Positions 1 to 64,000 of a DNA stretch of 64,000 nucleotides are shown piece after piece. The position numbers were made by a program, and so were the translations under genes. Under the pieces are notes generated by a model, which was given only the letters and a program-made list of their open reading frames with translations, was not told where the DNA came from and made no database searches. The stretch is from the sequence record OR493421.1, one strand, 5' to 3'. The number at the start of each line of letters is the position of its first letter. Positions within the stretch are counted from its first letter, which is position 1.

Positions 1-233
1 GCTAATTTATATGACGAAATTAAGTCTGATTTTGATCCTTCGATTATGGGTACGGATCGGTGAAGGATTTCCGAATCATAAGGATCTTCCACACAAAAAG
101 CATTTTCGAAATCGATTTCCTCCTCGGTAGAGGAACAGGATAGGTGATCGGGATCCGCATCCGGAAATAGCTCCTTAAATTCTTCTTTCGTGATTTTTGA
201 CCCGAGTAAAAAATCTAAATCGAAATAAATCAT
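1..233 (-). CDS. hypothetical protein (partial, runs off window start)
   Basis: Translated by hand: ATG at 233, MIYFDLDFLLGSKITKEEFKELFPDADPD..., open to base 1; not in ORF track. Confidence 0.7.
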   Translation of the reverse strand, partial: MIYFDLDFLLGSKITKEEFKELFPDADPDHLSCSSTEEEIDFENAFCVEDPYDSEILHRSVPIIEGSKSDLISSYKL

Positions 234-312
234 TTTACTACTCCAGTTAAATAAAAGAAGTTGTCTATACGTTTAGGTAATATAGTTTTAAAATAATATG
301 AAAAAAAATAAC

Positions 313-344
313 TTACTGGAGTGGGGATGACCCCACTCCAGTAA
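313..344 (-). terminator. intrinsic terminator hairpin
   Basis: TTACTGGAGTGGGG-ATGA-CCCCACTCCAGTAA inverted repeat; A-run at 301-310 gives U-tract on minus strand. Confidence 0.8.
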
Positions 345-347
345 CTG

Positions 348-767
348 TTAGAATAATTTATTATTTTGGTAATCAGCCAATGCCTTGTGCGCGACGGGAT
401 CGATGGTCGGAATGATGTCGTACCGCCCGAATCCTGCCTCGGAGATATGCAGTATTGTCCGATTGCGTATGTCTGCCCGAGTATTGAGTTCGTCTCTGAT
501 CTTCAACAAGTGATCCAGAAGGTGATCGAGATCACCCACCAATCCGTATAGAACGGACCCGCACATGAAAACAAAGAAAGCCCCTCCTCGTACAAATACC
601 ACAATGCTGTTATGGAAACTGCTTTTCCCCACTCTATCTTTGACGTCAGATAAGAGAACACTGTGACCTGGGGTTGTTAATCTTCTTGTTCCGGCTTTAT
701 TAACCACGGTGTATTCGGTGGCGAGCTCACTGTCGTCATAGACAAATAAAATGACATTATTGAACAT
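348..767 (-). CDS. hypothetical protein
   Basis: 139 aa ORF in co-oriented gene run. Confidence 0.7.
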   Translation of the reverse strand: MFNNVILFVYDDSELATEYTVVNKAGTRRLTTPGHSVLLSDVKDRVGKSSFHNSIVVFVRGGAFFVFMCGSVLYGLVGDLDHLLDHLLKIRDELNTRADIRNRTILHISEAGFGRYDIIPTIDPVAHKALADYQNNKLF

Positions 768-1311
768 GGTATTCTGGACCCTTATATAAGGCGAAGAAGA
801 AATCGTCAGAGAAGGTTATTTCAAACCGCTCATTTTCGTATTCCACGCCGATGAGCTTATAAACCCCATTAGGGAATTCTTTCTTGTGAATCTGCACGGG
901 TTCTTTGTAAAAGGAAAGGAGGTATTTCTCCAATTTACGCATTTCCCCAACAGTGAGTTTCTTATCGAACTCCATGCTGTTTACCGTGAAGTACTCTTTG
1001 ACGATTCGGTTCAGCTGGTTTCTGGTTTTACTTGGTCTTACTTTAATTACGGGAATGACCGAGTTTGGTTTACCGTTGAGCTTAATGGTAATATCACGGT
1101 ACATCAGCTCGCGTACTTGGGCTGTTAAAGGAATGTCGGGTCGACGGGTAATATTGCGTTCGATATGCTCTTTAATCAACGCATGACAAACCAGAGGAGG
1201 TAAGTTTTGTAAGAAGACGTCGTGCTTAGCTAACAGCCAAACATTAACAAGCCCTTCTTCTATTTCTATGGTGGTTTTCTTACCACCGACGCTAACTGCT
1301 TGTAAAATCAT
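757..1311 (-). CDS. hypothetical protein
   Basis: 184 aa ORF, SD-like AGGGA upstream. Confidence 0.75.
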   Translation of the reverse strand: MILQAVSVGGKKTTIEIEEGLVNVWLLAKHDVFLQNLPPLVCHALIKEHIERNITRRPDIPLTAQVRELMYRDITIKLNGKPNSVIPVIKVRPSKTRNQLNRIVKEYFTVNSMEFDKKLTVGEMRKLEKYLLSFYKEPVQIHKKEFPNGVYKLIGVEYENERFEITFSDDFFFALYKGPEYHVQ

Positions 1312-1339
1312 GGATGACGTTCCCTAAAATAAATGGCTA

Positions 1340-1777
1340 TTAGAGCCAGTTAACGGTTCTACGATCGTTACTGACGTAGTTGCAACTGAGTTGTTCGAGC
1401 TGACTTAACGCGTCACCGAGCTCGTCTCTGGTGATTTCCTTACGTAACTCAAAGAACTCAGGTTCGTAAGTTCCGCAGAACAATAACGGGAACTCGTAGT
1501 TCCCCACAGTTACCATGCAACGGAAGAACCGGTAGTTGTCTTGACCCGCCCTGATTCGTTTATTAGTAAAATCGTTAGCCTCGATACCGAGACTAATACT
1601 CTTACCATAAATTTTCAAATACCCTTCTTCGTCCCCTAAGAACCCAGCCGATTTACATCCTTTGAGTTGAAATTTAAATTGAAGGAAAGTTTCTCGATGA
1701 GTAACCGGGATATGGTTACCCCAAGCCACTATTCCATTTTTAACAACACCACCGCAATACAGAGCGCGTAAACTCAT
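1340..1777 (-). CDS. hypothetical protein
   Basis: 145 aa ORF, AAGGA upstream. Confidence 0.75.
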   Translation of the reverse strand: MSLRALYCGGVVKNGIVAWGNHIPVTHRETFLQFKFQLKGCKSAGFLGDEEGYLKIYGKSISLGIEANDFTNKRIRAGQDNYRFFRCMVTVGNYEFPLLFCGTYEPEFFELRKEITRDELGDALSQLEQLSCNYVSNDRRTVNWL

Positions 1778-1786
1778 ATCGAATCC

Positions 1787-2380
1787 TTAAAAATTACGGA
1801 ACACCAACCAGTTATTATAGCCGTAAATCGTTTTGACCGAGTTATTGTAATTGACCGAGTCAAAGATGCGATTAATTTTTGCTAGAGAGGTTTCTTTTAG
1901 TAACTCATCGGCTTGACCTACCCCGCCAAGATGAACGATTAAAGGATAACGCAAATTATCGGGAACTAACGGCTTCTTCATCCCAACTTCCAGGCAAAGG
2001 TTAGTCAGCGCGCTAGCGTCTGCAACAACGTAAACATCTTTAAAGACTTCCACCACCCGGCAGCTTAAACCGCTGTCTTCAAATTTAACGAATAAACCGT
2101 TACTGATCTTTCTTGGGAGATCGAAAACACTCTTGCCCCTTATCACGTCAAGACAAAAATTATCATTATGTTTGTACTTTAACATAAGGGCGAACTGCGA
2201 GCGATTAATCTTCAAGATCTGGTTTATTCCAGATGGGGAGTATCTGATAAATAAGGACCCGTCGTCATTAACCTTAATGACCCGGAGCTGTTCATTAAAC
2301 ATCTCGTGCCAGAGATCGCCAGGCTGTGGGTCATTGAAAGCTTCTTCGTTAACTTGTTTCATTGCTTCGATGTTTGCCAT
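1787..2380 (-). CDS. hypothetical protein
   Basis: 197 aa ORF. Confidence 0.75.
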   Translation of the reverse strand: MANIEAMKQVNEEAFNDPQPGDLWHEMFNEQLRVIKVNDDGSLFIRYSPSGINQILKINRSQFALMLKYKHNDNFCLDVIRGKSVFDLPRKISNGLFVKFEDSGLSCRVVEVFKDVYVVADASALTNLCLEVGMKKPLVPDNLRYPLIVHLGGVGQADELLKETSLAKINRIFDSVNYNNSVKTIYGYNNWLVFRNF

Positions 2381-2383
2381 TTT

Positions 2384-2758
2384 TTATTTCCCCAGGTTAT
2401 TAAGTTTATTGTAAGCGTCGTTTCGCTCGCCAATTAATCTTCTTAACTCTTCCATTTTTTCTTTTCTTTTACCGATTAGCATTCGCAGGGAGGCGAATTC
2501 CATGTTAAGCTCCGCAATAAAACTACGGACTCCTAACCGATAAACCGTTTTACCCGAAATGCCCAACTCAGTACCTAGCCGCTGGCATTTTTTGATTTCT
2601 TTCTTTAATGCTCTTATCTTCTTAATAGTAAAAGATATTTTAGCCGAAAGGTCGTTGTAGCGAGCATAACCCAATTTGGTTCTAAACTCGTACATCTTGA
2701 AACGATCCGACATAATACTTTCGTAAGTCTGCCCTACGGCGTTATTTTCGTCCATCAC
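2384..2758 (-). CDS. hypothetical coiled-coil protein
   Basis: 124 aa, basic helical heptad character. Confidence 0.7.
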   Translation of the reverse strand: MMDENNAVGQTYESIMSDRFKMYEFRTKLGYARYNDLSAKISFTIKKIRALKKEIKKCQRLGTELGISGKTVYRLGVRSFIAELNMEFASLRMLIGKRKEKMEELRRLIGERNDAYNKLNNLGK

Positions 2759-3111
2759 AATCCCCTGAAAATCTCTCTGGTGCTGTCACGTTCTTCGTCT
2801 ACATCAAGAATACCGTGAGAAACCATAATACCTTGAATGTACCCCAACCAGCGATGTTTCTTGGTAAGGGACATTTCAGAATTATCCCTTATACTCTCCA
2901 GCATCCAGATGAGATGCGACGTTTTTGTTTTACCCGTACCCAGTTCAGGAGAGTTTTTGAGGTAACCGAGGTAACGATCAACAATGTCGGGATAAAAGGT
3001 TTTTACCTGAATCCGACACTCTGCAATTTCCAGGAGTTCTTTATGGGTGATTGTGACGACTTCGAGAACTTTAGAAGAAGCAATGAGCTGCAGTAATCTT
3101 TCCTCTTTCAC
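2755..3111 (-). CDS. conserved phage hypothetical protein
   Basis: HLIWMLE...KHRWLGYIQG...ERDSTR motif recurrent in phage hypotheticals; 4-nt overlap with neighbours. Confidence 0.75.
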   Translation of the reverse strand: MKEERLLQLIASSKVLEVVTITHKELLEIAECRIQVKTFYPDIVDRYLGYLKNSPELGTGKTKTSHLIWMLESIRDNSEMSLTKKHRWLGYIQGIMVSHGILDVDEERDSTREIFRGL

Positions 3112-3905
3112 GATGATAACTCCTGAGTTGATATTTTGTTGAAAACAATTTTAGAGTGAACCTGACCCCTACCTGCGACGAATTTGAACTGGGTAGGTGA
3201 TTTAAAATGCGCTTTAAATTCACTAAGCAGCATTTTTATATTCACGTCTATCTTCATTGGGCGGCTGGCGTCAACCGATTTAATTTCTGCGACCAAGTTA
3301 CCTTCCTGATCAAAGATCTCTTCGTCGAGAATAAACCGAGTAACGTTTATCGGGACAGTTAAATCTAAGGATTCTGTTTTTCCTTTAGGGAGGAAGGAAA
3401 AAGGAACGTACCCGCCGTTCAGTATTTCATCGACAGAGAATAAACGATAATTAGTCGCCTCCATACTTACGTTGACGTAACGATCGTCGTATAACGTGTC
3501 GGTGTGCATGTGAGCGTGGATGTTAATATAACCATGTCCTAAAGCGTGTTTATGCATCGGGATGTGTGAGAACCATATCCCGTCCATTTTAATGCTGCCA
3601 TGGACTTCATCCATCACGTCGGTAATCATTTTTATATTCACTCCGTTTTGGAGGTCGTGGTTACCGAGTACGTGGACTTTGTAAAACTTATACTGTTTTA
3701 GTTTTATTAGACTTTCTGGACTGAGGAAGTTGTCACCTAAGAAGATAACGATTTTATCTTCTGGGACTTGGTCGAGAAGGCCCCAGGTTTCATTATCATG
3801 TTCTTCCATCGTACTAAACTGAGGACGGTATTTTAACATGATCTTATCGTTTACATGATTGCAGCCAGTCACATAAACGTCTTTCCACTCATACTGATCT
3901 TTCAT
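3108..3905 (-). CDS. calcineurin-like metallophosphoesterase
   Basis: FLGD, VLGNHD, SHIP, NIHAHMH motifs; first motif degenerate (TGCNH); extra C-terminal ~90 aa. Confidence 0.8.
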   Translation of the reverse strand: MKDQYEWKDVYVTGCNHVNDKIMLKYRPQFSTMEEHDNETWGLLDQVPEDKIVIFLGDNFLSPESLIKLKQYKFYKVHVLGNHDLQNGVNIKMITDVMDEVHGSIKMDGIWFSHIPMHKHALGHGYINIHAHMHTDTLYDDRYVNVSMEATNYRLFSVDEILNGGYVPFSFLPKGKTESLDLTVPINVTRFILDEEIFDQEGNLVAEIKSVDASRPMKIDVNIKMLLSEFKAHFKSPTQFKFVAGRGQVHSKIVFNKISTQELSS

Positions 3906-3929
3906 GATGTTAGTTCCTAAAAGGGTTTC

Positions 3930-4337
3930 TTAGGAGGCCGGGATGTAACCCCAACTCCCTATTATTAAATGTGTGTTGATTCCGTTAGCCCGATAATACT
4001 CAGTGTACGCCTCTCGGTATTTATTTTTGAGTGTGATTTGTCTGGCGACGGCGGTTTTATGTTGCAGACAAAGCCCCGCAAGGATCCGGTTCACCCGATC
4101 TATTTTTGCGATGTGGGCGCTCTTTTCCAATTCGGTCAATGGCTGTGTTTTATTTAAATGACTCCGACGGTAATTGTGGTAAGCTATTTGGAGTTGCAAT
4201 CTTGAATATTTTCTCTCTTTTATCGCTTCTGTAAGCTCGTTAATCAACCCCGTATTGAGAATTAATTCTATCTTCAGGGACTCGGCTTCTGGTCCATGAT
4301 CGGAACGGTAACCGCCGCGTCTTTTAAATCTAGCCAT
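3930..4337 (-). CDS. hypothetical basic protein
   Basis: 135 aa ORF, GGAGG SD. Confidence 0.7.
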   Translation of the reverse strand: MARFKRRGGYRSDHGPEAESLKIELILNTGLINELTEAIKERKYSRLQLQIAYHNYRRSHLNKTQPLTELEKSAHIAKIDRVNRILAGLCLQHKTAVARQITLKNKYREAYTEYYRANGINTHLIIGSWGYIPAS

Positions 4338-4360
4338 AATCCCTCCAATTAAATATGTGA

Positions 4361-4783
4361 TTATTTTTTAACTAATTCTGGGTCGCCCACGTAAAGGTCG
4401 TAATGACACCTCAGGTTTAATCCCTTACGACTCACAGTAGCCCATCCGTAATCGCTCGTTACATCGGGAGCTGGGACAAAATGTTGAAAATACTCATCTA
4501 GAGTCATTTCTCCGTTTCTGGCATACTGTTCAACGAAGTCCTTTAAACTCAATGGTTCTTCTGGATTGAGGGCATTACCGTAGTCCACGAAAACACCTTC
4601 AGCGTGTTTCAAAAAAGCAAGCTGAACCAACTGCGGAGTATTTCTAGTGATCTGCCAGTGTACTTTGCCTGTGGTGCGTCCTACGAAAGGCATCAAAACA
4701 TATTTGTTAAAGAAGAGAACCCCGAAGGATTCCCCTTTCTCGACATCGAATCCGATGATGCTTTTATATTCAGATAAGCGCAT
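4361..4783 (-). CDS. hypothetical protein
   Basis: 140 aa ORF. Confidence 0.7.
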   Translation of the reverse strand: MRLSEYKSIIGFDVEKGESFGVLFFNKYVLMPFVGRTTGKVHWQITRNTPQLVQLAFLKHAEGVFVDYGNALNPEEPLSLKDFVEQYARNGEMTLDEYFQHFVPAPDVTSDYGWATVSRKGLNLRCHYDLYVGDPELVKK

Positions 4784-4792
4784 ACGTGACCC

Positions 4793-5209
4793 TTAATTGG
4801 TTTGGAGTGAACGTTCTCTGGTGAGCTGGAAGTAAAACGTTTTAATACGCTGAATGATCTTTACAAGATCTGTGAGGTTGTCGTCTCTGACAAAATCAAC
4901 ATAATCGGCTTCTTCCAAATGATTTCCGACTATGCTTAGGTGATTCTCCCAATCGTGACCATCGTCCTTGAGGGCGGCGTGCAGCTCTTTACTCTGGTTG
5001 AGATAATGCGGAATAATGAAAACAACTTTCATTTTGCGACTATCAGCCAGCTTAATTCGCCGGATAATTTCTTTTGGTTCTATCCCGGTACGAACGTAGA
5101 TATACCCATCCTTATTCGTATCCAGATTCCCCTTAGGAACCCCGTAATCCTTTAAAAGAGAAAAGAACTCACGACTACAAAAATTTTCCTGAATTAAGAA
5201 TATTCTCAT
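4793..5209 (-). CDS. hypothetical protein
   Basis: 138 aa ORF overlapping upstream stop. Confidence 0.7.
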   Translation of the reverse strand: MRIFLIQENFCSREFFSLLKDYGVPKGNLDTNKDGYIYVRTGIEPKEIIRRIKLADSRKMKVVFIIPHYLNQSKELHAALKDDGHDWENHLSIVGNHLEEADYVDFVRDDNLTDLVKIIQRIKTFYFQLTRERSLQTN

Positions 5210-5775
5210 GCTACTTCCCCAATGTCACTACGAAGGATTAACCCCCGATTATAAACAAGCTTGCCAAGCGCACTGGCGTCCCCCATGACGGGATTTTTTG
5301 TCATCCTTAGGTGACTGTCTCCTACGATCATACAGCCGCGTACATGTGGATTGTTAGGGTTGCACAACCCCATGATCTGATCGATCATAAACTGCTCTCT
5401 TAATGCGAAGCTACGCCGACAATCGGTGTAGATTCCGTTCTCGTCTTTCTTATCCCAGGCGTAAACGGATTTATCCCAAAGATCGCACCCTACGACTTGT
5501 AACCCGAGCTCTAACGCTAATTTAAACGAACGATCGCTAATTGACCATTTCTCTAATTCCAGTCCTCGTTTAATGGCATTAGGTGTGAGGAACACTTCAC
5601 TTCCGCATTCCTCACTAAAGAGGACTTTAAACGGCTTTAGCGCGTGAGCCCGCCGAATCAAAAATTCGACTTCATCGCGATCTTCTGCTGTATGCATTTC
5701 CCCGAAGATAATGAACTTACTATTCTTAAGTTCGTTAGCCGTTACGTACTTGCGTTTGATACTTTTCATCAGCAT
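5206..5775 (-). CDS. putative ChaN/EreA/TIKI-superfamily protein
   Basis: IIFGEMH, VLFSEE, VVGCD, LREQFM, MIVGDSH pattern matches GExH..E..R..vG..H of this fold. Confidence 0.55.
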   Translation of the reverse strand: MLMKSIKRKYVTANELKNSKFIIFGEMHTAEDRDEVEFLIRRAHALKPFKVLFSEECGSEVFLTPNAIKRGLELEKWSISDRSFKLALELGLQVVGCDLWDKSVYAWDKKDENGIYTDCRRSFALREQFMIDQIMGLCNPNNPHVRGCMIVGDSHLRMTKNPVMGDASALGKLVYNRGLILRSDIGEVA

Positions 5776-6065
5776 TCCCTTCCAGCGAAGATATCGGACA
5801 TCATTTTAACGAAATATTCTTTAAAGTCAGAAGAGCTCTCTACGAGAATGTAAGGTTTCTTTCCGTAGAACGTGATCACTATTCCCGTGCGGCTGTAGAG
5901 GTTAACGGTGCGGTTAACCAAACGTATTCGGGCGATATCTCTTATGCGAAAACTGATTTGGTCTTCGCCGTCTATAATCGTGCATACCCCGTTTTTAATA
6001 AAGTACGATGGTGTTTCGTATTCCGGCCAATCTAGTAATTGACGAAAGAAAGATTCTAAGCTCAT
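5769..6065 (-). CDS. hypothetical protein (start corrected to MSLES)
   Basis: TTTAGGAATCAACATCATG leader places ATG at 6065 rather than 6089. Confidence 0.7.
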   Translation of the reverse strand: MSLESFFRQLLDWPEYETPSYFIKNGVCTIIDGEDQISFRIRDIARIRLVNRTVNLYSRTGIVITFYGKKPYILVESSSDFKEYFVKMMSDIFAGREC

Positions 6066-6095
6066 GATGTTGATTCCTAAAAAAGACAAAATAAG

Positions 6096-6115
6096 AGAGG
6101 GGCGTTAACCCCTCT
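6096..6115 (-). terminator. terminator hairpin
   Basis: AGAGGGG-CGTTAA-CCCCTCT; A-rich flank on left. Confidence 0.65.
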
Positions 6116-6121
6116 ACGTTT

Positions 6122-6796
6122 TTACTTCGTTTCTTGGTACAGCGAACAAATGCGAAGCGCGTCCAAATAACAATCGGTCAGTGCATGATGGCTTACAAGG
6201 CCTTCAAACAAACTTTCCTCTAGGGTGTAATGTCCTTTGACGTCACCTGTTTTAGCAAACACGATGCTTGGGATGTCAATCACGTCGTTGTGCCTGAGGA
6301 ACATCTCTGTATCCAATCGCTTACACAGATTCTCTAACCAAATGTAATCCGCGTGAGTGCGACGAATCAGAATAACCATGTCCTCGGTCTTACGACGATA
6401 AGACATGATGAAGCGTCTGAATTCCCGTAAGGCCGCGTAGGGAGAAACCTCGTTCTCTAACATCTTACCGAGGTTCGTTCCGTTCTTTTTGTAATGCCAT
6501 TCTCCGGTTTCTTTGGAGATGTCGAAACCCAAGAAGAACGATTCCTTTAGATTAAGATTACGATAAAACGTATCCGTATCCTGAGGATTCTTCATTCGAC
6601 GTTGTGTAGTTTCTAAACTAAACCGATCGAAAGCAAACGCACCCATACTGAGGATCGCCGGATTAATGCCAAGCGAAGCGGTTTCGAAATCAAAGATGAC
6701 AGTGTTAATATCAGAGTCAATAGGAAACTCGTCTTTTTCATCCGTCGTTTTGGTCTTGTAGTAAGAAAGCGACATCGTTCTAGAATTTACACCCAT
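6122..6796 (-). CDS. DEDDh 3'-5' exonuclease (Rv2179c/RNase T-like)
   Basis: IFDFETASL (ExoI), ILSMGAFAF, SHHALTDCYLD (ExoIII). Confidence 0.8.
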   Translation of the reverse strand: MGVNSRTMSLSYYKTKTTDEKDEFPIDSDINTVIFDFETASLGINPAILSMGAFAFDRFSLETTQRRMKNPQDTDTFYRNLNLKESFFLGFDISKETGEWHYKKNGTNLGKMLENEVSPYAALREFRRFIMSYRRKTEDMVILIRRTHADYIWLENLCKRLDTEMFLRHNDVIDIPSIVFAKTGDVKGHYTLEESLFEGLVSHHALTDCYLDALRICSLYQETK

Positions 6797-6808
6797 GTTT
6801 AATCACCC

Positions 6809-7552
6809 TTAAAAGTCAAATTGTGCCGAAGCCATGCGCCCACCCATTTTCTCCATTGCGTGACCCACCGCACTAAATTCAGGAGAAATAGAGATCAGAC
6901 TGATAGGAGCGACGCCTATCGATTTTAGACGTTTAATGAGGTATTTCATTACCTCATTATGCCGGTCTTTATCCTCAGTGTGTGAATAGAAAATAGACAT
7001 GTCGAAGGCGTCATCGCCTTTGTCTCGCCCGGCGATAAAAGCAACCGGAACCCCGTCCAGATTTCTTTTTGCAATCCAGATAACGGCATTAGGATCCGCT
7101 TCAATTAATGCACCCAGTGACTGACGAAGATCCCGTAATTCGGATTTACCCGGAATGCTCCCGAGTGCTTTAGAGTCGAGAAAACCTTTTAAAGAGAAAG
7201 GAGAGAAACTCATCGACTGAGCGTCGTAGATGTTCTGTTGAAGAATTACACCAAATTCTTTCATTGCTTGTAATACTTTCTCTTCCGCTTTAAGCGCTTC
7301 CAAAAGTTCCTTCTTTCGCTTGGCGTGTAACTTGAAAGTTACCGAACGATATTTTCTCCCCTCCTTGGTTTGATAAATCTCGCCGGACATCGCTTTATCA
7401 AACATCTTTACGGTGTTGTTGTGGTCTTTTATTTTGACCCCCAACATTTTAATGATGGTTTTCGAACGATTGATCTTAGTGCGATTCAAAACAACACCCG
7501 GATCATTTTTAATGTCGGAAGGAAGGTAAACGTAAGGAATGTTTTCGCTCAT
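6809..7552 (-). CDS. hypothetical protein, possible C-terminal GNAT-like fold
   Basis: 247 aa; WIAKRNLDGVPVAFIAG...MSIFYSH beta pattern; lacks clear acetyl-CoA motif. Confidence 0.45.
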   Translation of the reverse strand: MSENIPYVYLPSDIKNDPGVVLNRTKINRSKTIIKMLGVKIKDHNNTVKMFDKAMSGEIYQTKEGRKYRSVTFKLHAKRKKELLEALKAEEKVLQAMKEFGVILQQNIYDAQSMSFSPFSLKGFLDSKALGSIPGKSELRDLRQSLGALIEADPNAVIWIAKRNLDGVPVAFIAGRDKGDDAFDMSIFYSHTEDKDRHNEVMKYLIKRLKSIGVAPISLISISPEFSAVGHAMEKMGGRMASAQFDF

Positions 7553-7576
7553 AATCGTAGCCCTAAATTAGTGAGG

Positions 7577-7996
7577 TTATTTTGTTGAAAAGGTAATGAG
7601 ATTAGATCTCACTGTATTTTTGGTTTTTCTAAAAGGAATGACCGCTGCTCTGAATTGACGAAGACGAAGTTTCCATTCGATAGGAAGTTCATCGAATGGA
7701 ACTAATAACGGATGGGTTTTCTTTTCCGCATCCTTTACTTCTCCATGAACCCAACCTTCTTGGGTTAGTCGACTAAGCCAACTGCCATGGAGAGATTTTG
7801 GTGATTTGTCATGAACCAGAACGGCTCTGACGGATGCTTTCATTTGGGCTTTATACCCCTCACCCATTAACCCCCATTGATGCAATTCCGGCAGACCAAA
7901 GGCATAGTCTATCCCGCACTGCACGCTGTGTGCTACGCTTGCGATAAAATCAAGCTCTGCGTCGGTATAATCTTCCCCGTGACTCTTACGCCCCAT
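7577..7996 (-). CDS. RyR domain protein
   Basis: HGSWLSRLTQEGWVHGEVKDAEKKTHPLLVPFDELP is the RyR repeat signature. Confidence 0.85.
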   Translation of the reverse strand: MGRKSHGEDYTDAELDFIASVAHSVQCGIDYAFGLPELHQWGLMGEGYKAQMKASVRAVLVHDKSPKSLHGSWLSRLTQEGWVHGEVKDAEKKTHPLLVPFDELPIEWKLRLRQFRAAVIPFRKTKNTVRSNLITFSTK

Positions 7997-8549
7997 TTTT
8001 AACCTCTTTTAAAACAATACCGATATCTCTAATTAGGCGGTCTATAGCGCGCTGTAAGATAACGAGCTCACCTATCTCACCTTTGCCTTGACTACCAAAA
8101 CGATTAACGTACCATCGCGCTGAGCGTTCACACGAACTGATCTCTAACGTATTACTATAAAGGTCATAGGTTTTTACCAACGACCCTGTAAACACTTTAT
8201 CGATTCCTTCGATGTCGTTTAACCAATAACGCTCTGTTTTTACAGTATCTTTTTTACTGCGTTTAACCGCGCACTTCTCAATGAAATCTCTGATGTGGGT
8301 ATCCATCAGCCTGAGTTTGGCTAAAAATGATTCGAAATTTTTATCTATCCCCTCGTTATTAGTATGAATGACTAATAACGTATTCCCCTTTCGTATGTTG
8401 ATATTGGCATCAAAGATTTCGTTGTGAATCTTTTCTTTCTTTTTAGTTTCGTAGTCAATTATGGTGGTCTTGACCGACCAACTTACACTGTTGAGATTAG
8501 ACGTGTCTCGGTTAAGAAATAATCTCCCAGAAAGAGTCTTTATGGTCAT
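7986..8549 (-). CDS. hypothetical protein
   Basis: 187 aa ORF. Confidence 0.75.
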   Translation of the reverse strand: MTIKTLSGRLFLNRDTSNLNSVSWSVKTTIIDYETKKKEKIHNEIFDANINIRKGNTLLVIHTNNEGIDKNFESFLAKLRLMDTHIRDFIEKCAVKRSKKDTVKTERYWLNDIEGIDKVFTGSLVKTYDLYSNTLEISSCERSARWYVNRFGSQGKGEIGELVILQRAIDRLIRDIGIVLKEVKNGA

Positions 8550-8580
8550 TGACTAAATTCCCAAAAAATAAGCACGAGGG

Positions 8581-8609
8581 AGTAGGAGGAGGAAACCCCC
8601 CCTCCTACT
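8581..8609 (-). terminator. terminator hairpin
   Basis: AGTAGGAGG..GGAAACC..CCTCCTACT immediately after 8620-8901. Confidence 0.7.
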
Positions 8610-8619
8610 TTACCTTAAC

Positions 8620-8901
8620 TTAGCAGGCGCTGCCGGCAAGTTTGGCCGCCATTTCCGGAGACGGGTTGTTTTTACCTTTGGCTTTTTCGGCCTTTTGTTC
8701 CTGGGCTTTGTCCGTGACGAGGACACCGTCTTTGATCTTCAGGGTTTGGCCGATGGTCAGCTGACCCGGATCGAGATCGAGGGTGATGACCGACACGTCG
8801 GTTGCCAGGGAGACTTTGCCGGCAGCCAGGCCGGAGACGACGAAGGATTCCGAACCATTCAGGGCGGCGAGTTGTTCTTCGGTCAGTTTGATTTTAGACA
8901 T
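8620..8901 (-). CDS. small protein, probably highly expressed
   Basis: 93 aa; visibly GC-richer codons than neighbours; own promoter-like element and terminator. Confidence 0.75.
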   Translation of the reverse strand: MSKIKLTEEQLAALNGSESFVVSGLAAGKVSLATDVSVITLDLDPGQLTIGQTLKIKDGVLVTDKAQEQKAEKAKGKNNPSPEMAAKLAGSAC

Positions 8902-8947
8902 AACTTCTTTTCCTTTAATTAAAGTTTACGGTCGGTTAACCATTACA

Positions 8948-8974
8948 ATAGTACAGGGCTGTAAATATTTACAA
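8948..8974 (-). promoter_or_regulatory. candidate phage promoter TTGTAA-N15-TACTAT
   Basis: Minus strand agTTGTAA atatttacagccctg TACTAT; same spacing as three other copies. Confidence 0.6.
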
Positions 8975-8975
8975 C

Positions 8976-9152
8976 TTAAACGACTTCTTCTTTAGAGAAG
9001 AGATGCTCAACGTCAGAACGCATCCAACGCATATTTTTCCCCTCGCTAACGAAAGGCTGGGGGACAGTACCTTTGCTAATACGAATTTTCAGGGTTTTAA
9101 CGGAAATACCCAGAAGTTTAGCTAACTCTTTAAGACTGATCAGTGGTTGCAT
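8976..9152 (-). CDS. AlpA/excisionase-like HTH DNA-binding protein (58 aa, not in ORF track)
   Basis: Hand translation MQPLISLKELAKLLGISVKTLKIRISKGTVPQPFVSEGKNMRWMRSDVEHLFSKEEVV; ATG directly follows stop of 9153-10043. Confidence 0.8.
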   Translation of the reverse strand: MQPLISLKELAKLLGISVKTLKIRISKGTVPQPFVSEGKNMRWMRSDVEHLFSKEEVV

Positions 9153-10043
9153 TTATTTACCTTTAGTAGCTTCAGTAGTAGCGTATTTTTTGAGGAAATG
9201 ACGAGGAGCCCCACGGCGATAGATAATCGCTAAGAAATCCTCTTCGGACATATCAATGTCAAAACGAATATTGAATTGAACGTGTAATGCTTTAGCACGT
9301 TCGATATCTTCTCTCGTTCTTACGTTTGTGGGAAACAAACACAATAACGAGGTTAATGTGTTTAGAGCCAAAGCGTATTGTGAGTAAGTTGTGATTTTCT
9401 TTTCACCGGGACGGAGTTCTCTAACGTATTTGCTGAGTAACTCAGGAATAGGCATAACCCCGTTAAGAAACGCGTCCACGTCCTTATCGGAGAAAACAAT
9501 TCCAAACTCGCGCTTAAACCGTTCGATGCAAATAACATCCCCGTATAGGAACTCTCTTGAAGCATTTCCTAGAGAGTGATGTCGATGATAAAAGGCGGCC
9601 AGCGCCTCGTAAAGTTTATCGTGAAATTCATCAGAGACGGGCTTGCGGTGCATGACTTTCATACTTTCGGCCATTGTCCGACATGCCGCCTCAAGCGCAT
9701 GCATGTTAACCTTCCCGGTAGTAATTGAAATACCGTTTTGAATAACGGTATCTTTACCCTTTAGACTTTTCATCGCGGGGATCAGGAGAAGGAATCGGGT
9801 CCTTGTTGATCGTAGCTGTCTCGGCTGTTGTAGTTGGGAGTGTTTAATAAAGCTTGCAGGCATTGGTTCACCGGGCTCTAAAAGATGAGGGTGCCCAAAA
9901 CGATCGTACCAATACCGCGAAGAATGCTTTAATCTTCCAGTAGGCTGTTCATTTCTTGATTTATTCTTATCCGATGGGTCATTCGGATTAAACTCCACAA
10001 CGACATTGTCTGGAGAGATGACTACTTTAATTTCTTTTTTCAT
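9153..10043 (-). CDS. hypothetical protein
   Basis: 296 aa ORF, AGGGA SD. Confidence 0.8.
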   Translation of the reverse strand: MKKEIKVVISPDNVVVEFNPNDPSDKNKSRNEQPTGRLKHSSRYWYDRFGHPHLLEPGEPMPASFIKHSQLQQPRQLRSTRTRFLLLIPAMKSLKGKDTVIQNGISITTGKVNMHALEAACRTMAESMKVMHRKPVSDEFHDKLYEALAAFYHRHHSLGNASREFLYGDVICIERFKREFGIVFSDKDVDAFLNGVMPIPELLSKYVRELRPGEKKITTYSQYALALNTLTSLLCLFPTNVRTREDIERAKALHVQFNIRFDIDMSEEDFLAIIYRRGAPRHFLKKYATTEATKGK

Positions 10044-10068
10044 ACCAAATATCCCTAAAAATGAATGA

Positions 10069-10854
10069 CTACGCGACGCTTTTAAGTTTATCTAGAGCAA
10101 TAAACTTGGCTCTTGATCTCGCCAGGAGTGTGCGTTCTGTTTCTGGTCCTTTGCGATAAGACTCTCCGATCACTTTGTAATCGTTCTTATCCACCAGTAC
10201 GCAGATCAGAATACCGGAATAGATATCCCTGACGTGATCTTTGAGTTCATGATCCATCGTGGCTTCTTTAGCAGTGAAGTAAGACTCGTGTTTGATGGTG
10301 GTTACTACCCGGCGAGCTTTCAGAGTTTCCTCTACTGCGAACGCAATAGCCTTTTCGATTTTGTGAACACCCTCCCGTGATTCGTATTCGGTAGGATTAT
10401 TCAGGAGAAAATCGATTTCTTTAGGATGCGGTTCACACATTATCCCGCAGAATTCTTTTACGAGATAAGCGCCTACCAGATCGCACGGCATAAACTCTTC
10501 TACGAGGGTCTCAGGTGTTAAAACCACCTCACTGATACGATCACCCCATTTAGATTTAAAACTTGATATATCGTGTCCTGTGGGGTATTCGGTATCGAAG
10601 ATATCGCTACCGATAGTGACCCAGGCGTGAAGAGTATTGCGAGCCATTCCAACGTCAACATCCAGTCGACGATTCAAAACGGAACTTACCGCTAAAGCGG
10701 CTACCGCGCAATCTCCGTTATTAATCGCAACCGAAGCGCTATGCATGGTTCGCCTTACATCATACATGCCTTCCTCGAATTTATTCCAGAAGTAGGTAAA
10801 CCATTCGAAAGTATTCAGGATGGTCAGGCGATCTTTAAGCTGGGTCTCTAACAT
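10069..10854 (-). CDS. putative transglutaminase-like (Cys-His-Asp) domain fused to Gp49/66-like C-terminal domain
   Basis: GDCAVAAL, LHAWVTIG, IFDTE triad; C-term KHESYFTAKEA...ILICVLVDKNDYKVIGES...ARSRA resembles Phage_gp49_66. Confidence 0.55.
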   Translation of the reverse strand: MLETQLKDRLTILNTFEWFTYFWNKFEEGMYDVRRTMHSASVAINNGDCAVAALAVSSVLNRRLDVDVGMARNTLHAWVTIGSDIFDTEYPTGHDISSFKSKWGDRISEVVLTPETLVEEFMPCDLVGAYLVKEFCGIMCEPHPKEIDFLLNNPTEYESREGVHKIEKAIAFAVEETLKARRVVTTIKHESYFTAKEATMDHELKDHVRDIYSGILICVLVDKNDYKVIGESYRKGPETERTLLARSRAKFIALDKLKSVA

Positions 10855-11372
10855 TACCGAACTCCTTTATTCTTAACTTTCAAGAAATACCGCGGTGGAT
10901 TTTCTAATGTCAGGCAGTAACCTACGACATTGTCGGGATGTGGACGAGAGTCATCCACATCAATCAGTTCAACCGAGCCAGGAATGACACCCATTTCGGT
11001 AGTGAGTGTTATTCCTATTTGCATCGCCATGAGCTGATAAACGCGTTCTTCTACTTCTAAGAACGTGTATTCGTTGGTGCTAAAGACAGGAGGATCCAGT
11101 TCGGCTAAAGCCACACTTTTAGGCATAACCAACTTGGATTGATCAATTGGGATATTTACTCCTGCGATAAGCGGGACTCCGTTTAAGTCTTTGATGGGAT
11201 TGAACATCCCATCGGTGTTCCCGACATGACTGTTTAGCCATTTGACAATAGCTTTCACCATACCAGCCGGTGTGACGGGTTCGCCGTTGGACTCACTGGA
11301 AAAATTAAACTGTGTTATCTCCAGCTTGTTATCTTTATTAACGGTCAGGTTCCCAAATCTAACGACTTTCAT
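10854..11372 (-). CDS. hypothetical protein
   Basis: 172 aa ORF. Confidence 0.75.
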   Translation of the reverse strand: MKVVRFGNLTVNKDNKLEITQFNFSSESNGEPVTPAGMVKAIVKWLNSHVGNTDGMFNPIKDLNGVPLIAGVNIPIDQSKLVMPKSVALAELDPPVFSTNEYTFLEVEERVYQLMAMQIGITLTTEMGVIPGSVELIDVDDSRPHPDNVVGYCLTLENPPRYFLKVKNKGVR

Positions 11373-11382
11373 GTGTTACCCC

Positions 11383-11685
11383 TTAATCACGATCGACCAA
11401 CACGATGCCTTCTTCCATCCCGTCGGCGGCTACACCCAACAGAACACAGTGTAAACGATCAGGAGCCGGCCAAGCGCAGCCGTGGAAGATGTCAGTTCGG
11501 CCCTCATCATCCACCCAGTTACCGGCTTCAGAATTGGTTTCGACTTCCCATTCGAAGGTATTTCCGTCTGCGTCGATATGAGGGTGGGTCAGCAATGCGG
11601 TGTTGGTGTCAGGGGCTACAACGACCATACCGTTGATATCTTCGTCGCCAGTAAATTCCATTGGTTTAACCAAATAAATATTCAT
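11383..11685 (-). CDS. conserved phage hypothetical protein (paralog of 17946-18257)
   Basis: MNIYLV..VVVAPD..A..THP...W..LHCVLLG. Confidence 0.75.
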   Translation of the reverse strand: MNIYLVKPMEFTGDEDINGMVVVAPDTNTALLTHPHIDADGNTFEWEVETNSEAGNWVDDEGRTDIFHGCAWPAPDRLHCVLLGVAADGMEEGIVLVDRD

Positions 11686-11728
11686 GTTGTTCTCTCCTAA
11701 AAAAGATTATGGTTTGTTCTACATAAGG

Positions 11729-11757
11729 ATAATAAAGGTCTGTTTTTATTTACATGT
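11729..11757 (-). promoter_or_regulatory. candidate phage promoter ACATGTAA-N15-TATTAT
   Basis: Minus strand acATGTAA ataaaaacagacctt TATTAT ccttat GTAGA; immediately downstream of terminator. Confidence 0.6.
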
Positions 11758-11762
11758 GCAAT

Positions 11763-11793
11763 AACTCCTACTCCCTTATCGGGAGTAGGAGTT
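11763..11793 (-). terminator. repeated terminator hairpin (copy 1)
   Basis: CTCCTACTCCC-TTATC-GGGAGTAGGAG, identical 27-mer at 31690-31716. Confidence 0.8.
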
Positions 11794-11801
11794 AGATTGA
11801 C

Positions 11802-12317
11802 TCAGCGGGTAACTTGTTTGAAAAGACCTAAATGTTCTTTATAGTTGAAAACGGAAGCGTATTTCTTGAAGCTATGAGTGAAGCTGCACCCGTCGTTGTC
11901 GTACTTTAAGGTGACTTGAACGATGTCGTCTTCTATTTTACCTGGGTCTCTAGCAAGACGTACTTCCAGATAATACTCTACCCCCGATTCACCCGTTTTC
12001 CAATGCTTAAGGAAACCCTCCGAAAGAACAGAAGAACGCTCTACGCTATGATTACCGTCAATTAATAAACGGGCTTTTATCAACGATTCACAAATAGTTA
12101 AGCGCAGATCGCCGGTTAACCATTCACTATGAATCGGGGAGAAGAGTCGAACTCCGATATAAGCGAAGTCGAGCGCTTGAGTGAGATTAGGTTTAGAGGC
12201 CAGCAGATAATCACCCCAATAAACCTTAACGTTATACCCACACCCTTCTCGATACCCTACGCAGGAAAGATTACCTAAATTATACAGTGGAATACGAACA
12301 ACGTTTTCTTTAGCCAT
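11802..12317 (-). CDS. hypothetical protein (start corrected to MAKENV)
   Basis: GGAGAAATAAAA precedes ATG at 12317. Confidence 0.7.
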   Translation of the reverse strand: MAKENVVRIPLYNLGNLSCVGYREGCGYNVKVYWGDYLLASKPNLTQALDFAYIGVRLFSPIHSEWLTGDLRLTICESLIKARLLIDGNHSVERSSVLSEGFLKHWKTGESGVEYYLEVRLARDPGKIEDDIVQVTLKYDNDGCSFTHSFKKYASVFNYKEHLGLFKQVTR

Positions 12318-12415
12318 TTTTATTTCTCCGATATTTACGAAAGGAATGAGAGTAACCCACAAGATCACTCTCACCTAGGTCTACTGACCATACTATTAAA
12401 TTTAATTACGCTTCG

Positions 12416-13117
12416 TTATCCGATGACCAATTCTTCGTAAAACTTAACATAGTCCGATTCCGAAGGCGACCAAATCTGAGTGGCTCGATCAAGATCACTC
12501 ATAACTTCAGAACCCTCTCCCGCGCCCCAACGACGAATTACCTGCATGGCGACACCGATTGCGTTCTGGTAGGAATCCGATTCCCCCAATCCACTCAAAC
12601 CAGTGTACGACAGCGCGATAGAGGCCAGATGTACAAGTTGATAAAGCTCGCTGATCGCGTTCACGTTGTAATCGTAAATCCCCGCTCTTTTGAGCTCCCG
12701 CAAGAGCGTAGTGAAGAAAAAGGGATTGCTGTCGAGCTGATCCGCGCTGGCAATTGTTAAATCAGATCGGAAACTAAGATATCCCCATTGACGATAGGGG
12801 ATATCGTGCCTAAAATGGTAATCGATTTTGGTTTCAGGTTTCATCATCATGATGGCGATATCGATTCGAGCAATCTCGTTGCGATGAATAGCAAAATCCA
12901 AGGTCCTCGCCAAATCTTCAGAATACATGGCGCGGAGGACGTTATCAAATCGCTCTTCATCATACCCACGGGCAGCATTTTGGGTAGGGTCACTAAAAAC
13001 CCCCTCCCATTTTGCTGAACCGATCTTCTTAATCGCTTTGCTCACCAGCTTAAATGATTTAGAGTGATTAAAGAAGACGTCGTCTGAAGTGGCATTAATG
13101 TCATAGTTCTTACGCAT
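12416..13117 (-). CDS. hypothetical protein
   Basis: 233 aa ORF, AAGGA SD. Confidence 0.8.
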   Translation of the reverse strand: MRKNYDINATSDDVFFNHSKSFKLVSKAIKKIGSAKWEGVFSDPTQNAARGYDEERFDNVLRAMYSEDLARTLDFAIHRNEIARIDIAIMMMKPETKIDYHFRHDIPYRQWGYLSFRSDLTIASADQLDSNPFFFTTLLRELKRAGIYDYNVNAISELYQLVHLASIALSYTGLSGLGESDSYQNAIGVAMQVIRRWGAGEGSEVMSDLDRATQIWSPSESDYVKFYEELVIG

Positions 13118-13142
13118 GATATTTTATCCTTTATTGTCGGAA

Positions 13143-13838
13143 TTATTTATTTATTTTAACAACAAACCACATGTAAGCGCCGTACAGCGCGTTACCGGTG
13201 ATGACCGTCCACATCGCTACCATGGACCAAGAACCGGGTTGGTCTAAAGCAGGAATGACCCACATGTAAATAGAAGCGACATCGACCAGTATCCAGAGTA
13301 ACCATTGTTCGGAATACTGTTTAACCATCAAGCCCATAGCGATTAAGCTCGCTACCATCGTAAACGCATCTAATACAGGTGAACTATCCCCGATATGACG
13401 AAGGAACAAGCTTACTGCAAAGGTCCCTGCCAAAACAACGAACGTCATCTGAAGGAACTGAAGGAGTGACAATCGTTTAACAGATACGTCAACGCCAGCA
13501 TCAGTCTTATTCAGCAATGTTTTACGCCATTCGTAAATACCCCAGAACTGGAATCCGAAGTAAATGACGTTAAGCGCCATGTTGCCGTAGAGTTGTTGCT
13601 TGTAGGAAACGATCGCGTAGAGAACTACCCCTAATAACCCCCAATAGTAATTGGAGAGTCGACCTTTAGCAACAAGAATAACACAGACGACGTTAAATAT
13701 TCCAGCCCAGAATTCCAGTGGCGAAGCGGAAATACTCCCGGCCACAACAGCAGCGATGGCTACGACTAACCACAGCCATTCCTTACGACTCCATCCGCTC
13801 TGGAAATCAGTATAGATTACGCTAAAAAGTTCTTTCAT
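13143..13838 (-). CDS. pnuC: nicotinamide riboside transporter PnuC
   Basis: Multi-TM protein; CVILVAKGRLSNYYWG, LDAFT, EQWLLWILVD motifs; adjacent to nadR. Confidence 0.93.
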   Translation of the reverse strand: MKELFSVIYTDFQSGWSRKEWLWLVVAIAAVVAGSISASPLEFWAGIFNVVCVILVAKGRLSNYYWGLLGVVLYAIVSYKQQLYGNMALNVIYFGFQFWGIYEWRKTLLNKTDAGVDVSVKRLSLLQFLQMTFVVLAGTFAVSLFLRHIGDSSPVLDAFTMVASLIAMGLMVKQYSEQWLLWILVDVASIYMWVIPALDQPGSWSMVAMWTVITGNALYGAYMWFVVKINK

Positions 13839-14948
13839 TTAAAAGTCACCTGAGTTAACACGTTGAGTGAAGGTTTTGATAATTTCGTAAGCCTGGTCGA
13901 ACCTAACTTTGTAGTCGGAGGAAGAAATATGGAACGTTCTTCCTTCCGGGAACTGGTTAGGGAACTCCAGACTCATGAGGTTAAATAATTCAGTTGTCCG
14001 TTGTCTTTCGGGATTACTACGAAGGCCGTCATCAACCCACTCTACAGTAGGTTCGAGTACGATGACCAGATCGTAGTTTTCCTCAGCCGCTATCGCAGAG
14101 ACGATACGATTAGGTTTCCCTTCATACAACCGATGGTAGTATTCGGTAATGAACGCATTCGTATCCACAATGCAAATGCGATTAGCCGAACGCATGGCCT
14201 GGATTTCCAGTTCCTTATGGCGATAAGCGATGATTGGGTAATCGTCGCTACGGAGTGTCGATTCTGAACCACAGAGCTCAGTCTCGCAATACGTCCGACC
14301 GTACTCCTCTACCCAGGACGTATTAAACATCTTAGCCAGATTCTTGACCATGACGCTTTTACCGCAAGATTCCTGGCCGAGGATGACAATCCGTTTGGTG
14401 TAGTCCTTACGAACAATAGAAGGGAGGTATTCCCAGTTGGCGTAAAGATTCTCACGAATTTTAGTCGCACTAATGGGAACCGCTGTACGATGCGCATCAA
14501 CCACGACGTGACTGACTTCAGGAAGATGCTCCTCGTAACCTTTATCGTAATCGATTTCACTACTGAAAATGGCCACGGTCTGAGCAATCCGACGAGTGTT
14601 GTCGACTGATCCGATTCCTTTATAGTTCTTGTGCTGTTCCTCAGTGTAGATCTTCCTGAGGAGGTTGCAGTAAGCGCTCCATCCGTTGGGAAATTCCGGG
14701 ATGTCATCTTCGATGATATATTTAATATCAATGTGGTCCGAATCAGCGTAATGCTGCTGTAACCAACGAAGACGGTTAGTGAACGTCAACGCCTTCTGAT
14801 CACGAGGACATTGTTGCGCTAACCAGCGACTGTCGTGACTTAACACAACGATAACTTTCTTAGCCTGGAGGGAGGCTTGGGTGATGAGGTTGATATGACC
14901 CTGAGTGAGCGGGGCGAATTTACCAACGACGATGCCGATATCAAACAT
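13839..14948 (-). CDS. nadR: NadR-type bifunctional NMN adenylyltransferase / ribosylnicotinamide kinase (no HTH)
   Basis: GKFAPLTQGH nucleotidyltransferase motif, ISATKIR, P-loop GQESCGKS, EYGRTY, WVDDGLR. Confidence 0.95.
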   Translation of the reverse strand: MFDIGIVVGKFAPLTQGHINLITQASLQAKKVIVVLSHDSRWLAQQCPRDQKALTFTNRLRWLQQHYADSDHIDIKYIIEDDIPEFPNGWSAYCNLLRKIYTEEQHKNYKGIGSVDNTRRIAQTVAIFSSEIDYDKGYEEHLPEVSHVVVDAHRTAVPISATKIRENLYANWEYLPSIVRKDYTKRIVILGQESCGKSVMVKNLAKMFNTSWVEEYGRTYCETELCGSESTLRSDDYPIIAYRHKELEIQAMRSANRICIVDTNAFITEYYHRLYEGKPNRIVSAIAAEENYDLVIVLEPTVEWVDDGLRSNPERQRTTELFNLMSLEFPNQFPEGRTFHISSSDYKVRFDQAYEIIKTFTQRVNSGDF

Positions 14949-14962
14949 GATAAAGTCCCTAG

Positions 14963-15526
14963 TTAGCTAGGTTGATGGGGATGAGTAAAAACCGACCTGG
15001 AATAATATTCGTTGCGAATTTCAGGGGAGGTAATAAGGAAAAGTTCTCTGAGGAGTCTCTCCCACAGTTCTTTTTGAACCTCGTCTCTCCCTTTTGTTTT
15101 TTCCTCCTCGGTAAGTTCGTAAACCCAGTTCATTTCGAATACCCAAACCGGATATGTTTCCCGCCCACCAAAGTTTTTCTTAAGCAGAGTGGTCTCTAGA
15201 GAAGGCCGGCAGAAAATAAACTCGTCCTCGTCTAAAGATTTAAAGAACTTATCAAATACTGAAAAAATGGCTGGGTGTGCTACCTCAACAACAAAAATGA
15301 AATTCCTTTTCTGTACCCGAGAATAAACTTTGGTCGGGTGAGATTTTAATTTTTCGGCAAAGGTGTGCCCGGAGCAACAAAAACGAGTAGTGACCCCGGG
15401 TATTGAGTTCAAAATCATCATCGGACCCTTCATTCTTTCATCAAGTCCTGGAAGCCCTTCCTCGACGTATTCGTTCCATTGCTTTTTAAATAATTCTGAC
15501 TCATTAGCACTCAAGCAATTGATCAT
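14963..15526 (-). CDS. hypothetical protein
   Basis: 187 aa; LNSIPGVTTRFCCSGH motif loosely reminiscent of the TYW3-like N-terminus. Confidence 0.65.
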   Translation of the reverse strand: MINCLSANESELFKKQWNEYVEEGLPGLDERMKGPMMILNSIPGVTTRFCCSGHTFAEKLKSHPTKVYSRVQKRNFIFVVEVAHPAIFSVFDKFFKSLDEDEFIFCRPSLETTLLKKNFGGRETYPVWVFEMNWVYELTEEEKTKGRDEVQKELWERLLRELFLITSPEIRNEYYSRSVFTHPHQPS

Positions 15527-15549
15527 GGTCTATTTCCTAAAAAGAATTA

Positions 15550-15849
15550 TTAATTCAGCTTATCGATGGGAACAATTTTCTTTAACGTCGCTTTAAGCTC
15601 TTTATCTCGCTTAGCTTCGTAAAGATCTACTTGACGTTGAAGATTCAACCAAAACTCTTCGGACGTGTTGAAGAGCTTAGCGAGTTTAAACGCCATCTCA
15701 ATGCTCAGACGAGTATTCCCGCTAAGCAGACGGGAAATAGCAGCATTGCTTGAATGAGTCCGGCGGCAGAGTTCCATCATACTCATGTTCATCGGTTCGA
15801 GATACTCTTTCTTAATAATCTCGCCTACGGTAGAAGGTTTACGAGCCAT
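15550..15849 (-). CDS. higA: HigA-family antitoxin / XRE HTH, orphan
   Basis: GEIIKKEYLEPMNMS..EL..ISRLLSGNTRLSIEMAFKLAKLFNTSEEFWLNLQ..DL. Confidence 0.88.
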   Translation of the reverse strand: MARKPSTVGEIIKKEYLEPMNMSMMELCRRTHSSNAAISRLLSGNTRLSIEMAFKLAKLFNTSEEFWLNLQRQVDLYEAKRDKELKATLKKIVPIDKLN

Positions 15850-15860
15850 AATTTTCTCTC

Positions 15861-16091
15861 CTAGTTAAATAGTTTCTTTGCGATATAATGGTTGCTTAGA
15901 AAGGTCAAATCGGATGTGGGGTGTTCTCCTCCAGCATCTTGCCAGTTAGTAGGTGAAATAGACTTCACTATTTCATAATCCACAAGTATTCTCGTGGGAG
16001 TACCATCCTGATGCTTTTCTGGCCAGTCTTTAATTAACTCCTTTAATTCAGTGACTGTCATCCCTTCCGGAAAATCCCAAGGTGAGGTCAT
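15861..16091 (-). CDS. hypothetical protein
   Basis: 76 aa; GMTVTELKELIKDWPE; no RelE/HigB motifs. Confidence 0.7.
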   Translation of the reverse strand: MTSPWDFPEGMTVTELKELIKDWPEKHQDGTPTRILVDYEIVKSISPTNWQDAGGEHPTSDLTFLSNHYIAKKLFN

Positions 16092-16102
16092 ATTCCCTCC
16101 GA

Positions 16103-16468
16103 TTAACTTATCCAGCTTAAAGAAATAACCGATGTGTTAAAATCAGTTTCTGCTAAAATGACGTTTATATCTTGAATGAGAAGATCTAATTCATCTTCCT
16201 TCCAACGATCGTCTTTACTTCTCTTCAGACGCGTGGCTAATTTTACCGAGCGTTCTAACTGCTTCTTAGTAAGCTCGTGAAAAGTACACTGTTCCATCCC
16301 CCGGAATACAACATGAACCAGTATGTCCTGAATGGAATAATGTTTACGGTAATAGTATAATTCCTGATATAAACCGCGTCCGTCGAGATAGCCGACTTTC
16401 CTGTCATCCCCTGACAATTCATCGAAATCGGTTTTATTAAACTTAACGATATCGGTATCAAGGCCCAT
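16103..16468 (-). CDS. conserved phage hypothetical protein
   Basis: MGLD...ELYYYRKH...ELTKKQL motif recurrent in phage hypotheticals. Confidence 0.75.
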   Translation of the reverse strand: MGLDTDIVKFNKTDFDELSGDDRKVGYLDGRGLYQELYYYRKHYSIQDILVHVVFRGMEQCTFHELTKKQLERSVKLATRLKRSKDDRWKEDELDLLIQDINVILAETDFNTSVISLSWIS

Positions 16469-16470
16469 GG

Positions 16471-17004
16471 CTATTCTCCTAAATGTAAATGGTCTTCAAG
16501 AGTTGGTTTGCAATAAGTACGATAGGAACCAGATAAGATCTCATCGTGATGGATTAAACGATAACCGGTTTGTTCTAATGACACTCCGATATAACGTTCG
16601 TCTTCGATCACTTTATCATGCAAATGAGCATGGATATTGATGCGACCTCGGAGATGATTAGGATGCTGAGGTTCATGGGATACGAAGAACCCACTCTTCC
16701 ATTTAAACGATCCGGTGACGACGTCGAAGAAAGCAGCGAGATCGGTAACCTTAACGCCTTTCTCCATACAGTGATTCCCCGGGATAAGATGTTTCTTATA
16801 CGGGAATTTCTTCAGGATGAACAGCGATTCGGGTTTAATGAATCCATCACCCACGATGGTTAGTATGTCGTGATCACGAGGTTTAACCAAAATCGTATCG
16901 GCGATAAATTCATCGTGCTCTTTTACCGTTTTAAACTGTTTACGGTATTTGATAATAGAAGGATCTCCTAAATGGAAATCCCCCGCGAACCAACGAGCAG
17001 TCAT
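16471..17004 (-). CDS. calcineurin-like metallophosphoesterase (paralog of 3108-3905)
   Basis: AGDFHLG, IVGD, PGNH, SHEP, NIHAHLH. Confidence 0.88.
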   Translation of the reverse strand: MTARWFAGDFHLGDPSIIKYRKQFKTVKEHDEFIADTILVKPRDHDILTIVGDGFIKPESLFILKKFPYKKHLIPGNHCMEKGVKVTDLAAFFDVVTGSFKWKSGFFVSHEPQHPNHLRGRINIHAHLHDKVIEDERYIGVSLEQTGYRLIHHDEILSGSYRTYCKPTLEDHLHLGE

Positions 17005-17330
17005 TAGTAATTCCCCGGCAAATCAGCGACTTTGATAATCTTTTCTCGATTGGCTTTGAGGTATTCGATAATAACCTCTTTTTTCGTTTTAGTGCGTTCT
17101 TGAGAAAGGCAGAGCTGTTCCAAATCTCCGCACTCTAAGACGACTAATTCCACAGAGCCGTCTACCAGCTCTTGCGAAATGACCAAAATAGAATCGTCCT
17201 CTTCGCCCAAATACTCCCTTTTGGTTCTCCATCGCCGTATAAAGTAGAAATGAGGAATAAACAACCCCTGTTCTAAGGCCTCGATAATATCAACTTCTCT
17301 GTCTTCTAACACCTGAATCAATACTTTCAT
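17004..17330 (-). CDS. hypothetical protein, tandem paralog
   Basis: ILVISQE..LVVLECG shared with 17332-17664. Confidence 0.7.
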   Translation of the reverse strand: MKVLIQVLEDREVDIIEALEQGLFIPHFYFIRRWRTKREYLGEEDDSILVISQELVDGSVELVVLECGDLEQLCLSQERTKTKKEVIIEYLKANREKIIKVADLPGNY

Positions 17331-17331
17331 T

Positions 17332-17664
17332 TCATTGGTCCTCTGTAATTAAAACCGCCCGATGCAAATTGTCCCTGACGTATTTCTTTATTTTCGCGTT
17401 GATCAGTGATAGGGGCGTCCGGTTCATTAACTTCCCAAATTCGCCGCATTCAATAAAGAACAATTTAGTTGTAACAAATTCCGATATTTCTTGGGAAACC
17501 AAGACAACGTCCTTATCTCCGCCAAGCGCTTTTCTCTGAGGGAAATCAAATAGACTGTCGCCTAATCGATTTGGCCCTACTATTTCAAATCTTAGTCCCG
17601 GAATATCGGATTCCATAATTTCATTCGGGGTAAGATCTTTTTCAACTAAAACCATTATTTTCAT
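17332..17664 (-). CDS. hypothetical protein, tandem paralog
   Basis: VVLVSQE..LFFIECG; N-term LVEKDLTP shared with 17701-17922. Confidence 0.7.
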   Translation of the reverse strand: MKIMVLVEKDLTPNEIMESDIPGLRFEIVGPNRLGDSLFDFPQRKALGGDKDVVLVSQEISEFVTTKLFFIECGEFGKLMNRTPLSLINAKIKKYVRDNLHRAVLITEDQ

Positions 17665-17700
17665 GAGACCACCTCAAATCACGGTATCAGACATGGTGTA

Positions 17701-17922
17701 TCAATCTCCCAAAGTCACCGCAAAAGAAGCGCAGATCCCATTTATGTCTAGAGAGACCGGGATAAACATCTTATCCATATCCGTTTTCTTCCCCTGGGGA
17801 GAATCTAATCGGACGATGCCTAACTCCTCAATCCCAACCACTCTAAACTTGGGCATGACGATCTCAACCCCCGCATTTTTGATTGGCGTAAGATCTCTTT
17901 CGACTAAAAATATTGGTCTCAC
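17701..17922 (-). CDS. hypothetical protein, possibly truncated paralog
   Basis: MRPIFLVERDLTP resembles MKIMVLVEKDLTP. Confidence 0.6.
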   Translation of the reverse strand: MRPIFLVERDLTPIKNAGVEIVMPKFRVVGIEELGIVRLDSPQGKKTDMDKMFIPVSLDINGICASFAVTLGD

Positions 17923-17945
17923 GATATTTCCCCTAAAGATGTTTA

Positions 17946-18257
17946 TTACGCGTGGTAGAAAAACCCTGATATGGCTCCTGGCTCTGTAAGAGGCGTTTCG
18001 CCCAAACAGATAACATGGAGGTTATCACGGTTAGGGTACCAATACCCACGGCCTTTTTCTCCATAAGGAAGACCTGATAGCGAACCATGATTATCACCAG
18101 TAGGGACTGGTTCAAATACTGAAGTGCCAGAAACGAAATCAGGATGCGGGAACGTTATGTCTTTTGCTTCCGTCTCATCTTTAGCAGCAACAACCAATTC
18201 CCACCATCTTTCGTATTTCCCATGATTATCGGGCGAACGAACCAGAAATAATTTCAT
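17946..18257 (-). CDS. conserved phage hypothetical protein (paralog of 11383-11685)
   Basis: MKLFLV..LVVAAKDETEA..PHP..LHVICLG. Confidence 0.75.
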   Translation of the reverse strand: MKLFLVRSPDNHGKYERWWELVVAAKDETEAKDITFPHPDFVSGTSVFEPVPTGDNHGSLSGLPYGEKGRGYWYPNRDNLHVICLGETPLTEPGAISGFFYHA

Positions 18258-18278
18258 TTCATTTCTCCTAAATTAATA

Positions 18279-18548
18279 TCATTTGGCTTTTAGAAATACC
18301 AGCTTTACTTCGTAAAATCCCATCTTTCTCAACATTTTGATGGGTGCTGCAAATCCTTTGAAGGTCTTTGGATAGTACGCATTCTTTGACGAAGAGAATA
18401 CCCTATCTCCGTATTCTGTTTTGAACTCTACCGACCATCCCTCTGTAGTTTCAACCAAAGAAGCCGACTTAACCAATTTACGACCGATCATTATCCGAAG
18501 TTCTTTTAACTGAGCGAACGTTCTGGTAACGATGATTTCCGATTTCAT
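18279..18548 (-). CDS. hypothetical protein
   Basis: 89 aa ORF. Confidence 0.7.
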   Translation of the reverse strand: MKSEIIVTRTFAQLKELRIMIGRKLVKSASLVETTEGWSVEFKTEYGDRVFSSSKNAYYPKTFKGFAAPIKMLRKMGFYEVKLVFLKAK

Positions 18549-18790
18549 TCACTTTCCTTTATCTGACCAAGTAAGTCGTTTAAAGGGATCCAGTTTACAC
18601 TAGGATACCAATACCCTCTGTATTCTGTCGATATGGACACAATGGCCGGGTACGAACGTGGATAATTGGACGGTCGTTCTTCAGCGATATCCGGAGAATT
18701 AGAGAATCTATGTTTAATCGCTTTTCTGAAACCGGCCTGGGTTCTTACTAAATAGAACCCTTTACCCAATATTACCAAATTATCTCTCAT
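18545..18790 (-). CDS. conserved phage hypothetical protein
   Basis: FYLVRTQAGFRKAIK..YPRSYP motif. Confidence 0.7.
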   Translation of the reverse strand: MRDNLVILGKGFYLVRTQAGFRKAIKHRFSNSPDIAEERPSNYPRSYPAIVSISTEYRGYWYPSVNWIPLNDLLGQIKESE

Positions 18791-18840
18791 ACCGTTCCTT
18801 ATGATTTAGCCGCCCAAACCACGCTTGACTAGATAAAGAT

Positions 18841-19260
18841 TCAAAATAATCCCAATTCATCTTCGACGATACGTTTGTTCAAAAAGTACTGTTGACCATG
18901 ACCATAGTCAATCGCTACTATCCGACCTTGATAATAACCGAAGTTGGAAGGCTCGGCGACTTCTATGATATTTAAAATATACTCGTTATCCTCTTCGTAA
19001 AGATTTTTGAATAGTTTCCAGAGTTGCGGGTCTTTGGGATCGGTTATTACACTACAACGTGGGTATACGTTTAAGAAACCACCAGGAAGAGAAAATAATA
19101 AAGGAGCCAATGACTCACTAGGGAATCGGTTATAGCTTTTCTCGAACATGTTGTCCAGTAACCCTCTAACGAAATACGCCCAGGATTTCAAATAGGGGAG
19201 CTTTATGGCGTATTTCCCTATGAGGATAACCGACCTAGTTCTACCATGAATGAGTTTCAT
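18841..19260 (-). CDS. minimal protein-kinase-like fold protein
   Basis: G.TRSV..YAIKLP, E..PSNFG, IVAIDYG motifs. Confidence 0.6.
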   Translation of the reverse strand: MKLIHGRTRSVILIGKYAIKLPYLKSWAYFVRGLLDNMFEKSYNRFPSESLAPLLFSLPGGFLNVYPRCSVITDPKDPQLWKLFKNLYEEDNEYILNIIEVAEPSNFGYYQGRIVAIDYGHGQQYFLNKRIVEDELGLF

Positions 19261-19844
19261 CGTTTATCCCCCACCCAAGTTGCCACGCCCACTCTAAATG
19301 GTGTGTGATCGTGAATGTCCAAGCGTCTTAAATCCCCGAAAAAACTCAGATTGTTTACCTGGTCCAACCCTATGTTCAATCTATCCATAATGCGTTGTTT
19401 AGCGTCGGCGTAAGCCGAGGAAGTCCCTTTAGCCCAATCCTCTCTCAGCAAATCAAAGTTTGGATCTATCAACACCAGCGGTACTCCGCCGCCGCCATTA
19501 AAGACATAACGATCTAGCAAGTACCAGTTTCTTCTTGCATGGTAGTCGGTTAGCTTGGTGTAGATATCGTAGTGAAAGATAAAATGGGCTAAATGATATC
19601 CTAGCTTCTCTTCCATCAATGCAAAGATGTCAGGATGGAGATGATGACTAATTTTATCCCCCGGGCCCATACTCGTACGATGCTTACGGATTTTACAGAG
19701 TTTAACTTCGTCCCACTCGTCGTTGATTGGAGTGAGTTCCAGCTCGATCTGTTCGGTGTACATCCCTCCTTTACGAAGAAGAACGCGGTTATACGTATTC
19801 CAGTAAGAGGTGTAGTCAATCCAATCCTTCAATTGATTCATCAT
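19257..19844 (-). CDS. hypothetical protein (start corrected to MMNQLK)
   Basis: TTTAGGAATTAAAATCATG leader. Confidence 0.7.
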   Translation of the reverse strand: MMNQLKDWIDYTSYWNTYNRVLLRKGGMYTEQIELELTPINDEWDEVKLCKIRKHRTSMGPGDKISHHLHPDIFALMEEKLGYHLAHFIFHYDIYTKLTDYHARRNWYLLDRYVFNGGGGVPLVLIDPNFDLLREDWAKGTSSAYADAKQRIMDRLNIGLDQVNNLSFFGDLRRLDIHDHTPFRVGVATWVGDKR

Positions 19845-19881
19845 GATTTTAATTCCTAAAGTTGGGTATTCATAAAAGTAA

Positions 19882-19909
19882 TATAGAGCTAGCAAAAGCT
19901 AGCTCTATA
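19882..19909 (-). terminator. terminator hairpin
   Basis: TATAGAGCTAGC-AAAA-GCTAGCTCTATA. Confidence 0.7.
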
Positions 19910-19912
19910 GAG

Positions 19913-20170
19913 TCAGTCTTTTTCTTCGAAGAAGAAGTCGGTTTTTAGTAACACCACGACTAGAGCGAGTCCAATTAAACAGACCCAGATATTCTGATAT
20001 TGTCCCAACAAACACCCAAAGATAAAGGAGATGAAAGGCATTGCTGGGAAGGATCCCTTCTTCCACGATAACTTAGGAATAGGTTTACCGCCCATTCGTT
20101 TAACTTCCAGAACCACTGTAACAACAATGGAAATAAGTAAAAACCCAAGAAAGGCCCATAAGAAATTCAT
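19913..20170 (-). CDS. small membrane protein
   Basis: three hydrophobic segments. Confidence 0.75.
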   Translation of the reverse strand: MNFLWAFLGFLLISIVVTVVLEVKRMGGKPIPKLSWKKGSFPAMPFISFIFGCLLGQYQNIWVCLIGLALVVVLLKTDFFFEEKD

Positions 20171-20192
20171 AGCGACTCCAAAGAATAAGTGA

Positions 20193-20618
20193 TTAAGAAG
20201 AGAATTGGTCCCAGACCTGAGGGGATTCCAACCATTTTGTTTGTAATTCAGTTAGGGTGTCTGAGACGGGTTTCTTCTCCTGATAAGGATTATCATCGAA
20301 GTCTTCCCCATCAATTCGCATGAGTCTGCGTTCCCCCACCAATCCATTGACTAGGCAACCCGATTCATTAATATCGAAGATCTGGCTGCGCTCGAACCCT
20401 GTACCTGACCGCAAAAACACGACGGCGGGTATTGTTTCAGACACGCTCCAACATCTGCCCGCAGTTATAAAACCCCCCATGGTCCCGTCTTTTAATGAGA
20501 AAAAGAAGCGAGTACCGGGATCGTAAACCCTGATCGCGGTGACTTCTTTACCCACGTTCTCAGGATAATAATCGTCTTTAATAATCAGGCACTTACAACC
20601 CGGTTCGATCGGTTTCAT
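20193..20618 (-). CDS. conserved phage hypothetical protein
   Basis: MKPIEPGCKCLII..PENVGKEV..LMRIDG motif. Confidence 0.75.
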   Translation of the reverse strand: MKPIEPGCKCLIIKDDYYPENVGKEVTAIRVYDPGTRFFFSLKDGTMGGFITAGRCWSVSETIPAVVFLRSGTGFERSQIFDINESGCLVNGLVGERRLMRIDGEDFDDNPYQEKKPVSDTLTELQTKWLESPQVWDQFSS

Positions 20619-21456
20619 TTTCTAATCCTATTTCTTCTGGATGTTTCTTGAGGTAATCCTCGAATTCTTCTACGAATTCATTATCGGTTAATAACGCAGC
20701 CGATAAGGTTAACGGATCGGTTATAGTGCTCAGATCATGGTACTTAAATACCACCCAGCATTCTCCAACTTTCCCATCCCAATAACGCTGAATTTGATAG
20801 TTGTCTTGAAGTTCGAAGAAGCCCTGGATCATCATGAATCCATCTTCTAATGCTTCTTGGTCATAATCGAAATCTAACCAATCTAGCATGGCGTCAAATT
20901 CGGCCGCGTTATATCCTTTCTTAAGAATGAAGGATCCCCGGCCTTTAATAAAAACAGCTCCGCTGAGAATAGCGCCTTGATCTTGAATGGCTAAGATGAA
21001 TTCTTTACGGGCGTTCTCTAATAACGGTTGGTTGTTTTTCTTCCAATCTTCGTAATAGGTTTTGACAAGCAAACCTAATCCCTGCGATGCAAAGAACATG
21101 GTAAAATACCCCACTCCGTACCATATCCCGAGTCCTAACAGAACAACCACCCCGACTAGAACTCGCCACGCGGTTAATATAGACCATTCCTTAGAGCTAA
21201 GGTCGTTGCGCAATACGTTCTCTGCATGTTCTAGATCGTGTTCGTCATCATACCCGCCTTCTGTTTTATAACACAGAATGCAGCCCGTCGCTTCGAATAA
21301 CCAACTGGCAGAGAACAATAAAGCCAAATAACATACCGCGGAGACTAACCACGACTCCTGAGCCGCCGGTAGATTAAATACCATAAAGAGCAAACAGAAG
21401 GATATGCAAGATAACTCAATCGGGCCGACGAGTTTCTTCAAAGATTGAAAATTCAT
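20593..21456 (-). CDS. membrane protein with soluble C-terminal domain
   Basis: ~4 TM segments in N-half; LDFDYD..GF..WDG..W C-terminal motif. Confidence 0.75.
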   Translation of the reverse strand: MNFQSLKKLVGPIELSCISFCLLFMVFNLPAAQESWLVSAVCYLALLFSASWLFEATGCILCYKTEGGYDDEHDLEHAENVLRNDLSSKEWSILTAWRVLVGVVVLLGLGIWYGVGYFTMFFASQGLGLLVKTYYEDWKKNNQPLLENARKEFILAIQDQGAILSGAVFIKGRGSFILKKGYNAAEFDAMLDWLDFDYDQEALEDGFMMIQGFFELQDNYQIQRYWDGKVGECWVVFKYHDLSTITDPLTLSAALLTDNEFVEEFEDYLKKHPEEIGLENETDRTGL

Positions 21457-21510
21457 AGATAATCCTTAAAAAGGGAAGAGAAGTTCAATAACTAAAAATA
21501 ACCGTTTAAA

Positions 21511-21544
21511 TATACTCCTACGGCTTAATCGCCGTAGGAGTATA
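21511..21544 (-). terminator. terminator hairpin
   Basis: TATACTCCTACGGC-TTAATC-GCCGTAGGAGTATA. Confidence 0.8.
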
Positions 21545-21550
21545 TATTGT

Positions 21551-22003
21551 TTATCCATGAGGGGGTTTTATCGTACCGAAAGTCGTTTTAACATTACCGA
21601 CGATCTGATCAGCTTGAATATCTCCGGAAGAAGTTTCAACGTTTCCTTTTATAGTCTTTGTGGTCACGTTACCAGAAGCAGTTTTTATTCCGTTTCTTGC
21701 TTCCTGGCCAACATCCACATCGCCCGATGCTGTGGTTATCTGACCTTCACAATTACCTTGGACGTAGACATCGCCGGATGCTGTTTTTATTTCCCCGGCT
21801 GATCCATTGACAGTAACAGTCCCTGATCCGATATCGATTTTCGTAGCAGAACCCTGCACAATGATATTAACTGTGATGTTCTGACTAGGCTCAATCTCTG
21901 AAGGAGGTTTGCCGTTAATTAACAGTTCTCCATTGGAGAAACTGATGGACGCGCCTGAAGGCACATTGATACTTTTACCGTTAATGTTGAATTCGTTAGC
22001 CAT
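21551..22003 (-). CDS. DUF4097-like beta-strand repeat protein
   Basis: repeated I(K/T/E)T(A/S)SG(D/N)(V/I) units. Confidence 0.7.
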   Translation of the reverse strand: MANEFNINGKSINVPSGASISFSNGELLINGKPPSEIEPSQNITVNIIVQGSATKIDIGSGTVTVNGSAGEIKTASGDVYVQGNCEGQITTASGDVDVGQEARNGIKTASGNVTTKTIKGNVETSSGDIQADQIVGNVKTTFGTIKPPHG

Positions 22004-22017
22004 GATATTCCCTAAAG

Positions 22018-22266
22018 TTAATTTGGTTTATTTCTGCTTTCCCAGCGCCACCAACCCATGTCGCCGATCCAGCGGTATGTCGCGTACACGTGACCCTTTC
22101 CGCTAATGTACTCAAGCTTTACGCCGCCCTCGATAACATCAATCTCCGTGGGTATCTCATAAACACGCTCTGCGTGATCCGGAACGGCGAATTCTTTATC
22201 GGTCTTAGGATTGGTCCTGGTTAGCCCTAATGATCTTCGGTAATCGCCGAAAGAGATATTCTCCAT
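22018..22266 (-). CDS. hypothetical protein
   Basis: 82 aa ORF. Confidence 0.7.
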   Translation of the reverse strand: MENISFGDYRRSLGLTRTNPKTDKEFAVPDHAERVYEIPTEIDVIEGGVKLEYISGKGHVYATYRWIGDMGWWRWESRNKPN

Positions 22267-22688
22267 TAAATCTCCTTAGCGACAACGTCTTTTGCCTTTG
22301 TCGTGATCAAAGAACTTAGTCCATATGACATCAATACGAAGACGATGCTGAGCGTAGCCAAAATAGGTGAACCTGAGTAAGCCATAAACGCCATGAAACC
22401 AAATAGCCAGATGCGACCGACACATACCCTGAGACCGTACCATGATTTTTTCTTACGTTCTTCATTTTTAGCTAAGATATTCTTAGCCATATCTTTGACC
22501 TTTTGGCCCGCTGCGAATAGGGTGGCGTAAACTAAACACAAAGCGATAACACAACCTATCGTGAATGACGTGAAGAGTAAAAATAACCAGTCGGCGAACG
22601 AGACCATTTGTCCGTTGCCAATAGACGTCCCATAAAGATTGAGTGCAACGGCGATCACCATTAAAATGCGAAATAACCATAAGTACAT
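22266..22688 (-). CDS. membrane protein
   Basis: four hydrophobic segments. Confidence 0.75.
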   Translation of the reverse strand: MYLWLFRILMVIAVALNLYGTSIGNGQMVSFADWLFLLFTSFTIGCVIALCLVYATLFAAGQKVKDMAKNILAKNEERKKKSWYGLRVCVGRIWLFGFMAFMAYSGSPILATLSIVFVLMSYGLSSLITTKAKDVVAKEI

Positions 22689-22718
22689 TTTTTGTTTCCT
22701 TAATTAGTAATAAATCGA

Positions 22719-22967
22719 TTAACCGAGTTTAAACGTGTGATGAATACCGAGAATAATGATCTTGTTCTTAGCCCTGTCGTAGGTGTTAAAGATAACCGGT
22801 AAACGCATCCAGTGTGCAAATATCCAATATCCAGAGATCCTTTTCTCAATACGAAAATGATTGCCGAGGTCGATAACCCTATAGCGGTAATCTGATTCAA
22901 ACCTAATGGATTGTCGATAGGCCTTAGAAAGGTTTTTCTTTAGTCTTAACCTCAACCTATTCATCAT
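22719..22967 (-). CDS. hypothetical basic protein
   Basis: 82 aa; TTTAGGAATTAACATCATG leader. Confidence 0.75.
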   Translation of the reverse strand: MMNRLRLRLKKNLSKAYRQSIRFESDYRYRVIDLGNHFRIEKRISGYWIFAHWMRLPVIFNTYDRAKNKIIILGIHHTFKLG

Positions 22968-22991
22968 GATGTTAATTCCTAAAAAGATAGA

Positions 22992-23216
22992 CTAGGATAG
23001 AAAAGTCAATGAGCTGTGTTGTTCGCAATACTGTTTTATTTCTTCTGTCAGTGTTTCTTCTTCTCCCGGCGCAAAGATACTCAAAGTGATTTCTCCCAAC
23101 TCCCAGTCAATCGCTGTAGAAGAAATCACTCCTCTCCCGTAAAGAACTTCCCTTAAAAAGGAAAACAGTTTATACATCCGTCTTCCTCTGACGCATTTAA
23201 TTTTAAACTCTAACAT
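22992..23216 (-). CDS. hypothetical protein
   Basis: 74 aa ORF. Confidence 0.65.
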   Translation of the reverse strand: MLEFKIKCVRGRRMYKLFSFLREVLYGRGVISSTAIDWELGEITLSIFAPGEEETLTEEIKQYCEQHSSLTFLS

Positions 23217-23218
23217 GA

Positions 23219-23428
23219 CTACTTAAAGATTTCCAAAAAGAATTCACTTACCCGTTTGAACGCATGGCCGATAAGAATAAACAGATGCCATATAGGACTA
23301 AGCCAGGCTTTGAATAACGTTTTGACGTAGCCTTCTTTTGGAGCTCTCTGATTACGCCACCAGAGTAAATGTAAAAACCACCCTCCGGCGAAGTAACATA
23401 GTACGATAGTTACTATCTCCGTGATCAT
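23219..23428 (-). CDS. small membrane protein
   Basis: 69 aa, two hydrophobic segments. Confidence 0.65.
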   Translation of the reverse strand: MITEIVTIVLCYFAGGWFLHLLWWRNQRAPKEGYVKTLFKAWLSPIWHLFILIGHAFKRVSEFFLEIFK

Positions 23429-23700
23429 TTTCTTTTCCTTTTAGCATGTTTCTTATTTGGATTGAGTTTCTTTTTGGGTTTACTCAGATCATGAACCCTG
23501 AAGATAATCGGGTCAGGCTCATCTTCCCTGAGAAACTCCCCGAAACTCAAACGAAACTTCTCGCCTAATTTGGCGTTCAGTTTATCTTTAGGCACATCGA
23601 ACTTACGAACCTCTTTGGTGTCAGGATCCTGACCAACCAAAAGAATTCCCGTCGGTGTGGTGCGTGCAGCATAATAAACTATGGATGGCGCCTGAGCCAT
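23425..23700 (-). CDS. hypothetical protein
   Basis: 91 aa, basic tail, AGGAG SD. Confidence 0.7.
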   Translation of the reverse strand: MAQAPSIVYYAARTTPTGILLVGQDPDTKEVRKFDVPKDKLNAKLGEKFRLSFGEFLREDEPDPIIFRVHDLSKPKKKLNPNKKHAKRKRK

Positions 23701-23717
23701 AATTTTCTCCTAAATAG

Positions 23718-23736
23718 GGGGTGGGAAACCCCACCC
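23718..23736 (-). terminator. terminator hairpin
   Basis: GGGTGGG-AAAC-CCCACCC. Confidence 0.6.
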
Positions 23737-23746
23737 ACAAAGATTA

Positions 23747-24361
23747 CTAACCGGCTTGTCTCGCCAACCAATGAGAGAGATATCCGCGAGCCGACATCGA
23801 CAGGCCTTTATCCGCTAACGTTTCAACCGCCCAAGCTGGAGTGAAGTCAGCTTCTTTAACAAAGACGTCATTATAGAAAACCCCCTTACGATCTTTAATC
23901 TCATCGTAAGACGCTTCGATGGCTTCCTGCAACGTAAAGTTATAACGGCGACTGATTTCATAGAGGACGTCGAGCACCGGATAATAGACCGTATCGAGGT
24001 CGGTGAAATCTCGTTCAATATCGTGATTTTCCACCAGGCTAAAAGCCTCACCCCAATAACAATACATGTCGGCTATTAACCCGATCGTGCCGGTCCCAAA
24101 AGGATAGAGGTGGCGTTCATCTTCGTCAAAGGTAATAACCGAAGACGGCTCAACCCCGTACATCTTCGCAACGTTGGTCATGATAACCAAAACATCACCT
24201 ACAGCATCTTTGATCAAATCGAGTTTATTGCGAGCAACGCCACCCGCGATTTCCCCCATTTCTTCCATGACTTTAAGGACTTGGCCGGAAGGCTTGCCCG
24301 CAGTGATGATATTACGTTCAGTAGACCAATCGACGATCTTGTCAAAAATAGTTTTTTCCAC
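23747..24361 (-). CDS. MazG-like NTP pyrophosphohydrolase
   Basis: KVMEEMGEIA..DAVGDVLV (EExxE..D) and YDEIKDRKG motif; internal insertion. Confidence 0.85.
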   Translation of the reverse strand: MEKTIFDKIVDWSTERNIITAGKPSGQVLKVMEEMGEIAGGVARNKLDLIKDAVGDVLVIMTNVAKMYGVEPSSVITFDEDERHLYPFGTGTIGLIADMYCYWGEAFSLVENHDIERDFTDLDTVYYPVLDVLYEISRRYNFTLQEAIEASYDEIKDRKGVFYNDVFVKEADFTPAWAVETLADKGLSMSARGYLSHWLARQAG

Positions 24362-24379
24362 GATATTTCCTTTGAGTAA

Positions 24380-24940
24380 TTAACGGGGTGGTCCTGGAGG
24401 ACCGTTGGGATGACCACCTGGATTAGCTGGACCAGGCCCTGGGCCAGGACCTCTTCTGCTTTTGGTGTCACTATTATCGCTTTTAGAGAAAGGAACGGCA
24501 TCCTCTGCTTCAGGCGTGATAATCCTATCCAAAATATAGCACTCTGAGAACTCGATCGTTTTATCTACTTTGTTCTCTTTGTTATCCGGGGTCGCTATGA
24601 ATTTCGTGAACCTAGTGAGGTTTATGACGAGGTCGCCGTTAGTAAAACCGAGATCGATCTTATCGTACCCAGCAGTCCCACTACCCTCTATTTTTCCTTT
24701 ATCATGATAAAGGAAAAAAGGCAGTTCCATAAGAACCCCGCCGTAACGCCCATTAAGTAACGAGATTTTATTTTTGGAAATTATAAAATAATTGATGTCG
24801 GTGTTGTAAAGAGTCGGTTTAACAACCCCAGTTCCTTTGGTCTCTCCAACTTTGTTACAGACCAGGACGATATCGACTCTGGCCAAACTACTAAAACTTA
24901 ATCCGAGCAAAATGAGTAACAGGTATAATCGTTTCACCAC
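24380..24940 (-). CDS. secreted protein with Pro/Gly-rich C-terminal tail
   Basis: signal peptide ..SFSSLA; tail GPGPGPGPANPGGHPNGPPGPPR. Confidence 0.7.
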   Translation of the reverse strand: MVKRLYLLLILLGLSFSSLARVDIVLVCNKVGETKGTGVVKPTLYNTDINYFIISKNKISLLNGRYGGVLMELPFFLYHDKGKIEGSGTAGYDKIDLGFTNGDLVINLTRFTKFIATPDNKENKVDKTIEFSECYILDRIITPEAEDAVPFSKSDNSDTKSRRGPGPGPGPANPGGHPNGPPGPPR

Positions 24941-25578
24941 TCCTCCGACACCTCGATGTATTCTTCGATTTTGCCATCTTTAGCCACCCCACCACGTTTG
25001 ACTATTGATTCGATCAAAAGGTCTGTGCTAACGACGACGTCTTCTGGTTTAACTTCTTTAGCCAAATGTTTATCCATATAGGGGAGCATCAGTTTTACTA
25101 AACGTTCGTCTGTCCCGGACATGTTGTAGATGTCGCAGTGGCTAAAGAAATATCCGTAACCTATCAGCGTTTCCCGAGTGCAATCGGGGTCATTTTCAGC
25201 TTCGATGATACCATCTACCACAGTCTCTATTCTTTTATTGAACTGTCCCCCGAAGGATAACATTGTCTCCGCTTCCCATAAAGAGTCTGCGGTAGCCACA
25301 GAGATTCCATTAGGGGTATTGAAGAAACACCCAACCCATAAAGGCCAGTTCGTCTTAAGGCTGATCAAATGATCTAATAGAATTCTCCTGGCGGTATGTA
25401 CTTCCTTGCCCTGAGCGCCCAAGAAGAGCTTATTGGCGTTGACCGCCGTCGGTTTATAAAAAGACGCCCCGACAAAATAGAGCTCGTGATAGACTTTCTT
25501 AATGATTTCAGACAGACGTTTTTGTTCGAAAGTCATGCGGTTTTTTGTTGCGGGTTTCTTTTTACGTGGAGTTGCCAT
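24934..25578 (-). CDS. hypothetical protein
   Basis: 214 aa ORF, AGGAA SD. Confidence 0.8.
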   Translation of the reverse strand: MATPRKKKPATKNRMTFEQKRLSEIIKKVYHELYFVGASFYKPTAVNANKLFLGAQGKEVHTARRILLDHLISLKTNWPLWVGCFFNTPNGISVATADSLWEAETMLSFGGQFNKRIETVVDGIIEAENDPDCTRETLIGYGYFFSHCDIYNMSGTDERLVKLMLPYMDKHLAKEVKPEDVVVSTDLLIESIVKRGGVAKDGKIEEYIEVSEEW

Positions 25579-25620
25579 GGTGTTTATTCCTAAGAAATAA
25601 ATAAAAAATAAAAGAGGGTT

Positions 25621-25648
25621 TTTGTGAGGCGGAATTCCGCCTCACAAA
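25621..25648 (-). terminator. terminator hairpin
   Basis: TTTGTGAGGCGG-AATT-CCGCCTCACAAA. Confidence 0.8.
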
Positions 25649-25653
25649 TGAAA

Positions 25654-26052
25654 TCAGTAACCCTGGGGATGGAATACTGCCATAGTGGCGGCGGAAACCA
25701 CCAGCCCCATTATTACGCTGATCAGCCAGAAGACGACCCACCAACGGCTATTACCGTTGCGTTTTTGTCGTTTATAGATATACACCGGAACGAAAAGGAA
25801 CCAAAGCCAGTGAGGGACGAACGCACCTTGTGAAGCCAAGAATGCACGGTCGTGACAAAACCAGATCAGGAAGACGACAAAGGCGAAGATGAAACCGATG
25901 GCCGGGTTCCAGCCCTGGATGGCGTTCATAACCGGCTGATAGGCCCAGATGAAGATCATGAAAGTTGGGGTCATCAGCTGCGGGAAAGCGCCTTTATTAA
26001 AAGTCACTTTGCCGTTCATATCAGTAGTTGAGTTTTGAGAGATAGTAGACAT
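25654..26052 (-). CDS. inner-membrane protein
   Basis: 3-4 TM segments, DRAFL..G..PHWLWFLFVPVYIYKR; flanked by terminators. Confidence 0.8.
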   Translation of the reverse strand: MSTISQNSTTDMNGKVTFNKGAFPQLMTPTFMIFIWAYQPVMNAIQGWNPAIGFIFAFVVFLIWFCHDRAFLASQGAFVPHWLWFLFVPVYIYKRQKRNGNSRWWVVFWLISVIMGLVVSAATMAVFHPQGY

Positions 26053-26082
26053 TTGTATTTTCCTAAAAGTGAGATGGAGAAA

Positions 26083-26107
26083 AATAGGGGGAAACGTTCC
26101 CCCTATT
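26083..26107 (-). terminator. terminator hairpin ending the secreted-protein cassette
   Basis: AATAGGGGGAA-ACG-TTCCCCCTATT. Confidence 0.8.
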
Positions 26108-26126
26108 GAAGAAGTGCAGATGACGA

Positions 26127-26618
26127 TTACTGAATGCAGTTGATCACAATCTTGCCTTGGATGCGGGTTGTCCCGACCGGGAAGACCGACTGTTCCAGAT
26201 TGATTTTCGGCGCCAGTTTGATCACGCGAGAATTGCTGGCCAACGCTTTAGCTTGAGCGGCGTCAGGCCACGCGTATTCCTGATCGTTGATGTAGACCGA
26301 CGTTTTGGTCTTATCGTTTACGCTCAGCAGGTTATCGCTGAAATCAAACCGGCCGGTGTTTTGAACCAGTTTGGCTTCGGTGATCTGCCAGTTGACGTTT
26401 TGCGTGTTCGCGATCAGGGTGAAGGAAATCGCTTTGGATGTATTCGTCCCGCTTTCGTTAGCAGTAAGAATACCGCCTTCAACCGGGGTGCCGCCGGTGT
26501 AGTCGATCCCGCAGGTGATTTGGCTGTTGGTAAGAGACGCGTTCCATACCTGCTCAGAAGCGGCGTTGGCGAATGCTGTGGTAGACAGAAGAGCAATGGC
26601 GATCATGATCTTTTTCAT
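26127..26618 (-). CDS. secreted fimbrial/pilin-like subunit (putative)
   Basis: signal peptide ..TAFANA; all-beta pattern; Cys near both termini (ITCGID; KIVINCIQ); GC-rich codons. Confidence 0.55.
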   Translation of the reverse strand: MKKIMIAIALLSTTAFANAASEQVWNASLTNSQITCGIDYTGGTPVEGGILTANESGTNTSKAISFTLIANTQNVNWQITEAKLVQNTGRFDFSDNLLSVNDKTKTSVYINDQEYAWPDAAQAKALASNSRVIKLAPKINLEQSVFPVGTTRIQGKIVINCIQ

Positions 26619-26663
26619 TTAGGAATTTTCCTGTTGGGTTGGTTGGTATAACGTTAAGGTTGG

Positions 26664-27059
26664 TTATTTGAAATCTAAAGCTCGCTGCTGTTGCAAGCGA
26701 AGGTTTTCTTCGGCAGCAGCAACAGCCATTTCACGCTGTTTTAATTCAACTTCTTTCATCTTCACGCCTAAGTCATAGAGGCGCGAGCAATCCGTCTTTA
26801 CGGCAGATTCCCCGATAGGGATGGAGATGGATACGAACCCGCCTTTATCAGAATCTTCGTAACTGTAACGATTGCCGTTGTTACCGTAAGCTCCTATATT
26901 AATAGTCGACTGTGGTTTAGAAGAATCGCAACTCACATCACCGACCTGTACTCGTTCAGAAGACGAGGCGGTGTTGTTAGTCATGTAGGGTGCGTCAGCT
27001 AACGCCAGGTTAGTGAAAAACGCTGCAATGAGGATGATGAGTGTTTTATACGCGAACAT
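26664..27059 (-). CDS. secreted protein with amphipathic beta-hairpin and coiled coil (putative pore/anchor); start corrected to MFAYK
   Basis: signal peptide ..NLALA; VGDVSC, STINIGAYG, GGFVSISIPIG, DCSRLY, C-terminal heptads. Confidence 0.55.
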   Translation of the reverse strand: MFAYKTLIILIAAFFTNLALADAPYMTNNTASSSERVQVGDVSCDSSKPQSTINIGAYGNNGNRYSYEDSDKGGFVSISIPIGESAVKTDCSRLYDLGVKMKEVELKQREMAVAAAEENLRLQQQRALDFK

Positions 27060-27399
27060 CGAAGCATACCTTTCCGGTGAATTGCGAGTGGGCATCAAGA
27101 GGCCAGGAGCAGATCTTGATGTGGTCGTTTTTAATGTACTTATTACTGATGGTCATTGGGAAAATGGCTTCCATGCCAGCCATCACGTACATCTTAACCG
27201 GATTCCCCTTACTGTCCACCTTAGTGACGTCTCCGACGCTAAACGCGTAGTAGTCGTTACGATCTGATTTTAACCGCATGTTGATCAGAGTCGTTTCGTA
27301 ACCACGGATATTGACTTGGTCCACCGGTCCAAACAAGTGGGCTCGGGCCGGGGTTGTTGCCAGAAAGAACAGGATGATGAGACCTAAAATGTTTTTCAC
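27046..27399 (-). CDS. secreted Ig-like protein (putative PapD-like chaperone)
   Basis: signal peptide ..TPARA|H; beta-rich; C-terminal KICS..KVC pair. Confidence 0.5.
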   Translation of the reverse strand: MKNILGLIILFFLATTPARAHLFGPVDQVNIRGYETTLINMRLKSDRNDYYAFSVGDVTKVDSKGNPVKMYVMAGMEAIFPMTISNKYIKNDHIKICSWPLDAHSQFTGKVCFDVRV

Positions 27400-27412
27400 G
27401 GTGATACCTTTG

Positions 27413-27760
27413 TTATTCGGCTAAAAGGATGGCCTGGATTAATCGATGTTTATACAACTGCCGGGATAGCCAGCGGATGCGTTCTTTAGCTTCGGTTTGT
27501 TGAGCGATGAGACTGAGGTCGTGCCGATCCGCCAGGTAAACTGCGTTCCCTACGACATAGTCGGTACGCTGAGATTGATGCGGGCGGTCATCGTCATCAT
27601 ACCACCCACCGAAAGGATCTTGCTTTCCTTCGGTCATCCAATCCGCGTGCCGTTTATCAGCGATCTCGAGGCCGAGACGTTTCACTTCCGCTTCCAACCA
27701 AACAAACTGTTCGGTCGGTGTTTTGGTAGAGAGTAGATCGTTAAGTTCTTTATACGTCAT
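27413..27760 (-). CDS. hypothetical protein
   Basis: 115 aa ORF. Confidence 0.7.
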   Translation of the reverse strand: MTYKELNDLLSTKTPTEQFVWLEAEVKRLGLEIADKRHADWMTEGKQDPFGGWYDDDDRPHQSQRTDYVVGNAVYLADRHDLSLIAQQTEAKERIRWLSRQLYKHRLIQAILLAE

Positions 27761-27774
27761 CTTAATCTTCTCAG

Positions 27775-28233
27775 TTAAAATTGGTTACGGATGTCGCTTA
27801 TGGTTCCGCTACCTACCAGTGGAATGTTAACGATCTTTTTACCATTGGTATCGGTAACGTTAACCCAACCCACATCTTTAGCTTCGTTGAAGTAAGATTT
27901 AGCCCCGACGTAATAAAGCACATTACCATTTTTGATAATGACTTGTTCGCCGCTGGTGTTGTCGGTGTCTTCAACCTGAGCCCTTACATCGCGAACGTTG
28001 ACTTTAAGATACAGCTCGGGTTTCTGACCGATCTTACCGTAGGAGTAAAAGACATCATTGTCCCAACGGCAGACGAGAACTTCTTTATGTCCTTTTTCAG
28101 TTTGACCGTAAAAGACGATATCGCCTGGGGCGCAACGATCACCTACAACGTCCAGAGGATCCACCATCCCCATTGCGCCAGCAAATACGGAAGCGGAAAA
28201 GAAAGAGAGTAAAACTAAAACGATGCTTTTCAT
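27775..28233 (-). CDS. secreted/periplasmic protein
   Basis: signal peptide ..ASVFA; C..G..FYG.T..G.KEVLVC..YSYG..G.KPEL motif. Confidence 0.75.
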   Translation of the reverse strand: MKSIVLVLLSFFSASVFAGAMGMVDPLDVVGDRCAPGDIVFYGQTEKGHKEVLVCRWDNDVFYSYGKIGQKPELYLKVNVRDVRAQVEDTDNTSGEQVIIKNGNVLYYVGAKSYFNEAKDVGWVNVTDTNGKKIVNIPLVGSGTISDIRNQF

Positions 28234-28262
28234 TGGATGTTCCTTTCAAAAGTTAGGTTTGG

Positions 28263-28640
28263 TTATTTCTTAATAACAAAATACGGCATTCCGCCTGGGA
28301 GGACGGACCACATTTCGCGCGGTAGAACGTATTCTACTTTATCTATGGCGATTCCCAGACCCATTAGTCGTTCGATGGTTGGGTGTTCTGCCCAGTGGTT
28401 TCCCTCTTTATCCATACAAGCTTCGAGGAAACTCCACCCGCCTCCTTTCTCTTCCTGAAATTTCTCAGGAAGCTCCATGAGAAAAGAAACGATACTTTCT
28501 TTGTTTTCAATAAGTTTAGCGGGATCGAAGATAAAGACCCCTACGATGCCCACTACGACCTTTACGTCGGGATCTTCTTCTGATTCAGCCAAACAGTCAC
28601 AAAATAAATCATTTACCGCTGAAGATGATAACTTAGACAT
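28263..28640 (-). CDS. conserved phage hypothetical protein
   Basis: GGGWSFLEACMDKEG.HW..LMGLG..PREMWSVLPGGMPY highly conserved phage motif. Confidence 0.85.
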   Translation of the reverse strand: MSKLSSSAVNDLFCDCLAESEEDPDVKVVVGIVGVFIFDPAKLIENKESIVSFLMELPEKFQEEKGGGWSFLEACMDKEGNHWAEHPTIERLMGLGIAIDKVEYVLPREMWSVLPGGMPYFVIKK

Positions 28641-28666
28641 GATGTTAATTCCTAAAGAAAAACGGA

Positions 28667-29059
28667 TTATTTAAAGAAGGGATGGTCTCCGCCGGGATGT
28701 TTAACCGTTGTCTTTTTCTCATGGATATCCCAAACCAGGAGAAGGTGTTGGTGAGTGGGGGTATTGAGTAAATCAAAAGCACTGACCCGACCGGACGTTT
28801 TACCCTCGATCGCACGAACGATCAATTCGACTTCTTCACCGACTTCGGGAAATTCGTCAGCCACCAACCCCAACCAGGTGATTAGGGTTTCCGGGTTATT
28901 CCACTTTATTTCGCAACGTGGGTAAAACCAATTGGTTTCATCAAAGATAAATAGCGGAGCTAAATCTTTGAGGGCCTTATGACGCGGATAATTTTGGATT
29001 CTGTTGACGATCAGACCCAGACGAGTCACACAGCCCATTGTTAAATCGACAGTAACCAT
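28667..29059 (-). CDS. hypothetical protein (paralog of 32684-33049)
   Basis: RLG..K.L.DLAP..WL.LV..P..EE..L shared. Confidence 0.75.
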   Translation of the reverse strand: MVTVDLTMGCVTRLGLIVNRIQNYPRHKALKDLAPLFIFDETNWFYPRCEIKWNNPETLITWLGLVADEFPEVGEEVELIVRAIEGKTSGRVSAFDLLNTPTHQHLLLVWDIHEKKTTVKHPGGDHPFFK

Positions 29060-29084
29060 TTCAATCTCCCGTGATATAAATATT

Positions 29085-29549
29085 TTAGACTCTTACATTC
29101 GATCTGTTAATACGGTTAATGTCCGAAGAACCACAAAGATCGCTTCCTGCATACAGCCCGTACGCCAAGGTAATTTTCTTAGGTCGCTTATAAGAAGGAA
29201 CGTTTTCAAGAGAAGCAAAACGGACGCTTAACTCAGCTTTAGGGAGTTCAACGTCGATCAGAGAAGCGTCTTCCAAAATAGGGTCGAGAAGAACAACATT
29301 ATGGATTTGAACGTTACCTGATAGGTCAAACCCTTCTTTACAGAAGAAAGTGTTTTCTCCCTTGATTCTCAGCAACAGATTACCGTAAATAAAGGCGTTC
29401 TGAATTTCAGAACGGATGGTCGCTCCTTTTAAATCACCGAGGCATTTAATTTTCAAGATCCCATCATGGCGAGTATCTTTAAGAATCACCTCGTCATCAG
29501 AACAAGAAACGATTTCGATATAAGTCTTAGCTTCAAAAATATCGGACAT
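29085..29549 (-). CDS. hypothetical protein
   Basis: 154 aa ORF. Confidence 0.7.
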   Translation of the reverse strand: MSDIFEAKTYIEIVSCSDDEVILKDTRHDGILKIKCLGDLKGATIRSEIQNAFIYGNLLLRIKGENTFFCKEGFDLSGNVQIHNVVLLDPILEDASLIDVELPKAELSVRFASLENVPSYKRPKKITLAYGLYAGSDLCGSSDINRINRSNVRV

Positions 29550-29570
29550 GGCGTGGTTTCCTAATTTATC

Positions 29571-29592
29571 AATCGGGAGTTTCCTCCCGATT
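29571..29592 (-). terminator. terminator hairpin
   Basis: AATCGGGAG-TTTC-CTCCCGATT. Confidence 0.7.
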
Positions 29593-29595
29593 AAG

Positions 29596-29910
29596 TTATT
29601 TCGTTTCTGGGAAAGTGGTTTCGATAAAGTGTTTTACTTTATCGTACCCGTGTTCAGGACAGGAGAACTGACAGCGATCAGGTTTCTTTTCACCCCAGAT
29701 CCAAACCTGCCAGGTAGCGTGATCTTTGAAGATTTCGAATTCGCCGTCGTCGAACGCACCTTTGATGTAAAGATTACCCAAAAGATAACTGTAAGAAAAC
29801 ACCATATCGTTGGTGCTTACTTTTCGACTGGTGATGAAGGTCTCGGGATTAAACCGATCGTTTTTAACCCGTTCTACCGTGTCGATAATAGTCGTGAGTT
29901 GCGAGTGCAT
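29596..29910 (-). CDS. hypothetical protein
   Basis: 104 aa ORF. Confidence 0.65.
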   Translation of the reverse strand: MHSQLTTIIDTVERVKNDRFNPETFITSRKVSTNDMVFSYSYLLGNLYIKGAFDDGEFEIFKDHATWQVWIWGEKKPDRCQFSCPEHGYDKVKHFIETTFPETK

Positions 29911-29922
29911 TTTTCGTTTCCT

Positions 29923-30378
29923 TTAAAAGAAAGCCAGATCATCAGAGAAGCGACGTTTGCGCCCCAGTTTATACTGCTCGAATCCATCCGGAGTCATCAC
30001 CTCTTTGAGACACTCATCCTGAATGGTCATTGTGGAATGGGTGGGGTGGGTCCAGATAAGTCCTTTGTTGTCCGCCACGCAAAGGATGACGTCATCCTTA
30101 ACCCCGATTACGCAGGAATTGCCGTCAACCAACCCCGTCATGTGTTTAATGACGAAAACACCGTTAAGCTTAGTCGGTTTATCAGAACTGGTTTCATCCA
30201 GCTTAACGTGTTTGAGAATCCCGTCCGGGTTATCAAGGACGTAATCCGCCCCGGTACCGTAAAGTTTGCGATTGAACCCCACGTTGGTGTAAGTGCAAGG
30301 TTTATCCTTATAAGTCAGAATCCCACAGATGGCGGAAATAGAAGAAGATTTAATAACGATGTTTTTCAGTAATGGCAT
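29923..30378 (-). CDS. hypothetical protein
   Basis: 151 aa; TTAGGGAAACGCATCATG leader. Confidence 0.75.
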   Translation of the reverse strand: MPLLKNIVIKSSSISAICGILTYKDKPCTYTNVGFNRKLYGTGADYVLDNPDGILKHVKLDETSSDKPTKLNGVFVIKHMTGLVDGNSCVIGVKDDVILCVADNKGLIWTHPTHSTMTIQDECLKEVMTPDGFEQYKLGRKRRFSDDLAFF

Positions 30379-30405
30379 GATGCGTTTCCCTAAATAAAGT
30401 TGATG

Positions 30406-31101
30406 TTAGTTTTTACGATAGATATCGATTCGATCGTAAGTTCCATCCCACCGAATAAAATGTTCCAGTAAGAATTTTTCTTCTATTAACTCGAAGCGTT
30501 CATCCAGGATCCTGTCTTGAAGAGGACCTCCGGTACACCCGTCATGCTCCCCGATCAAAATAAGGATCTGACCGGGTTTCATATTTAGCAACGCTTTATC
30601 CGCATTGCGAGGCCAGACCATTAAGATGACGTCGTAATAATCAAATGACAGTTCGTTATAATCTCCATTGACGTATGATGAGAATAAATGATATTTCTCT
30701 GAACTGGTGATCTTAGAACCCAGATACTCGTTAGCCAAATTGGATTCTTTACCCAGATCATATCCGGTTACATCGACCCTCCTTGCTTTTAAACAAGATA
30801 ATAAATATCCGGCACCGGGTCCCAATTCGGCCACCTTACGGTCTCCGATATAGTCGGCGAGTCCGTCGACAATCTCTTTAGTAACAACCGCCCAGTGTAC
30901 CGATAATTTCACACATCTTTTAAAATCATCGAGCACTAACCAATTCTCATCGTCAAGAGCAGTTAATGATCTAAACTGTTCGGAAGTCAACAACGATTGA
31001 GTGGTGAACGTGTGGTCGATCAGTGTGGTTTTAGCATCTTCTGAAAGCGCTCTTATCCTCACTCCGTTGTCGAGCATTTCGACAAACACATTTCTTTTCA
31101 T
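30406..31101 (-). CDS. class I SAM-dependent methyltransferase-like protein
   Basis: VAELGPGAGYL (motif I), VTGYD, DVILMVWP, ILIGE.DGCTG. Confidence 0.8.
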   Translation of the reverse strand: MKRNVFVEMLDNGVRIRALSEDAKTTLIDHTFTTQSLLTSEQFRSLTALDDENWLVLDDFKRCVKLSVHWAVVTKEIVDGLADYIGDRKVAELGPGAGYLLSCLKARRVDVTGYDLGKESNLANEYLGSKITSSEKYHLFSSYVNGDYNELSFDYYDVILMVWPRNADKALLNMKPGQILILIGEHDGCTGGPLQDRILDERFELIEEKFLLEHFIRWDGTYDRIDIYRKN

Positions 31102-31110
31102 CGTCGTCCC

Positions 31111-31527
31111 TTAATAAGAACAATTGGTGTACATTTTCACATCAACAGCTCTCGATGCTACACTACCTTTAAAGCTATCCAGAGTGACGTTATCTTTGTA
31201 CTTCGCAACAATAACCGAATCAATTGTACGTCCGTTAAACCCAAACCAGTACGCGTACTTACCCTTATAACCCATACGGATGGTGAGGCCTTTCTCATCT
31301 TTGCCTAAGGCGTAAGTGGTGATTGAGAAGTCATCCGATTTACCATCAATCTTGGTTAAGATGTCCGTTGATCGACTGTAGTCGAAACTATACGTTCCGG
31401 GAATAACCTCTGTGGGAGTCGTTCCCTTTGCATTATCGAGATGGTTTAGCGTCCTACATACGAAATCTTCAGCAAAGGAAGAGAAAGAGAAAACGAACAG
31501 AGAGAGGGCGATAAAGATATTTTTCAT
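31111..31527 (-). CDS. secreted protein
   Basis: signal peptide ..SFSSFA|ED; Cys at both ends. Confidence 0.75.
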   Translation of the reverse strand: MKNIFIALSLFVFSFSSFAEDFVCRTLNHLDNAKGTTPTEVIPGTYSFDYSRSTDILTKIDGKSDDFSITTYALGKDEKGLTIRMGYKGKYAYWFGFNGRTIDSVIVAKYKDNVTLDSFKGSVASRAVDVKMYTNCSY

Positions 31528-31640
31528 GATGTGGGTTTCCTAAATTTGCATTCCGTATTAAAAAAGACCGAGGACTTCCATTTCCTCGGTTAGGAAAAAA
31601 CAACCATATAAGGTCAACAGTTGTTTTAGTTTACGCTTTG

Positions 31641-31673
31641 ATAATAAAGATCTATAAATAAATACAAGTAAAA
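31641..31673 (-). promoter_or_regulatory. candidate phage promoter TTTTACTTGTAT-N15-TATTAT
   Basis: 13-mer TTTTACTTGTATT identical to 63842-63854; followed by N6-GTAAA. Confidence 0.65.
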
Positions 31674-31685
31674 AATAATAAGGTT

Positions 31686-31720
31686 TATACTCCTACTCCC
31701 TTATCGGGAGTAGGAGTATA
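31686..31720 (-). terminator. repeated terminator hairpin (copy 2)
   Basis: TATACTCCTACTCCC-TTATC-GGGAGTAGGAGTATA. Confidence 0.85.
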
Positions 31721-31722
31721 GG

Positions 31723-32598
31723 TTAAACGATTGTTAGGGCGTGTTCTAACCCAGAAATAATTTCATTTCTTTCTTCATCTGTTTCAAAATTTAAACGGAT
31801 CGCTTGAGGATAAGGTCCGACTTCACTCATAATCGTGAGCTGGTGTCGATCAAAGTTTTCTTTACGAGGGGCTTTTATCAAGGAGCAGACAAAAACGTAC
31901 TTCCCTGCCAGCTCTTTGATGTGACCTTTCCGATTACCTAACATTGGTTTAGATTGGAGCGTTTCGATAATCAACTCCAAGATGTCTTTACCGGTAGTAC
32001 CAGAAATAATCATCGAGAATTGGGTTCTGTTAGAAATCACCAGCTCCTTGTGGGATCCTTGACTATCTCTTACGGTAATGGTCGTCAACGGATTGGACAT
32101 GTTTCCTTGCCGAGCTAGAACTTTAAGGAAGTTGCCGGAGTCTCGATGAAGCAACAACATTCTGTTTAGCGGATCAAGGGCAGAGTGATCTATTATCCCG
32201 GTGGATTCCCACTGGAGAATGAAAGGGTGCCAGAGTGATATCGTTTCAAGAATCTCAGTAAGATTGATCCTTGGGTCTCTATCCCCGCCCACTTTTATCG
32301 TCGTTCCTTTAAAAGAAATGTTAACCCGTTTTTCTTTCAGGTTTTCTACTACGACATATTGAAGTTTAGGTGCGTTAGGATTAAATCCTGGTATAATTCC
32401 GTGCACAAACTCACGGATGGTTTGTGTGAATGTTCTAATTTCATCCGGTAAGATTAAGAACCGGTTATCGTACCTATCTGAGATCATGATCGACGCAGTG
32501 AGACGTTCTACTCGATCATCTGCGTTGAGTCTGAGAGACATCACTACGCCAGAATAGATATCGATAGCACGGATGCATTCGTGAATATTTCTTAACAT
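31723..32598 (-). CDS. hypothetical protein
   Basis: 291 aa ORF, GAGGA SD. Confidence 0.8.
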   Translation of the reverse strand: MLRNIHECIRAIDIYSGVVMSLRLNADDRVERLTASIMISDRYDNRFLILPDEIRTFTQTIREFVHGIIPGFNPNAPKLQYVVVENLKEKRVNISFKGTTIKVGGDRDPRINLTEILETISLWHPFILQWESTGIIDHSALDPLNRMLLLHRDSGNFLKVLARQGNMSNPLTTITVRDSQGSHKELVISNRTQFSMIISGTTGKDILELIIETLQSKPMLGNRKGHIKELAGKYVFVCSLIKAPRKENFDRHQLTIMSEVGPYPQAIRLNFETDEERNEIISGLEHALTIV

Positions 32599-32683
32599 GT
32601 TTATTCCTCGTTGAGTTTAGTTAGTTGACTCTAAACAGCACTAAGCTGTGTTGACGACATCCTTGTCTGGGTATTACTGCAGA

Positions 32684-33049
32684 TCAAAATACAGAAGGAG
32701 GTAAGAAATCTTTGTTCAATGGAGACCACCGCCAAAGTAAAGAGGGTTTACGATCCTGCAGTATTTTACGCATGTCGTAAAAACCACCTTTACTGTTTCC
32801 GATTTCTTTAAGAAGTAAACCGATCTCTTCTTCAATAACCGGATAAGTTTCTTTGACGAGCTCCAGCCACGCTTTGATTTCCTCTCCTTTCTCTGTGAAG
32901 AGATTAACACCATGTTCCCCACCAGAATAATACGTCTCACTATTCTTAGGGGCGAGGTCTCTGAGATCTTTGTTGGCGTAAGAGAAATACTCTCGTTCAA
33001 ACCACCAACCAAGGCGGCAGTATTGGTTGACAATAAGTCGTACTATCAT
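32684..33049 (-). CDS. hypothetical protein (paralog of 28667-29059)
   Basis: see paralog. Confidence 0.75.
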   Translation of the reverse strand: MIVRLIVNQYCRLGWWFEREYFSYANKDLRDLAPKNSETYYSGGEHGVNLFTEKGEEIKAWLELVKETYPVIEEEIGLLLKEIGNSKGGFYDMRKILQDRKPSLLWRWSPLNKDFLPPSVF

Positions 33050-33052
33050 TTT

Positions 33053-33613
33053 TTATTTCCTAAATTCCATGATGTCGTAAGGAACCGAGGTAGCCGGCTG
33101 GGGAAACACCCGGCCCTCCGATACAATGCCAGGACTTAGGTCGGCAGGAGAGATTACTTTCCCGTTGTAGATTTTACAAAGAGCCTCGTAAAAACTGAAA
33201 ATGCTTTCAGGATACATTCCAGCATCAGAAAACCCAACAACTTCGACGATGTTCGTCGAAGGGGCCTGGGGGATTGGAGGGGCGAAGTAGTTCGGATACA
33301 GTTGTTGGAAGTCAGGAAACCCATTAGGTCCTCCGGTGATAATCACCGCCCTTACCCTGAGGTTATCGTCCAAAACGACCATAACTTTATCAAGGTAATG
33401 GACGCGGAAATCGAATTCCTTAGCCGCTGCTTCAACCTCGATTTCTACTTCATTTTTCCCGGCAGTGATCTGAGTAGGGATGAAATGGATGGAGGATTTC
33501 ACCATTGCATTTTGGTCGGTGGCCAGTACGATAAGGCCGGTTTTCAGAATATTTGAATTGTGCTGGATAACAGACTGGTGCATGAGATCGGCAACGCGTT
33601 TAATGTCGTTCAT
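33053..33613 (-). CDS. hypothetical protein
   Basis: 186 aa; TTTAGGAGTTAGTATCATG leader. Confidence 0.75.
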   Translation of the reverse strand: MNDIKRVADLMHQSVIQHNSNILKTGLIVLATDQNAMVKSSIHFIPTQITAGKNEVEIEVEAAAKEFDFRVHYLDKVMVVLDDNLRVRAVIITGGPNGFPDFQQLYPNYFAPPIPQAPSTNIVEVVGFSDAGMYPESIFSFYEALCKIYNGKVISPADLSPGIVSEGRVFPQPATSVPYDIMEFRK

Positions 33614-33640
33614 GATACTAACTCCTAAAGGTTGGATTGA

Positions 33641-34075
33641 TTAACAGTATTGTAAAGAGGTTGCGAACGCCTCGTGCAAAGAAAATTGACGATTCTCATC
33701 GAAGGAGACGATTACTCCGGTGTAACGTTCGACCAGCGCATTGAAGTCTTTCGTGTCGATATTATCAACAACCAGTTTCAAGGTGTCGGCTTCGTCATTG
33801 ACGGCTTCAATATGGAGTGTATGTCGTTTTACCACGTGGGTTTTGAACCCACGACTGATTCTTTCTTCGGAGACGGTTATCAGTGCCTCAAAATAACTAA
33901 GGCCACCTTCGTAGTTTTCCCTTTCAAGATAACCACCAACAAGGCTTTCGACCAGTCCTTCACTGACCTCGTTATTCTCTAAAAACCCTTCCTTGTCGAA
34001 AGACGTGGAGCTACACCCAGACAAATGACCTTCAGAAATATAAAAGCTATCTTGTTTTTCGATTTCCCGTTCCAT
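33641..34075 (-). CDS. hypothetical acidic protein (start likely MEREIE)
   Basis: TAATG overlap with upstream gene. Confidence 0.7.
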   Translation of the reverse strand: MEREIEKQDSFYISEGHLSGCSSTSFDKEGFLENNEVSEGLVESLVGGYLERENYEGGLSYFEALITVSEERISRGFKTHVVKRHTLHIEAVNDEADTLKLVVDNIDTKDFNALVERYTGVIVSFDENRQFSLHEAFATSLQYC

Positions 34076-34419
34076 TACTTGTCCTCCAAAATATGACATT
34101 TCATGTCGGTATAACTGCTAGAGCTGTCCGGGCGAAACGTATTCTTTTCTTTACTGAAATAGAAATCACTTCCATCTTTATAAAGAATAGACAGCCCGGC
34201 GGTGAGCGTATCGGAACCTTTTACCATTTCGTAGGTGTCACCACGGTATTCAATCCGATCCGAATACTTTAAGATCTGGACCGTTTCTTTACTTCCCGCC
34301 AACTTATATGTGCAATCGTAGGTAACGAGTTCGCTCGCGTCTTTCTTTTGTTGACGTTCCGCCGCGGCACCGAGAAGAACAATAACAACGACAATAAAAA
34401 TAAGTGTTTTCTTTAACAT
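34075..34419 (-). CDS. membrane-anchored/secreted protein
   Basis: N-terminal hydrophobic helix; two Cys. Confidence 0.75.
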   Translation of the reverse strand: MLKKTLIFIVVVIVLLGAAAERQQKKDASELVTYDCTYKLAGSKETVQILKYSDRIEYRGDTYEMVKGSDTLTAGLSILYKDGSDFYFSKEKNTFRPDSSSSYTDMKCHILEDK

Positions 34420-34470
34420 GATGTTTTCCCTAAAAATAACCGTTGGATTTACAAAGAGATGTTAAAGGTT

Positions 34471-35034
34471 TTATTTTATCTGCGTGTTGATTTCACCAGA
34501 GGAAACTTTCTCTTTAAACTCACTCGCGGATTTTAGAAATTCTTCTTTGGGGTTTTCACATTCCAAAAAGCGTGAGGCGATGAGACGTATGATGTTCATG
34601 TTACGGGCCAGGTCGATACCTTCTCCTCTCGAACCCCAGAGAGTTCCCAACCCCATCTCGTCAGCCAATGCCTGCAGACTATAAAAACCCAACTTATTTG
34701 GATCTTTAATGGAAAAGATGTAATCCAGATCGGATTCCCTAACCTTTTTCTCTTCCTCCTCCTTTTCCCACCGTTCTAAGAGATCGCCTCTCCCCACCTC
34801 AATCAGAATGAGTTGGTCCTGTTGATACCAGGCGACACTTCCCCTCCCTTCCAACCAAAGAGAATAGCCGATATCAGACTCATTTTTAAACTCTTTTGAT
34901 TTATCTTTATCGCCGTAACGATCATTGTAACTGTATTGAACGATAGCTCGACACCCACTTTCAAAATGGGACATGTACGGACCGAGGTCTTCTTTTATAA
35001 AAACCAAATCGCCTTGATGAAATTTCTGTTTCAT
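34471..35034 (-). CDS. conserved phage hypothetical protein (start likely MKQKF)
   Basis: QKF..GDLVFI..LG..MSHF.SG..AIV.YSY..YG..YSL..G..AWY motif; AGAGGAATAAAC leader. Confidence 0.75.
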   Translation of the reverse strand: MKQKFHQGDLVFIKEDLGPYMSHFESGCRAIVQYSYNDRYGDKDKSKEFKNESDIGYSLWLEGRGSVAWYQQDQLILIEVGRGDLLERWEKEEEEKKVRESDLDYIFSIKDPNKLGFYSLQALADEMGLGTLWGSRGEGIDLARNMNIIRLIASRFLECENPKEEFLKSASEFKEKVSSGEINTQIK

Positions 35035-35044
35035 GTTTATTCCT

Positions 35045-35515
35045 CTAACTGATTTCGATTCCGGGTCTTTTGGCATCTCTTAAAGCTCGTTCAGACCAAT
35101 AGACCAGCCAGGTTAAAATATGCAAATAAACTTTTACTGTATCTGAAGTTATCTCGTCCTGTATCTTTATATCCGGATACTTGGCCTGATAACTATTCAG
35201 AGCATTCTTAAAAGATCTAAGCGTGTTGTCTGATAACCACTTCACTCCTGGATACCCATAAAGTTCTACGTGGTTCTCAGATCCATCACCATTGACATAA
35301 ACACAAAAGAAGATATCCAATATACCCACTTCCCGACAGAAATTCTCCAAAAAACTATAATTGTAATCTAGCCGGTTGGACTCCCATATTCCTAAACTAA
35401 ACGGAACTTCGTCATCTCGTTCAATGACCTCAACGACGATATTCATTTCGTCGTCTAAGTCATCCTGATCACGCGGTGAGATCTCCGCATGACCTATACA
35501 AATATTGACGGTCAT
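35045..35515 (-). CDS. hypothetical protein
   Basis: 156 aa ORF. Confidence 0.7.
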   Translation of the reverse strand: MTVNICIGHAEISPRDQDDLDDEMNIVVEVIERDDEVPFSLGIWESNRLDYNYSFLENFCREVGILDIFFCVYVNGDGSENHVELYGYPGVKWLSDNTLRSFKNALNSYQAKYPDIKIQDEITSDTVKVYLHILTWLVYWSERALRDAKRPGIEIS

Positions 35516-36880
<1,365 letters not shown>

Positions 36881-36888
<8 letters not shown>

Positions 36889-37519
36889 TTGTTTTATCCT
36901 TGGATACCACCCAACGGGTTCCGCTAGGGGCGAAGAAACAACGAAATAATTGGAAACAATATTCGTTCGTTCTTTCCTCCACATGGATCCAAACGTGCGG
37001 GAGGAAGCAGATTTCTTTAGGGTTGATTTTCATTACCGACATTCCCAAATTTTTGCCTTCCACATGAGCCTGAGTTAGGAAAAGAGAAGGTTTGTCCGCC
37101 ATAATCGACTTATAGATCTTCGTCCTGTTTTTCTCACATTCCTTCATGTAATCAGGTAGGGTATCAGAAGCGTTCTCACGCGTCACCCCTTCTGGTTTTG
37201 TCGGGGGGACAAAATAACAAACCTCTTTGAATTCCCCTTCGGTTTCAATAAAAACATTCGGGGAACTAAGAGATTTGGAATACCCCTCACTGTTTTCTTT
37301 AAAGAGAACGCATAAAGCGGTTTTTAACAGATCAAGATTATCTGCCGTAATGAGTAATTTAAATTGAGGTGTTTGTCGCAAATATTCGTTAATGAATTCA
37401 ACGACAGAATCTTTACCCGCTTCTAGTATCTTTTTAGTATCGGGTATTTTTCTCTTAGGAGTAATGTCCGTTGCTAACTCAAAAACATTTTTCATTACCG
37501 TTAACTTTTCCATGATCAT
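36881..37519 (-). CDS. hypothetical protein
   Basis: 212 aa ORF. Confidence 0.75.
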
Positions 37520-37522
37520 CGC

Positions 37523-37777
37523 CTATTTGTTGGGCCAAGTAAACCATTCTCCATGGGCGTACTTAGCGTTGAGTATTTCGATCTTTCCAGACCGCCCATC
37601 TAAATTACCGAAGGTATCTATCCCCGTTCCGTCGGTACTGCGCAGGCTAGAATTAAGCCCTTTGGGAACCTCAGGTTTCGGTAGCAATACCGCCGTAGTA
37701 GGAATAAGAGGTTCTTTCTTATCCTTGGGAATGTCGTTATTCTTTAGGAACTGACGATACGTCACTGGCTTGGCCAC
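37523..37777 (-). CDS. hypothetical protein
   Basis: 84 aa; GTG start after AAGGAG. Confidence 0.65.
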   Translation of the reverse strand: MAKPVTYRQFLKNNDIPKDKKEPLIPTTAVLLPKPEVPKGLNSSLRSTDGTGIDTFGNLDGRSGKIEILNAKYAHGEWFTWPNK

Positions 37778-38201
37778 GAAGATGTTCTCCTTCTATCTCT
37801 CGAGCAGTTAATCTGCAACTTATCGATGGGTTAAAGAGTTGTCCGAATGCCTCACGGCAGATTTCATTGAATCGTTCTTTATCTGACTCGGAAAATCCTT
37901 CCGTGAGGCGAGGACGAAAAGCCTGAATGTTTCTCTCGGCCGAAGAGTTCGGTAAGGTATAAATAAATTCCCGCTTCATTGTCGGTTTGGCCGAAGTGGG
38001 TGTCAGACGTTTGCTGACCTCAGCTATATTCAGAGTTCCGTCGTCGTTTATTACGTCTTTCATAATACGACTAATACGAGTATTCTCTACTCGCCACTGG
38101 TAGTGTCTGCGACCCTTATTAGGATGCGGTATTAAACGACGAAGTGCTTTCTTTTCTTTACGAGTGATTTTAACACCCGGTTTCCAAATAGATTTAGCCA
38201 T
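37737..38201 (-). CDS. hypothetical basic protein
   Basis: 154 aa, Arg/Lys-rich N-terminus. Confidence 0.7.
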   Translation of the reverse strand: MAKSIWKPGVKITRKEKKALRRLIPHPNKGRRHYQWRVENTRISRIMKDVINDDGTLNIAEVSKRLTPTSAKPTMKREFIYTLPNSSAERNIQAFRPRLTEGFSESDKERFNEICREAFGQLFNPSISCRLTAREIEGEHLRGQASDVSSVPKE

Positions 38202-38219
38202 GTTAGAATCCGTTAGTGG

Positions 38220-38453
38220 TTAAAGAGTGGTAGAAAGGAATTTCCTAAAATTACGAGTGTAGAATTCACCTACTGGGAATCCTAGGGGGTTACCGAAAAC
38301 ATCTTCAAAAATTGCTTCAATTTCTATCAATTGCTGAATGCCTTTACGACCTCTCAGTTTAGGCCCTGTGAAAAGATCAGCTCTCCTCTTATCCAGCTTT
38401 TTCTTCTCGAGTCTGCTCTTATAAGGACTCGACGATAACCCTCGTTTAGTCAC
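38220..38453 (-). CDS. small basic protein (paralog of 38446-38847)
   Basis: F.G..LRGRK..Q...G.P.GF. Confidence 0.65.
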   Translation of the reverse strand: MTKRGLSSSPYKSRLEKKKLDKRRADLFTGPKLRGRKGIQQLIEIEAIFEDVFGNPLGFPVGEFYTRNFRKFLSTTL

Positions 38454-38847
38454 GATGTACCTCTACTGTCACGTCCACTACGTGTTTCAGTTTATAAGAA
38501 CGATAAACCAAACCGTTATTGTTTTCATTCCAACACTGTTTCCAGGCTTCTTCCATCTTAGCTTCTACTTCCTCTAAAGCAAGACGTACGCTAGTGGCTC
38601 TCAGTTTATCTTCCCATACACCAGGATCAACACTAAAGTATTTACTAAACGCGGCATCCCAGGTCTCTTTAGAGAAACCAGGCGGGATTCCTACTTCTCT
38701 AGTGAAAACGCTTTGTCTGGCGATATTCTGATATTTCTTTCTACCTCGTAACGGACTTCCTTCGAAGAACTTGAAGACTTTCTTCTCTAACCGAGTCATG
38801 TGTTGTCCGGAGAGTAATTTACGCTTTTTCATTATTATACTCCTCAA
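38446..38847 (-). CDS. basic protein (paralog of 38220-38453)
   Basis: FFEGSPLRGRKKYQ..GIPPGF; start may be the internal MKKRK. Confidence 0.7.
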   Translation of the reverse strand: MRSIIMKKRKLLSGQHMTRLEKKVFKFFEGSPLRGRKKYQNIARQSVFTREVGIPPGFSKETWDAAFSKYFSVDPGVWEDKLRATSVRLALEEVEAKMEEAWKQCWNENNNGLVYRSYKLKHVVDVTVEVHRD

Positions 38848-39031
38848 CTATTACATCTTCTTCCAGAATCTCGACTTCCGGTCTTTCTCCAAAAGAGGGT
38901 TGTGCGTTGGCGACTCTCATCGCTTCGATTGTAGCCGAAAACGATTCGTCTAACACACGCGCCATCTCGTCTTTCATCAAAACCAAGGACGTTACAGCCC
39001 GCTTAACTTTAATACGGTCGCCCTTACTCAT
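38819..39031 (-). CDS. hypothetical protein
   Basis: 70 aa ORF. Confidence 0.65.
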   Translation of the reverse strand: MSKGDRIKVKRAVTSLVLMKDEMARVLDESFSATIEAMRVANAQPSFGERPEVEILEEDVIVEEYNNEKA

Positions 39032-39575
39032 AGACCCGCTCCCATTCGTCTCCGGTCATTTGATCCTTTAAGGCGTAGTTAACGTACCCAGGCTTATCGC
39101 TTTTACTAAAGCGGAGTTTCACTTTAGGTTTCAGTTGGTCCGGTCCAACGATCCTTAACCCGTTATGGAGTAATCCCTCCACCCGCATACTCGAGGACAA
39201 CCCCACCGTACAGCTGTTATACTTGAGCAGTCCTTTATAGGTATGCGGTCTTTGTGTAAAACGTTTTACGTAATCGTTGTCATTAAACAAAGAAGGGATC
39301 TCTTTATTATCCACTTTCTTGAATAACTTCGCCAATCGGATATCGGTATTGAATCTCACAACTAAGCTGATCAGAATATCGTTAATACCAAAACCAGGTG
39401 AGCTAAGATTAATGCGTTTTACTGCATCGATAATTTCATCAGTAGAGGAGTTCATATATCGCCCCCACCCTGTATCAATTGAATAGAATCGGTCATTTGC
39501 ATTTTTAATCCAAGAGCAATTAGGTGTCCTTAAATCCTTTGTCTTTAGACCATTTTCAGAAACAAAGAATCCCAT
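39024..39575 (-). CDS. hypothetical protein
   Basis: 183 aa ORF. Confidence 0.75.
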   Translation of the reverse strand: MGFFVSENGLKTKDLRTPNCSWIKNANDRFYSIDTGWGRYMNSSTDEIIDAVKRINLSSPGFGINDILISLVVRFNTDIRLAKLFKKVDNKEIPSLFNDNDYVKRFTQRPHTYKGLLKYNSCTVGLSSSMRVEGLLHNGLRIVGPDQLKPKVKLRFSKSDKPGYVNYALKDQMTGDEWERVYE

Positions 39576-39979
39576 TACATCCCCTCCTCTAATAAGAATT
39601 CAAATTCCCCTAAGAATTCATCGGTAAATTTCCGATGCATATCGCTGAGACTAACATCTTCGGTCATATAGAGAATCTTACCGTACTCGAAAACAAATTT
39701 GACGGCATTATTTTCGATATAAAGAAACAGTTCTTTTTTACCCTCTTCCGTCTCACCTTCTAACGTGATCGTTTCGGTTAAACATCCGCCTAAAACATCT
39801 TGTTCGTAATCGGCTTCCCAATTACCCCTACCTATAACAGAAAAGATGCCATTTTCGTTAATTTGGTATTTGACGTTAAGGCAATCCATTTCCGTGGTTT
39901 GGTAGTGTTCGTCAGGGAGGAGGTTGGGGATCCCGACTTTATTATCCCTGGCAACGTAAACATAATCGATCATACCCAT
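39575..39979 (-). CDS. conserved phage hypothetical protein
   Basis: MGMIDYV..YQT.EMDC..Y.I..G motif. Confidence 0.75.
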   Translation of the reverse strand: MGMIDYVYVARDNKVGIPNLLPDEHYQTTEMDCLNVKYQINENGIFSVIGRGNWEADYEQDVLGGCLTETITLEGETEEGKKELFLYIENNAVKFVFEYGKILYMTEDVSLSDMHRKFTDEFLGEFEFLLEEGM

Positions 39980-39991
39980 TGATATTGACTC

Positions 39992-40180
39992 CTAAAATTT
40001 GTGATAGTGAAATACCTCTTCCGCTTCTTTAGCCCAGAGAGGCGCATCTGATTTACGTTTCACTTCTTGTTGGTGAACATGACCGCATAGTTTACACGTT
40101 CGTTTAAAACAATGAAAGAAACCCAACTCCTTCTTTAAGAATTCGTAAGTTGGTTTTTCAAAATCGTGATTACATTTCAT
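39992..40180 (-). CDS. small Cys/His protein (possible zinc ribbon)
   Basis: C.H ... CKLCG. Confidence 0.7.
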   Translation of the reverse strand: MKCNHDFEKPTYEFLKKELGFFHCFKRTCKLCGHVHQQEVKRKSDAPLWAKEAEEVFHYHKF

Positions 40181-40231
40181 TGATTACTCCGAAAAGATAA
40201 TGTAGAACTGAAAATAGATAAAGCCATCCAA

Positions 40232-41155
40232 CTAACCGATTGGTCTGATAGCAGGGATGTTGTGTTGGGCTTCCCTGACGATGGCTTTTAAGTTATTCGC
40301 ACTACAAATGGTGTAGAAGTCTTTATTGGTAAAGGGGAGAGGGTGCCATCGAGAGTCTCGATAAACTAATTCGATTAAAGCGTCGTAATTAGGAGAGAGA
40401 TTGAAATCTTTCCCTAAGAGTTTCTTTCCGGCGTATCGCCCTATGCGGGAGATCTGAGCTGCTGAAAACACATAACTGTCTTTAATAGGTATATTCGCAT
40501 TGATCCATTCTTTCCTTTTAGCTTTCCAAGGCGTTCTGACCAAGTCACCGTCTCCGTTATAATACTCGGAACCGTTAGGAACGACTAAAGTTTTAAGTTC
40601 TTCAGGTAAGCTCAGATAAACATCCGATTTAGTCATTTCCCAGAAGGGGGCTCTAAAAGGCTTACACGTTCTATCTATATTAGATAACGTCCCTAGTGTC
40701 ACGGGTAATTTTAATAGTTCCTTATACTCCTCTGCCGAGAAATCGTATTCGTTAAAAGAAAATTCATTGCCATCCTCCTTTAACCAACCAATCCAGACAC
40801 CTGGATTACAATCCCAAAATTTAGATCGAAGAAGACTAATGTTGTAAACCAATTGAAATTGTTGGGTCACTCCATAATTAGCCGGAGTGTTTTCTATTTT
40901 GTTGTTGTTATGGAGATGAAAGAAAACCGGATTGATCATATACGTTAAGGGTCTTAATCTCCCGACGTAACCACCTTTATGTTCTTCAAACCAATTCACT
41001 ATATGTTCGGCTGCGGTTAAATCAAATACTGATGATCTGGGATCGCCGTTGACGGCAACGTATACAGGATGAACTTCGTTGTCACCTTGTAAGGCTTTAT
41101 GGAGTAAAGCAGTGGATTCCACCCCACCGCTAACTGGAACGATAATGATAGGCAT
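40232..41155 (-). CDS. QueC-like PP-loop ATP pyrophosphatase family protein
   Basis: VPVSGGVEST (SGGxDS variant), VHPVYV, APFWEMTKSDV; no C-terminal CxxC zinc cluster seen. Confidence 0.7.
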   Translation of the reverse strand: MPIIIVPVSGGVESTALLHKALQGDNEVHPVYVAVNGDPRSSVFDLTAAEHIVNWFEEHKGGYVGRLRPLTYMINPVFFHLHNNNKIENTPANYGVTQQFQLVYNISLLRSKFWDCNPGVWIGWLKEDGNEFSFNEYDFSAEEYKELLKLPVTLGTLSNIDRTCKPFRAPFWEMTKSDVYLSLPEELKTLVVPNGSEYYNGDGDLVRTPWKAKRKEWINANIPIKDSYVFSAAQISRIGRYAGKKLLGKDFNLSPNYDALIELVYRDSRWHPLPFTNKDFYTICSANNLKAIVREAQHNIPAIRPIG

Positions 41156-41187
41156 AACTGTCCTTAATTATTTTTATAAACTGTGTT

Positions 41188-41532
41188 TTATTCTTTCGGG
41201 GATACATCAAACCAGATGAAACCACCAGGACATTTCCATAAGTACTTCGTGGTTTCTATGGGTGTAATAATGGGGACGTTGTTAACGATCACGGCCGTAT
41301 AAACAGTTGATGTTTTGGTCTGATTTGCATACTCACAATTACGGGAGCTAACGTAGCTTATTTGACTTTTAAGATCCTCTATGAGAAAAGATCCAGAAAT
41401 AGGCGCCACGAGAGTAATGGCCGTTAAGAAGACAAACCAAGCTTTGCTCTCATTCAGTATTTCATACCCCATCTTCCAGAAGAAAAGACCATAAAACAGT
41501 ATGAACGCTAGCCAAAGATAAACGTGGTACAT
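41188..41532 (-). CDS. membrane protein with small Cys-bridged periplasmic domain
   Basis: two TM; NCEY..WKCPGG. Confidence 0.7.
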   Translation of the reverse strand: MYHVYLWLAFILFYGLFFWKMGYEILNESKAWFVFLTAITLVAPISGSFLIEDLKSQISYVSSRNCEYANQTKTSTVYTAVIVNNVPIITPIETTKYLWKCPGGFIWFDVSPKE

Positions 41533-41550
41533 GATTGCAATTCCTTTATT

Positions 41551-41579
41551 AAGTAGGAGAGGTTTCCCCTCTCCTACTT
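41551..41579 (-). terminator. terminator hairpin
   Basis: AAGTAGGAGAGG-TTTCC-CCTCTCCTACTT. Confidence 0.8.
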
Positions 41580-41583
41580 AGAT

Positions 41584-41910
41584 TTATTTTTTAGATTGAG
41601 CGATGTTGTGAAGCAACGATCCTAACATGATACAACTGAGCAATCCCAAGATCGTCATCATCAACGCAACAAGAAAAGGTAACGGAGATGATAGAATGAC
41701 CAGCCACGCAATCCAAACTAAAACATAGCACGTCATCTTAAACTTAATCAGTTTAAGGCTAAGTTTGGATTTTCCTGGAATTACAGCGACGACCCAGAAA
41801 GGAACATAACTTTTAAGTCCAATCGCTCTTTTCGTGTAGTAATCGTCAAAGACACTAAAAACCATCAAACAAACCGTCAATCCTACGACGAAGAAGAGAT
41901 GGTAGTTCAT
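41584..41910 (-). CDS. membrane protein
   Basis: 3-4 hydrophobic segments. Confidence 0.7.
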   Translation of the reverse strand: MNYHLFFVVGLTVCLMVFSVFDDYYTKRAIGLKSYVPFWVVAVIPGKSKLSLKLIKFKMTCYVLVWIAWLVILSSPLPFLVALMMTILGLLSCIMLGSLLHNIAQSKK

Positions 41911-42182
41911 TTCGCCAACGCGTCTTTGATTTTGACAACGATCCAGTTCTCGTTGCGCAGATCACCCTGAGACGGTACCCAACCAGGTTGCAGCTCACCC
42001 TTGGCGTTATGCAACACGTAAACCGGTTTTAGTTTAACCGGGCCGGGAAAGCCCTGCTTGCGTGCTTCAACGAGAGACATGGTCAAAGAGGCATCAAAAA
42101 CAAATTGATTAGCGCCATTCCAATCGGTGCACTGAATCCCGTAACCGGGTTTGAGTTTTGCAACAGCAGAAGTAAATTTCAT
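41907..42182 (-). CDS. tad2: Tad2-like (DUF2829) nucleotide-signal sponge, anti-defence
   Basis: M.F..A..LK.G....WNG..QFVF ... NAKGELQPGWVPSQGDL..ENW.VV matches the DUF2829/Tad2 consensus. Confidence 0.82.
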   Translation of the reverse strand: MKFTSAVAKLKPGYGIQCTDWNGANQFVFDASLTMSLVEARKQGFPGPVKLKPVYVLHNAKGELQPGWVPSQGDLRNENWIVVKIKDALAK

Positions 42183-42219
42183 AATAAAACCTCAATAATG
42201 TGGATTAATATCATGTTGA

Positions 42220-42227
42220 ATTTTATG
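42220..42227 (+). promoter_or_regulatory. ATTTTATG element upstream of tailspike gene (candidate late promoter)
   Basis: same 8-mer upstream of three other tailspike genes on the opposite strand. Confidence 0.45.
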
Positions 42228-42295
42228 ACCCAAGTTCATTAGGAGTCATACATAGTAATATGCGTGACCGTTAATTTTTATAGTCGGAGGGAGAG

Positions 42296-44305
42296 ATGAC
42301 GACTCCAACACAAAATGGTATACCCAGTAGCACCGCTATAGATGCTAGGTTTAACGCCGAGAAGTTAGATGAGATCGTTAATTCTGATAATGAAACCTAT
42401 AGTGACCGATTTGGAAATAGTAGGTTTACATTAAAGGGGTTAGCAACCCAGGTACAAGGATTTTTTGATAAAGTGCTTGGATCTGACGGAGCCGACTATA
42501 TCCCGTTAAAACAGGGAGGGAAAGTTGGCGACGCGATTGTTTCGGTTCACGTCGATTCATTTGGGGCGGATCCGTCAGGGCTAACTGACTCCACCCAAGC
42601 GGTAAAGTCCGCCCTGGCTGCAATTTCTACCGTCACCGGTAGCCCGATGAATGGTTCGGTTGATACTACTTACGCCTCTCTAGTTTTCGGAAACGGGAAA
42701 TATGTAGTTGGCGATATCCCGCTATATTCCGGAATTTGGTATAAGGGGCAGGGCGCGTTTGAGACAATACTCATACCTAAAGCTGGATCAGAATTTGTCT
42801 TCACAACCGTGGGTACCAAGCCTTATGAAACCTACAGTATTTCATACAGGTTGTTCAGAACTATTATATCGGATCTTCATATAGGCTGCGGTTATCAGAA
42901 TGTGCTAAGTGGCGTCACTATCCCTACCGGTGTAGGAGGGATAAGGATTTATCATGCGTCTTACGTCACCATTGAAAACGTATATCTGCGTCATTTAGAC
43001 GGGATGGGTTTTGATTTTGGATCTCTGTGGGACTCCGAAACATTTGGGTTAAGGGCGATGTACGTGGGGAACTGCCGTGATTCGTCTAACCCGGCCTGGG
43101 CTTTCAGACTGTGGGCGGCTGACGCGGCAACGGACGGTTCTAACGCGAATAGATTTTGGTCAACTCACATTGAGGGATGTCCCGCGGACATATGCGTCGA
43201 CTTAAGATCCAGACACAATTTCTTTTTCGGCGGGAAAATAGAAAAAATCCGTTACAACGATGCAAATGCTTTCTGTTCTAGTGTTATAAGGGGTGCCGAC
43301 AGCCTTGTTTTTTGCGATTTTGAACTTACTTCAGTAAACGTCATTCACTTTATGTTTGAAATTGTGGGTACGACAACGGTAATCGATACGAGCGCGGACG
43401 ATGTTTCTGATCCAAACTGCGATCATTCTAGAGGCGTCGTGTTCATGAACCCACACATAATAGACAGTAATGCGTTGTCGGGGGACTATTTTAAAACCAA
43501 ATCTGATAGAGGTAGGATTAAGATTATCGGGGGGTACGCCAGGCACGCCAGGTATTTAATAAGTGGATCTGACGTAAAAATTTCTGATATGGATTTGACC
43601 CAATGCGGACCCACCATTGGCCTATTACAGGGGAATACGGTGTTGCAGGGCGTCACCATAGGTAGAAGCCGTGTCCCTACATCCGGGAGCTTCTCGGTAT
43701 TTACAGTTACTGGTAACTCCAACAAAATACGTTTTTGTGAGTTCGGAACCGTTTACGGATCAGCCACTAATAATGGGTCGTGGATAACTGTGAACTCTTC
43801 AACCGAATTGCAAATAAACGATCTTGAGTTTAGCGGTAGTATGCAAAACGGAATCAGCGGTTCTAACGCAACTCAGCAAAGAAAATTCAGAAATGTGAGA
43901 CTTGCTTCCGGCGCTACGTACGGTTCGCTTATTAATGGCGGTTACCCTTACGACGGACTTCCAACCAAAATCATTACTGATACAGGATACGCCGTTTCTA
44001 ACAGAATAACTGTTCCTGTTGACGGGACTGTTGCATCGCCAGCAACAGTCGGAGGAGCTTCGTCTATTCTGGTTAGAGTGGAAAATGCGTCATCTGTGGC
44101 GATCGCCTCAGGTAGAATATTTGGTGATGCGTCATTCGCGACCTTGAAAATAGAATCCGACATCCAGGGTAATTTATCTGTTACTGGAGTGGGGGTTAGT
44201 GGAGATGGTAAAATTTATTTGTCTCAATCCAATGGCGCGCTTTCCATAACTAATAGGACATCCGGTACCATTACAGTGTACATCCTCACCATAAACGCAA
44301 AATAA
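42296..44305 (+). CDS. tailspike/depolymerase 1 (inverted)
   Basis: shared anchor PT..PS..D..FNAEKLD..VNSD..DRFG; VDSFGADPSG..DST beta-helix entry; only plus-strand gene supported. Confidence 0.88.
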   Translation: MTTPTQNGIPSSTAIDARFNAEKLDEIVNSDNETYSDRFGNSRFTLKGLATQVQGFFDKVLGSDGADYIPLKQGGKVGDAIVSVHVDSFGADPSGLTDSTQAVKSALAAISTVTGSPMNGSVDTTYASLVFGNGKYVVGDIPLYSGIWYKGQGAFETILIPKAGSEFVFTTVGTKPYETYSISYRLFRTIISDLHIGCGYQNVLSGVTIPTGVGGIRIYHASYVTIENVYLRHLDGMGFDFGSLWDSETFGLRAMYVGNCRDSSNPAWAFRLWAADAATDGSNANRFWSTHIEGCPADICVDLRSRHNFFFGGKIEKIRYNDANAFCSSVIRGADSLVFCDFELTSVNVIHFMFEIVGTTTVIDTSADDVSDPNCDHSRGVVFMNPHIIDSNALSGDYFKTKSDRGRIKIIGGYARHARYLISGSDVKISDMDLTQCGPTIGLLQGNTVLQGVTIGRSRVPTSGSFSVFTVTGNSNKIRFCEFGTVYGSATNNGSWITVNSSTELQINDLEFSGSMQNGISGSNATQQRKFRNVRLASGATYGSLINGGYPYDGLPTKIITDTGYAVSNRITVPVDGTVASPATVGGASSILVRVENASSVAIASGRIFGDASFATLKIESDIQGNLSVTGVGVSGDGKIYLSQSNGALSITNRTSGTITVYILTINAK

Positions 44306-44363
44306 TAAACGACGCCTTATCAGTAGGGAAATAGTGGGAGGTGTGTATTTTTAACTACTCCCG

Positions 44364-44415
44364 CCCCACCCCAATTTTAACCTGAAGTGAGGAAAGGCAG
44401 ATGACATCTTTTTAA
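44364..44415 (+). pseudogene. relic leader and first codons (MTSF*) of a lost tailspike gene
   Basis: CCCCACC-CCAATTTTAACCTGA...ATGACATC matches the leader of tailspike 51522-53300 (minus strand CCCCACCGCCAATTTTAACCTGA...ATGACATC); SD GAGGAAAGG. Confidence 0.55.
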
Positions 44416-44446
44416 AATTATCGGGATGTTTTTGAGATAGCGTGAT

Positions 44447-44482
44447 TATACTCTCCCTGACTATATAGTCAGGGAGAGTATA
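44447..44482. terminator. bidirectional terminator between convergent genes
   Basis: TATACTCTCCCTGACT-ATAT-AGTCAGGGAGAGTATA. Confidence 0.8.
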
Positions 44483-44492
44483 GCGGCAGCTT

Positions 44493-45290
44493 CTATTTAA
44501 ATGCCAAACTATCGAAGAACATATTCATCATTTCTAATTTCTTTTGATTCATCATTTTAATGAATAAATTTTGTTCTTTCTTAACGAATTGCTCTTCCCA
44601 ACTCCCCAGATTATATTTCTTCTCACCCACTACAATGACTTTTTCGGTTCCATTGATATAACCTACTGCACTTTCTCCATTTAATCCGATAGAGAAATAA
44701 TCGCCGCTAAATTGAGGGGCGTCGATAATAACGGACGAGAATCTTTTATTCGTTATAGTTTGCACCCCGAAGAAAAGTCTGGAGTGTACAACTCGGCAAT
44801 CCCTCAAAGTCGTTCTTCCGGTCAAATCTCTGTTGACGATATAACTGTGATCAATAAAGTTATTGGCCAAATTACAGCCAATAAGATCACTGCACTTAAT
44901 AGCGATACCTTCCCCAATTTCCCCGTTCGACGTAATCGAAACATCCTGGAGTTTCGAGTCAACAATGGTGCACTGAGCTAAATTTGAAATATTGGTGCGA
45001 TGAACCCGGGAGTTATTTAAATGAAGTTTTTTGGAGTAGCTTGTTAAACCGTTTAAGAAGATTACGCCAGTTAATGATGTTTCGTCACTAATATGTATCA
45101 GGTTGGGTCCAGTGAATAGGATCTCAGTTAACCACCCCACTACATTCTCGAATCTCTGAGAAGTCATCTTAGGGTTGTCTAAGACCAGTTTAAGTGAATC
45201 ATCGCCATCAGTGAAATTAATATCCTCTTTTTTTATTACCAGATTAAAGTGTTCAATCAATTCTTCTTTAGTCACTTTCATTTTATTCAC
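44493..45290 (-). CDS. hypothetical protein with beta-helix-like repeats
   Basis: repeating I/V/L-x-N/D-S/C pattern in the central part. Confidence 0.6.
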   Translation of the reverse strand: MNKMKVTKEELIEHFNLVIKKEDINFTDGDDSLKLVLDNPKMTSQRFENVVGWLTEILFTGPNLIHISDETSLTGVIFLNGLTSYSKKLHLNNSRVHRTNISNLAQCTIVDSKLQDVSITSNGEIGEGIAIKCSDLIGCNLANNFIDHSYIVNRDLTGRTTLRDCRVVHSRLFFGVQTITNKRFSSVIIDAPQFSGDYFSIGLNGESAVGYINGTEKVIVVGEKKYNLGSWEEQFVKKEQNLFIKMMNQKKLEMMNMFFDSLAFK

Positions 45291-45389
45291 CTTTATTTTA
45301 CAGTTTAAAATGAGAACGTGTTATTTCAAACCGGTGTTTAAAACAACGTATTCTCGTTTATTACCAATAAAACATTACGGTCGTTAAAA

Positions 45390-45857
45390 TTAACCGAGCT
45401 GCATGGTGTATTCGACGGGTTTAAATTTAAGACTCTTGTAAAGCTTCTGAGCGGCTTTATTAGACCTGTAAACGTTTAACTGTACGATGTATCCATTTGA
45501 TCTTGCCGACACGATAGCAGCGATTAGGTTGCGTTTAGCAAGCCCTTTATGGCGATACTCAGGTAACGTATAAACGTTAAAGATTTTCGCTATTTTGAGA
45601 TGATGTTCTAAAGCGTAAACAACGGATAGAATCGACACTATTTTCTTCCCATCAAAAACGAGGAAGTAGTGTTCGTTTAAACGGTTGTGTTTAAAATCTT
45701 CCAGATTGAACGAATAGGGGTTGATGTCTTTAGCGATACTTTTCTTAGCGAAGTGATTAATGTCAGTCATCGCCAAATTTAACATTGTGATGACTTCTCC
45801 CTCTAAACCCAATCCAATTATTTCTTTTCCGTAGTAATTATCGTACATGAGGTTCAT
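45390..45857 (-). CDS. GNAT N-acetyltransferase
   Basis: NVYTLPEYRHKGLA, LNVYRSNKAAQKLYKSLKF. Confidence 0.9.
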   Translation of the reverse strand: MNLMYDNYYGKEIIGLGLEGEVITMLNLAMTDINHFAKKSIAKDINPYSFNLEDFKHNRLNEHYFLVFDGKKIVSILSVVYALEHHLKIAKIFNVYTLPEYRHKGLAKRNLIAAIVSARSNGYIVQLNVYRSNKAAQKLYKSLKFKPVEYTMQLG

Positions 45858-45905
45858 GATTACAGTCTCTTATGAAAAGTTCATAAATGGCCGTGGCGCG
45901 TTTAA

Positions 45906-45942
45906 AATAACTCCTATTCCCGATAAGGGAATAGGAGTTATT
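45906..45942 (-). terminator. repeated terminator hairpin (variant copy 3, loop reversed)
   Basis: CTCCTATTCCC-GATAA-GGGAATAGGAG, reverse complement of copies 1 and 2 with one compensatory pair change. Confidence 0.8.
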
Positions 45943-45947
45943 AGAAC

Positions 45948-46721
45948 TTACTTATAAAGTTTCAGGGCTTTGGAGCAAATGTCTGACCGCACACTATCAG
46001 CCGCATTGAAACGATAAACCGGGAATCCATTTTCAGGATCTCGTTCGATACGCTCCAGCAGATCTTCCAGACCGGATTTAACTCCTTTAGGAAGATCGCA
46101 CTGGGTAAGGTCGCCGTTGATGATTACCGTAGTGTTCTCACCCATACGAGTGATGAACATTTTCATCTGCATAACTGTAACGTTTTGCGCTTCGTCAAGA
46201 ATCACTACTGAGTCAGAAAAAGTACGACCCCTCATAAAAGCAAAAGGAGCGACTTCGACTTTCTCCACGCCAGGCTTCATGCAATAGTTAAGCATTCCAC
46301 CGCCCAGGCGTTTCAGTAAGATGTCGTAGACCGGCCGGAAGTAAGGCGCGAATTTTTCATTAACATCTCCGGGGAGAAAACCCAGATCTTCATCGGCCTG
46401 TAAGACCGGCCGTGTAACGATGATCTTTTCCACGTCTTTAGCCAGCAGACGTTCTGCGGCGTAACAAGTCGGGAGGAACGTTTTACCGCTACCCGCTTCA
46501 CCAATACCGATGACGACATCGTGGGCGTGTAACCCATCCCAATATTTTTGCTGCATTGGGGTTTTCGGCTCAATCTTACTCCGATCAGCTTTTGCAAGAG
46601 GTAGATTTACTTCACTGAAATTGTTGTCCACCAGTTTCAGTTGGCTACTTTGGGACTTATCTTGACGTCTTGCTTCGCGACGAGCGTCGCGGTTAGCACG
46701 CTTAACACTACGATTATGCAT
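45948..46721 (-). CDS. phoH: PhoH-family ATPase
   Basis: PKT..Q, GEAGSGKT, IVTRP, LGFLPGD, PFAFMRGRTF, ILDEAQN, GDLTQCD. Confidence 0.95.
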   Translation of the reverse strand: MHNRSVKRANRDARREARRQDKSQSSQLKLVDNNFSEVNLPLAKADRSKIEPKTPMQQKYWDGLHAHDVVIGIGEAGSGKTFLPTCYAAERLLAKDVEKIIVTRPVLQADEDLGFLPGDVNEKFAPYFRPVYDILLKRLGGGMLNYCMKPGVEKVEVAPFAFMRGRTFSDSVVILDEAQNVTVMQMKMFITRMGENTTVIINGDLTQCDLPKGVKSGLEDLLERIERDPENGFPVYRFNAADSVRSDICSKALKLYK

Positions 46722-46792
46722 ATAAGTACCTGCTGTGTGTGGGTTAACTCCTTACCTTCATAGCATTAGGGCTGGGTAGAAAATAACTAGAA

Positions 46793-47026
46793 TTATGTCC
46801 CGGAGTAAGTTGTTAAAGCTTTGAACGACACACCCTGATTAACTGTGTTGATGTATTCCGCTACCGCGCCGGCGCCCATCGCATCCATTCGCTGAGTCCT
46901 CTCACCCAAACCAAATGACCCGAATTGAGGGAAACCCCACTTAGTAACGGTTGTAAAATTACAGCCTTGAGTAATGAACCCCATATCGGCAGTGTAATCA
47001 AAAGATCGGACCTTCACATTAACCAA
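46793..47026 (-). CDS. uncertain short ORF / possible tail-protein fragment
   Basis: 77 aa, TTG start, no clear SD; frame open a little further upstream without ATG. Confidence 0.35.
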   Translation of the reverse strand: MVNVKVRSFDYTADMGFITQGCNFTTVTKWGFPQFGSFGLGERTQRMDAMGAGAVAEYINTVNQGVSFKALTTYSGT

Positions 47027-47103
47027 TTTAGCGTACGCTCTGGAGGCAAACTCTACGGTACGTTAGTTAAAAAAATACCCCCAATTCTACTGACTATAAG
47101 GAT

Positions 47104-47385
47104 TTACTGCTGTTCTTCTTCTGCCTGAGTTTCTTCTGAAGCCCGTTCTGCGCGTTTGATATCTTCGATGTCTTTGTTCACCGCCTCGTCTTCTTCTTGC
47201 CGAGCGGTATCTTTCTCCATACCTTCGGCTTTCTCGATACGACCCAACTCGATAGATACACGCTGCAATTCGTTATTAGCGATAATCGATTCGAGCTCGG
47301 CGATGTATCGTTTGGCTTCGGCGCCTTCTAAACGCAGGTGGCAAATTTGAGCTTGAAGTTGAAGAATTTGTTTTTCGGCTGACAT
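47104..47385 (-). CDS. acidic coiled-coil protein, possible tailspike assembly chaperone
   Basis: heptad N-half, acidic tail; last gene after tailspike run; AAGGA SD. Confidence 0.6.
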   Translation of the reverse strand: MSAEKQILQLQAQICHLRLEGAEAKRYIAELESIIANNELQRVSIELGRIEKAEGMEKDTARQEEDEAVNKDIEDIKRAERASEETQAEEEQQ

Positions 47386-47430
47386 GATATTTCCTTAGAT
47401 GGGTTTATGGTCCATATATTGGTTAAATCG

Positions 47431-48948
47431 TTAAGGAACAATTATCCAGGTCGATCCATCGTACCAAACCTCTACTTTAGTTGGGGTGGTGACAGTTAAA
47501 GGGTACGTAGCGTAACCACTTACGTTGACTTCCTGGGCGTTGGCGGTGATATAGTATGTTCCAGCCCTAAGTATCTTCAATTCGTAAAAATGACCTGAAG
47601 ACATATTACTTATAGCCGGCATTGTCAGAGTTATCCCGGCTGCATTTATCAGATAACAAGGAATGAGCGCATTCAGCGTTGTATTCGTCGTAAGCACACT
47701 GTACTTAGTCATATTGCGCAGACGTCTACCGTATCCATCGTAAATCATCGTCGAGTTAACATACGACATATCTGTCATATCGGAAGATTTGCTGAACACC
47801 ATCGAATAAGTGGGCATTCCAGAAAATCTTATTCCGACTGGCGCAGACCCGGTCGATACGTAGTTATTATACGTGGCGCCGGACGCATAGAAGTTCATTC
47901 TGTTATTAGTTGAACGGACACCGTACAACCATGTTTTAGCTGAAGTGCTCGCAGGGCGAACCAGTACGCCAGCCACACCATCATAGAGGCTTTGTTGGAG
48001 CAGCGGAATATCGATACCGTTTAGCGAAGCTCCAGACTTATTGATCACCGCCCCAAATTCGCATATTACGGCATTATCGGCGGCAGAGTTGCTGTTAATG
48101 ATAGTGTTGGCGTTGATAGCCCAAACTTTATTAATCAGGTTGACGTTGAACCCCACGCCCGAAGTCGGTGTTAGAGTGGCCCCATCAGCTGTCGCCCATT
48201 CATCAACTGTCACCACACCAGTGGTTTTGTTTATACTGGTAATCAACCCCCAACATTTAGTGGGGTGGAGTGTCTGAATGACGTCACCAACTAGGGCGTT
48301 GGTCAGGAAAGAAGAATACACCGATGGGCTGACCGTAACAGTCGTGGCGGTATATGACGCAGTATCAACTGTTTCCCAGTCTTCCAGTGCTGGAGCTAAG
48401 GCGTCGGCAAATAATGTTACGCCATCATTCAACCCATATGCAGCTACGCCCCTGGCGTTCTGCGCACCCGTAACCTGAGCATTGAAGACTCCAGTATCTC
48501 CTGATGAAGCTCGGCCACCTCGTAAACTCAATGCGGTCGCGTGCCTGCGAATACTACGGAATTTCCTACCTATGGTGATCGAACCATTCAAAAGAAGATC
48601 GGTATCGCGAAGAGCGCCCTGCTCTGTAAAAATAGCAAGGTCGTTAGTCGAAGAATACCCCAGATAAGGACGCGGAAGACCCGAGTCACTCATTGTCCTC
48701 ATACGGGAAAGAACATCTCCCACATTAGAGGTTCTATATCCGACATTCTCCGCCCCGTTTTCAGTGGAAAACGACGTCATCCAATTAGAAACGTTTTGTC
48801 TAATCCCGTTTAACGTCGTTCTGCTGATCCCAAGACGGTCTGTAAAAGACGTGTTGTTAGAGTTGATAAACTCGTCAAATTTTTCTGCGTTGAATAATCG
48901 GTCTTGAACCGAGTTACTCGGTATATTGTTATTAGTTGGGGTAGTCAT
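47431..48948 (-). CDS. tail fibre/spike 2
   Basis: shared anchor; beta-rich body without typical pectate-lyase entry motif; ends EVWYDGSTWII. Confidence 0.85.
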   Translation of the reverse strand: MTTPTNNNIPSNSVQDRLFNAEKFDEFINSNNTSFTDRLGISRTTLNGIRQNVSNWMTSFSTENGAENVGYRTSNVGDVLSRMRTMSDSGLPRPYLGYSSTNDLAIFTEQGALRDTDLLLNGSITIGRKFRSIRRHATALSLRGGRASSGDTGVFNAQVTGAQNARGVAAYGLNDGVTLFADALAPALEDWETVDTASYTATTVTVSPSVYSSFLTNALVGDVIQTLHPTKCWGLITSINKTTGVVTVDEWATADGATLTPTSGVGFNVNLINKVWAINANTIINSNSAADNAVICEFGAVINKSGASLNGIDIPLLQQSLYDGVAGVLVRPASTSAKTWLYGVRSTNNRMNFYASGATYNNYVSTGSAPVGIRFSGMPTYSMVFSKSSDMTDMSYVNSTMIYDGYGRRLRNMTKYSVLTTNTTLNALIPCYLINAAGITLTMPAISNMSSGHFYELKILRAGTYYITANAQEVNVSGYATYPLTVTTPTKVEVWYDGSTWIIVP

Positions 48949-48966
48949 AATTCACCTTGAATGAAC

Positions 48967-48988
48967 GAGAGGGAGTTAACCCCCTCTC
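48967..48988 (-). terminator. hairpin between tailspike genes
   Basis: GAGAGGG.GTTAAC.CCCTCTC. Confidence 0.65.
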
Positions 48989-49001
48989 TTAAGCTGATAG
49001 G

Positions 49002-51395
49002 TTAGCTAAATGTTGTTTTAACCCAGGCGTTCCAGGCACCGGTATTTGTGTTCCAGGTTCTCCTGTAAACATTATTCCCTACCCCGTTAAAGGTCTGGAA
49101 GGCCGTTGCTCTTGAATTAGGGTGCCCGGTATAAAAGTCGACAGCACCGTACGACTCCGGCCATGTCGAGTCGTTATAAATCGACGACCTCACAGTGCAA
49201 TAAGGAGTAAACGACGTTGGGACGGATGAGGACGAGATAATGGAAACCATATTGTTAACGACAGTCCCTCCGACCATCTGCCAGTTACCATCCTTATTAT
49301 ACCGCCATCCTTGCACCTCACCATAAGGAGAACCCTTCGTCCCAACAAACATTCCGTCGGCCCAGGCTATGTTACTGTATCCCGTCATAGTTGATGCCGA
49401 TGGTTTACCGTAAGTGGTTGAATCCCAAACCGTGGAGAATTCGTCAAACCTCCAATTCCCACTTAAATCAACGGAGACTAATCCTAAGTACCTGTCTCTA
49501 AAACGAACACCCTTTACTTTGGGGAATAGCGCGAAGTTAGTAGCGGATCTGACAACTAATTCTTCAGAATAAAGTTCTGGTGCCGTAGATCCGGTAACCA
49601 AGAAGAAGTTAGATACGTATGCTGTATCCGCCCCGTTTCTTTTAAAGGAAACATTCTTAGCGTAAACTTTGGAAGGTGTTGGGTGTGTCACCCCCCAGTT
49701 TATTAATAACTGAGCCTGCGCGATGGTATCGGTGGATGCGCTTGGGGGATTCTGTATGGCCCCATTGATCGAAACGACCGGGATTTGACGGTCACCTACA
49801 ATCGAAATAGAGTTGTAAACGTCGTCTGGGACAGAACCATTCACAGTCACCCCGTTGATATTAAGAGTGGATATTTCAGTATATCCTATTGCTATTAAGG
49901 TTCGGGCGTTTCCGGACGGCCAACATTTGATATTCGAAAGAGTCAGTGACTTTATTGTACTTGGGTAAGTATTGGTGTAAGAAGATGGCTGGATGACGTT
50001 ACCAACCCTAATCGTGTTATAAAGATGTTGATTTCCGGTACTCCCATTTACCCTGACATCAATGTCGGATATGTTAATGCTACCCATTTCGGAATAGTAA
50101 TCGGTTAAAGGGGAGTTGCCGAAAGAAACTTCGCTACCCACCCTAACTGCTGAGTATTGGGTGAATCCTTTCACGCCAGATATTGATACTTTCTCGACCC
50201 CATACCCGCCTTGAGAGTTAACCACCACCCCGTTCCAAGTGTAGACTTTGGTAACACCATCCAAATCACTTATCTTATACCACGGATTGATGTTTTTTAT
50301 GGTGACGTTTTTAATCATGAGGTAATCGAGATTGGTGATCGCGTCGCTATCGGCTTCAGTCCCCCCTTCTATCCACAGGCAGCCGGCTACGACGGCGACC
50401 ATGTCGTCGGTGGTGAACCCATAAATATCTTCAATAAGGATATTTTCAGAACAGCCGGTCACACCGTCGCCTCTAGATCCACCTTGGGGAAAAGCGTTGG
50501 CGATGTGTGAGTTAAATCTCAGATTTTTAGCGTGAAAGTTAATGTTCCCGCCATGATTTACGCTATGTCCTCTAAAATCATGCACGTACATATCTTCTAT
50601 CTTGGCGTTCTTGAACAGCGAAACGATAAATCCGTGCGAGAGGTCCTTAAATGTCCCGGTTGCGTTTAATGTCTCTTCCCCCTGCCCGCTCCAATTTCCA
50701 TCAAATTCACCGCCACGCCAAGAAAAGCTGTTCTCCCTATTACCTACAAACACGAACATGTTATTACGAACGAGATTATCTAATTTAAAAACTACCCCCG
50801 GATCGCAATAAACGATAACGTTTTTAGTTAAAAGGATTTTCACTTTTTTGTTTATCAGGTACGTTCCTTTGGAAAACTTAATATGTTCAAAGGAACTCTT
50901 GAACATATTAATGATTGCTCCTGAATCTTGTGTCACGCCGTCACCTACAGCACCGAACATCTGTGGGGTGACGAAGTTATCATTTCCAATCCTTTCCCAG
51001 TAATAGTTGATCCCTTGAGCTACTGTACCGCCATCATCTAACTTAGTGCCGATGTGACCAACGAAGATACCTCCACCCGTAGTTCCATTTTCATAATAGG
51101 ACTTGAGGAAAATACGCTGACCTTCGGTTCTCACTGGGGTCGATCTCAGCGTATCAAAAGATTTGACTCCGCCAATTAATTTGAACCCGTCGGGAGAGCC
51201 CAACAGATTCGTGAAAGTATCCTGGAAGCCATTAGCGAGTTCCTGAACCCCTTTCATTGTAATACGTTTTTTACCAAAACGATCCGTATAAGTCAGATCG
51301 TCGGAATTCATCACTCGGTCGAATTGTTCCGAGTTAAACTTGAGGTCCACCGCAGCATTGCTGGGGATGTCACCCGTAGTTGGAGTTGTAGCCAC
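49002..51395 (-). CDS. tailspike/depolymerase 3
   Basis: GTG start after AAGGAG; anchor; TSP1/gp66-like N domain (LRS...GQRIFLKSYY..GGG..DDGG); TPQMFGAVGDG beta-helix; pyocin-knob-like C-term YRRTW..WNAW. Confidence 0.9.
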   Translation of the reverse strand: MATTPTTGDIPSNAAVDLKFNSEQFDRVMNSDDLTYTDRFGKKRITMKGVQELANGFQDTFTNLLGSPDGFKLIGGVKSFDTLRSTPVRTEGQRIFLKSYYENGTTGGGIFVGHIGTKLDDGGTVAQGINYYWERIGNDNFVTPQMFGAVGDGVTQDSGAIINMFKSSFEHIKFSKGTYLINKKVKILLTKNVIVYCDPGVVFKLDNLVRNNMFVFVGNRENSFSWRGGEFDGNWSGQGEETLNATGTFKDLSHGFIVSLFKNAKIEDMYVHDFRGHSVNHGGNINFHAKNLRFNSHIANAFPQGGSRGDGVTGCSENILIEDIYGFTTDDMVAVVAGCLWIEGGTEADSDAITNLDYLMIKNVTIKNINPWYKISDLDGVTKVYTWNGVVVNSQGGYGVEKVSISGVKGFTQYSAVRVGSEVSFGNSPLTDYYSEMGSINISDIDVRVNGSTGNQHLYNTIRVGNVIQPSSYTNTYPSTIKSLTLSNIKCWPSGNARTLIAIGYTEISTLNINGVTVNGSVPDDVYNSISIVGDRQIPVVSINGAIQNPPSASTDTIAQAQLLINWGVTHPTPSKVYAKNVSFKRNGADTAYVSNFFLVTGSTAPELYSEELVVRSATNFALFPKVKGVRFRDRYLGLVSVDLSGNWRFDEFSTVWDSTTYGKPSASTMTGYSNIAWADGMFVGTKGSPYGEVQGWRYNKDGNWQMVGGTVVNNMVSIISSSSVPTSFTPYCTVRSSIYNDSTWPESYGAVDFYTGHPNSRATAFQTFNGVGNNVYRRTWNTNTGAWNAWVKTTFS

Positions 51396-51457
51396 GAGGT
51401 TACTCCTTTAAAAGAATGTAGTATAAAAGACTTGCGCAAGTCTACTGAATTTGGTTC

Positions 51458-51467
51458 AGCATAAAAT
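51458..51467 (-). promoter_or_regulatory. ATTTTATGCT element upstream of tailspike 3
   Basis: identical 10-mer at 59992-60001. Confidence 0.45.
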
Positions 51468-51480
51468 CGAAGAAGAGTAA

Positions 51481-51512
51481 TAGCTGCTGTTCCCCGGTGG
51501 GAACAGCAGCTA
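51481..51512 (-). terminator. terminator hairpin
   Basis: TAGCTGCTGTTCCC-CGGT-GGGAACAGCAGCTA. Confidence 0.8.
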
Positions 51513-51521
51513 TTAGTTAAC

Positions 51522-53300
51522 TCATTCCTGGGTCCAAGCGCCCCACGACCCGCCATTCAGCCATCTAAAGTAGCGAACATTGGTAGTCATATTGAACAAT
51601 CGCAGAACCGCAAAATTATTTGTTCCGTCAGATACAAGACGGGCACTCAATATTCCAGTCCCAGTCATCCCAGTAGGAATACCGGTATGAAGCGCTATAT
51701 TGGAAATGTAATAATCCTGAGATGAAGTCGCTAGACTAGTAAGATCGGTCGCTGTTGTTAATGGAACAAGATCCCTGGACATGTTAATCCATCTTGTCCC
51801 GGTAGAGAAGTTAGGAGTCCCGTTAAGATTAATAAAGCTCCCTTCAAATACACCGGCTCCAGGGGCGGTAAGGTACTTCAGTCTTGTTTGATTAGACCCA
51901 CCTAATTGCTCGAAACACTCCCTGTTGTTAACCAACCCATTATTATAAGACGCACTATAACCCACCTGGCCTCCCACTGAGGATATTGGGAAGCCCTGAT
52001 GCCCGGTAAGAGTATAAGGTCGGCCTAAATTAACCCTTGCAAGGCTGGTTTTGGGAGCAACGGTTCTAAAATGACGATTATAAATATAACACCCGGTAAC
52101 GTCAGTTATAACAATATCGTCTTCACCTGTATCGTCGGCATCACAATCTCTGAAATTGGATTGAATGGTGCTGTTCCAGGCTCTAACAATGTTGATCCCG
52201 CCTTTATTAATATGCCAGAAGTTACACCCTATAATCTCCGAACCAACTATACCTATGTTGGTGTCAGAGAGAATACCCCATCCGGTGTTCACGTTAACAT
52301 AAGACCCGTCGAAATAGACCCCGATAATTTTTAAAGTGTCTAAGTCGTACCCGGCTTCATTAAAAAGGAATACTCCAGATGTTTCCCCAGGGACTATTTG
52401 GTTTCCCGGGGAAATGGTTCCACCACCGCCGATCATTAGAGCGTGATCACGATTGTTGCCCCAAAGTTCGCAGTCGGTAACGTACCAGTCGGTTGTGTTA
52501 ATGCAAGCTTTCGCAGCGGCTAATCTTGTTTTCCTTAAATGCACTACAAATGAAGAATTTGTATTCCCGGATCCTTTCTTTGTCCCTAAAGCCACGCCAT
52601 AGAGATCGGATTTCACTCCCCCAGACGAAACCCCATCCAACTGACATTCATCCAATCCGCAGGAATTGCCGTTGGTGAGGTCGATGGACCAATTGTTGGT
52701 TCTGGAGGTAGCTAGGTCAGTTATCCTTAAATTGGACAGTCTTATATTACTTATCCCATTAGCCGCGGGCGTTGCGTAATTAGATTGCGCTATAATGGGG
52801 AAGTCTCCTCCTGACCACACCAAGCATAATTTAGACCTTCCTGGACCTATGAGGTCGGTCGGCTTGCTGATCATCAATGTGGAATTGATGTATCTCGTCA
52901 TGTCGTCAAGTTCGAACGTGGAGGAGCTAGACGCCAACATTCTATTTATAGCTGCTGCATTAGCGGTAGCCGCATCGAGGTCGGCCCCATAAATCTTAGG
53001 AGCGCCCCACGCTGGATTTCTTATATTAGCTCTCCCGGTTATGACGTAGGGGGCGTCAAGAAATGTCTGAACGGTATCTCCAGAACTTGTCCCTACGTTA
53101 CTTGCGCCGGCAGTCCCGGTCAGCCCTGACAGGAAATTTTTTACGTAATTATAAATTCCCGTAAGTGTAAAGCGTTTTATACCCAATCTGTCGGTATACT
53201 GATCAAGATCGGAATTAACCGCTTCGTCTATTTTTTCTGCATTAAATATCTGATCCAAAATGTTACCCGAAGGAACGGGATTTTTGGTAGGTGATGTCAT
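51522..53300 (-). CDS. tailspike/depolymerase 4
   Basis: anchor; beta-helix (ISNIRLSNLRI); knob-like C-term RYFRWLNGGSWGAW. Confidence 0.88.
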   Translation of the reverse strand: MTSPTKNPVPSGNILDQIFNAEKIDEAVNSDLDQYTDRLGIKRFTLTGIYNYVKNFLSGLTGTAGASNVGTSSGDTVQTFLDAPYVITGRANIRNPAWGAPKIYGADLDAATANAAAINRMLASSSSTFELDDMTRYINSTLMISKPTDLIGPGRSKLCLVWSGGDFPIIAQSNYATPAANGISNIRLSNLRITDLATSRTNNWSIDLTNGNSCGLDECQLDGVSSGGVKSDLYGVALGTKKGSGNTNSSFVVHLRKTRLAAAKACINTTDWYVTDCELWGNNRDHALMIGGGGTISPGNQIVPGETSGVFLFNEAGYDLDTLKIIGVYFDGSYVNVNTGWGILSDTNIGIVGSEIIGCNFWHINKGGINIVRAWNSTIQSNFRDCDADDTGEDDIVITDVTGCYIYNRHFRTVAPKTSLARVNLGRPYTLTGHQGFPISSVGGQVGYSASYNNGLVNNRECFEQLGGSNQTRLKYLTAPGAGVFEGSFINLNGTPNFSTGTRWINMSRDLVPLTTATDLTSLATSSQDYYISNIALHTGIPTGMTGTGILSARLVSDGTNNFAVLRLFNMTTNVRYFRWLNGGSWGAWTQE

Positions 53301-53321
53301 TATCTAATTCCCATCAGGTTA

Positions 53322-53365
53322 AAATTGGCGGTGGGGATGTTATCCCCATTGTCCACCGCCAATTT
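53322..53365 (-). terminator. long hairpin between tailspike genes
   Basis: AAATTGGCGGTGG...CCACCGCCAATTT with inner GGGGAT-GTT-ATCCCC. Confidence 0.75.
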
Positions 53366-53382
53366 GACTATTTATGAGGTTT

Positions 53383-55542
53383 TTAGCTCACTACGGCAGC
53401 GCTAATTATTACACCGTCAGTATCGGATGTGGGTGTTCCGACTTTAGCGCGTTTATTCCCTGTCGAGTCATACCACTCATGAACATCGCCATTAACGATA
53501 TGTTGTCGTGAATATGATTTACTCAGCCCACTATTATGTCCGGTTGACAACGGCATGTCGTTGTTATAAATATTCAGGTTGCCTATTATAAATTTAGTTT
53601 GAGACCCGGCAATAAATGTACCCGGCCTAAATCTAACAATAAGCTGTCCCGTATCATTAGGTATAAAGGGCAATACGCATTTTTGCCATCTGGGGTTAGT
53701 GTCAAGCAGAATATTTCTCCGGTATAGTAAAACGGAACCGTCGGAGTTAAATATTTCAGCTAACACACTTTTGGTTGGCGTGGAAGACGACATCTTAACT
53801 TCAAAGTCGATCCAGGTCTTTTTACCCGCGATTGGATTTATCAGGGCGTATACCCTAGCAGTGGCGTCGGCTGCCGTTACTTCCATTGCTTCATTTAAAC
53901 CCCCATATGAGTTATTCATGGGGGTTTTAGTTGCAGACACTGCAGTGAGGTCGGCTGTTATACCAGAGTAAAGGTTATTATAATCTACCTTCTGGATCCC
54001 TATGTTTAGGGACGAGGCCTGAGGGTGTCCTGATAAATAAGACAGCGGATCGATCGTTTTAAAGACGTCGTTTAAATTGGACAGCGGGTTGATATCACTA
54101 CCTTCCTGTAAAGCCAAGCAATGAGATGCGTCAAACACGTTCGTTCTGCTAAGATTACCTATCGCCGTCTGACCTATACTCGAAGCGAACTCTATAATGT
54201 ATTTAGGCATTCCGCTATCGTACAAATCAGAAAAATACAGATTCCCCACATTAGGCGTGTATGACTTGATCATCGGAGCTACAACAGAACCGTTAGTGTT
54301 GATGACATTATTGGCCAGGAATCTCACCCCAGACAGGTATCCGATGGAAGTTGTTTCCACGTGGTGTCTGTCATTATTAAGGTTATCAGTTAAACCTACG
54401 CCCGAATTAGCTAAAAGAATATGCGTGTCGCCTTCAACAAGGAACTCCTGTCCGAACTTGTTCGCCAAGAACACCAAACCGCGTCCTGCGTTGTTGGTCG
54501 TTATGCCCGGTTCAATCCAAACATCGTGAGAGTTCCCGGTTCTATTGCCTGTTCTATACCAATCGTTTCTTGAGATATTGAAAGGGGTCGCCGGACCATT
54601 TGTCGTAGTCCCATTTGTACCCAAAGCCAATTTAATCCCATAAAGGTTGTCGGCAAAAGTACAGTTGTCGATCACCCCGCCGGCGCTATAACCAGAGATA
54701 CAAACACCTATCGTATCCTTAGTGACATCACCGTAAAAGAATGAATCCCTGACCCTAACGTACGGCATGTCGATGGAATTATTGCCGATCGCACACTCGG
54801 TGTATCTCGACATAACTAACCTTTCAAAAAGATGCATGCCGGAAGCATTTCGAGAAGTCGACTTATATCTTACTGCCCCCTTACCACCAGAAATAGTCAT
54901 ATCACTCAGACCACTTCTCACCGGATTATTTGTAAAGTCAAATAAATATCCTGATGACAGAATGATCTTAGTCGATAACATGCTTTCACCCCTAACGTTA
55001 AACACGAAAGAGTTAGAGGAAGTTATGTCCAGCCCAGGACCGGTGTAAATAAAACAACCGTTCTCTATAGTCAGCAGCGGTCCTTTCTGCAACATAAAGG
55101 GTAGTTCGTTAGCACCTGCAGCAGCTCGTTTATACGTGACATCCATTAAACACGCCCACCAATCGTTGAAAGCCTCGGTGTCGTCGGCGCTACCGTCACC
55201 TTTAGCCCCGAAGTTCTTTCTCAGCCCAGCGGTGCCGTCTAAAAGGAGATCGCCTACTTTCCTCGTCATTACCGCCGGGGCCCTGGTAGAAGGAACTGAG
55301 AGACGATCTTCGACATTACTGCCGTCAGCAGTACCTATCTTGCTCGCCCCGGTGACGCCCGATAACCCACTTAACCACGTTTGGATGAAATTATAAATCC
55401 CACTTAGTGTAAATCTCTTTTTACCGAATCTATCAGTGTATTCAAGATCATCGCTATTAACGACTTCGTCGAGTTTTTCCCCGTTAAAAATCTGATCTAA
55501 AATATTCCCGCTAGGAATAGGATTCTTAGTTGGCTGTGTCAT
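53383..55542 (-). CDS. tailspike/depolymerase 5
   Basis: anchor nearly identical to tailspike 4; NFGAKGDGSADDTEAF pectate-lyase-3 entry; CBM-like C-terminal sandwich. Confidence 0.9.
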   Translation of the reverse strand: MTQPTKNPIPSGNILDQIFNGEKLDEVVNSDDLEYTDRFGKKRFTLSGIYNFIQTWLSGLSGVTGASKIGTADGSNVEDRLSVPSTRAPAVMTRKVGDLLLDGTAGLRKNFGAKGDGSADDTEAFNDWWACLMDVTYKRAAAGANELPFMLQKGPLLTIENGCFIYTGPGLDITSSNSFVFNVRGESMLSTKIILSSGYLFDFTNNPVRSGLSDMTISGGKGAVRYKSTSRNASGMHLFERLVMSRYTECAIGNNSIDMPYVRVRDSFFYGDVTKDTIGVCISGYSAGGVIDNCTFADNLYGIKLALGTNGTTTNGPATPFNISRNDWYRTGNRTGNSHDVWIEPGITTNNAGRGLVFLANKFGQEFLVEGDTHILLANSGVGLTDNLNNDRHHVETTSIGYLSGVRFLANNVINTNGSVVAPMIKSYTPNVGNLYFSDLYDSGMPKYIIEFASSIGQTAIGNLSRTNVFDASHCLALQEGSDINPLSNLNDVFKTIDPLSYLSGHPQASSLNIGIQKVDYNNLYSGITADLTAVSATKTPMNNSYGGLNEAMEVTAADATARVYALINPIAGKKTWIDFEVKMSSSTPTKSVLAEIFNSDGSVLLYRRNILLDTNPRWQKCVLPFIPNDTGQLIVRFRPGTFIAGSQTKFIIGNLNIYNNDMPLSTGHNSGLSKSYSRQHIVNGDVHEWYDSTGNKRAKVGTPTSDTDGVIISAAVVS

Positions 55543-55555
55543 TAAAAACTCCTGT

Positions 55556-55579
55556 TCCCCCTGAGGTTAGTCAGGGGGA
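55556..55579 (-). terminator. hairpin between tailspike genes
   Basis: TCCCCCTGA-GGTTAG-TCAGGGGGA. Confidence 0.75.
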
Positions 55580-55585
55580 CGATTG

Positions 55586-55780
55586 TTATCTGGTAAAGGC
55601 TAATGGGGTGCTGGGTCCTTCAGTTAGCCAGTAAACTGGAAGTTTGATGCTTATTGTTCCAGTGATCCCACTGAGTATCAGAGAGGGCCGTACAACAATT
55701 ACATTGCTCGGGTCGGAATAGGTGTGTTGTTTGGTGACTCGCACCCCAACACACTTAGACGTCGTTAACGACGTTCTCAT
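55586..55780 (-). CDS. uncertain short ORF downstream of tailspike 6
   Basis: 64 aa beta-rich, weak SD; may be a hitchhiking fragment. Confidence 0.3.
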   Translation of the reverse strand: MRTSLTTSKCVGVRVTKQHTYSDPSNVIVVRPSLILSGITGTISIKLPVYWLTEGPSTPLAFTR

Positions 55781-55853
55781 CTACGATAGCCTTTACGGAC
55801 CATAGTCGATGTGAATAGTTGCATCCGCCATTATCATTTCCCGAATGTACACG

Positions 55854-57725
55854 CTAACCAGTAATCAATTCAGCATAAGTATCCTGCAATGTAGCTAAAT
55901 TCATTGAATACCTAACCGTCTGTCCTTTACTGACAGTAAAGTTTCCTGAAACTTGCCCTGTCATTTTCGCAAAATACGCGGCGGAATGCCCGTCCACTGT
56001 AACAATGAACGAACTGTTCGTTGCATCATTGAGTTGCGCTACAAAGTACACTTGTTTTTGACATCTTGTGGTCCACACGGTATCTGTGGTCGATACACCC
56101 CAACCAATGCGCAGTCGTCTACCGTTGCCTGTTGTCAACGTACCAGCAACATTGACCTCAGATCCTGGCGTGTACAATTTTCCAATGGCGTCCTGGTGTG
56201 GTATGTAAACAGGCGCTCCACTATAAGTCCCCCCAAAATTAATATTTTCGACCGTGATTCTGGAAGAACTATTGTTACCGCCGTACACGGCATATGTTGG
56301 GCTGGTCTGATTATCTGTGTTCCAGATTATCTGACCATCTTTTATGGTTAGCGTCGCGGGTATGCCATCGTCAATCGCAAAACATGCTTTCGAACTAAAC
56401 CCAAGCGATGTATTACCTTTTGTCACAGCCACATTATGCGCAATCAACCGCACCGATACAGTAGAGACACCATTAAGGCCAGTATACGAACCAACTTCAG
56501 AGCACAGTCTCGCAAATTGGTTTACTGAAACCCCCTCTGCGTTTTCAATCGTCACATCAGCATAATTTCCGAGTTTAAACACGCAGTTGGGTCCGTATCC
56601 CCTGGCTCTTGAGTAGTGGACTATCGAGTCCACAATTTCTACAGAGTACGCATCTTTCGTTTGCTGAGATGCCGCCGGGTCAGTCTGAGATGCTATAAAC
56701 AGAGCAGAAATAGTGTGGAATCCAGTACAGCCATAGATATAGCTTTCACTAGGCCCCATCAGTTTTTTCGTAATAGCTACTGAGGTGCATTTCTGGAATT
56801 TAAACTTAGCGGGCTGGAAGTTCTCAATATTAATATCATGAGAATCAAGGAAAAAGGCACCTGCCGTGCAGTTACCCTCTAGGATTGAATTAATGAAACC
56901 AAAGCCGTTTGTTCCTGCAAAACAAACCGAACCGCCACAGTTATATGCAACTACTTGGGAGGCTGCGTTTATACTTTGAACGCCAACTTTCTGAGTCACG
57001 CCATCAACAACTACGGTACGACCAAGAGACCCAACAAGCCACCCATTGTAATTCCGACCATTAACAATGAAGGTAGGACCGATAACGTCCTCTTCGAACC
57101 TTACAGCAAAGGATGATGCCTCTCGGTTGTCTGGGAACGCACCTGCGTCTGTTTTATCACCCAAAATATGGATAGATATGAAGGGGTCATAGCACCTGAT
57201 GAACTTAAACTGAGCTTCACCTTTCATTTGATAGTGACCAACAACGCCGGCAATGTTACCACCATAGTTCCAGTAGTGATACGCGGACTCAACCGTTGAC
57301 TGAAATACATATTGGCGAGTTATCGGAACCCAATCCTTGGTGTCATTTACAATAATCTTTGAGTTATACCCACTGGCGTCAAACGAATCATTGTATGCTG
57401 CTAAAAATGCGTTCTCACCACGCAATCCCCTTGCGTAGTAGTTTGATAGCATAATGCATTTATCTTTATTTATAAGCGCGCCTAATGCCGCTTCCACTGT
57501 AATACCACTGGACGTCCCTACGTTAGACGCCCCGGAACTTGATCCTAGGCTGCTCATCCAATTCTGGATGACGTTATAAAGTCCTGAAAAAGTAAATCGC
57601 TTCTTACCGAAGCGGTCAGTATATTGGAGGTCGTCGCTATTAACGACCTGGTCTATTTTTTCAGCATTAAAGAGCTGGTCGTTCTTAGCTGAACTAGGAA
57701 CGGCGTTTTGTGTTGGGAGTGTCAT
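55854..57725 (-). CDS. tailspike/depolymerase 6 (start corrected to MTLPTQ)
   Basis: GAGGAATAGCA precedes ATG at 57725; anchor; beta-helix body. Confidence 0.88.
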   Translation of the reverse strand: MTLPTQNAVPSSAKNDQLFNAEKIDQVVNSDDLQYTDRFGKKRFTFSGLYNVIQNWMSSLGSSSGASNVGTSSGITVEAALGALINKDKCIMLSNYYARGLRGENAFLAAYNDSFDASGYNSKIIVNDTKDWVPITRQYVFQSTVESAYHYWNYGGNIAGVVGHYQMKGEAQFKFIRCYDPFISIHILGDKTDAGAFPDNREASSFAVRFEEDVIGPTFIVNGRNYNGWLVGSLGRTVVVDGVTQKVGVQSINAASQVVAYNCGGSVCFAGTNGFGFINSILEGNCTAGAFFLDSHDINIENFQPAKFKFQKCTSVAITKKLMGPSESYIYGCTGFHTISALFIASQTDPAASQQTKDAYSVEIVDSIVHYSRARGYGPNCVFKLGNYADVTIENAEGVSVNQFARLCSEVGSYTGLNGVSTVSVRLIAHNVAVTKGNTSLGFSSKACFAIDDGIPATLTIKDGQIIWNTDNQTSPTYAVYGGNNSSSRITVENINFGGTYSGAPVYIPHQDAIGKLYTPGSEVNVAGTLTTGNGRRLRIGWGVSTTDTVWTTRCQKQVYFVAQLNDATNSSFIVTVDGHSAAYFAKMTGQVSGNFTVSKGQTVRYSMNLATLQDTYAELITG

Positions 57726-57767
57726 TGCTATTCCTCGAGTCAGGAAGGTTGAAATATCGTTAGGCAT

Positions 57768-57801
57768 AAAATCCAACCGCCTATAAGGGCGGTTGGATTT
57801 T
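57768..57801 (-). terminator. terminator hairpin overlapping an ATTTTATGC element (57764-57772)
   Basis: AAAATCCAACCGCC-TATAAG-GGCGGTTGGATTTT. Confidence 0.8.
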
Positions 57802-57941
57802 AATTAACCAATGAACAAACATTTTCCGGTAAATTCAACACCCCGGTACCCGGGTAGATGATTCCTTTCCATCTTTGCTACTAGGCATAACGACAGTGGA
57901 CTAGTTAAAGACACCCTGTCGGTTACTCAAATCACAACGAG

Positions 57942-59918
57942 TTATTGTTCAAAAACACAAACCGGGCCCATAAAAATGTCCCCGGTCATTTGATAATGCC
58001 TGAAACCTACATTGGCTTTAACCGCGCCATTTGGAACGGAGATAAAACCACTGCAAATAACTGCGTTCGTAACTGTGCTGGATTGAGTATTCAGGTTAAC
58101 CCCAACGTTAACGTGACTAATCTCGCTACCTCTTATGTCATACCAAGTGACGCCGAAATAACCGTTACCAGATGTCGCAACTAAGTTATTCCAGAGCAAC
58201 TTAGTTGAAAGATATAATATCCTTCCTGGATGGACCTGAATGTCCTGCCCCACTAATGTTGTTGTTCCGCCTCCAGTTGATGTACCCGTGATTTTGACAG
58301 AATTTCCCAATGTCGGATTGTTGGCAAACGTCACAGTTGGTTTTACTGGCTCACCAGAAGATACTGAATAATCGACAGTCCATCCGGTAAGATCGCCCGT
58401 AGAAAAATTATAGTTTCTCATTGGGGAAACGGTATTTCCTAAATCGAGATAATCTACTCCACCTTGGATGTCGAAGAAAATGTTCTTAATGGAAACCTGG
58501 GGTCGGCCACTGACAGAGTTCACTACCATGGATGACTGCATTTTACCGTATTTTCCCCAACTCCCCCCGTCCGCACTCAATCGACAAAAACCATTGGTAA
58601 GGAAGAAAGCCGGTTTGCCGGTATTAGTACCTACCTGAGCGACATCATTACCTCCGTCGATATTGACGGAGAAAAGATCGACTTGTGGTTTTCTTTTACC
58701 ACTGGTATAAGTGATAACGCCGTAGGGCATTAGAGAATTATTTTCAAAATGACAACCTAAGAAACTTAAGGACCCTGAGTTTAATTTGAAAACAGTATCT
58801 GTGTAATCAAAAGATGTTTTATAGAAGAAGGCGTCAATGAAATGACCGTCTGGGGTCGAATACACTGCCGAAGTGGAGTTATCGGAATTTTTCCCGTTAA
58901 AGATGACACCGCCATTAAAAGATATATTTTCTCCGGCGTCATTTAAACAGTTGAAGTGCACACCATAGCGCCAGAACTTCCCAAGATGCACATTGTTAAA
59001 TTGCAAAAGATAGACCGACTTATCTCCAATGTATAAACAGTCTCTAAATCCTTCTATCCAAAGATCATTAAAGACGACCCCCGATACCTGAGTGGAGTTC
59101 CCTGGATAAATCCCGACCCCATCAAGAGTTCCAGAAACTATCAATGGGGGAGAGCTCCACTCATCTCCACCGTACGGACCCTGCAAATTTAATTTTATTT
59201 TACTACCAGCGTTGTAAGTTTTATTAATATCACCCATAACTCTGACTGCGAAACCTGAGTTTAACTTGGTTGGATCGACAATAAGTCTGGACAATCCCAT
59301 GTTCAACTCGCCTTCCCCGGCGTAAACAACGAGCTGCTTAGAAAACAAATATCTCGCGTTAGAATTTTCAGAAGTGATGGTGTGACCCATCAATTGAAGA
59401 TTTAAAGCCTTTTGAAGAGAATCGGAATCATCATTAATTTTATTCCCAAAACAACCCGCTTGTTCAAAGGTATATTCCCTTTTTAAGTTCCTCTTCCATC
59501 TCGCCCCCTTGGGAGTAACGAAAATTAGAAACCCGTCATCGTCTGAGGTTTTGTCCAGGGGATCGTAATAAAGCTCACCCCCTCCAACCGGGGGAGTTGA
59601 CGAAGCCCCCCATCCAGAGTGATAAGATTTAAGAATAATTCGCTGATAATCTACCGATGGCTCCACGGATCTCAATGTAGTGACGTCGATACAAGTCCCT
59701 ATAAATTTAGACCCGTCAGGGAGTCCAACGTTATTTTGAAAATCACTTCCTATCTGATTAATCAGATTCTGAAGTCCGGCGGTAGTTAATCTTTGTTTAC
59801 CGAATCGGTCTACGTAATAATTAGCATCAGAGTTAACTATCTGATCTAATTTCTCAAAGTTAAATCTCGAATCCAACAAGTTATTGCTGGGAATCGGTAA
59901 TTGGGTAGGTGTGGTCAT
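57942..59918 (-). CDS. tailspike/depolymerase 7
   Basis: anchor; TSP1/gp66-like N domain (LRSVEP..QRIILKSY..GGG..DDG); beta-helix; CBM-like C-term (NYNFSTGDLTGW). Confidence 0.9.
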   Translation of the reverse strand: MTTPTQLPIPSNNLLDSRFNFEKLDQIVNSDANYYVDRFGKQRLTTAGLQNLINQIGSDFQNNVGLPDGSKFIGTCIDVTTLRSVEPSVDYQRIILKSYHSGWGASSTPPVGGGELYYDPLDKTSDDDGFLIFVTPKGARWKRNLKREYTFEQAGCFGNKINDDSDSLQKALNLQLMGHTITSENSNARYLFSKQLVVYAGEGELNMGLSRLIVDPTKLNSGFAVRVMGDINKTYNAGSKIKLNLQGPYGGDEWSSPPLIVSGTLDGVGIYPGNSTQVSGVVFNDLWIEGFRDCLYIGDKSVYLLQFNNVHLGKFWRYGVHFNCLNDAGENISFNGGVIFNGKNSDNSTSAVYSTPDGHFIDAFFYKTSFDYTDTVFKLNSGSLSFLGCHFENNSLMPYGVITYTSGKRKPQVDLFSVNIDGGNDVAQVGTNTGKPAFFLTNGFCRLSADGGSWGKYGKMQSSMVVNSVSGRPQVSIKNIFFDIQGGVDYLDLGNTVSPMRNYNFSTGDLTGWTVDYSVSSGEPVKPTVTFANNPTLGNSVKITGTSTGGGTTTLVGQDIQVHPGRILYLSTKLLWNNLVATSGNGYFGVTWYDIRGSEISHVNVGVNLNTQSSTVTNAVICSGFISVPNGAVKANVGFRHYQMTGDIFMGPVCVFEQ

Positions 59919-59991
59919 AATGCCCTCTTTTCACCAATAAGCATACATGTATGATTACGTTTATGCGGCGTCCCACATACTCGGTCTTCAA

Positions 59992-60001
59992 AGCATAAAA
60001 T
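59992..60001 (-). promoter_or_regulatory. ATTTTATGCT element upstream of tailspike 7
   Basis: minus strand acgaATTTTATGCTttg, just downstream of the 60031 palindrome. Confidence 0.45.
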
Positions 60002-60030
60002 TCGTTAGTGAAAAAAAAAATGAAATGTTG

Positions 60031-60064
60031 AGTATAGTCCATCCCCTAGGGGATGGACTATACT
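60031..60064. terminator. perfect 34-bp palindrome / terminator separating accessory genes from the tailspike array
   Basis: AGTATAGTCCATCCCCT|AGGGGATGGACTATACT; A10 run at 60011-60020. Confidence 0.8.
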
Positions 60065-60067
60065 GTT

Positions 60068-60421
60068 TTATGCGGCATTAGGGAACAACTGTCGTGGTAA
60101 CAAAAAATCTCTTGCGTGAGACGGCGTTCTCAACGTAATAACGTAAGAATCGGTTTTCTCTTCAACGTCGTAGTCAAAACCTTTTAACCAAAGTTTAACT
60201 TCTTCGGAGTTTAAGAAATCGGCCAACGTCACATCGTGAGGTTTATGCACCGCTTTGTCTTTAATGACGTTAGCGGAGATTGTGCTTTGTTTAATAAACT
60301 CCGACCAAGAGAGATCTTCTTTTTTCCACCCCTCTTTTACGAAGGAGTAGCCAGCGACACAGATAACAGACAGAGCGAACCAGCCGGATACAACTAACAG
60401 AAATGTACTCATTTTCTTCAT
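60068..60421 (-). CDS. N-terminally anchored membrane protein
   Basis: one TM helix at N-terminus. Confidence 0.7.
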   Translation of the reverse strand: MKKMSTFLLVVSGWFALSVICVAGYSFVKEGWKKEDLSWSEFIKQSTISANVIKDKAVHKPHDVTLADFLNSEEVKLWLKGFDYDVEEKTDSYVITLRTPSHARDFLLPRQLFPNAA

Positions 60422-60452
60422 CCTTATTTGGGTAGGGTACGGAGATTTTTGA

Positions 60453-60980
60453 TTATAATGAAACGATAGGGAAGAGGATGTCTATCGCGTAGGGGTTGAT
60501 ATTGACGAAAGCTTCGCAAGAATACATTTTAAAACTTTCTTGTAAATGATTTGCTAAACATAGGTTGGGGTTAGGTTTATCATTCATTCTAACCCCAGAG
60601 GGGGAGACCGCATAAATATCCAAAGCTAGTAAAATAGCTTCGGATAAGATGTGGTGGTCCGCCGCGGAAGGACGGCCATTTTTCGTGTTCACCAGATCAA
60701 TCTTTACACGGTAACAAGAAGAACTCACTATTTCTGATAATGCTAACTTAAGCTCGGTTTGCTCAATAACAAAATCAGTATTTTTTGCAATATGAGATCC
60801 CGTGATAGCAAACCCTGATTGTAAGAGTGTGCTAGGGTGAGCTTCGTTGATTTTAGACACAGTGTCTACGATAACCTTAACTGCGGCTTTAACCTGGTCT
60901 GAGGTCCTGAGTACTTCAACTGGTACGCGCTGGTGAAGATCTAGCATTAATTTAAAATCTTCTGCAAAATGTTTGGCCAT
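60453..60980 (-). CDS. hypothetical protein
   Basis: 175 aa; TTAGGAAAAATATCATG leader. Confidence 0.75.
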   Translation of the reverse strand: MAKHFAEDFKLMLDLHQRVPVEVLRTSDQVKAAVKVIVDTVSKINEAHPSTLLQSGFAITGSHIAKNTDFVIEQTELKLALSEIVSSSCYRVKIDLVNTKNGRPSAADHHILSEAILLALDIYAVSPSGVRMNDKPNPNLCLANHLQESFKMYSCEAFVNINPYAIDILFPIVSL

Positions 60981-61011
60981 GATATTTTTCCTAAATAAAG
61001 GTATTGAAAGG

Positions 61012-61398
61012 TTATTGTGCTTTAGTTTCTTTAAAACATCGAATGGTGGTGGCGGAACTCATTCCTAAGATACCACCCCACCGAGTCATCGAAACAATTG
61101 ACTCTAATCCACGGTCGGCGATATGACGAATCAGTTTGGTTCTCACGACGTTATTCGCAACGTAGATAGGGCACTTGGTGATAGAGAAACTTCTCCCTAG
61201 AACAACGTCCCGGTCTTTGAAATAAAGTAACGTAATCCAAACACCGTGTTTGGTCCCTTTGATCGTCGATTCGATTTTGGTGTGTTCGGGCGGGGTCTTC
61301 AGAAAATTTTCCATTTCATTTAAACTGGAAACGAACTTCGATTCCCAAGCACTAAAAGCGGTTACAATCTCCGGCATCATCATTCCTTTGGTGTACAT
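61012..61398 (-). CDS. hypothetical protein with C-terminal HTH-like motif (paralog of 61691-62065)
   Basis: SMTRWGGILGMSSATTIR. Confidence 0.65.
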   Translation of the reverse strand: MYTKGMMMPEIVTAFSAWESKFVSSLNEMENFLKTPPEHTKIESTIKGTKHGVWITLLYFKDRDVVLGRSFSITKCPIYVANNVVRTKLIRHIADRGLESIVSMTRWGGILGMSSATTIRCFKETKAQ

Positions 61399-61694
61399 AG
61401 CGCGATGTCGCGTTCAGGATTACGGGATAAGTAGATTAAATCGGCGCCTTCATAATCGCTAAGGTTTTCGATAACGAAGGCATCGGGATCGAGTTGTTTT
61501 GTCTGGTCCATTTTCCCCTTTGTCGATGAAAGATAGGCGTTAACGACTTTCAGCAACTCTCTTTCGCCATGATGAACGTGATGGGGTAAAATCCCCAACT
61601 TGATTCCGTTGAGTTTAACTCTACTCTTCCCATGATCGATAAATTTGGCGATCACGTTATCTGTTTGGCTACACACTACTGCGTAAATCTTCAT
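61380..61694 (-). CDS. hypothetical protein
   Basis: 104 aa ORF. Confidence 0.7.
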   Translation of the reverse strand: MKIYAVVCSQTDNVIAKFIDHGKSRVKLNGIKLGILPHHVHHGERELLKVVNAYLSSTKGKMDQTKQLDPDAFVIENLSDYEGADLIYLSRNPERDIALCTPKE

Positions 61695-62065
61695 AGCGGT
61701 TCCTCGTTCTGTTTTTTATAATGCCAAATGGACCCACGAGAGACATTAAAGATCATCCCCCATTCTGCCTGAGTGAGTAAATCAAACACGCCGATTTCTA
61801 AAAGATATCCCACTAACCGAATACGACGTTCTACCGATAACCGCAACCCTTTAGGTTTTGGAATCTTAATCGTTTTCACAAGATCCAACGAATAGTTGGG
61901 TGTGTACGCGCAATCAGAAGTTTTTACTTCCACCAGAACGTAGGGCTTTCCTGGCGGATCCTGTACGCATAAACGATATTTGCCGTAGCCGGCCGATTCG
62001 ACTTCTTTGAGCTCGCTGACGGATTTTTTAAACTCAGCAACCCAACTCTGATATGTTTCGGTCAC
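61691..62065 (-). CDS. hypothetical protein with C-terminal HTH-like motif
   Basis: LTQAEWGMIFNVSRGSIWHY. Confidence 0.7.
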   Translation of the reverse strand: MTETYQSWVAEFKKSVSELKEVESAGYGKYRLCVQDPPGKPYVLVEVKTSDCAYTPNYSLDLVKTIKIPKPKGLRLSVERRIRLVGYLLEIGVFDLLTQAEWGMIFNVSRGSIWHYKKQNEEPL

Positions 62066-62649
62066 TTCTTGGTCCTCGCTAACAAGCCCATGATCGTGTC
62101 CAGGTTACGATTAGGTTTAGGTTTCTTTGGGTTGGGTTTTTGAAAAGCTGGGTGATGCTTGTAACTAGCGGGAATACCGAAGTGCAGATCTGATGTAAGC
62201 GCGGTGGTCAAGGCATCAGAAAACTCTTTAGTACGGTAAGCAGTTTTCGGAATGGCTTTAATTTCATCTCCGCTTTCCAGCAGTTCTTTCAAAGCTGCTC
62301 TCCTCGCCCTGTACTCCTTATTAGCCCCATCAGATATTTCCTCTGGGGAAGGGTGATGAAGAGCTTTACTGGCGTTAGCACTTTCGAGAATCACCCTGGG
62401 ATAAAGAAACTGAACCGAATTGTCGGACACGTGTTTTTCCATGTAATCAAGCAGCCGAACGTCGGATACTTTGCCGTAGGGCTCGACAACCCTCATATCC
62501 CCGGTACCCATATCGCAGAACCAAACATCAAGATCCAGGTAAGTATTTACACGAGGATGGGTAACGAAGAACAATTCCTCATTAGCGTCAAACGGATTGA
62601 CCATAGAAGAAATGACGTGATGATTCTCTGGCAGTTGATTGATATTCAT
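62062..62649 (-). CDS. hypothetical protein
   Basis: 195 aa ORF. Confidence 0.75.
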   Translation of the reverse strand: MNINQLPENHHVISSMVNPFDANEELFFVTHPRVNTYLDLDVWFCDMGTGDMRVVEPYGKVSDVRLLDYMEKHVSDNSVQFLYPRVILESANASKALHHPSPEEISDGANKEYRARRAALKELLESGDEIKAIPKTAYRTKEFSDALTTALTSDLHFGIPASYKHHPAFQKPNPKKPKPNRNLDTIMGLLARTKK

Positions 62650-62694
62650 GATGGTGCTTCCTAAAAGTATAAAATAAATTGGCGGGACTATGAT

Positions 62695-63075
62695 TTATTC
62701 GTAGCGCGCGAGTTCATTAGCGAACTCAAGCATGTTAAGCTTGGTCAGATCCAAATTAAAGGTCGCGGTCACAAAGAAACCATTGAAACTATCCCCCAGC
62801 ACTTTATAGGAGTGCGATATTAAGATGTCACCGTAACCGGATAATTGCTCGATAACTCTTAGGAAAACGTCATCGGAAATCCCGTGCTCTTTGAGCAACG
62901 CAGAGATATCCCCCGGACCCACGCAGGTTTCCTTATTGCAGAATTCAGCATTTACTACTTCAGGATTTAACGTTCCCAATAAACTAAACTTGGTCATATT
63001 GGTTTTGTCAAGTTTAGGGTAAAGGAATCTGTTAAGTTGATCGATGAGAATAATCGCTAATTCGTTACGGTCCAT
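62695..63075 (-). CDS. hypothetical protein
   Basis: 126 aa; GAGGT SD. Confidence 0.75.
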   Translation of the reverse strand: MDRNELAIILIDQLNRFLYPKLDKTNMTKFSLLGTLNPEVVNAEFCNKETCVGPGDISALLKEHGISDDVFLRVIEQLSGYGDILISHSYKVLGDSFNGFFVTATFNLDLTKLNMLEFANELARYE

Positions 63076-63099
63076 TTTATTACCTCTTACTATGAAAGA

Positions 63100-63567
63100 T
63101 TAAATGCGCTCAGTGCGCTGGGATGTAAAGGTTTCCGGGTCTTTAAGGAGTTCAGAAGATAAAAGACGTCTGGACCCCATATCCCCAAAATTCTTCCCGG
63201 TCAACAATCCCTCGTTAACCAAATTAGAAAAGAATGCGAGGCTACGCTGATCCCAAGGATGGAAACGTAGAGTCGCCTTAGTTAGTCTGAACATATCCAA
63301 AGCCAAAACGGTTATTCGCTTGGCCAGTCCCTTTCGCCTGTAATCTTCAGAAATCCAAATCGAAGCGTTCCATGTATTACTACCTGTTAAGGGTATTTTG
63401 GTCAAAACAAAGATCCCGCCTTCAAACCAAAATGCCCTACAATGCCCAGGTCCTCTTCGGATAGCCATCTGTATCCAATGCCGCATAATCCCCGTAGGAA
63501 GATAGTATTCCTCTGCATCGACGACATCCAAAACTGTTTCTGCGTCGGTCAGCATAACGATATCCAT
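63100..63567 (-). CDS. GNAT-like acetyltransferase
   Basis: SIWISEDYRRKGLAK motif A; DQRSLAFF. Confidence 0.7.
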   Translation of the reverse strand: MDIVMLTDAETVLDVVDAEEYYLPTGIMRHWIQMAIRRGPGHCRAFWFEGGIFVLTKIPLTGSNTWNASIWISEDYRRKGLAKRITVLALDMFRLTKATLRFHPWDQRSLAFFSNLVNEGLLTGKNFGDMGSRRLLSSELLKDPETFTSQRTERI

Positions 63568-63782
63568 TATCTGATCTCCAACAGAGTCCCATTAACCATT
63601 AAAAAGACACCCAGACCCAAAACACAAATGCTTAAAGAGAAATAGGTATTTTTATACCCGGACGCCCGACCCTTGTCTTTAATCTTATTCTCTTTAAAAT
63701 CTTTACGCAGTTCCAGGTACTTCAGGAAGAAATACACCGCAGCACCTAACAACAAGCAACCTGTTCCAAAAAGACCGTTCAT
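63567..63782 (-). CDS. small two-TM membrane protein (start corrected to MNGLFG)
   Basis: TTTAGGAATCAACATCATG leader. Confidence 0.75.
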   Translation of the reverse strand: MNGLFGTGCLLLGAAVYFFLKYLELRKDFKENKIKDKGRASGYKNTYFSLSICVLGLGVFLMVNGTLLEIR

Positions 63783-63821
63783 GATGTTGATTCCTAAAAA
63801 GTTATTGAGGTTTACACATAA

Positions 63822-63854
63822 ATAATATCGATCCAAAAAAGAATACAAGTAAAA
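63822..63854 (-). promoter_or_regulatory. candidate phage promoter TTTTACTTGTAT-N15-TATTAT
   Basis: followed by N6-GTAAA as at 31641. Confidence 0.65.
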
Positions 63855-63856
63855 TA

Positions 63857-63886
63857 AACCAGGAGAGGCGTAAGCCTCTCCTGGTT
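63857..63886 (-). terminator. terminator hairpin
   Basis: AACCAGGAGAGGC-GTAA-GCCTCTCCTGGTT. Confidence 0.85.
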
Positions 63887-63914
63887 AAAATCTAAGTGTA
63901 GGGGGGGGGGGTTA

Positions 63915-64000
63915 TTATGCAGCTTCTTCTTGGGTTTGATTGTGTTCTGGTAATGCTTTATTTTGTTCGAAGGTATAACTCTTAACGTACCAATCGTTTT
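63915..64000 (-). CDS. 3' end of a gene entering from beyond the window
   Basis: ...NDWYVKSYTFEQNKALPEHNQTQEEAA followed by tandem TAA TAA. Confidence 0.55.
   Translation of the reverse strand, partial: NDWYVKSYTFEQNKALPEHNQTQEEAA

Follow-up and report, generated by a model that had tools for sequence, protein, structure and literature searches.

The final 64 kb of the genome of Klebsiella phage YC1 (YC1 188506-252505, with which the window, 64,000 nucleotides in full, shows 100% identity), a phiKZ-like, nucleus-forming jumbo phage that encodes chimallin (phrog_4795), contain a set of short promoter-like elements located upstream of minus-strand genes. A sequence-only reading had described four of these as two boxes in the arrangement WTGTAW-N15-TAYTAT, and an exact search indeed finds the pattern four times in the window, each time on the minus strand (8948-8974, 11729-11755, 31641-31667 and 63822-63848); the positions given earlier are correct, whereas the end coordinates at three sites extended 2-6 nt beyond the 27-nt match because the upstream TTTTAC was taken in. 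The copy number of four turns out to be an undercount, as a genome-wide motif scan detects 24 members of the family, 8 of them in the window.

The four original sites, denoted below by the first base of the hexamer, include the best-scoring ones in the window, the score being a measure of fit to the motif and not of promoter strength. The putative early promoter at 63827 (63810..63850, minus strand; TATTAT at 63827-63822, predicted start G at 63815, score 45.4) precedes the gene at 63567-63782 (minus strand) with a predicted leader of 33 nt and is kept in the related phages Miami, ZKP1, phiKp_32 and BUCTxx100; directly upstream of it is a terminator hairpin (63857..63886, minus strand) with a 13-bp stem followed by a U-run (-25.4 kcal/mol, z = -8.0). 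The top-scoring copy genome-wide is the one at 31646 (31629..31669, minus strand; TATTAT at 31646-31641, predicted start G at 31634, score 48.7), with a predicted leader of 107 nt before the gene at 31111-31527 (minus strand); it is identical in Miami and BUCTxx100 and diverged yet recognisable in ZKP1. The hairpin upstream of this copy, CTCCTACTCCC-GATA-GGGAGTAGGAG (31691..31715, minus strand; -19.3 kcal/mol, z = -5.3), is one copy of a hairpin that is repeated genome-wide, and another of the same family (11762..11794, minus strand; -25.8 kcal/mol, z = -8.0) lies directly upstream of the putative promoter at 11734 (11717..11757, minus strand; TATTAT at 11734-11729, predicted start G at 11722, score 42.6), which would give the gene at 11383-11685 (minus strand) a 37-nt leader. 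The fourth, weaker copy, at 8953 (8936..8976, minus strand; TACTAT at 8953-8948, predicted start G at 8941, score 37.5), precedes the gene at 8620-8901 (minus strand; predicted leader 40 nt), carries all five near-invariant bases of the family and directly follows the stop codon of the preceding gene with no hairpin between them; the motif is kept here in Miami, ZKP1 and phiKp_32. The earlier statement that three of the sites come right after a terminator thus holds to the extent that strong hairpins are present upstream of 11734, 31646 and 63827, but only the one at 63857-63886 passes the U-tract rule of the terminator scanner. Two further details of that reading are borne out, namely that TTTTACTTGTATT is common to the sites at 31646 and 63827 and that GTARA follows the hexamer at exactly 6 nt at 11734, 31646 and 63827.

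Two of the copies missed earlier share the sequence CTATATTAC. One is a putative early promoter at 265..305 (minus strand; hexamer 282-277, predicted start G at 270, score 39.7), with a predicted leader of 37 nt before the gene ending at 233 and a terminator hairpin upstream (~313-344). The other, at 19866..19906 (minus strand; hexamer 19883-19878, predicted start G at 19871, score 35.0), has a predicted leader of 27 nt, and its CTATA is provided by the 3' arm of an upstream hairpin, which in phiKp_32 is preserved through changes on both arms. Two candidates are weak: the one at 34447..34487 (minus strand; TAACAT at 34464-34459, predicted start G at 34452, score 23.2) carries all five near-invariant bases and would provide the gene at 34075-34419 (minus strand) with a 33-nt leader, whereas the one at 40185..40225 (minus strand; CATTAT at 40202-40197, predicted start G at 40190, score 29.4) is the least certain member of the family because its leader would be only 10 nt long. 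The motif scan found no copy in the tailspike block (42296-59918).

The full motif and its conservation in the Miami group

The four sites offer a partial view of a motif of ~40 bp, ACWTGTA..TTTT.AGATCTATATTAY-N6-GTAAA, which is represented in the YC1 genome by 22 strong and 2 weaker sites. All 24 occupy gaps between genes, are oriented along the minus strand and precede minus-strand genes, even though gaps of >40 bp account for only ~6% of the window; the median predicted leader is 40.5 nt. Counted from the predicted start, the element extends from about -35 to +6. In order, it comprises an ACWTGTA-like piece, with its TA 17-18 nt ahead of the hexamer, then a T-run, then AGATCTATATTAY with a C and two A residues that are invariant across the family, a free 6-nt spacer and a conserved G, usually as GTAAA. 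With columns numbered from the start of the hexamer, every one of the 24 sites has A(-17), C(-3), A(+1) and A(+4), and 23 have G(+12), exactly 6 nt past the hexamer, while the intervening spacer varies freely; counted from the predicted start, the same columns are A -29, C -15, A -11, A -8 and G +1. The best-conserved part is CTATATTAY-N6-G. In the T-rich columns, which occupy -12 to -9 when counted from the hexamer and -24 to -21 when counted from the predicted start (the T-run proper is at -11 to -9), T is found in 59-86% of the sites, and the last column of the hexamer is T in 68% of the 22 strong members, about one-third ending in C. Within the first box, TA alone holds across the family (T 73%, A 100%). 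Accordingly, the 15-nt spacing is real at the four sites, but two boxes and a spacer do not describe the architecture, which is that of parts of one continuous motif.

The statistics of the original pattern call for some caution. The expected count of WTGTAW-N15-TAYTAT in the window is 0.12 and none of 100 dinucleotide shuffles reached 4, but this is too flattering because the pattern was fitted post hoc to the four sites. Genome-wide, there are 6 matches at spacer 15, and spacers 12-20 otherwise give a single match, at spacer 13; the two extra spacer-15 matches, both intragenic, look like chance resemblances. When one mismatch is allowed, the 10-nt core taken alone shows no enrichment in the window (11 found versus 7.7 expected). 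Confidence rests instead on the full-length motif, together with its bias to one strand, its location in intergenic DNA and its conservation among phages. A search with the core only, in which the upstream part was ignored, yields 22 minus-strand and 2 plus-strand matches, and A(-17) is present in every intergenic one.

The Miami group, which here comprises YC1, Miami, KPN8, phiKp_32, VB_ZK_P1 and BUCTxx100, provides the evidence of conservation. The same motif family is found in Miami, VB_ZK_P1, phiKp_32 and BUCTxx100, with 22-27 sites in each, on one strand. Among 86 orthologous pairs of sites, the core and the upstream box each show a mismatch rate of 0.036, compared with 0.060 for the flanks and 0.125 for the N6 spacer, and the columns A(-17), C(-3), A(+1) and A(+4) are all free of substitutions.

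Correspondence with early promoters of other jumbo phages

In phiKZ, the early element has been characterized as a highly conserved, AT-rich sequence of ~10 nt centred near -10 (PMC7598289), and the CTATATTAY consensus of YC1 is an AT-rich, TATATTAC-like element of this kind. A T-rich tract upstream of about -19 has been reported for the phiKZ early promoters (PMC8244752); YC1 shows such a tract as well, and the corresponding phiKZ columns are likewise T-rich. The phiKZ genome contains TATATTAY-N6-G 26 times on the forward strand and 2 times on the reverse strand (control counts 3 and 5), a number that, like the 28-32 published early promoters of this phage, is similar to the 24 sites in YC1. 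The two phages share the core TATATTAC followed by 6 nt and G and, in columns numbered from the hexamer, A(-17) (24/26 in phiKZ and 22/22 in YC1), TTT at -11 to -9 and A(-7), as well as the strong single-strand bias and intergenic placement, and 9 of the top 11 YC1 matches to a matrix trained on the phiKZ sites alone are family members. The typical phiKZ leaders of 31-40 nt (PMC8244752) are also in line with those predicted for YC1. Both phages carry the motif upstream of the chimallin gene, one copy being located 87 nt upstream of it in YC1 and one TATATTAY-N6-G copy 66-80 nt upstream of PHIKZ054, the primary start site of which carries the early motif (PMC8244752). There are differences too: the C three bases before the hexamer, invariant in YC1, meets no preference in phiKZ; the YC1 hexamer ends in T or C and tolerates more internal variation; the upstream piece is ACWTGTA or ACATGnAGA in YC1 and TGTATTCAAA or ACTAAAAAA in phiKZ; and GTAAA is conserved at the start in YC1 as opposed to TGA in phiKZ. 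Furthermore, the phiKZ promoters were mapped experimentally whereas those of YC1 are predicted from sequence; the public sequencing runs in which the YC1 sequence occurs consist of metagenomic or metatranscriptomic contigs, from which transcription starts cannot be read.

The likeness extends beyond phiKZ. The early consensus of AR9 is AAATATATATTAT-(6N)-G+1, and in phiKZ and phiR1-37 transcription also starts 6 nt past the element (PMC5312081); by our own comparison, 11 of the 13 positions of the AR9 element, which is likewise followed by N6 and G, are like those in AGATCTATATTAY-N6-G of YC1. This similarity is found notwithstanding the uracil-containing DNA and the Gram-positive (Bacillus) host of AR9, which set it apart from YC1; AR9 has A in place of the invariant C, and no upstream ACWTG-like piece has been reported for it. 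The predicted early promoters of the Erwinia phages RisingSun and Joad and the Pseudomonas phage EL, CCTATATTAC-N6-G, share C(-3) and TA at -18/-17 with YC1, whereas the wording of their upstream piece is different. The regions upstream of the chimallin genes of RisingSun and EL have cTAAA.ATTTTCA..CC..TATTAY-N6-G in common with YC1, and the same architecture precedes the chimallin genes of EL, RisingSun and Aphrodite1; since the chimallins are only ~34% identical to that of YC1 at the protein level, the RisingSun/EL lineage is separate from that of YC1.

The polymerase likely to read the element

So what kind of RNA polymerase could recognise such an element? YC1 encodes four phiKZ-type RNA polymerase subunit families (PHROG and Pfam matches), which in tblastn searches match PHIKZ055, PHIKZ071/073, PHIKZ178 and PHIKZ180; these are the split beta/beta' subunits of a virion set (gp178, gp180) and a non-virion set (gp55, gp71/73). 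In phiKZ, Gp178 and Gp180 are subunits of the virion polymerase and Gp55 is a non-virion subunit (PMC10612078), so that by homology the gp178 and gp180 counterparts in YC1 would belong to a virion-located enzyme. The genome motif scan found no copy upstream of the YC1 virion-polymerase genes (143485-149351), which is consistent with these genes being non-early in phiKZ (PMC10612078).

Given the phiKZ-type polymerase genes, the positional match to phiKZ, the likeness to AR9 and the copy upstream of the chimallin gene, a promoter class distinct from that of sigma-70 is supported, and we consider it highly probable that the injected virion RNA polymerase uses the elements as early promoters and initiates at the G six bases past the hexamer; the start point, the early timing and the identity of the enzyme are what we infer from phiKZ and AR9 by analogy. 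The comparative evidence thus upholds the earlier proposal of a promoter class that is used by a phage RNA polymerase and heads early units, but not its mention of a sigma-like factor. A six-frame search of YC1 produced no Sigma70_r2 match at E <= 1, although a very divergent sigma would escape such a search, which as a control gave matches in 11 of 14 reference genomes. To our knowledge, no sigma is known for phiKZ-type virion polymerases, and together these two observations make a sigma-like factor disfavoured.

Among the alternatives, the one that fares best, albeit still improbable, is that the elements are middle or late promoters of the second, non-virion phage polymerase, homologues of which YC1 also encodes. 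The phiKZ promoters of this enzyme, however, differ from the YC1 motif: the middle ones contain a weak AT-rich or TACT motif ~22-24 nt upstream and the late ones only TATG at the start (PMC7598289, PMC8244752), and the late promoters of AR9 are AACA-N6-TA/G (PMC5312081). By both sequence and position, the YC1 motif fits the early class. Moreover, it heads the chimallin gene and, as a weak copy, the homologue of the non-virion subunits gp71/73, whereas a non-virion polymerase must itself be made before it can act.

Even less probable are host sigma-70 promoters with a short 15-nt spacer serving immediate-early transcription. The hexamer TATTAT lies at -12 to -7 from the predicted G, with A at -11 and T at -7 as in a -10 box, and TTGTAT and TTGTAA share TTG with TTGACA; because of the former resemblance, some activity of the host polymerase on naked DNA is possible. 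Yet at none of the four sites did a sigma-70 scanner detect an overlapping canonical promoter (spacer of 16-18 nt), the spacer to the TTG box being 15 nt; the TTG itself is not conserved across the family. Sigma-70 strongly prefers T at -7, whereas C occupies this position in about one-third of the 22 strong members, and neither of the invariant bases C(-3) and A(-17) is a sigma-70 feature. The same motif, furthermore, marks early promoters in phiKZ and recurs in phages of such dissimilar hosts as Pseudomonas, Erwinia and Vibrio, and the replication of phiKZ is rifampicin-resistant (PMC7598289). Sigma-70 promoters and the MotA-dependent middle promoters of T4 also have a TATAAT-like hexamer at -12 to -7, and the upstream box of YC1, with its centre near -30, occupies the place expected of a MotA box; YC1, however, has no TTGACA at 16-18 nt, allows C at -7, lacks a TGCTTTA box, is not T4-like and carries its own polymerases. 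Finally, the elements might be suspected to be AT-rich intergenic sequences that are alike by chance, or repeats with a function other than as promoters (in protein binding or packaging, for instance), given the post hoc definition of the pattern on four AT-rich sites and the chance-level count of the one-mismatch core; this can practically be discounted in view of 24 intergenic sites on a single strand at a fixed distance upstream of genes, columns free of substitutions across four relatives while the spacer varies, and the recovery of the same YC1 sites by the phiKZ-trained matrix.

Under the preferred reading, early promoters of the virion polymerase, and by analogy with phiKZ and AR9, the gp178 and gp180 homologues, as a multisubunit RNA polymerase carried in the virion, would enter the cell with the DNA, recognise the element without the host sigma-70 and begin transcription at the G six bases past the hexamer. 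Transcription would then proceed through the chimallin gene and the blocks of small early genes until it reaches a hairpin terminator, often with the next promoter directly after it. In AR9, transcription from early promoters requires no new protein synthesis (PMC5312081).

A further, rather doubtful proposal is that ACWTGTA, often the palindrome ACATGT, at -35 to -29 is a second, lineage-specific recognition element, making the Miami-group promoter a two-part one. The upstream piece might also separate a subclass (WTGTAW versus ACATGnAGA), for example, immediate-early or high-strength units. The invariant A of this piece is common to phiKZ, RisingSun, EL and Aphrodite1, so that, if the two-part reading is true, a sigma-less multisubunit polymerase would make a base-specific contact ~29 bp upstream of the start.

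Implications for the Miami group

The element is of a known kind, in a phage group where it was previously undescribed: the YC1 and Miami records carry no promoter annotation, and a literature search found no paper describing promoters of the Miami group. These Klebsiella jumbo phages gain a map of 24 likely early transcription units that marks which of the small unnamed genes are probably expressed first and hence are candidates for functions in host takeover and anti-defence. In practical terms, the short promoter could be used for early-expression reporters or for engineering therapeutic phages. Furthermore, the positions that are invariant across lineages (-29, -15, -11, -8 and +1) provide targets for investigating how a virion polymerase finds its promoters without a sigma factor.

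A minus-strand family of intergenic elements

The window is identical (100%) to Klebsiella phage YC1 (OR493421.1, 252,505 bp) over positions 8000-14000 and corresponds to positions 188506-252505 of that record, from which the whole-genome sequence used for genome-wide counts was assembled. The sequence-only reading had proposed four minus-strand copies of WTGTAW-N15-TAYTAT, always with 15 nt between the boxes, and this claim is borne out by an exact search of the window, which returns four matches, all on the minus strand, vs 0.12 expected. The accompanying details, namely TTTTACTTGTATT shared by two of the sites, GTARA six bases past the second box at three, and hairpins ahead of three, hold as well. 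Across the whole genome, the two boxes occur six times at spacer 15, with one other match among spacers 12-20, at spacer 13. The two spacer-15 matches outside the window (89127 and 92072) are dismissed as chance: they are intragenic, with GC-rich spacers and without the other conserved columns. The similar sequence CATATTAC in the divergent gap 42182-42296 was left out of the count, having neither the conserved C nor the conserved G.

When the sites are aligned, TATTAY-N6-GTA emerges as the best-conserved part, and the same pattern recovers further intergenic sites on the minus strand of the genome. The genome-wide matrix scan that had been named as a check, performed here with an iterated position weight matrix, yielded 22 sites, and two weaker ones (91120 and 178716) came from searching with the core only; the four copies are therefore real but too few, the family having eight members in the window and 24 in the genome. 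The four original sites have the first base of the hexamer (the second box) at 8953, 11734, 31646 and 63827, with predicted starts at 8941, 11722, 31634 and 63815; they include the three best-scoring members in the window, the one at 31646 being the best-scoring promoter. The other members, likewise on the minus strand, lie at 282 and 19883 (predicted starts 270 and 19871) and, as weak representatives, at 34464 and 40202 (34452 and 40190). Without exception, the 24 sites occupy intergenic DNA on the minus strand, ahead of minus-strand genes; only about 6% of the window consists of gaps that exceed 40 bp.

Their consensus reads ..tttACwTGTA.AttTTTt.AGatCTATATTAYc...gtGTAaA. With the first T of the hexamer as the reference point, no site lacks A(-17), C(-3), A(+1) or A(+4), and 23 of the 24 have G(+12). 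From the first box as originally drawn (-21 to -16), only the TA proves general (T 73%, A 100%); the remainder does not. Because sites picked by the core only carry A(-17) in every intergenic case, whereas the coding-region false positives lack it, the upstream conservation is not a product of site choice. Searched for on its own with one mismatch allowed, the short core does not exceed chance, and the evidence for the family lies in the full-length motif together with strand, position and conservation. Outside the window, a very AT-rich region of the YC1 genome with few annotated genes (114.5-117.5 kb) produces spuriously high scores with AT-rich matrices; it might harbor RNA genes or a replication origin.

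YC1 and its relatives

Nearly the entire annotation of YC1 reads 'hypothetical protein'. PHROG searches identify the nuclear shell protein chimallin (record 103761-105773), and PHROG and Pfam together detect four families of phiKZ-type RNA polymerase beta/beta' subunits, which tblastn against phiKZ matches to PHIKZ055 (102070-103674), PHIKZ071/073 (88956-91067), PHIKZ178 (143485-147741) and PHIKZ180 (147738-149351). In phiKZ, the virion polymerase includes Gp178 and Gp180, and the non-virion polymerase includes Gp55; the non-virion subunits are early and the virion subunits middle gene products (PMC10612078). Because of the chimallin and polymerase matches, YC1 is, judging by its genes, a phiKZ-like, nucleus-forming jumbo phage; the chimallin phages listed in a preprint include its relative Miami. 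In the public annotation of YC1, chimallin is named 'cAMP-binding protein' and the polymerase subunits are all left hypothetical, although their identification by PHROG and tblastn is clear.

Phages Miami, KPN8, phiKp_32 and VB_ZK_P1 and the record Stenotrophomonas phage BUCTxx100 are 89-95% identical to the window over 8000-14000. In each of the four relatives compared as full genomes (Miami, VB_ZK_P1, phiKp_32 and BUCTxx100), there are 22-27 clear family sites on a single strand, including sites of the same architecture that have no counterpart in YC1. Over 86 orthologous site pairs, the mismatch rate is 0.036 in the core and again 0.036 in the upstream box, compared to 0.060 in flanking intergenic DNA and 0.125 in the N6 spacer, with zero substitutions at the invariant columns. 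Such a pattern is that of a sequence-specific signal in which the spacer is fixed in length yet free in sequence. The BUCTxx100 record (OR529409.1) gives Stenotrophomonas maltophilia as the host, with about 95% identity to these Klebsiella phages over window 8000-14000 and a chimallin that is 99.7% identical; the host label merits a check.

Correspondence to phiKZ-type early promoters

So which enzyme could read this element? Upstream of the early operons of all jumbo phages that encode RNA polymerases lies a conserved AT-rich motif, about 10 nt long and near -10, which has proved to be the early promoter of the virion polymerase wherever it was tested (PMC7598289). The early consensus of AR9 is AAATATATATTAT-(6N)-G+1, and in phiKZ and phiR1-37 transcription starts 6 nt past the element (PMC5312081). 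The 28-32 early promoters of phiKZ, mostly on one strand, combine an extended -10 box with a T-rich tract upstream of -19, and the primary start of the chimallin gene PHIKZ054 carries the motif (PMC8244752, PMC10914365). The forward strand of the phiKZ genome has 26 copies of TATATTAY-N6-G and the reverse strand two, vs control counts of 3 and 5; one copy lies 66-80 nt upstream of PHIKZ054. The phiKZ sites agree with those of YC1 in A(-17) (24 of 26), TTT at -11 to -9, A(-7), the hexamer, the N6 spacer and the G, and family members make up 9 of the top 11 matches when a matrix trained on phiKZ only is run on YC1. The YC1 chimallin gene has a copy with a predicted start 87 nt upstream, and EL, RisingSun and Aphrodite1, with chimallins that share only about 34% identity with the YC1 protein, have cTAAA.ATTTTCA..CC..TATTAY-N6-G at the corresponding place ahead of their chimallin genes. 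By these sequence comparisons, the YC1 element is a predicted phiKZ-type early promoter, that is, of an already known kind. What sets the lineage apart is a C that never varies before the hexamer, an upstream piece resembling ACWTGTA, and a start that reads GTAAA. A literature search found no description of the element in this phage group, a search on the string TATATTAC retrieved unrelated papers only, and an Rfam scan of the whole window gave no match.

The principal suggestion of the sequence-only reading, that a phage-encoded RNA polymerase uses the element as its promoter, is judged right, from motif conservation and the correspondence to phiKZ; its alternative, a sigma-like factor, is not favored, no phage sigma factor having been detected in YC1. 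That the non-virion polymerase uses these sites is improbable, given that its known promoters look different (PMC7598289, PMC5312081, PMC8244752). Host sigma-70 promoters are a very improbable explanation: the hexamer would indeed occupy -12 to -7, but there is no canonical -35/-10 pair at the four original sites, about one strong member in three has a hexamer ending in C, neither C(-3) nor A(-17), both invariant, is a feature of such promoters, and phiKZ development is rifampicin-resistant (PMC7598289). A T4 MotA-type middle promoter, considered because the first box is centered near -30, was dropped, the phage being phiKZ-like rather than T4-like and the motif of the phiKZ early type. A search for a T7-type single-subunit polymerase (PF00940) gave no match, as did the control search. 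Chance resemblance is excluded by strand, position and conservation.

Gene layout, hairpins and a candidate mode of early transcription

Median leader length, as predicted from the 24 sites, is 40.5 nt, similar to phiKZ, where 31-40 nt is typical (PMC8244752). A strong hairpin directly precedes at least 7 of the 24 promoters, which accounts for the earlier remark that the elements sit 'right after a terminator'. At 19866-19920 (minus), the CTATA of CTATATTAC comes from the 3' arm of the upstream hairpin, so that terminator and promoter overlap; in phiKp_32, the matching hairpin is kept by changes on both arms. Six or seven intergenic places in the genome (window 11768-11788 and 31693-31713; genome 1769, 108167, 136134 and 173255; a variant at 96490) carry one palindromic hairpin, CTCCTACTCCC-loop-GGGAGTAGGAG, which is probably a shared terminator active in both directions. 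The leader of the best-scoring promoter (31560-31634, minus) contains two tandem hairpins (31627-31597 and 31590-31567) with six U after each, both upstream of the ribosome site belonging to the gene at 31527; this leader may represent an attenuator or a short early RNA. In VB_ZK_P1, the first of these hairpins is replaced and the second is kept by changes on both arms (CCGAGG/CCTCGG to CCAAGG/CCTTGG). At the right end of the record, eleven consecutive C (63903-63913, minus) closely precede the terminator and promoter. The public runs in which the sequence occurs are metagenome or metatranscriptome contigs; four of them, placed on 28501-34500, provide scattered short contigs only, with neither read ends nor raw reads of the phage.

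No copy of the motif was found at the virion-polymerase genes or in the tailspike block (42296-59918), which has large genes and long intergenic gaps, as expected for later genes; for the tailspike block, this fits expression at a later time from promoters of another type. For the YC1 element itself, we infer start point, timing and enzyme by analogy: the virion polymerase, as homology suggests, would enter together with the DNA, recognize the element and initiate at the G six bases past the hexamer, and transcription would then cross blocks of small genes and end at the hairpin terminators.

Follow-up and report, generated by a model that had tools for sequence, protein, structure and literature searches.

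What protein results when a domain bearing the conserved residues of a thiol enzyme is joined, in one reading frame, to a domain resembling a phage sponge for cyclic nucleotides? The gene that raises this question lies within the final 64 kb of the record of Klebsiella phage YC1 (OR493421.1, 252.5 kb in total). These 64,000 nucleotides are the stretch of DNA that was analyzed, referred to here as the window. An earlier note on this DNA had proposed that the gene encodes an enzyme domain with a Cys-His-Asp triad followed by a Gp49/66 domain of the Acb4 type, and that the product is either a bifunctional anti-defence protein or an enzyme switched on by a host alarm signal.

The gene and its locus

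The gene is read leftward and the following elements define it and its immediate surroundings:

10069..10854, minus strand: the gene in full, 261 codons followed by TAG as the stop; its product is WNY41099.1 in the YC1 record, where it bears the label "hypothetical protein"
10366..10854, minus strand: N-terminal domain, aa 1-163, phrog_6870, putative Cys-His-Asp thiol enzyme (profile match and model)
10072..10365, minus strand: C-terminal domain, aa 164-261, assigned by BLASTP, hhalign and phrog_322 as a Gp49/gp66 (PF13876, Acb4-like) domain that is divergent and has a shortened C-terminus
10862..10867, minus strand: Shine–Dalgarno-like AAGGAG, 6-8 bases 5′ of the start codon (read from the sequence)
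10854..11372, minus strand: upstream gene of 172 aa (from the ORF list)

The product of the window ORF at 10069-10854 is 100% identical to WNY41099.1. The 3.5 kb around the gene match YC1 at 100% identity and show 86-97% identity to phages Miami, KPN8, BUCTxx100, phiKp_32 and VB_ZK_P1. Miami, a jumbo myophage of 253 kb, has assigned functions for a minority of its genes (PMC7844079), and a study of nucleus-forming phages regards it as distantly related to Erwinia phage RAY (10.1101/2023.02.24.529968). The gene is set within a long array of small genes on the same strand that carry no assigned function. One base of its start ATG (10852-10854) belongs also to the TAA with which the upstream gene (172 aa) ends; judging from this overlap, the upstream gene and the target gene are apparently translationally coupled. 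No terminator-like sites were found on the gene's strand between it and its neighbours. The upstream 172-aa protein itself has no Pfam, PHROG or PADLOC match. In the Miami record, a ribosome-binding site is annotated at the position equivalent to the Shine–Dalgarno-like sequence.

Seven records of Miami-like jumbo phages and three metagenome clusters carry the frame intact, at 260-261 aa. Since the seven phage records come from several laboratories and agree in this intact frame, the gene is no artefact of annotation or of a frameshift. Comparison of four phages by the method of Nei and Gojobori gave dN/dS values of 0.08-0.14 for aa 1-160 and of 0.00-0.15 for aa 186-261. Since the ratio is low in each, purifying selection acts on both halves. 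The constraint on the C-terminal domain is at least as strong as that on the N-terminal domain, the former being nearly invariant within the clade (dN 0.00-0.035), basic residues included.

The N-terminal domain and its candidate catalytic residues

The N-terminal domain is a clear member of phrog_6870, a rare family. In the PHROGs collection its aa 12-176 match the profile (E=5e-27) from position 10 to position 170 of 174, and membership is borne out by this full-length profile match. When 1.84 billion representative proteins were searched with a profile, only 30 relatives reached E<=0.001, and each of them matches residues ~10-176 alone. Elsewhere, in tblastn and IMG/VR scans, the domain makes up a stand-alone gene product of roughly 165-240 aa, and the contigs concerned measure 54-307 kb; carriers of the stand-alone form include the Erwinia Ea35-70/RAY group, Pseudomonas phage OBP and Salmonella phage SA002. 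Four family members, P0019, P0025, P0029 and P0030, are longer, at 383-507 aa. In the sequences searched, the family has been seen so far only in jumbo phages, and the phrog_6870 proteins that the domain resembles (RAY gp117, OBP gp078 and the Moabite and FBKp24 proteins) all come from phages of this kind. These are stand-alone proteins of about 165-190 aa with neither an Acb4-like tail nor an Acb4-like neighbour, whereas the window protein is a fusion. Several of the jumbo phages carrying phrog_6870 belong to the nucleus-forming group.

The AlphaFold2 model of the full-length protein has a pLDDT above 90 over about aa 10-180. Its fold matches in BFVD are a protein of Serratia phage Moabite, one of Klebsiella phage FBKp24 and one unnamed protein, with TMt values of 0.84-0.87; all three are uncharacterized. 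We found no gene neighbour common to all loci encoding the N-terminal domain. An HslU-like ATPase was considered as a conserved partner and rejected, as it is confined to the RAY/Ea35-70 clade and missing from the window; in Miami an HslU-related gene is located ~55 kb from the target gene.

Three residues of this domain are of particular interest as a potential active site:

10708..10710, minus strand: codon of Cys49, candidate nucleophile, predicted by the model at the first residue or turn of helix 49-63
10627..10629, minus strand: codon of His76, predicted by the model immediately before strand 77-81
10594..10596, minus strand: codon of Asp87, predicted by the model immediately after strand 84-86

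In an alignment of 33 family sequences each of these residues is present in 31 members, while the two exceptions, P0025 and P0030, are without all three. Cys49, His76 and Asp87 are lost jointly and therefore behave like residues working as one unit. They belong to a set of invariant or near-invariant positions in the same alignment that comprises N45, G47, D48, C49, A53, H76, D87, G93, D125 and G128. In papain- and transglutaminase-like thiol enzymes the cysteine opens a helix and the histidine and aspartate are found on the strands that follow. The N-terminal domain has these residues in the same order, 27 and 11 residues apart, and in the model it appears to share the layout, with the Cys at a helix start and the His and Asp at the following strands. 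It differs from Transglut_core3 and papain-like enzymes in its sub-threshold profile score and in having no fold match to a solved member.

The Transglut_core3 profile (PF13471) gave E=0.0072 on aa 32-89, corresponding to 16.7 bits versus a Pfam cut-off of 26. This weak match spans exactly the Cys/His/Asp stretch and is seen in just two of the 33 family members. Matches to YunG or YunG-like profiles, equally weak, occur in three of the 33 relatives; in P0029, the one member checked, the YunG-type match falls over the same stretch as Transglut_core3. No relevant match to a solved structure was obtained by sequence when the PDB was searched with the whole protein and with the profile of the N-terminal family, and none was significant by fold when the full-length model was compared with the PDB by Foldseek (best E 2.3). 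Menin, which contains a transglutaminase-like domain, was among the Foldseek matches at a probability of 0.10-0.13 only. Searches of NCBIfam and PADLOC yielded no relevant match to the protein; the mobB hit in NCBIfam (aa 176-231, best E=7e-4, present in four close relatives) is judged spurious, as it lies far below the cut-off of the model.

The transglutaminase/papain-like triad described in the earlier note thus stands as regards its residues, which are conserved in 31 of 33 members and placed in the predicted secondary structure as one would expect, but not as regards its family name, with Transglut_core3 below threshold and no fold match. Because the family and fold matches are not significant, the assignment rests on residue conservation and on secondary-structure placement. 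From sequence and model, the N-terminal domain is likely a thiol enzyme; its membership of a transglutaminase-like family is not established.

The C-terminal domain and its relation to Acb4

Acb4 of phage SPO1 belongs to the PF13876 family (Chang et al., bioRxiv 10.1101/2024.12.30.630793), just as the earlier note had stated. It forms a tetramer of 96-aa chains that acts as a sponge for 3'3'-cGAMP, its fold is dsRBD-like (PDB 9E4W), and some of its homologues have additional extensions (10.1101/2024.12.30.630793). Whether the C-terminal domain of the window protein is related to this family is not settled by the Pfam profile. The PF13876 model gave E=0.077 and 14.0 bits with the whole protein and E=0.013 and 16.4 bits with the C-terminal piece, against a gathering threshold of 27, and aligned over positions 5-45 of 82 with nothing beyond. 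The profile search of the 1.84 billion representative proteins returned no relatives of the C-terminal domain at E<=0.001.

More sensitive comparisons point the other way. A tblastn search of 50,697 phage records with aa 160-261 produced 146 weak matches (<60% identity) covering 78-92% of the query, and the annotated ones listed include Sf6 gene 66, one of two proteins that name PF13876. Pairwise BLASTP aligned aa 164-257 with the gp66 protein of vB_EcoP-683R2, a bona fide PF13876 member (1.7e-34), at 31% identity over 99 aa (E=1e-8), the alignment spanning the domain from end to end. A custom HMM of 120 gp66-type proteins scored 20.9 bits on aa 180-256, with the target as its sole match among the 639 six-frame ORFs of the window. 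When a four-sequence alignment of the C-terminal domain was compared with the gp66-type family by hhalign, the probability was 94.4% (E=8.4e-8) and the score 45.3, while the best of 30 column shuffles scored 22 and reversed sequences 11. The only PHROG match of the C-terminal piece was phrog_322 (E=4.6e-4), the PHROG of gp66, to which gp66 itself scores 7.7e-62. Finally, of the 56 columns with at least 90% conservation among the gp66-type proteins, the window protein has the family's residue in 25. The match to PF13876 anticipated in the earlier note therefore fails with the Pfam profile itself (14-16 bits versus 27), but a relationship beyond chance is detected by BLASTP, hhalign and phrog_322. 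Since BLASTP, the custom HMM, hhalign with its controls and phrog_322 agree, we conclude at the level of sequence that the C-terminal domain is a true but divergent Gp49/gp66 homologue.

The connection to Acb4 itself is less direct. A joint profile of the window domain and 30 gp66-type proteins matches 9e4w_A over an ungapped stretch (E=5e-8), and the profile of the C-terminal domain alone gave no sequence match to 9E4W in the PDB search; because the latter misses 9E4W, the sequence link to Acb4 is transitive, via the gp66-type proteins. When family sequences were included in the alignment, aa 160-261 gave a model with a pLDDT of 83. Chains of 9E4W occupy the first 13 places among its PDB matches (E 0.025-0.1, 83-99 aligned columns), with TM values of 0.41-0.61, 12 of the 13 chains lying at 0.49-0.61; the next match has a probability of 0.25. 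This fold match is not independent evidence, because the alignment used for the model contained members of the gp66 family. A family-free model shows the elements of the domain in the same order, at a pLDDT of 37-64. The likeness to Acb4 would thus consist of a helix, three strands and a helix in the predicted structure, for which Acb4 is the best fold match in the PDB, and of the C-terminal ~98 aa aligning with gp66-type members over nearly the whole domain. Acb4 is a stand-alone protein of ~100 aa, whereas the window domain is fused, sub-threshold in Pfam, shortened and basic.

The last two differences concern the ligand pocket. We mapped it with the coordinates of the ungapped 9e4w_A alignment and the real alignment rows; the chain index equals the residue number of the paper plus 1, a relation that fits all nine contacts. 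The correspondence is as follows, with the Acb4 contact given first and the residue of the window protein second:

F48, Y226: aromatic kept at the guanine-stacking position
E49, K227
V56, R234
Y57, K235
F62, E240: Phe in 30 of 30 gp66-type rows
N63, R241
I66, L244: hydrophobic kept
T70, R248
K81, S259

Two of the nine ligand-contact positions are conservative in the window protein and five are Lys or Arg. Over aa 233-250 the net charge amounts to +4, versus -1 to +1 in the 30 gp66-type proteins. Gp66-type members themselves share three of the nine contact residues of SPO1 Acb4, so that divergence at these positions alone is no proof of lost binding. The window protein stops at about residue 83 of the 96 of Acb4, 10-13 residues short of the C-terminus of the family, and the 30 gp66-type proteins extend 10-39 residues beyond its end (median 11). 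In Acb4, helix α5 contributes to the pocket (10.1101/2024.12.30.630793), and by the description in that paper the part absent from the window domain would correspond to this last helix. With the C-terminal residues missing and only 2/9 contacts conservative, the cGAMP pocket of Acb4 is not preserved as such. The earlier note had made its case depend on a Gp49/66 match and on the presence of the pocket; homology was detected, and it is the pocket, in its Acb4 form, that was not retained.

The fusion and its possible function

The product of the YC1 gene is thus a real two-domain protein, shared by Miami-like jumbo phages and consisting of a phrog_6870 domain and a divergent, shortened domain of the Acb4 family. 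Both parts that had been claimed for this single ORF, the Cys-His-Asp half (phrog_6870, E=5e-27) and the Gp49/66-like C-terminus (hhalign, 94.4%), were confirmed. In the model a single long helix, aa 160-183, connects the two domains. The architecture would be missing from the Pfam architecture lists because both halves fall below the Pfam thresholds. Among the 33 relatives of the N-terminal domain, the Acb4-like tail occurs in the Miami-like clade only. No Acb4-like ORF was found within 3 kb of the stand-alone genes in four GenBank phage records, nor within 5 kb of the gene for the N-terminal domain in 21 IMG/VR loci; such neighbours would have favoured an origin by gene fusion, and in their absence the two domains have no independent linkage.

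Fusions of Acb4-type domains to other modules are not without precedent. Tad2-Acb4 and PF21825-Acb4 fusions are common, one Tad2-Acb4 fusion stops both Thoeris and CBASS, and PF21825 (Sequestin), which was chosen for its fusions, proved to be a sponge itself (10.1101/2025.07.12.664507). Among the proteins examined here, P0049 (with a Tad2-like domain) and P0044 (with PF21825) are further PF13876 fusions confirmed by Pfam. Like the Tad2-Acb4 (e.g. of Pasteurella phage Pm86) and Sequestin-Acb4 proteins, the window protein combines an Acb4-type domain with a second module in one polypeptide encoded by a phage accessory gene. However, the partner in those cases is a small oligomeric sponge, while here it is an enzyme-like domain of ~160 aa with conserved Cys, His and Asp, and the Acb4-type domain of the window protein is far more divergent. 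An enzyme-like partner of Acb4 is mentioned in neither 10.1101/2025.07.12.664507 nor 10.1101/2024.12.30.630793.

A bifunctional anti-defence function, or a signal-activated one, may be inferred from this architecture, as the earlier note had done, although the functional reading is weakened by the failure at the Pfam threshold, the loss of the last 10-13 residues and the 2/9 conservative contacts. The explanation that we tentatively prefer, with a probability of roughly 0.4, is a two-module counter-defence protein made of a remodelled, basic, sponge-like domain and a thiol enzyme. The Acb4-like domain would oligomerize like Acb4 and hold an anionic, nucleotide-type host signal. Its remodelled pocket would be markedly more basic than the canonical Acb4 pocket, and the ligand would therefore probably be held otherwise than 3'3'-cGAMP is in SPO1 Acb4. 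The thiol-enzyme domain may have a separate host target, a protein or a conjugate, on which it would act as a protease, deamidase or isopeptidase. Such a protein would be a two-in-one counter-defence factor comparable to Tad2-Acb4 and Sequestin-Acb4, with an enzyme replacing the second sponge. The N-terminal enzyme becomes a candidate counter-defence factor because it is fused to a domain of a sponge family whose fusion partners proved to be anti-defence proteins (10.1101/2025.07.12.664507).

This explanation has to be weighed against others, some of which question the identity of the domains. That the C-terminal likeness to Gp49/66 is due to chance or composition, the tail being an unrelated small alpha/beta domain, is scarcely credible: the sub-threshold PF13876 score, the lack of relatives of the domain at E<=0.001 and the lack of a direct sequence match to 9E4W would all fit, but the hhalign score is about 45 when shuffles reach 22 at most, Gp49/66 is the only match for the domain in two independent libraries (Pfam and PHROG), the 146 weak tblastn matches include Sf6 gene 66 among the annotated ones listed, and the alignment to a real gp66 member runs from end to end with 25 of 56 conserved columns shared. 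It also seems improbable, though less so, that the N-terminal domain is no thiol hydrolase or transferase at all and that Cys49, His76 and Asp87, perhaps with Asp48 or Asp125, form a structural or metal-binding site. The invariant acidic residues Asp48 and Asp125, close in sequence, would suit such a site, as would the lack of a significant match to an enzyme family or a solved enzyme. Against this, the arrangement of the three residues, with Cys opening a helix and His and Asp on later strands, is classic for thiol enzymes, and the only hints at the family level, Transglut_core3 and YunG-like, align over the Cys/His/Asp stretch.

Other alternatives accept both domains and assign them different roles. 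The Acb4-like domain could be an oligomerization or nucleic acid-binding (dsRBD-like) module only, whose task would be to assemble the thiol enzyme or direct it to its target rather than to serve as a sponge; we regard this, the main alternative, as possible but somewhat doubtful. Seven of the nine Acb4 contacts are non-conservatively changed, among them Phe 62, which has become Glu, the end of the family domain is missing, and the PF13876 alignment over positions 5-45 leaves the ligand-binding half as the least similar part; the dsRBD-like fold of Acb4 (10.1101/2024.12.30.630793), together with a highly basic surface, would moreover be suited to RNA. On the other hand, a dN of 0.00-0.035 with the basic residues kept exceeds what a simple scaffold would usually require, and the gp66-type members, with three of nine SPO1 contacts, illustrate that divergence is not equivalent to lost binding. 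Very improbable in our view is an enzyme activated by a signal, in which a host alarm nucleotide bound to the Acb4-like domain would turn on the thiol-enzyme domain. The architecture alone, a domain of ligand-binding type and one of enzyme type joined by the helix at aa 160-183, speaks in its favour, but stand-alone N-terminal domains of about 165-190 aa are the rule in the family, indicating that the enzyme needs no C-terminal domain, and such regulation of Acb4-family proteins is not described in 10.1101/2024.12.30.630793 or 10.1101/2025.07.12.664507.

The counter-defence reading of the two modules can be extended. In its broadest form, which we consider unlikely as it stands, the phrog_6870 domain would represent a new class of counter-defence thiol enzymes, fused here to an Acb4-derived sponge with a basic pocket for a non-canonical signal. 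The enzyme, for instance a protease or an isopeptidase, might then target a component of a nucleotide-signalling defence system. If true, this would be the first enzyme-sponge chimera.

The fusion of sponges is a known theme, and what is new here is the partner, an enzyme-like and uncharacterized family of jumbo phage proteins. The Sequestin anti-defence family was discovered via Tad2/Acb4 fusions, and the same logic points to phrog_6870. The counter-defence repertoire of giant phages, many of which are nucleus-forming, is poorly known. The C-terminal domain also offers a natural case of an Acb4-type pocket that has drifted, by truncation and a basic shift, under strong selection, and this drift bears on the specificity of sponges and on the defences that sense them.

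Boundary between the two domains

Codons 161–185 of the 261-aa protein, which encode the interdomain helix (window 10300–10374, minus strand), show a synonymous divergence of 1.1–1.8 in comparisons with the closely related phages VB_ZK_P1 and phiKp_32, against 0.15–0.37 on both flanks in the same comparisons. This high synonymous divergence, over a stretch of only 25 codons, could mean that recombination has left a seam where the two domains join. The NCBIfam mobB model matches weakly at aa 176–231 (window 10162–10329, minus strand) in the four full-length relatives (best E=7e-4); with scores far under the model's cut-off, these matches are probably spurious.

An N-domain 86% identical to that of the window protein is encoded on L012, an ENA contig of 1364 bp with a coverage of about 1. 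Its homology to the window protein ends at aa 151 and no C-domain follows. L012 represents either a natural variant consisting of the N-domain alone or a chimeric low-coverage assembly.

Relatives of the N-domain

Two relatives of the N-domain, P0025 (383 aa) and P0030 (385 aa), have lost the Cys, His and Asp residues together and probably constitute a pseudoenzyme branch. They also have in common a C-terminal extension of about 200 aa for which no family match was found. Other, unexplained extensions are present in P0019 (391 aa) and P0029 (507 aa).

A homologue is also found in the Erwinia jumbo phage RAY:

L013:2369–2908, gp117, N-domain homologue of RAY, 15 bases after gp116

RAY gp116 is an HslU-like ATPase for which localization to the phage nucleus has been reported. 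Among the N-domain loci compared, a homologue of about the size of gp116 occurs upstream, at about −1.9 kb, in a clade of five loci (L015–L018 and L020) and is absent outside it. In phage Miami a related ATPase gene lies about 55 kb from the N-domain gene.

Genes surrounding the two-domain gene

In YC1 the gene is followed on the same strand by:

window 9153–10043, minus strand, 296-aa gene with a weak match to the PARG helical domain (E=0.013)
window 8976–9152, minus strand, 58-aa gene encoding an HTH_17/excisionase-like protein

The gene after the target measures at least 490 aa in Miami, VB_ZK_P1 and phiKp_32, far longer than the 296 aa of YC1, and this site therefore carries an indel polymorphism within the clade. 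Over 3.5 kb (window 9000–12500), 'Stenotrophomonas phage BUCTxx100' (OR529409.1) is 96.6% identical to the Klebsiella phage, and Stenotrophomonas is a surprising host label for so near a relative.

On the upstream side, two genes carry annotations in the YC1 record, one as a ribosylnicotinamide kinase and the other as a PnuC-like nicotinamide-riboside transporter (window 13143–14948, minus strand). The pair belongs to the same gene array as the target, 2.3 kb upstream of it, and the proximity of NAD+ salvage genes to a sponge-like gene may hint at a counter-defence neighbourhood.

Follow-up and report, generated by a model that had tools for sequence, protein, structure and literature searches.

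The 64,000-nt stretch of record OR493421.1 analysed here (the window) matches the Klebsiella jumbo phage YC1 at 100% and carries three consecutive genes on its minus strand, A, B, and C, whose open reading frames coincide with GenBank coding sequences of that phage. Gene A (27046..27399, minus strand) starts with GTG and encodes 117 aa, gene B (26664..27059, minus strand) encodes 131 aa counted from its ATG, and gene C (26127..26618, minus strand) encodes 163 aa. A longer, TTG-started reading frame for B, extending up to 27098, is unsupported by relatives. Each protein has a positive N-terminus, a hydrophobic core, and an AxA-type cleavage site, as predicted for Sec export, and each contains exactly two cysteines (residues 97 and 112 in A, 44 and 91 in B, and 36 and 161 in C).

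Genes A and B overlap by 14 nt (27046..27059, minus strand), which suggests that their translation may be coupled. The overlap measures 14 nt in five lineages, while the spacing in the remaining lineages is −17, −1, +1, or +10. Unlike the overlapping A and B genes, C has a ribosome-binding site and start region of its own. The cassette ends at an intrinsic terminator (26076..26107, minus strand) in which a GC-rich stem of 11 bp closes a 3-nt loop and is followed by a U-run, with a folding energy of −16.1 kcal/mol (z = −4.2; 0 of 200 shuffled sequences as stable). An initial annotation had described three consecutive genes, all with Sec signal peptides and paired cysteines, a 14-nt overlap between the first two, and a strong terminator at the end, and all of these features were confirmed. 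A hairpin followed by a U-tract lies 3′ of C in six of ten lineages, and these elements are non-homologous. Phage Miami carries an additional 1-kb gene as an insertion immediately past the C terminator.

Distribution of the three-gene unit

The genes stand in the order A-B-C in no fewer than 11 lineages, whose flanking sequences are unrelated: five groups of jumbo phages, an Erwinia phage of 147 kb, two contigs (one phage-like, from Klebsiella, and one plasmid-like, from Providencia), and short contigs from metagenomes. Adjacent genes on the same strand, each encoding a signal peptide and one Cys pair, were found in the window and at loci L003–L008, L013, L014, and L018, while the sequence of locus L015 breaks off at B. 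Alignments established homology at all loci except L018, which is recognised by its B match and gene sizes only. Clustering of all neighbouring ORFs at 11 loci revealed no fourth gene common to them, and no large gene is shared by their flanks. A-B-C is a real, conserved, and mobile three-gene cassette. The initial annotation had proposed an undescribed usher-less fibre system and had asked whether the triplet is kept together elsewhere; because it is, co-occurrence does not speak against that reading.

In Enterobacterales, the cassette is present in 24 phage genomes. The C family comprises 18 homolog clusters and 24 phage records, and the A family comprises nine representative clusters among 1.84 billion proteins. 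No plasmid record carrying C was found, and searches of bacterial species genomes returned a single match, on a 592-bp scaffold. The three proteins constitute an uncharacterised family, for which a literature search found nothing.

A related set is encoded by Vibrio phages. Their B-like proteins are homologous to B (hhalign probability 97.4%, E 1e-11; hmmsearch E 1e-11 to 3e-14), but the set is rearranged, includes an added lipoprotein, and adjoins tail-fibre genes. In five Vibrio phage groups it directly follows tail-fibre-like genes that lack signal peptides and precedes the lipoprotein gene, which overlaps the 3′ end of the B-like gene by ~50 nt. In T5-like Vibrio phages, the set is followed within ~1 kb by genes for a holin and an endolysin. 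The C-like partner is found in 179 Vibrio phage genomes, and at the sequence level neither it nor the A-like partner has detectable homology to its counterpart, C or A. The similar triplets that the initial annotation mentioned for marine phage and Vibrio genomes are borne out by homology for B, and by architecture only for the other two partners. In ten Enterobacterales lineages, no ORF with a lipobox occurs on the same strand within 1.5 kb of the cassette.

In tblastn searches, no usher or PapD homolog was detected in cassette-bearing phage genomes; usher and PapD probes matched 22–23 records of the phage collection, none of which bears the cassette. The usher probe, taken from Providencia, picks up ushers at 22–26% identity and accounts for the count of 23. 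The initial statement that no classical usher is present thus holds genome-wide at tblastn sensitivity. On the Providencia contig, a chaperone–usher operon lies 3–7 kb from the cassette. Profile comparison revealed no relation between the cassette proteins and the subunits or chaperone of this operon, and a link between the two was rejected on these grounds. Assignment of A-B-C to a known defence system was likewise rejected, as no PADLOC defence model matched A, B, C, or three neighbouring proteins at E ≤ 0.1.

Folds and composition of the exported proteins

The AlphaFold2 model of C (pLDDT 85.5, pTM 0.74) is a pilin-type β-sandwich with six main strands, in which Cys36 lies in the first strand, Cys161 lies at the end of the last strand, and the chain stops two residues past that strand, in the manner of pilins. 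Foldseek searches against the PDB placed CfaB of CFA/I first (E 5e-4, probability 1.0, TM 0.37–0.45), with further matches to the PapG pilin domain, CsuA/B, TasA, ZP modules, Saf, Fim, and Pap subunits, and CanA; structural neighbours were also drawn from BFVD. This list is dominated by strand-exchange polymers, while the corresponding list for A consists of generic Ig domains, and the pilin signal of C is therefore more than that of any β-sandwich. At the sequence level, no fimbrial Pfam family (Fimbrial, Fimbrial_CS1, SCPU, and similar) was detected at E ≤ 1 in 19 members, and neither sequence nor profile searches with C returned a PDB match. The models thus support the initial description of C as a pilin-like β-sandwich with cysteines near both termini, a likeness of fold with modest TM-scores of ~0.4.

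The first strand of C is invariant, and both the N-terminal segment before it and the last strand are conserved above average. An invariant Gly is located 14 residues before the C-terminus, and the aromatic residue that classical pilins have at the penultimate position is missing. Residues 21–40 are modelled at pLDDT 80–85, so the N-terminal segment may fold back onto the domain to which it belongs and thereby close it. Hydrophobic residues alternate in this segment over three positions only.

The initial annotation had also called C strongly GC-rich, and its composition bears this out. Its GC content is 0.518, and its GC3 of 0.671 is the highest among the 90 window ORFs of at least 100 aa (mean 0.462, standard deviation 0.051). 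A rise in GC3 confined to C (z = 2.0–3.7) was observed at four loci (the window, L003, L006, and L008) in Klebsiella jumbo phages of three genera with 43–45% GC, while the composition of the cassette elsewhere is the same as background. This codon usage suggests that C is the abundant component. The bias fits selection for high expression rather than recent horizontal transfer, which is unlikely because A and B lack the bias and because it recurs across three genera.

The mature part of A (~97 aa) was folded using search-derived relatives and is modelled as a complete seven-strand Ig/FnIII-like β-sandwich with a C-terminal Cys97–Cys112 pair (pLDDT 82.1, pTM 0.71; five of five models ≥ 80.7). 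Its PDB matches are generic Ig-like domains, with CsgC at rank 25 (E 0.018, TM 0.42/0.49). Of the initial label “Ig/PapD-like”, the first half is upheld by the complete sandwich. The second half is not shown, since no PapD-type chaperone is among the best 50 structural matches. In addition, no Pfam PapD_N or PapD_C match was found in 11 members of the family, and hhalign comparison with a PapD-type chaperone returned a probability of 0.6%. For a single domain of this size, a role as a PapD-type chaperone is unsupported. We also considered a histidine-brace copper protein (CopC/LPMO-like) and rejected it, because the residue after the AxA site, His in the window, is Phe in P0041, P0043, P0044, and FBKp24 and Gln in P0040. 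Of the three proteins, A evolves fastest, sharing 23–59% identity with its relatives.

B, which matches phrog_37374, has a conserved mature N-terminus and a Cys44–Cys91 clamp around an amphipathic β-hairpin (residues ~52–83), followed by a C-terminal coiled-coil helix. Both amphipathic strands noted initially (STINIGAYG and GGFVSISIPIG) are there, and conservation is highest in these two strands (top-residue share 0.89 and 0.84), although their hydrophobic faces span only three to four residues. Where relatives have indels in the helix, these measure exactly +7 or −7 residues and keep the heptad register, which indicates a genuine coiled coil; at ~40 residues it is not the long one that had been described. 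The outer-membrane barrel once proposed for B would correspond to sub-threshold matches to Pfam OEP only, at best ~18.5–18.6 bits against a cut-off of 22 bits and in a single partial stretch in three of eight lineages. With these scores, and with no TolC-type chain in the PDB found by B profile searches, a TolC-type channel was rejected.

Candidate roles in the infected-cell envelope

The trio most likely remodels the envelope of the infected cell without the usual pilus-assembly machinery. At a probability of roughly 0.4, we favour a self-contained exported module in the envelope, in which C would form a polymer or coat, A and B would hold, nucleate, or anchor it, and the infected cell would end up with an altered surface or periplasm. 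The three exported proteins are encoded in accessory (moron-type) genome regions. C would be the abundant building block, whose copies would complement one another's strands and so assemble into an extracytoplasmic polymer or coat. The Ig-like sandwich of A and the clamped hairpin of B on its coiled-coil stalk would be produced in a coupled fashion and in lower amounts, and would serve C without a chaperone–usher machine. The altered surface or periplasm might exclude other phages or block re-adsorption of progeny. In favour of this mechanism are the fixed three-gene unit, the pilin-type fold of C and its conserved terminal strands, the codon bias of C beside a coupled A and B, the heptad register kept by B, and the failure of tblastn to detect usher or PapD homologs in cassette-bearing phages. 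Several observations count against it: the TM-scores of C to pilins are 0.37–0.45 with no sequence link to pilin families, the N-terminal segment of C may close its own domain, A changes faster than C although a dedicated chaperone would be expected to change slowly, a route across the outer membrane is not evident, the hydrophobic faces of the B strands are short, and the TolC-type likeness of B is below threshold with no PDB match. A narrower version, in which an usher-independent phage fibre or coat has C as the polymer, A as a periplasmic guard, and an oligomer of B (with the lipoprotein in Vibrio phages) as anchor or conduit, and alters interactions with other phages, appears rather unlikely. 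The fibre proposed by the initial annotation is thus partly supported: the conserved cassette, the fold and codons of C, and the lack of a detected usher or PapD homolog are in its favour, and the PapD-like A and the outer-membrane barrel of B are not supported.

The modest similarity of C to pilins would also fit a small, non-polymeric A-B-C complex in the periplasm or outer membrane that binds and blocks a host receptor, porin, or uptake channel, an exclusion or masking moron resembling T5 Llp, phi80 Cor, or T4 Sp with C as an Ig binding module, which we hold to be possible but doubtful. Exclusion morons are typically found near fibre genes, T5 llp beside the receptor-binding gene and cor downstream of tail-fibre genes. 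The Vibrio sets, placed between tail-fibre-like and lipoprotein genes in five groups, are located accordingly, as is the cassette of Erwinia phage pEp_SNUABM_01, which has a tail-fibre gene just upstream, whereas the Klebsiella jumbo-phage cassette is ~15 kb from the fibre array. The rapid evolution of A is expected for contact with a variable host target. However, the fold matches of C are specifically enriched in strand-exchange polymers, its codon bias points to bulk expression, and no similarity to known exclusion proteins or defence models was found. C might instead be an orphan pilin-like subunit that enters host chaperone–usher pathways and caps, replaces, or jams fimbriae, with A and B as adaptors. 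A Gly 14 residues from the C-terminus is a hallmark of classical pilins, and Klebsiella, Erwinia, and Providencia hosts have many usher systems, one of them encoded close to the Providencia cassette. The pilin-type fold and invariant Gly of C agree with such a subunit, but the classical penultimate aromatic is missing, sequence links to fimbrial Pfam families and to the subunits or chaperone of the Providencia operon are lacking, and the constant retention of A and B would be left unexplained, making this an improbable role.

Arrangements in Vibrio phages also raise the prospect of a lysis device, with B as an i-spanin-like protein that spans the periplasm and the Vibrio lipoprotein as o-spanin, or of a trio that senses or controls lysis timing. 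The lipoprotein gene overlapping the B-like gene, the nearby holin and endolysin genes of T5-like phages, and the N-terminal hydrophobic segment and C-terminal coiled coil of B would suit this role. On the other hand, B carries an AxA cleavage site and a β-rich domain, all ten Enterobacterales lineages lack a lipoprotein gene within 1.5 kb of the cassette, and the plasmid-like Providencia contig has the cassette without lysis genes. Moreover, as listed in supplement file 5 of the spanin survey PMC6139136, the spanin pair of Vibrio phage pVp-1 is located at 46911–47283 and 47279–47573, ~7 kb away from the pVp-1 trio (53859–55165). On the basis of that listing and of the Enterobacterales lineages without a lipoprotein, the reading of B as a spanin is weakened, and we consider the wider lysis role very improbable. 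Finally, the initial annotation had suggested that the products could be appended to virions. Tailed-phage virions assemble in the cytoplasm, whereas all three proteins are predicted to be Sec-exported with periplasmic disulfides, so their addition to virions as decoration or extra fibres is extremely improbable; only fibre-gene proximity in some lineages and the fibre-subunit-like fold of C speak for it. A search for virion proteomics of cassette-bearing phages found none, and a related paper on phiKp24 mentions neither these products nor mass spectrometry.

Should C polymerise in the favoured envelope module, three proteins would suffice for a pilin-type structure in a Gram-negative envelope, a minimal route that dispenses with both usher and PapD-type chaperone and is encoded by lytic phages instead of a bacterium. 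It would then bear on the minimum machinery for donor-strand fibres and on the effects of large phages upon the infected-cell surface. If the fibre or coat reading is true, infected cells would display a phage-made surface structure that alters interactions with other phages or with their own progeny. Even if the proteins form a masking complex and no polymer, they make up a well-defined family that is easily tracked, with 24 Enterobacterales phage genomes carrying it and, linked through B homology, a Vibrio set whose C-like partner is present in 179 phage genomes.

Comparison with known systems

Like T5 Llp, phi80 Cor, and T4 Sp and Imm, the cassette products are small exported proteins of lytic phages encoded in accessory regions, and in Vibrio phages and the Erwinia phage tail-fibre genes are neighbours of the set. 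The known exclusion proteins are single proteins, often lipoproteins, with no similarity found to the cassette, in which three proteins always occur together and one has a pilin fold. Residues ~44–122 of B align to positions 33–108 of the TolC-type OEP profile (PF02321) in three of eight lineages; B, however, has a single hairpin and a single helix, reaches roughly one quarter of the size, and scores under the curated cut-off.

Among chaperone–usher systems, the class 5 (alternate) fimbriae CFA/I and CS1 come closest, as chains of the major subunit CfaB are the best structural matches of C (E 5e-4 to 6e-3, probability 0.98–1.0). Mature CfaB (~147 aa) and C (~144 aa) are of similar length, both are Sec-exported, and both chains end at the last Ig strand. 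C nevertheless has no sequence similarity to CfaB, reaches a TM of only 0.37–0.45, and links its first and last strands through its Cys pair, and the cassette lacks the two-domain chaperone, ~850-aa usher, and tip adhesin. The Pap, Fim, Saf, and Csu systems contribute the PapG pilin domain, PapA/E, FimF/G, SafA, and CsuA/B to the neighbours of C, but these matches are weak (E 0.09–0.5), A comprises one complete Ig domain whose best 50 matches include no PapD, and usher and chaperone probes find none in cassette-bearing phages.

Curli and TasA assemble without an usher. Curli resembles the proposed cassette fibre in being an usher-less extracellular fibre made by a set of small Sec-exported proteins, and CsgC, an Ig-like protein of the periplasm that is about as small as A, is found among the neighbours of A (rank 25), although that match is no better than those to many generic Ig domains. 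C differs from curli in having no amyloid-type repeats and a pilin-type rather than β-helix fold, and the Enterobacterales cassette has no CsgG-like lipoprotein channel. The TasA/TapA system belongs to Bacillus, whose Gram-positive envelope lacks an outer membrane to be crossed, has no sequence relation to the cassette, and uses different accessory proteins. TasA is nonetheless among the structural neighbours of C (E 0.11, TM 0.42), and TasA/TapA provides a precedent for usher-free, strand-complemented fibres built with small accessory proteins.

Organization and distribution of the cassette

As the initial annotation described, the cassette consists of three minus-strand ORFs, A (27046–27399, 117 aa), B (26664–27059, 131 aa, with an ATG start at 27059) and C (26127–26618, 163 aa). 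Each protein has exactly two cysteines and begins with a Sec signal peptide whose cleavage site is of the AxA type, the end of A falls 14 nt inside B, and a strong terminator follows C (26076–26107, minus strand; 11-bp stem, −16.1 kcal/mol, z = −4.2 versus shuffles), all in agreement with that annotation. Searches by sequence returned no match for A, B or C in Pfam, NCBIfam, PADLOC or the PDB; B matched one unnamed PHROG, while A and C had no PHROG match.

The expected co-occurrence of the three genes elsewhere was found, as each member traced to DNA had both others adjoining in the order A-B-C. The order recurs in Miami-like phages (the window and two further loci), FBKp24-like phages of about 300 kb, Eowyn, a Munch/7t3-like contig of 362 kb, Erwinia phage pEp_SNUABM_01 (147 kb; cassette within a tRNA array), a phage-like K. 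pneumoniae contig, a plasmid-like Providencia rettgeri contig and three short metagenomic contigs. All-against-all clustering of neighbouring ORFs identified A, B and C as the only genes common to the loci, with between-lineage identities of 45–60% for C and B and 23–59% for A. The trio is a genuine unit, and its family is rare. In protein searches C was represented by 18 clusters and B by 19, but A by just 2, a number that rose to 9 when 1.84 billion representatives were scanned exhaustively with HMMER; the cassette occurs in 24 phage records. A B-profile scan of 185,579 species genomes gave a single match, a B homolog (51% identity) on a 592-bp scaffold of an actinobacterial (Herbiconiux daphne) assembly (NZ_JANLCJ010000583.1), which is probably contaminating phage DNA. 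A plasmid search returned no match for C.

Positions 25000–29000 match Klebsiella phage YC1 (OR493421.1, 252.5 kb) at 100% identity; with phages Miami (genus Miamivirus), KPN8, BUCTxx100 and VB_ZK_P1 the identity is 95–97.5%. Every gene of the region is annotated as hypothetical in YC1; the Miami annotation marks ribosome-binding sites and terminators and names one neighbour a putative secreted protein. "Stenotrophomonas phage BUCTxx100" (OR529409.1) shares 97% identity with the Klebsiella Miami-like phages in this region, with C identical and A and B near-identical, and its host label looks odd given such close kinship. Miami also encodes an additional 1-kb gene, CPT_Miami_133 (L001, the Miami locus, 4079–5222, equivalent to about 26053–26126 in the window). 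The annotation notes a similarity of its 340-aa product to a Vibrio phage protein, and the gene, bordered by annotated terminators, is inserted at exactly the junction of the cassette terminator and the next gene. Its presence in Miami and absence from YC1 mark the cassette 3′ end as an insertion hot spot.

The surroundings are rich in envelope proteins, including minus-strand genes for secreted proteins of 152 aa (27775–28233; two cysteines) and 186 aa (24380–24940; Gly/Pro-rich tail at its end) and for a 132-aa protein with at least two transmembrane segments and an also unusually high GC3 of 0.62 (25654–26052). Outside Miami-like phages, none of these three is conserved alongside the cassette. 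Further away, six large ORFs (592–797 aa; 42296–59918), several with N-terminal tail-fibre, tailspike or EPS-depolymerase PHROG matches, have short N-terminal modules in common (phrog_13362, phrog_3257) and resemble the set of multiple depolymerase fibres that Klebsiella jumbo phages typically carry. A nicotinamide-nucleotide adenylyltransferase-like protein of 369 aa (13839–14948, minus strand; phrog_3462, E 2e-126) is a predicted NAD-salvage auxiliary gene product.

Predicted structures and codon use

The predicted model of C (pLDDT 85.5) has six main strands, and the chain stops right past the final one; the first strand is invariant, and the N-terminal segment and last strand are conserved above average. 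Its first structural neighbour in the PDB is CfaB, the CFA/I major pilin (E 5e-4, prob 1.0), followed by the PapG pilin domain, TasA, CsuA/B, ZP modules, Saf/Fim/Pap subunits and CanA. Nearly all are strand-exchange polymers, yet TM-scores reach only 0.37–0.45. The best viral neighbour, a 157-aa protein (E 2.8e-7, TM 0.55–0.57), may belong to the Vibrio-phage set described below.

The model of A (pLDDT 82.1) is a complete seven-strand sandwich. Generic Ig/FnIII-like domains make up its neighbours; CsgC ranks 25th and the top 50 include no PapD-type chaperone, so that the PapD-like assignment made initially is not supported. In B, conservation is highest in the two strands, with an invariant polar face and a variable aliphatic face. 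Its supposedly long coiled coil is a helix of ~40 residues, shorter than claimed, with heptad-sized indels only. Sub-threshold matches to the TolC-type OEP family appeared in three of eight lineages, and PDB profile searches with B gave no support for this likeness.

The high GC content attributed to C was confirmed, as it ranks top in both GC and GC3 among the 90 window ORFs that reach 100 aa. Across three genera of Klebsiella jumbo phages (43–45% GC) GC3 is raised in C only (z = 2.0–3.7), and in backgrounds of 57%, 36% and 38% GC the whole trio resembles its surroundings, a pattern that points to C having been selected for high expression and not recently imported. Together with the likely translational coupling of A and B, it suggests C as the bulk component. 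An ORF of 164 aa lies antisense to C (26157–26651, plus strand) and recurs in this position at six loci; it is most readily explained as a shadow ORF arising from the GC3-rich codons of C and not as a gene.

A related set in Vibrio phages

Similar triplets had been suggested for marine phages and Vibrio, and for B this proved right in Vibrio phages. Their B-like proteins are true homologs of B: tblastn recovers the relationship at E 6e-4, hhalign gives 97.4% with E 1e-11, and in five loci hmmsearch E-values run from 1e-11 to 3e-14. The C-like (149–156 aa, Cys near both ends) and A-like (132–135 aa, C-terminal Cys pair) proteins have no homology to C and A detectable by sequence. The order is C-like, A-like, B-like and then a small lipoprotein, a fourth exported component that distinguishes this set from the Enterobacterales cassette, in which no such partner was found. 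The lipoprotein genes (61–67 aa, phrog_16916; L022 3287–3472, L023 3182–3385, L025 4041–4232, L026 4101–4286 and L027 4104–4307, all Vibrio phage loci) overlap the B-like 3′ end by about 50 nt in all five. This overlap suggested a spanin pair, a reading weakened by the lack of an Enterobacterales lipoprotein partner and by the published pVp-1 spanin coordinates, about 7 kb from the set (PMC6139136, supplement file 5).

A C-like partner is encoded in 179 records of Vibrio phages. Two large fibre-like proteins without signal peptides are encoded upstream of the set. In Vibrio phage Bennett (L024 9425–14753, gp145–gp147) this position holds a DUF7265 protein together with two products, each about 820 aa long. 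The match of gp147, like that of its K249 homolog, is to the C-terminal half of phrog_10818 (1496 positions), and from this partial coverage the fibre gene may be split in two in Bennett.

Possible functions and relation to chaperone-usher pili

The best-supported reading, to which we assign a probability of about 40%, is an usher-independent envelope module in which abundant C would self-associate through a pilin-type fold, the coupled pair A-B would handle or anchor C, and the envelope of the infected cell would be altered. Its main rival, a non-polymeric complex serving receptor masking or exclusion, is possible if doubtful; in its favour are the fast evolution of A and a location next to tail-fibre genes in phages of Vibrio and Erwinia. 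That the cassette is a genuinely new usher-free fibre system, as proposed initially, is unlikely; a literature search found no paper describing the A-B-C family.

The reported lack of a classical usher was upheld as far as tblastn reaches. Usher and PapD probes from the Providencia contig detected distant homologs in 22–23 records of the phage collection, all of them without the cassette. We consider it highly unlikely that the cassette hijacks host ushers. T5-like Vibrio phages have holin and endolysin genes downstream of the set, and a lysis-related device is less likely still. Decoration of virions by A, B and C is the least likely reading, with a very small chance of being correct.

The chaperone-usher operon of the Providencia contig was rejected as kin of the cassette, profile comparisons showing it to be unrelated to A and C. 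The cassette lacks an usher, a two-domain chaperone and membership of a fimbrial sequence family, and therefore falls outside the definition of chaperone-usher pilus systems; the class 5 chaperone-usher pilins are the nearest known system to C in fold.
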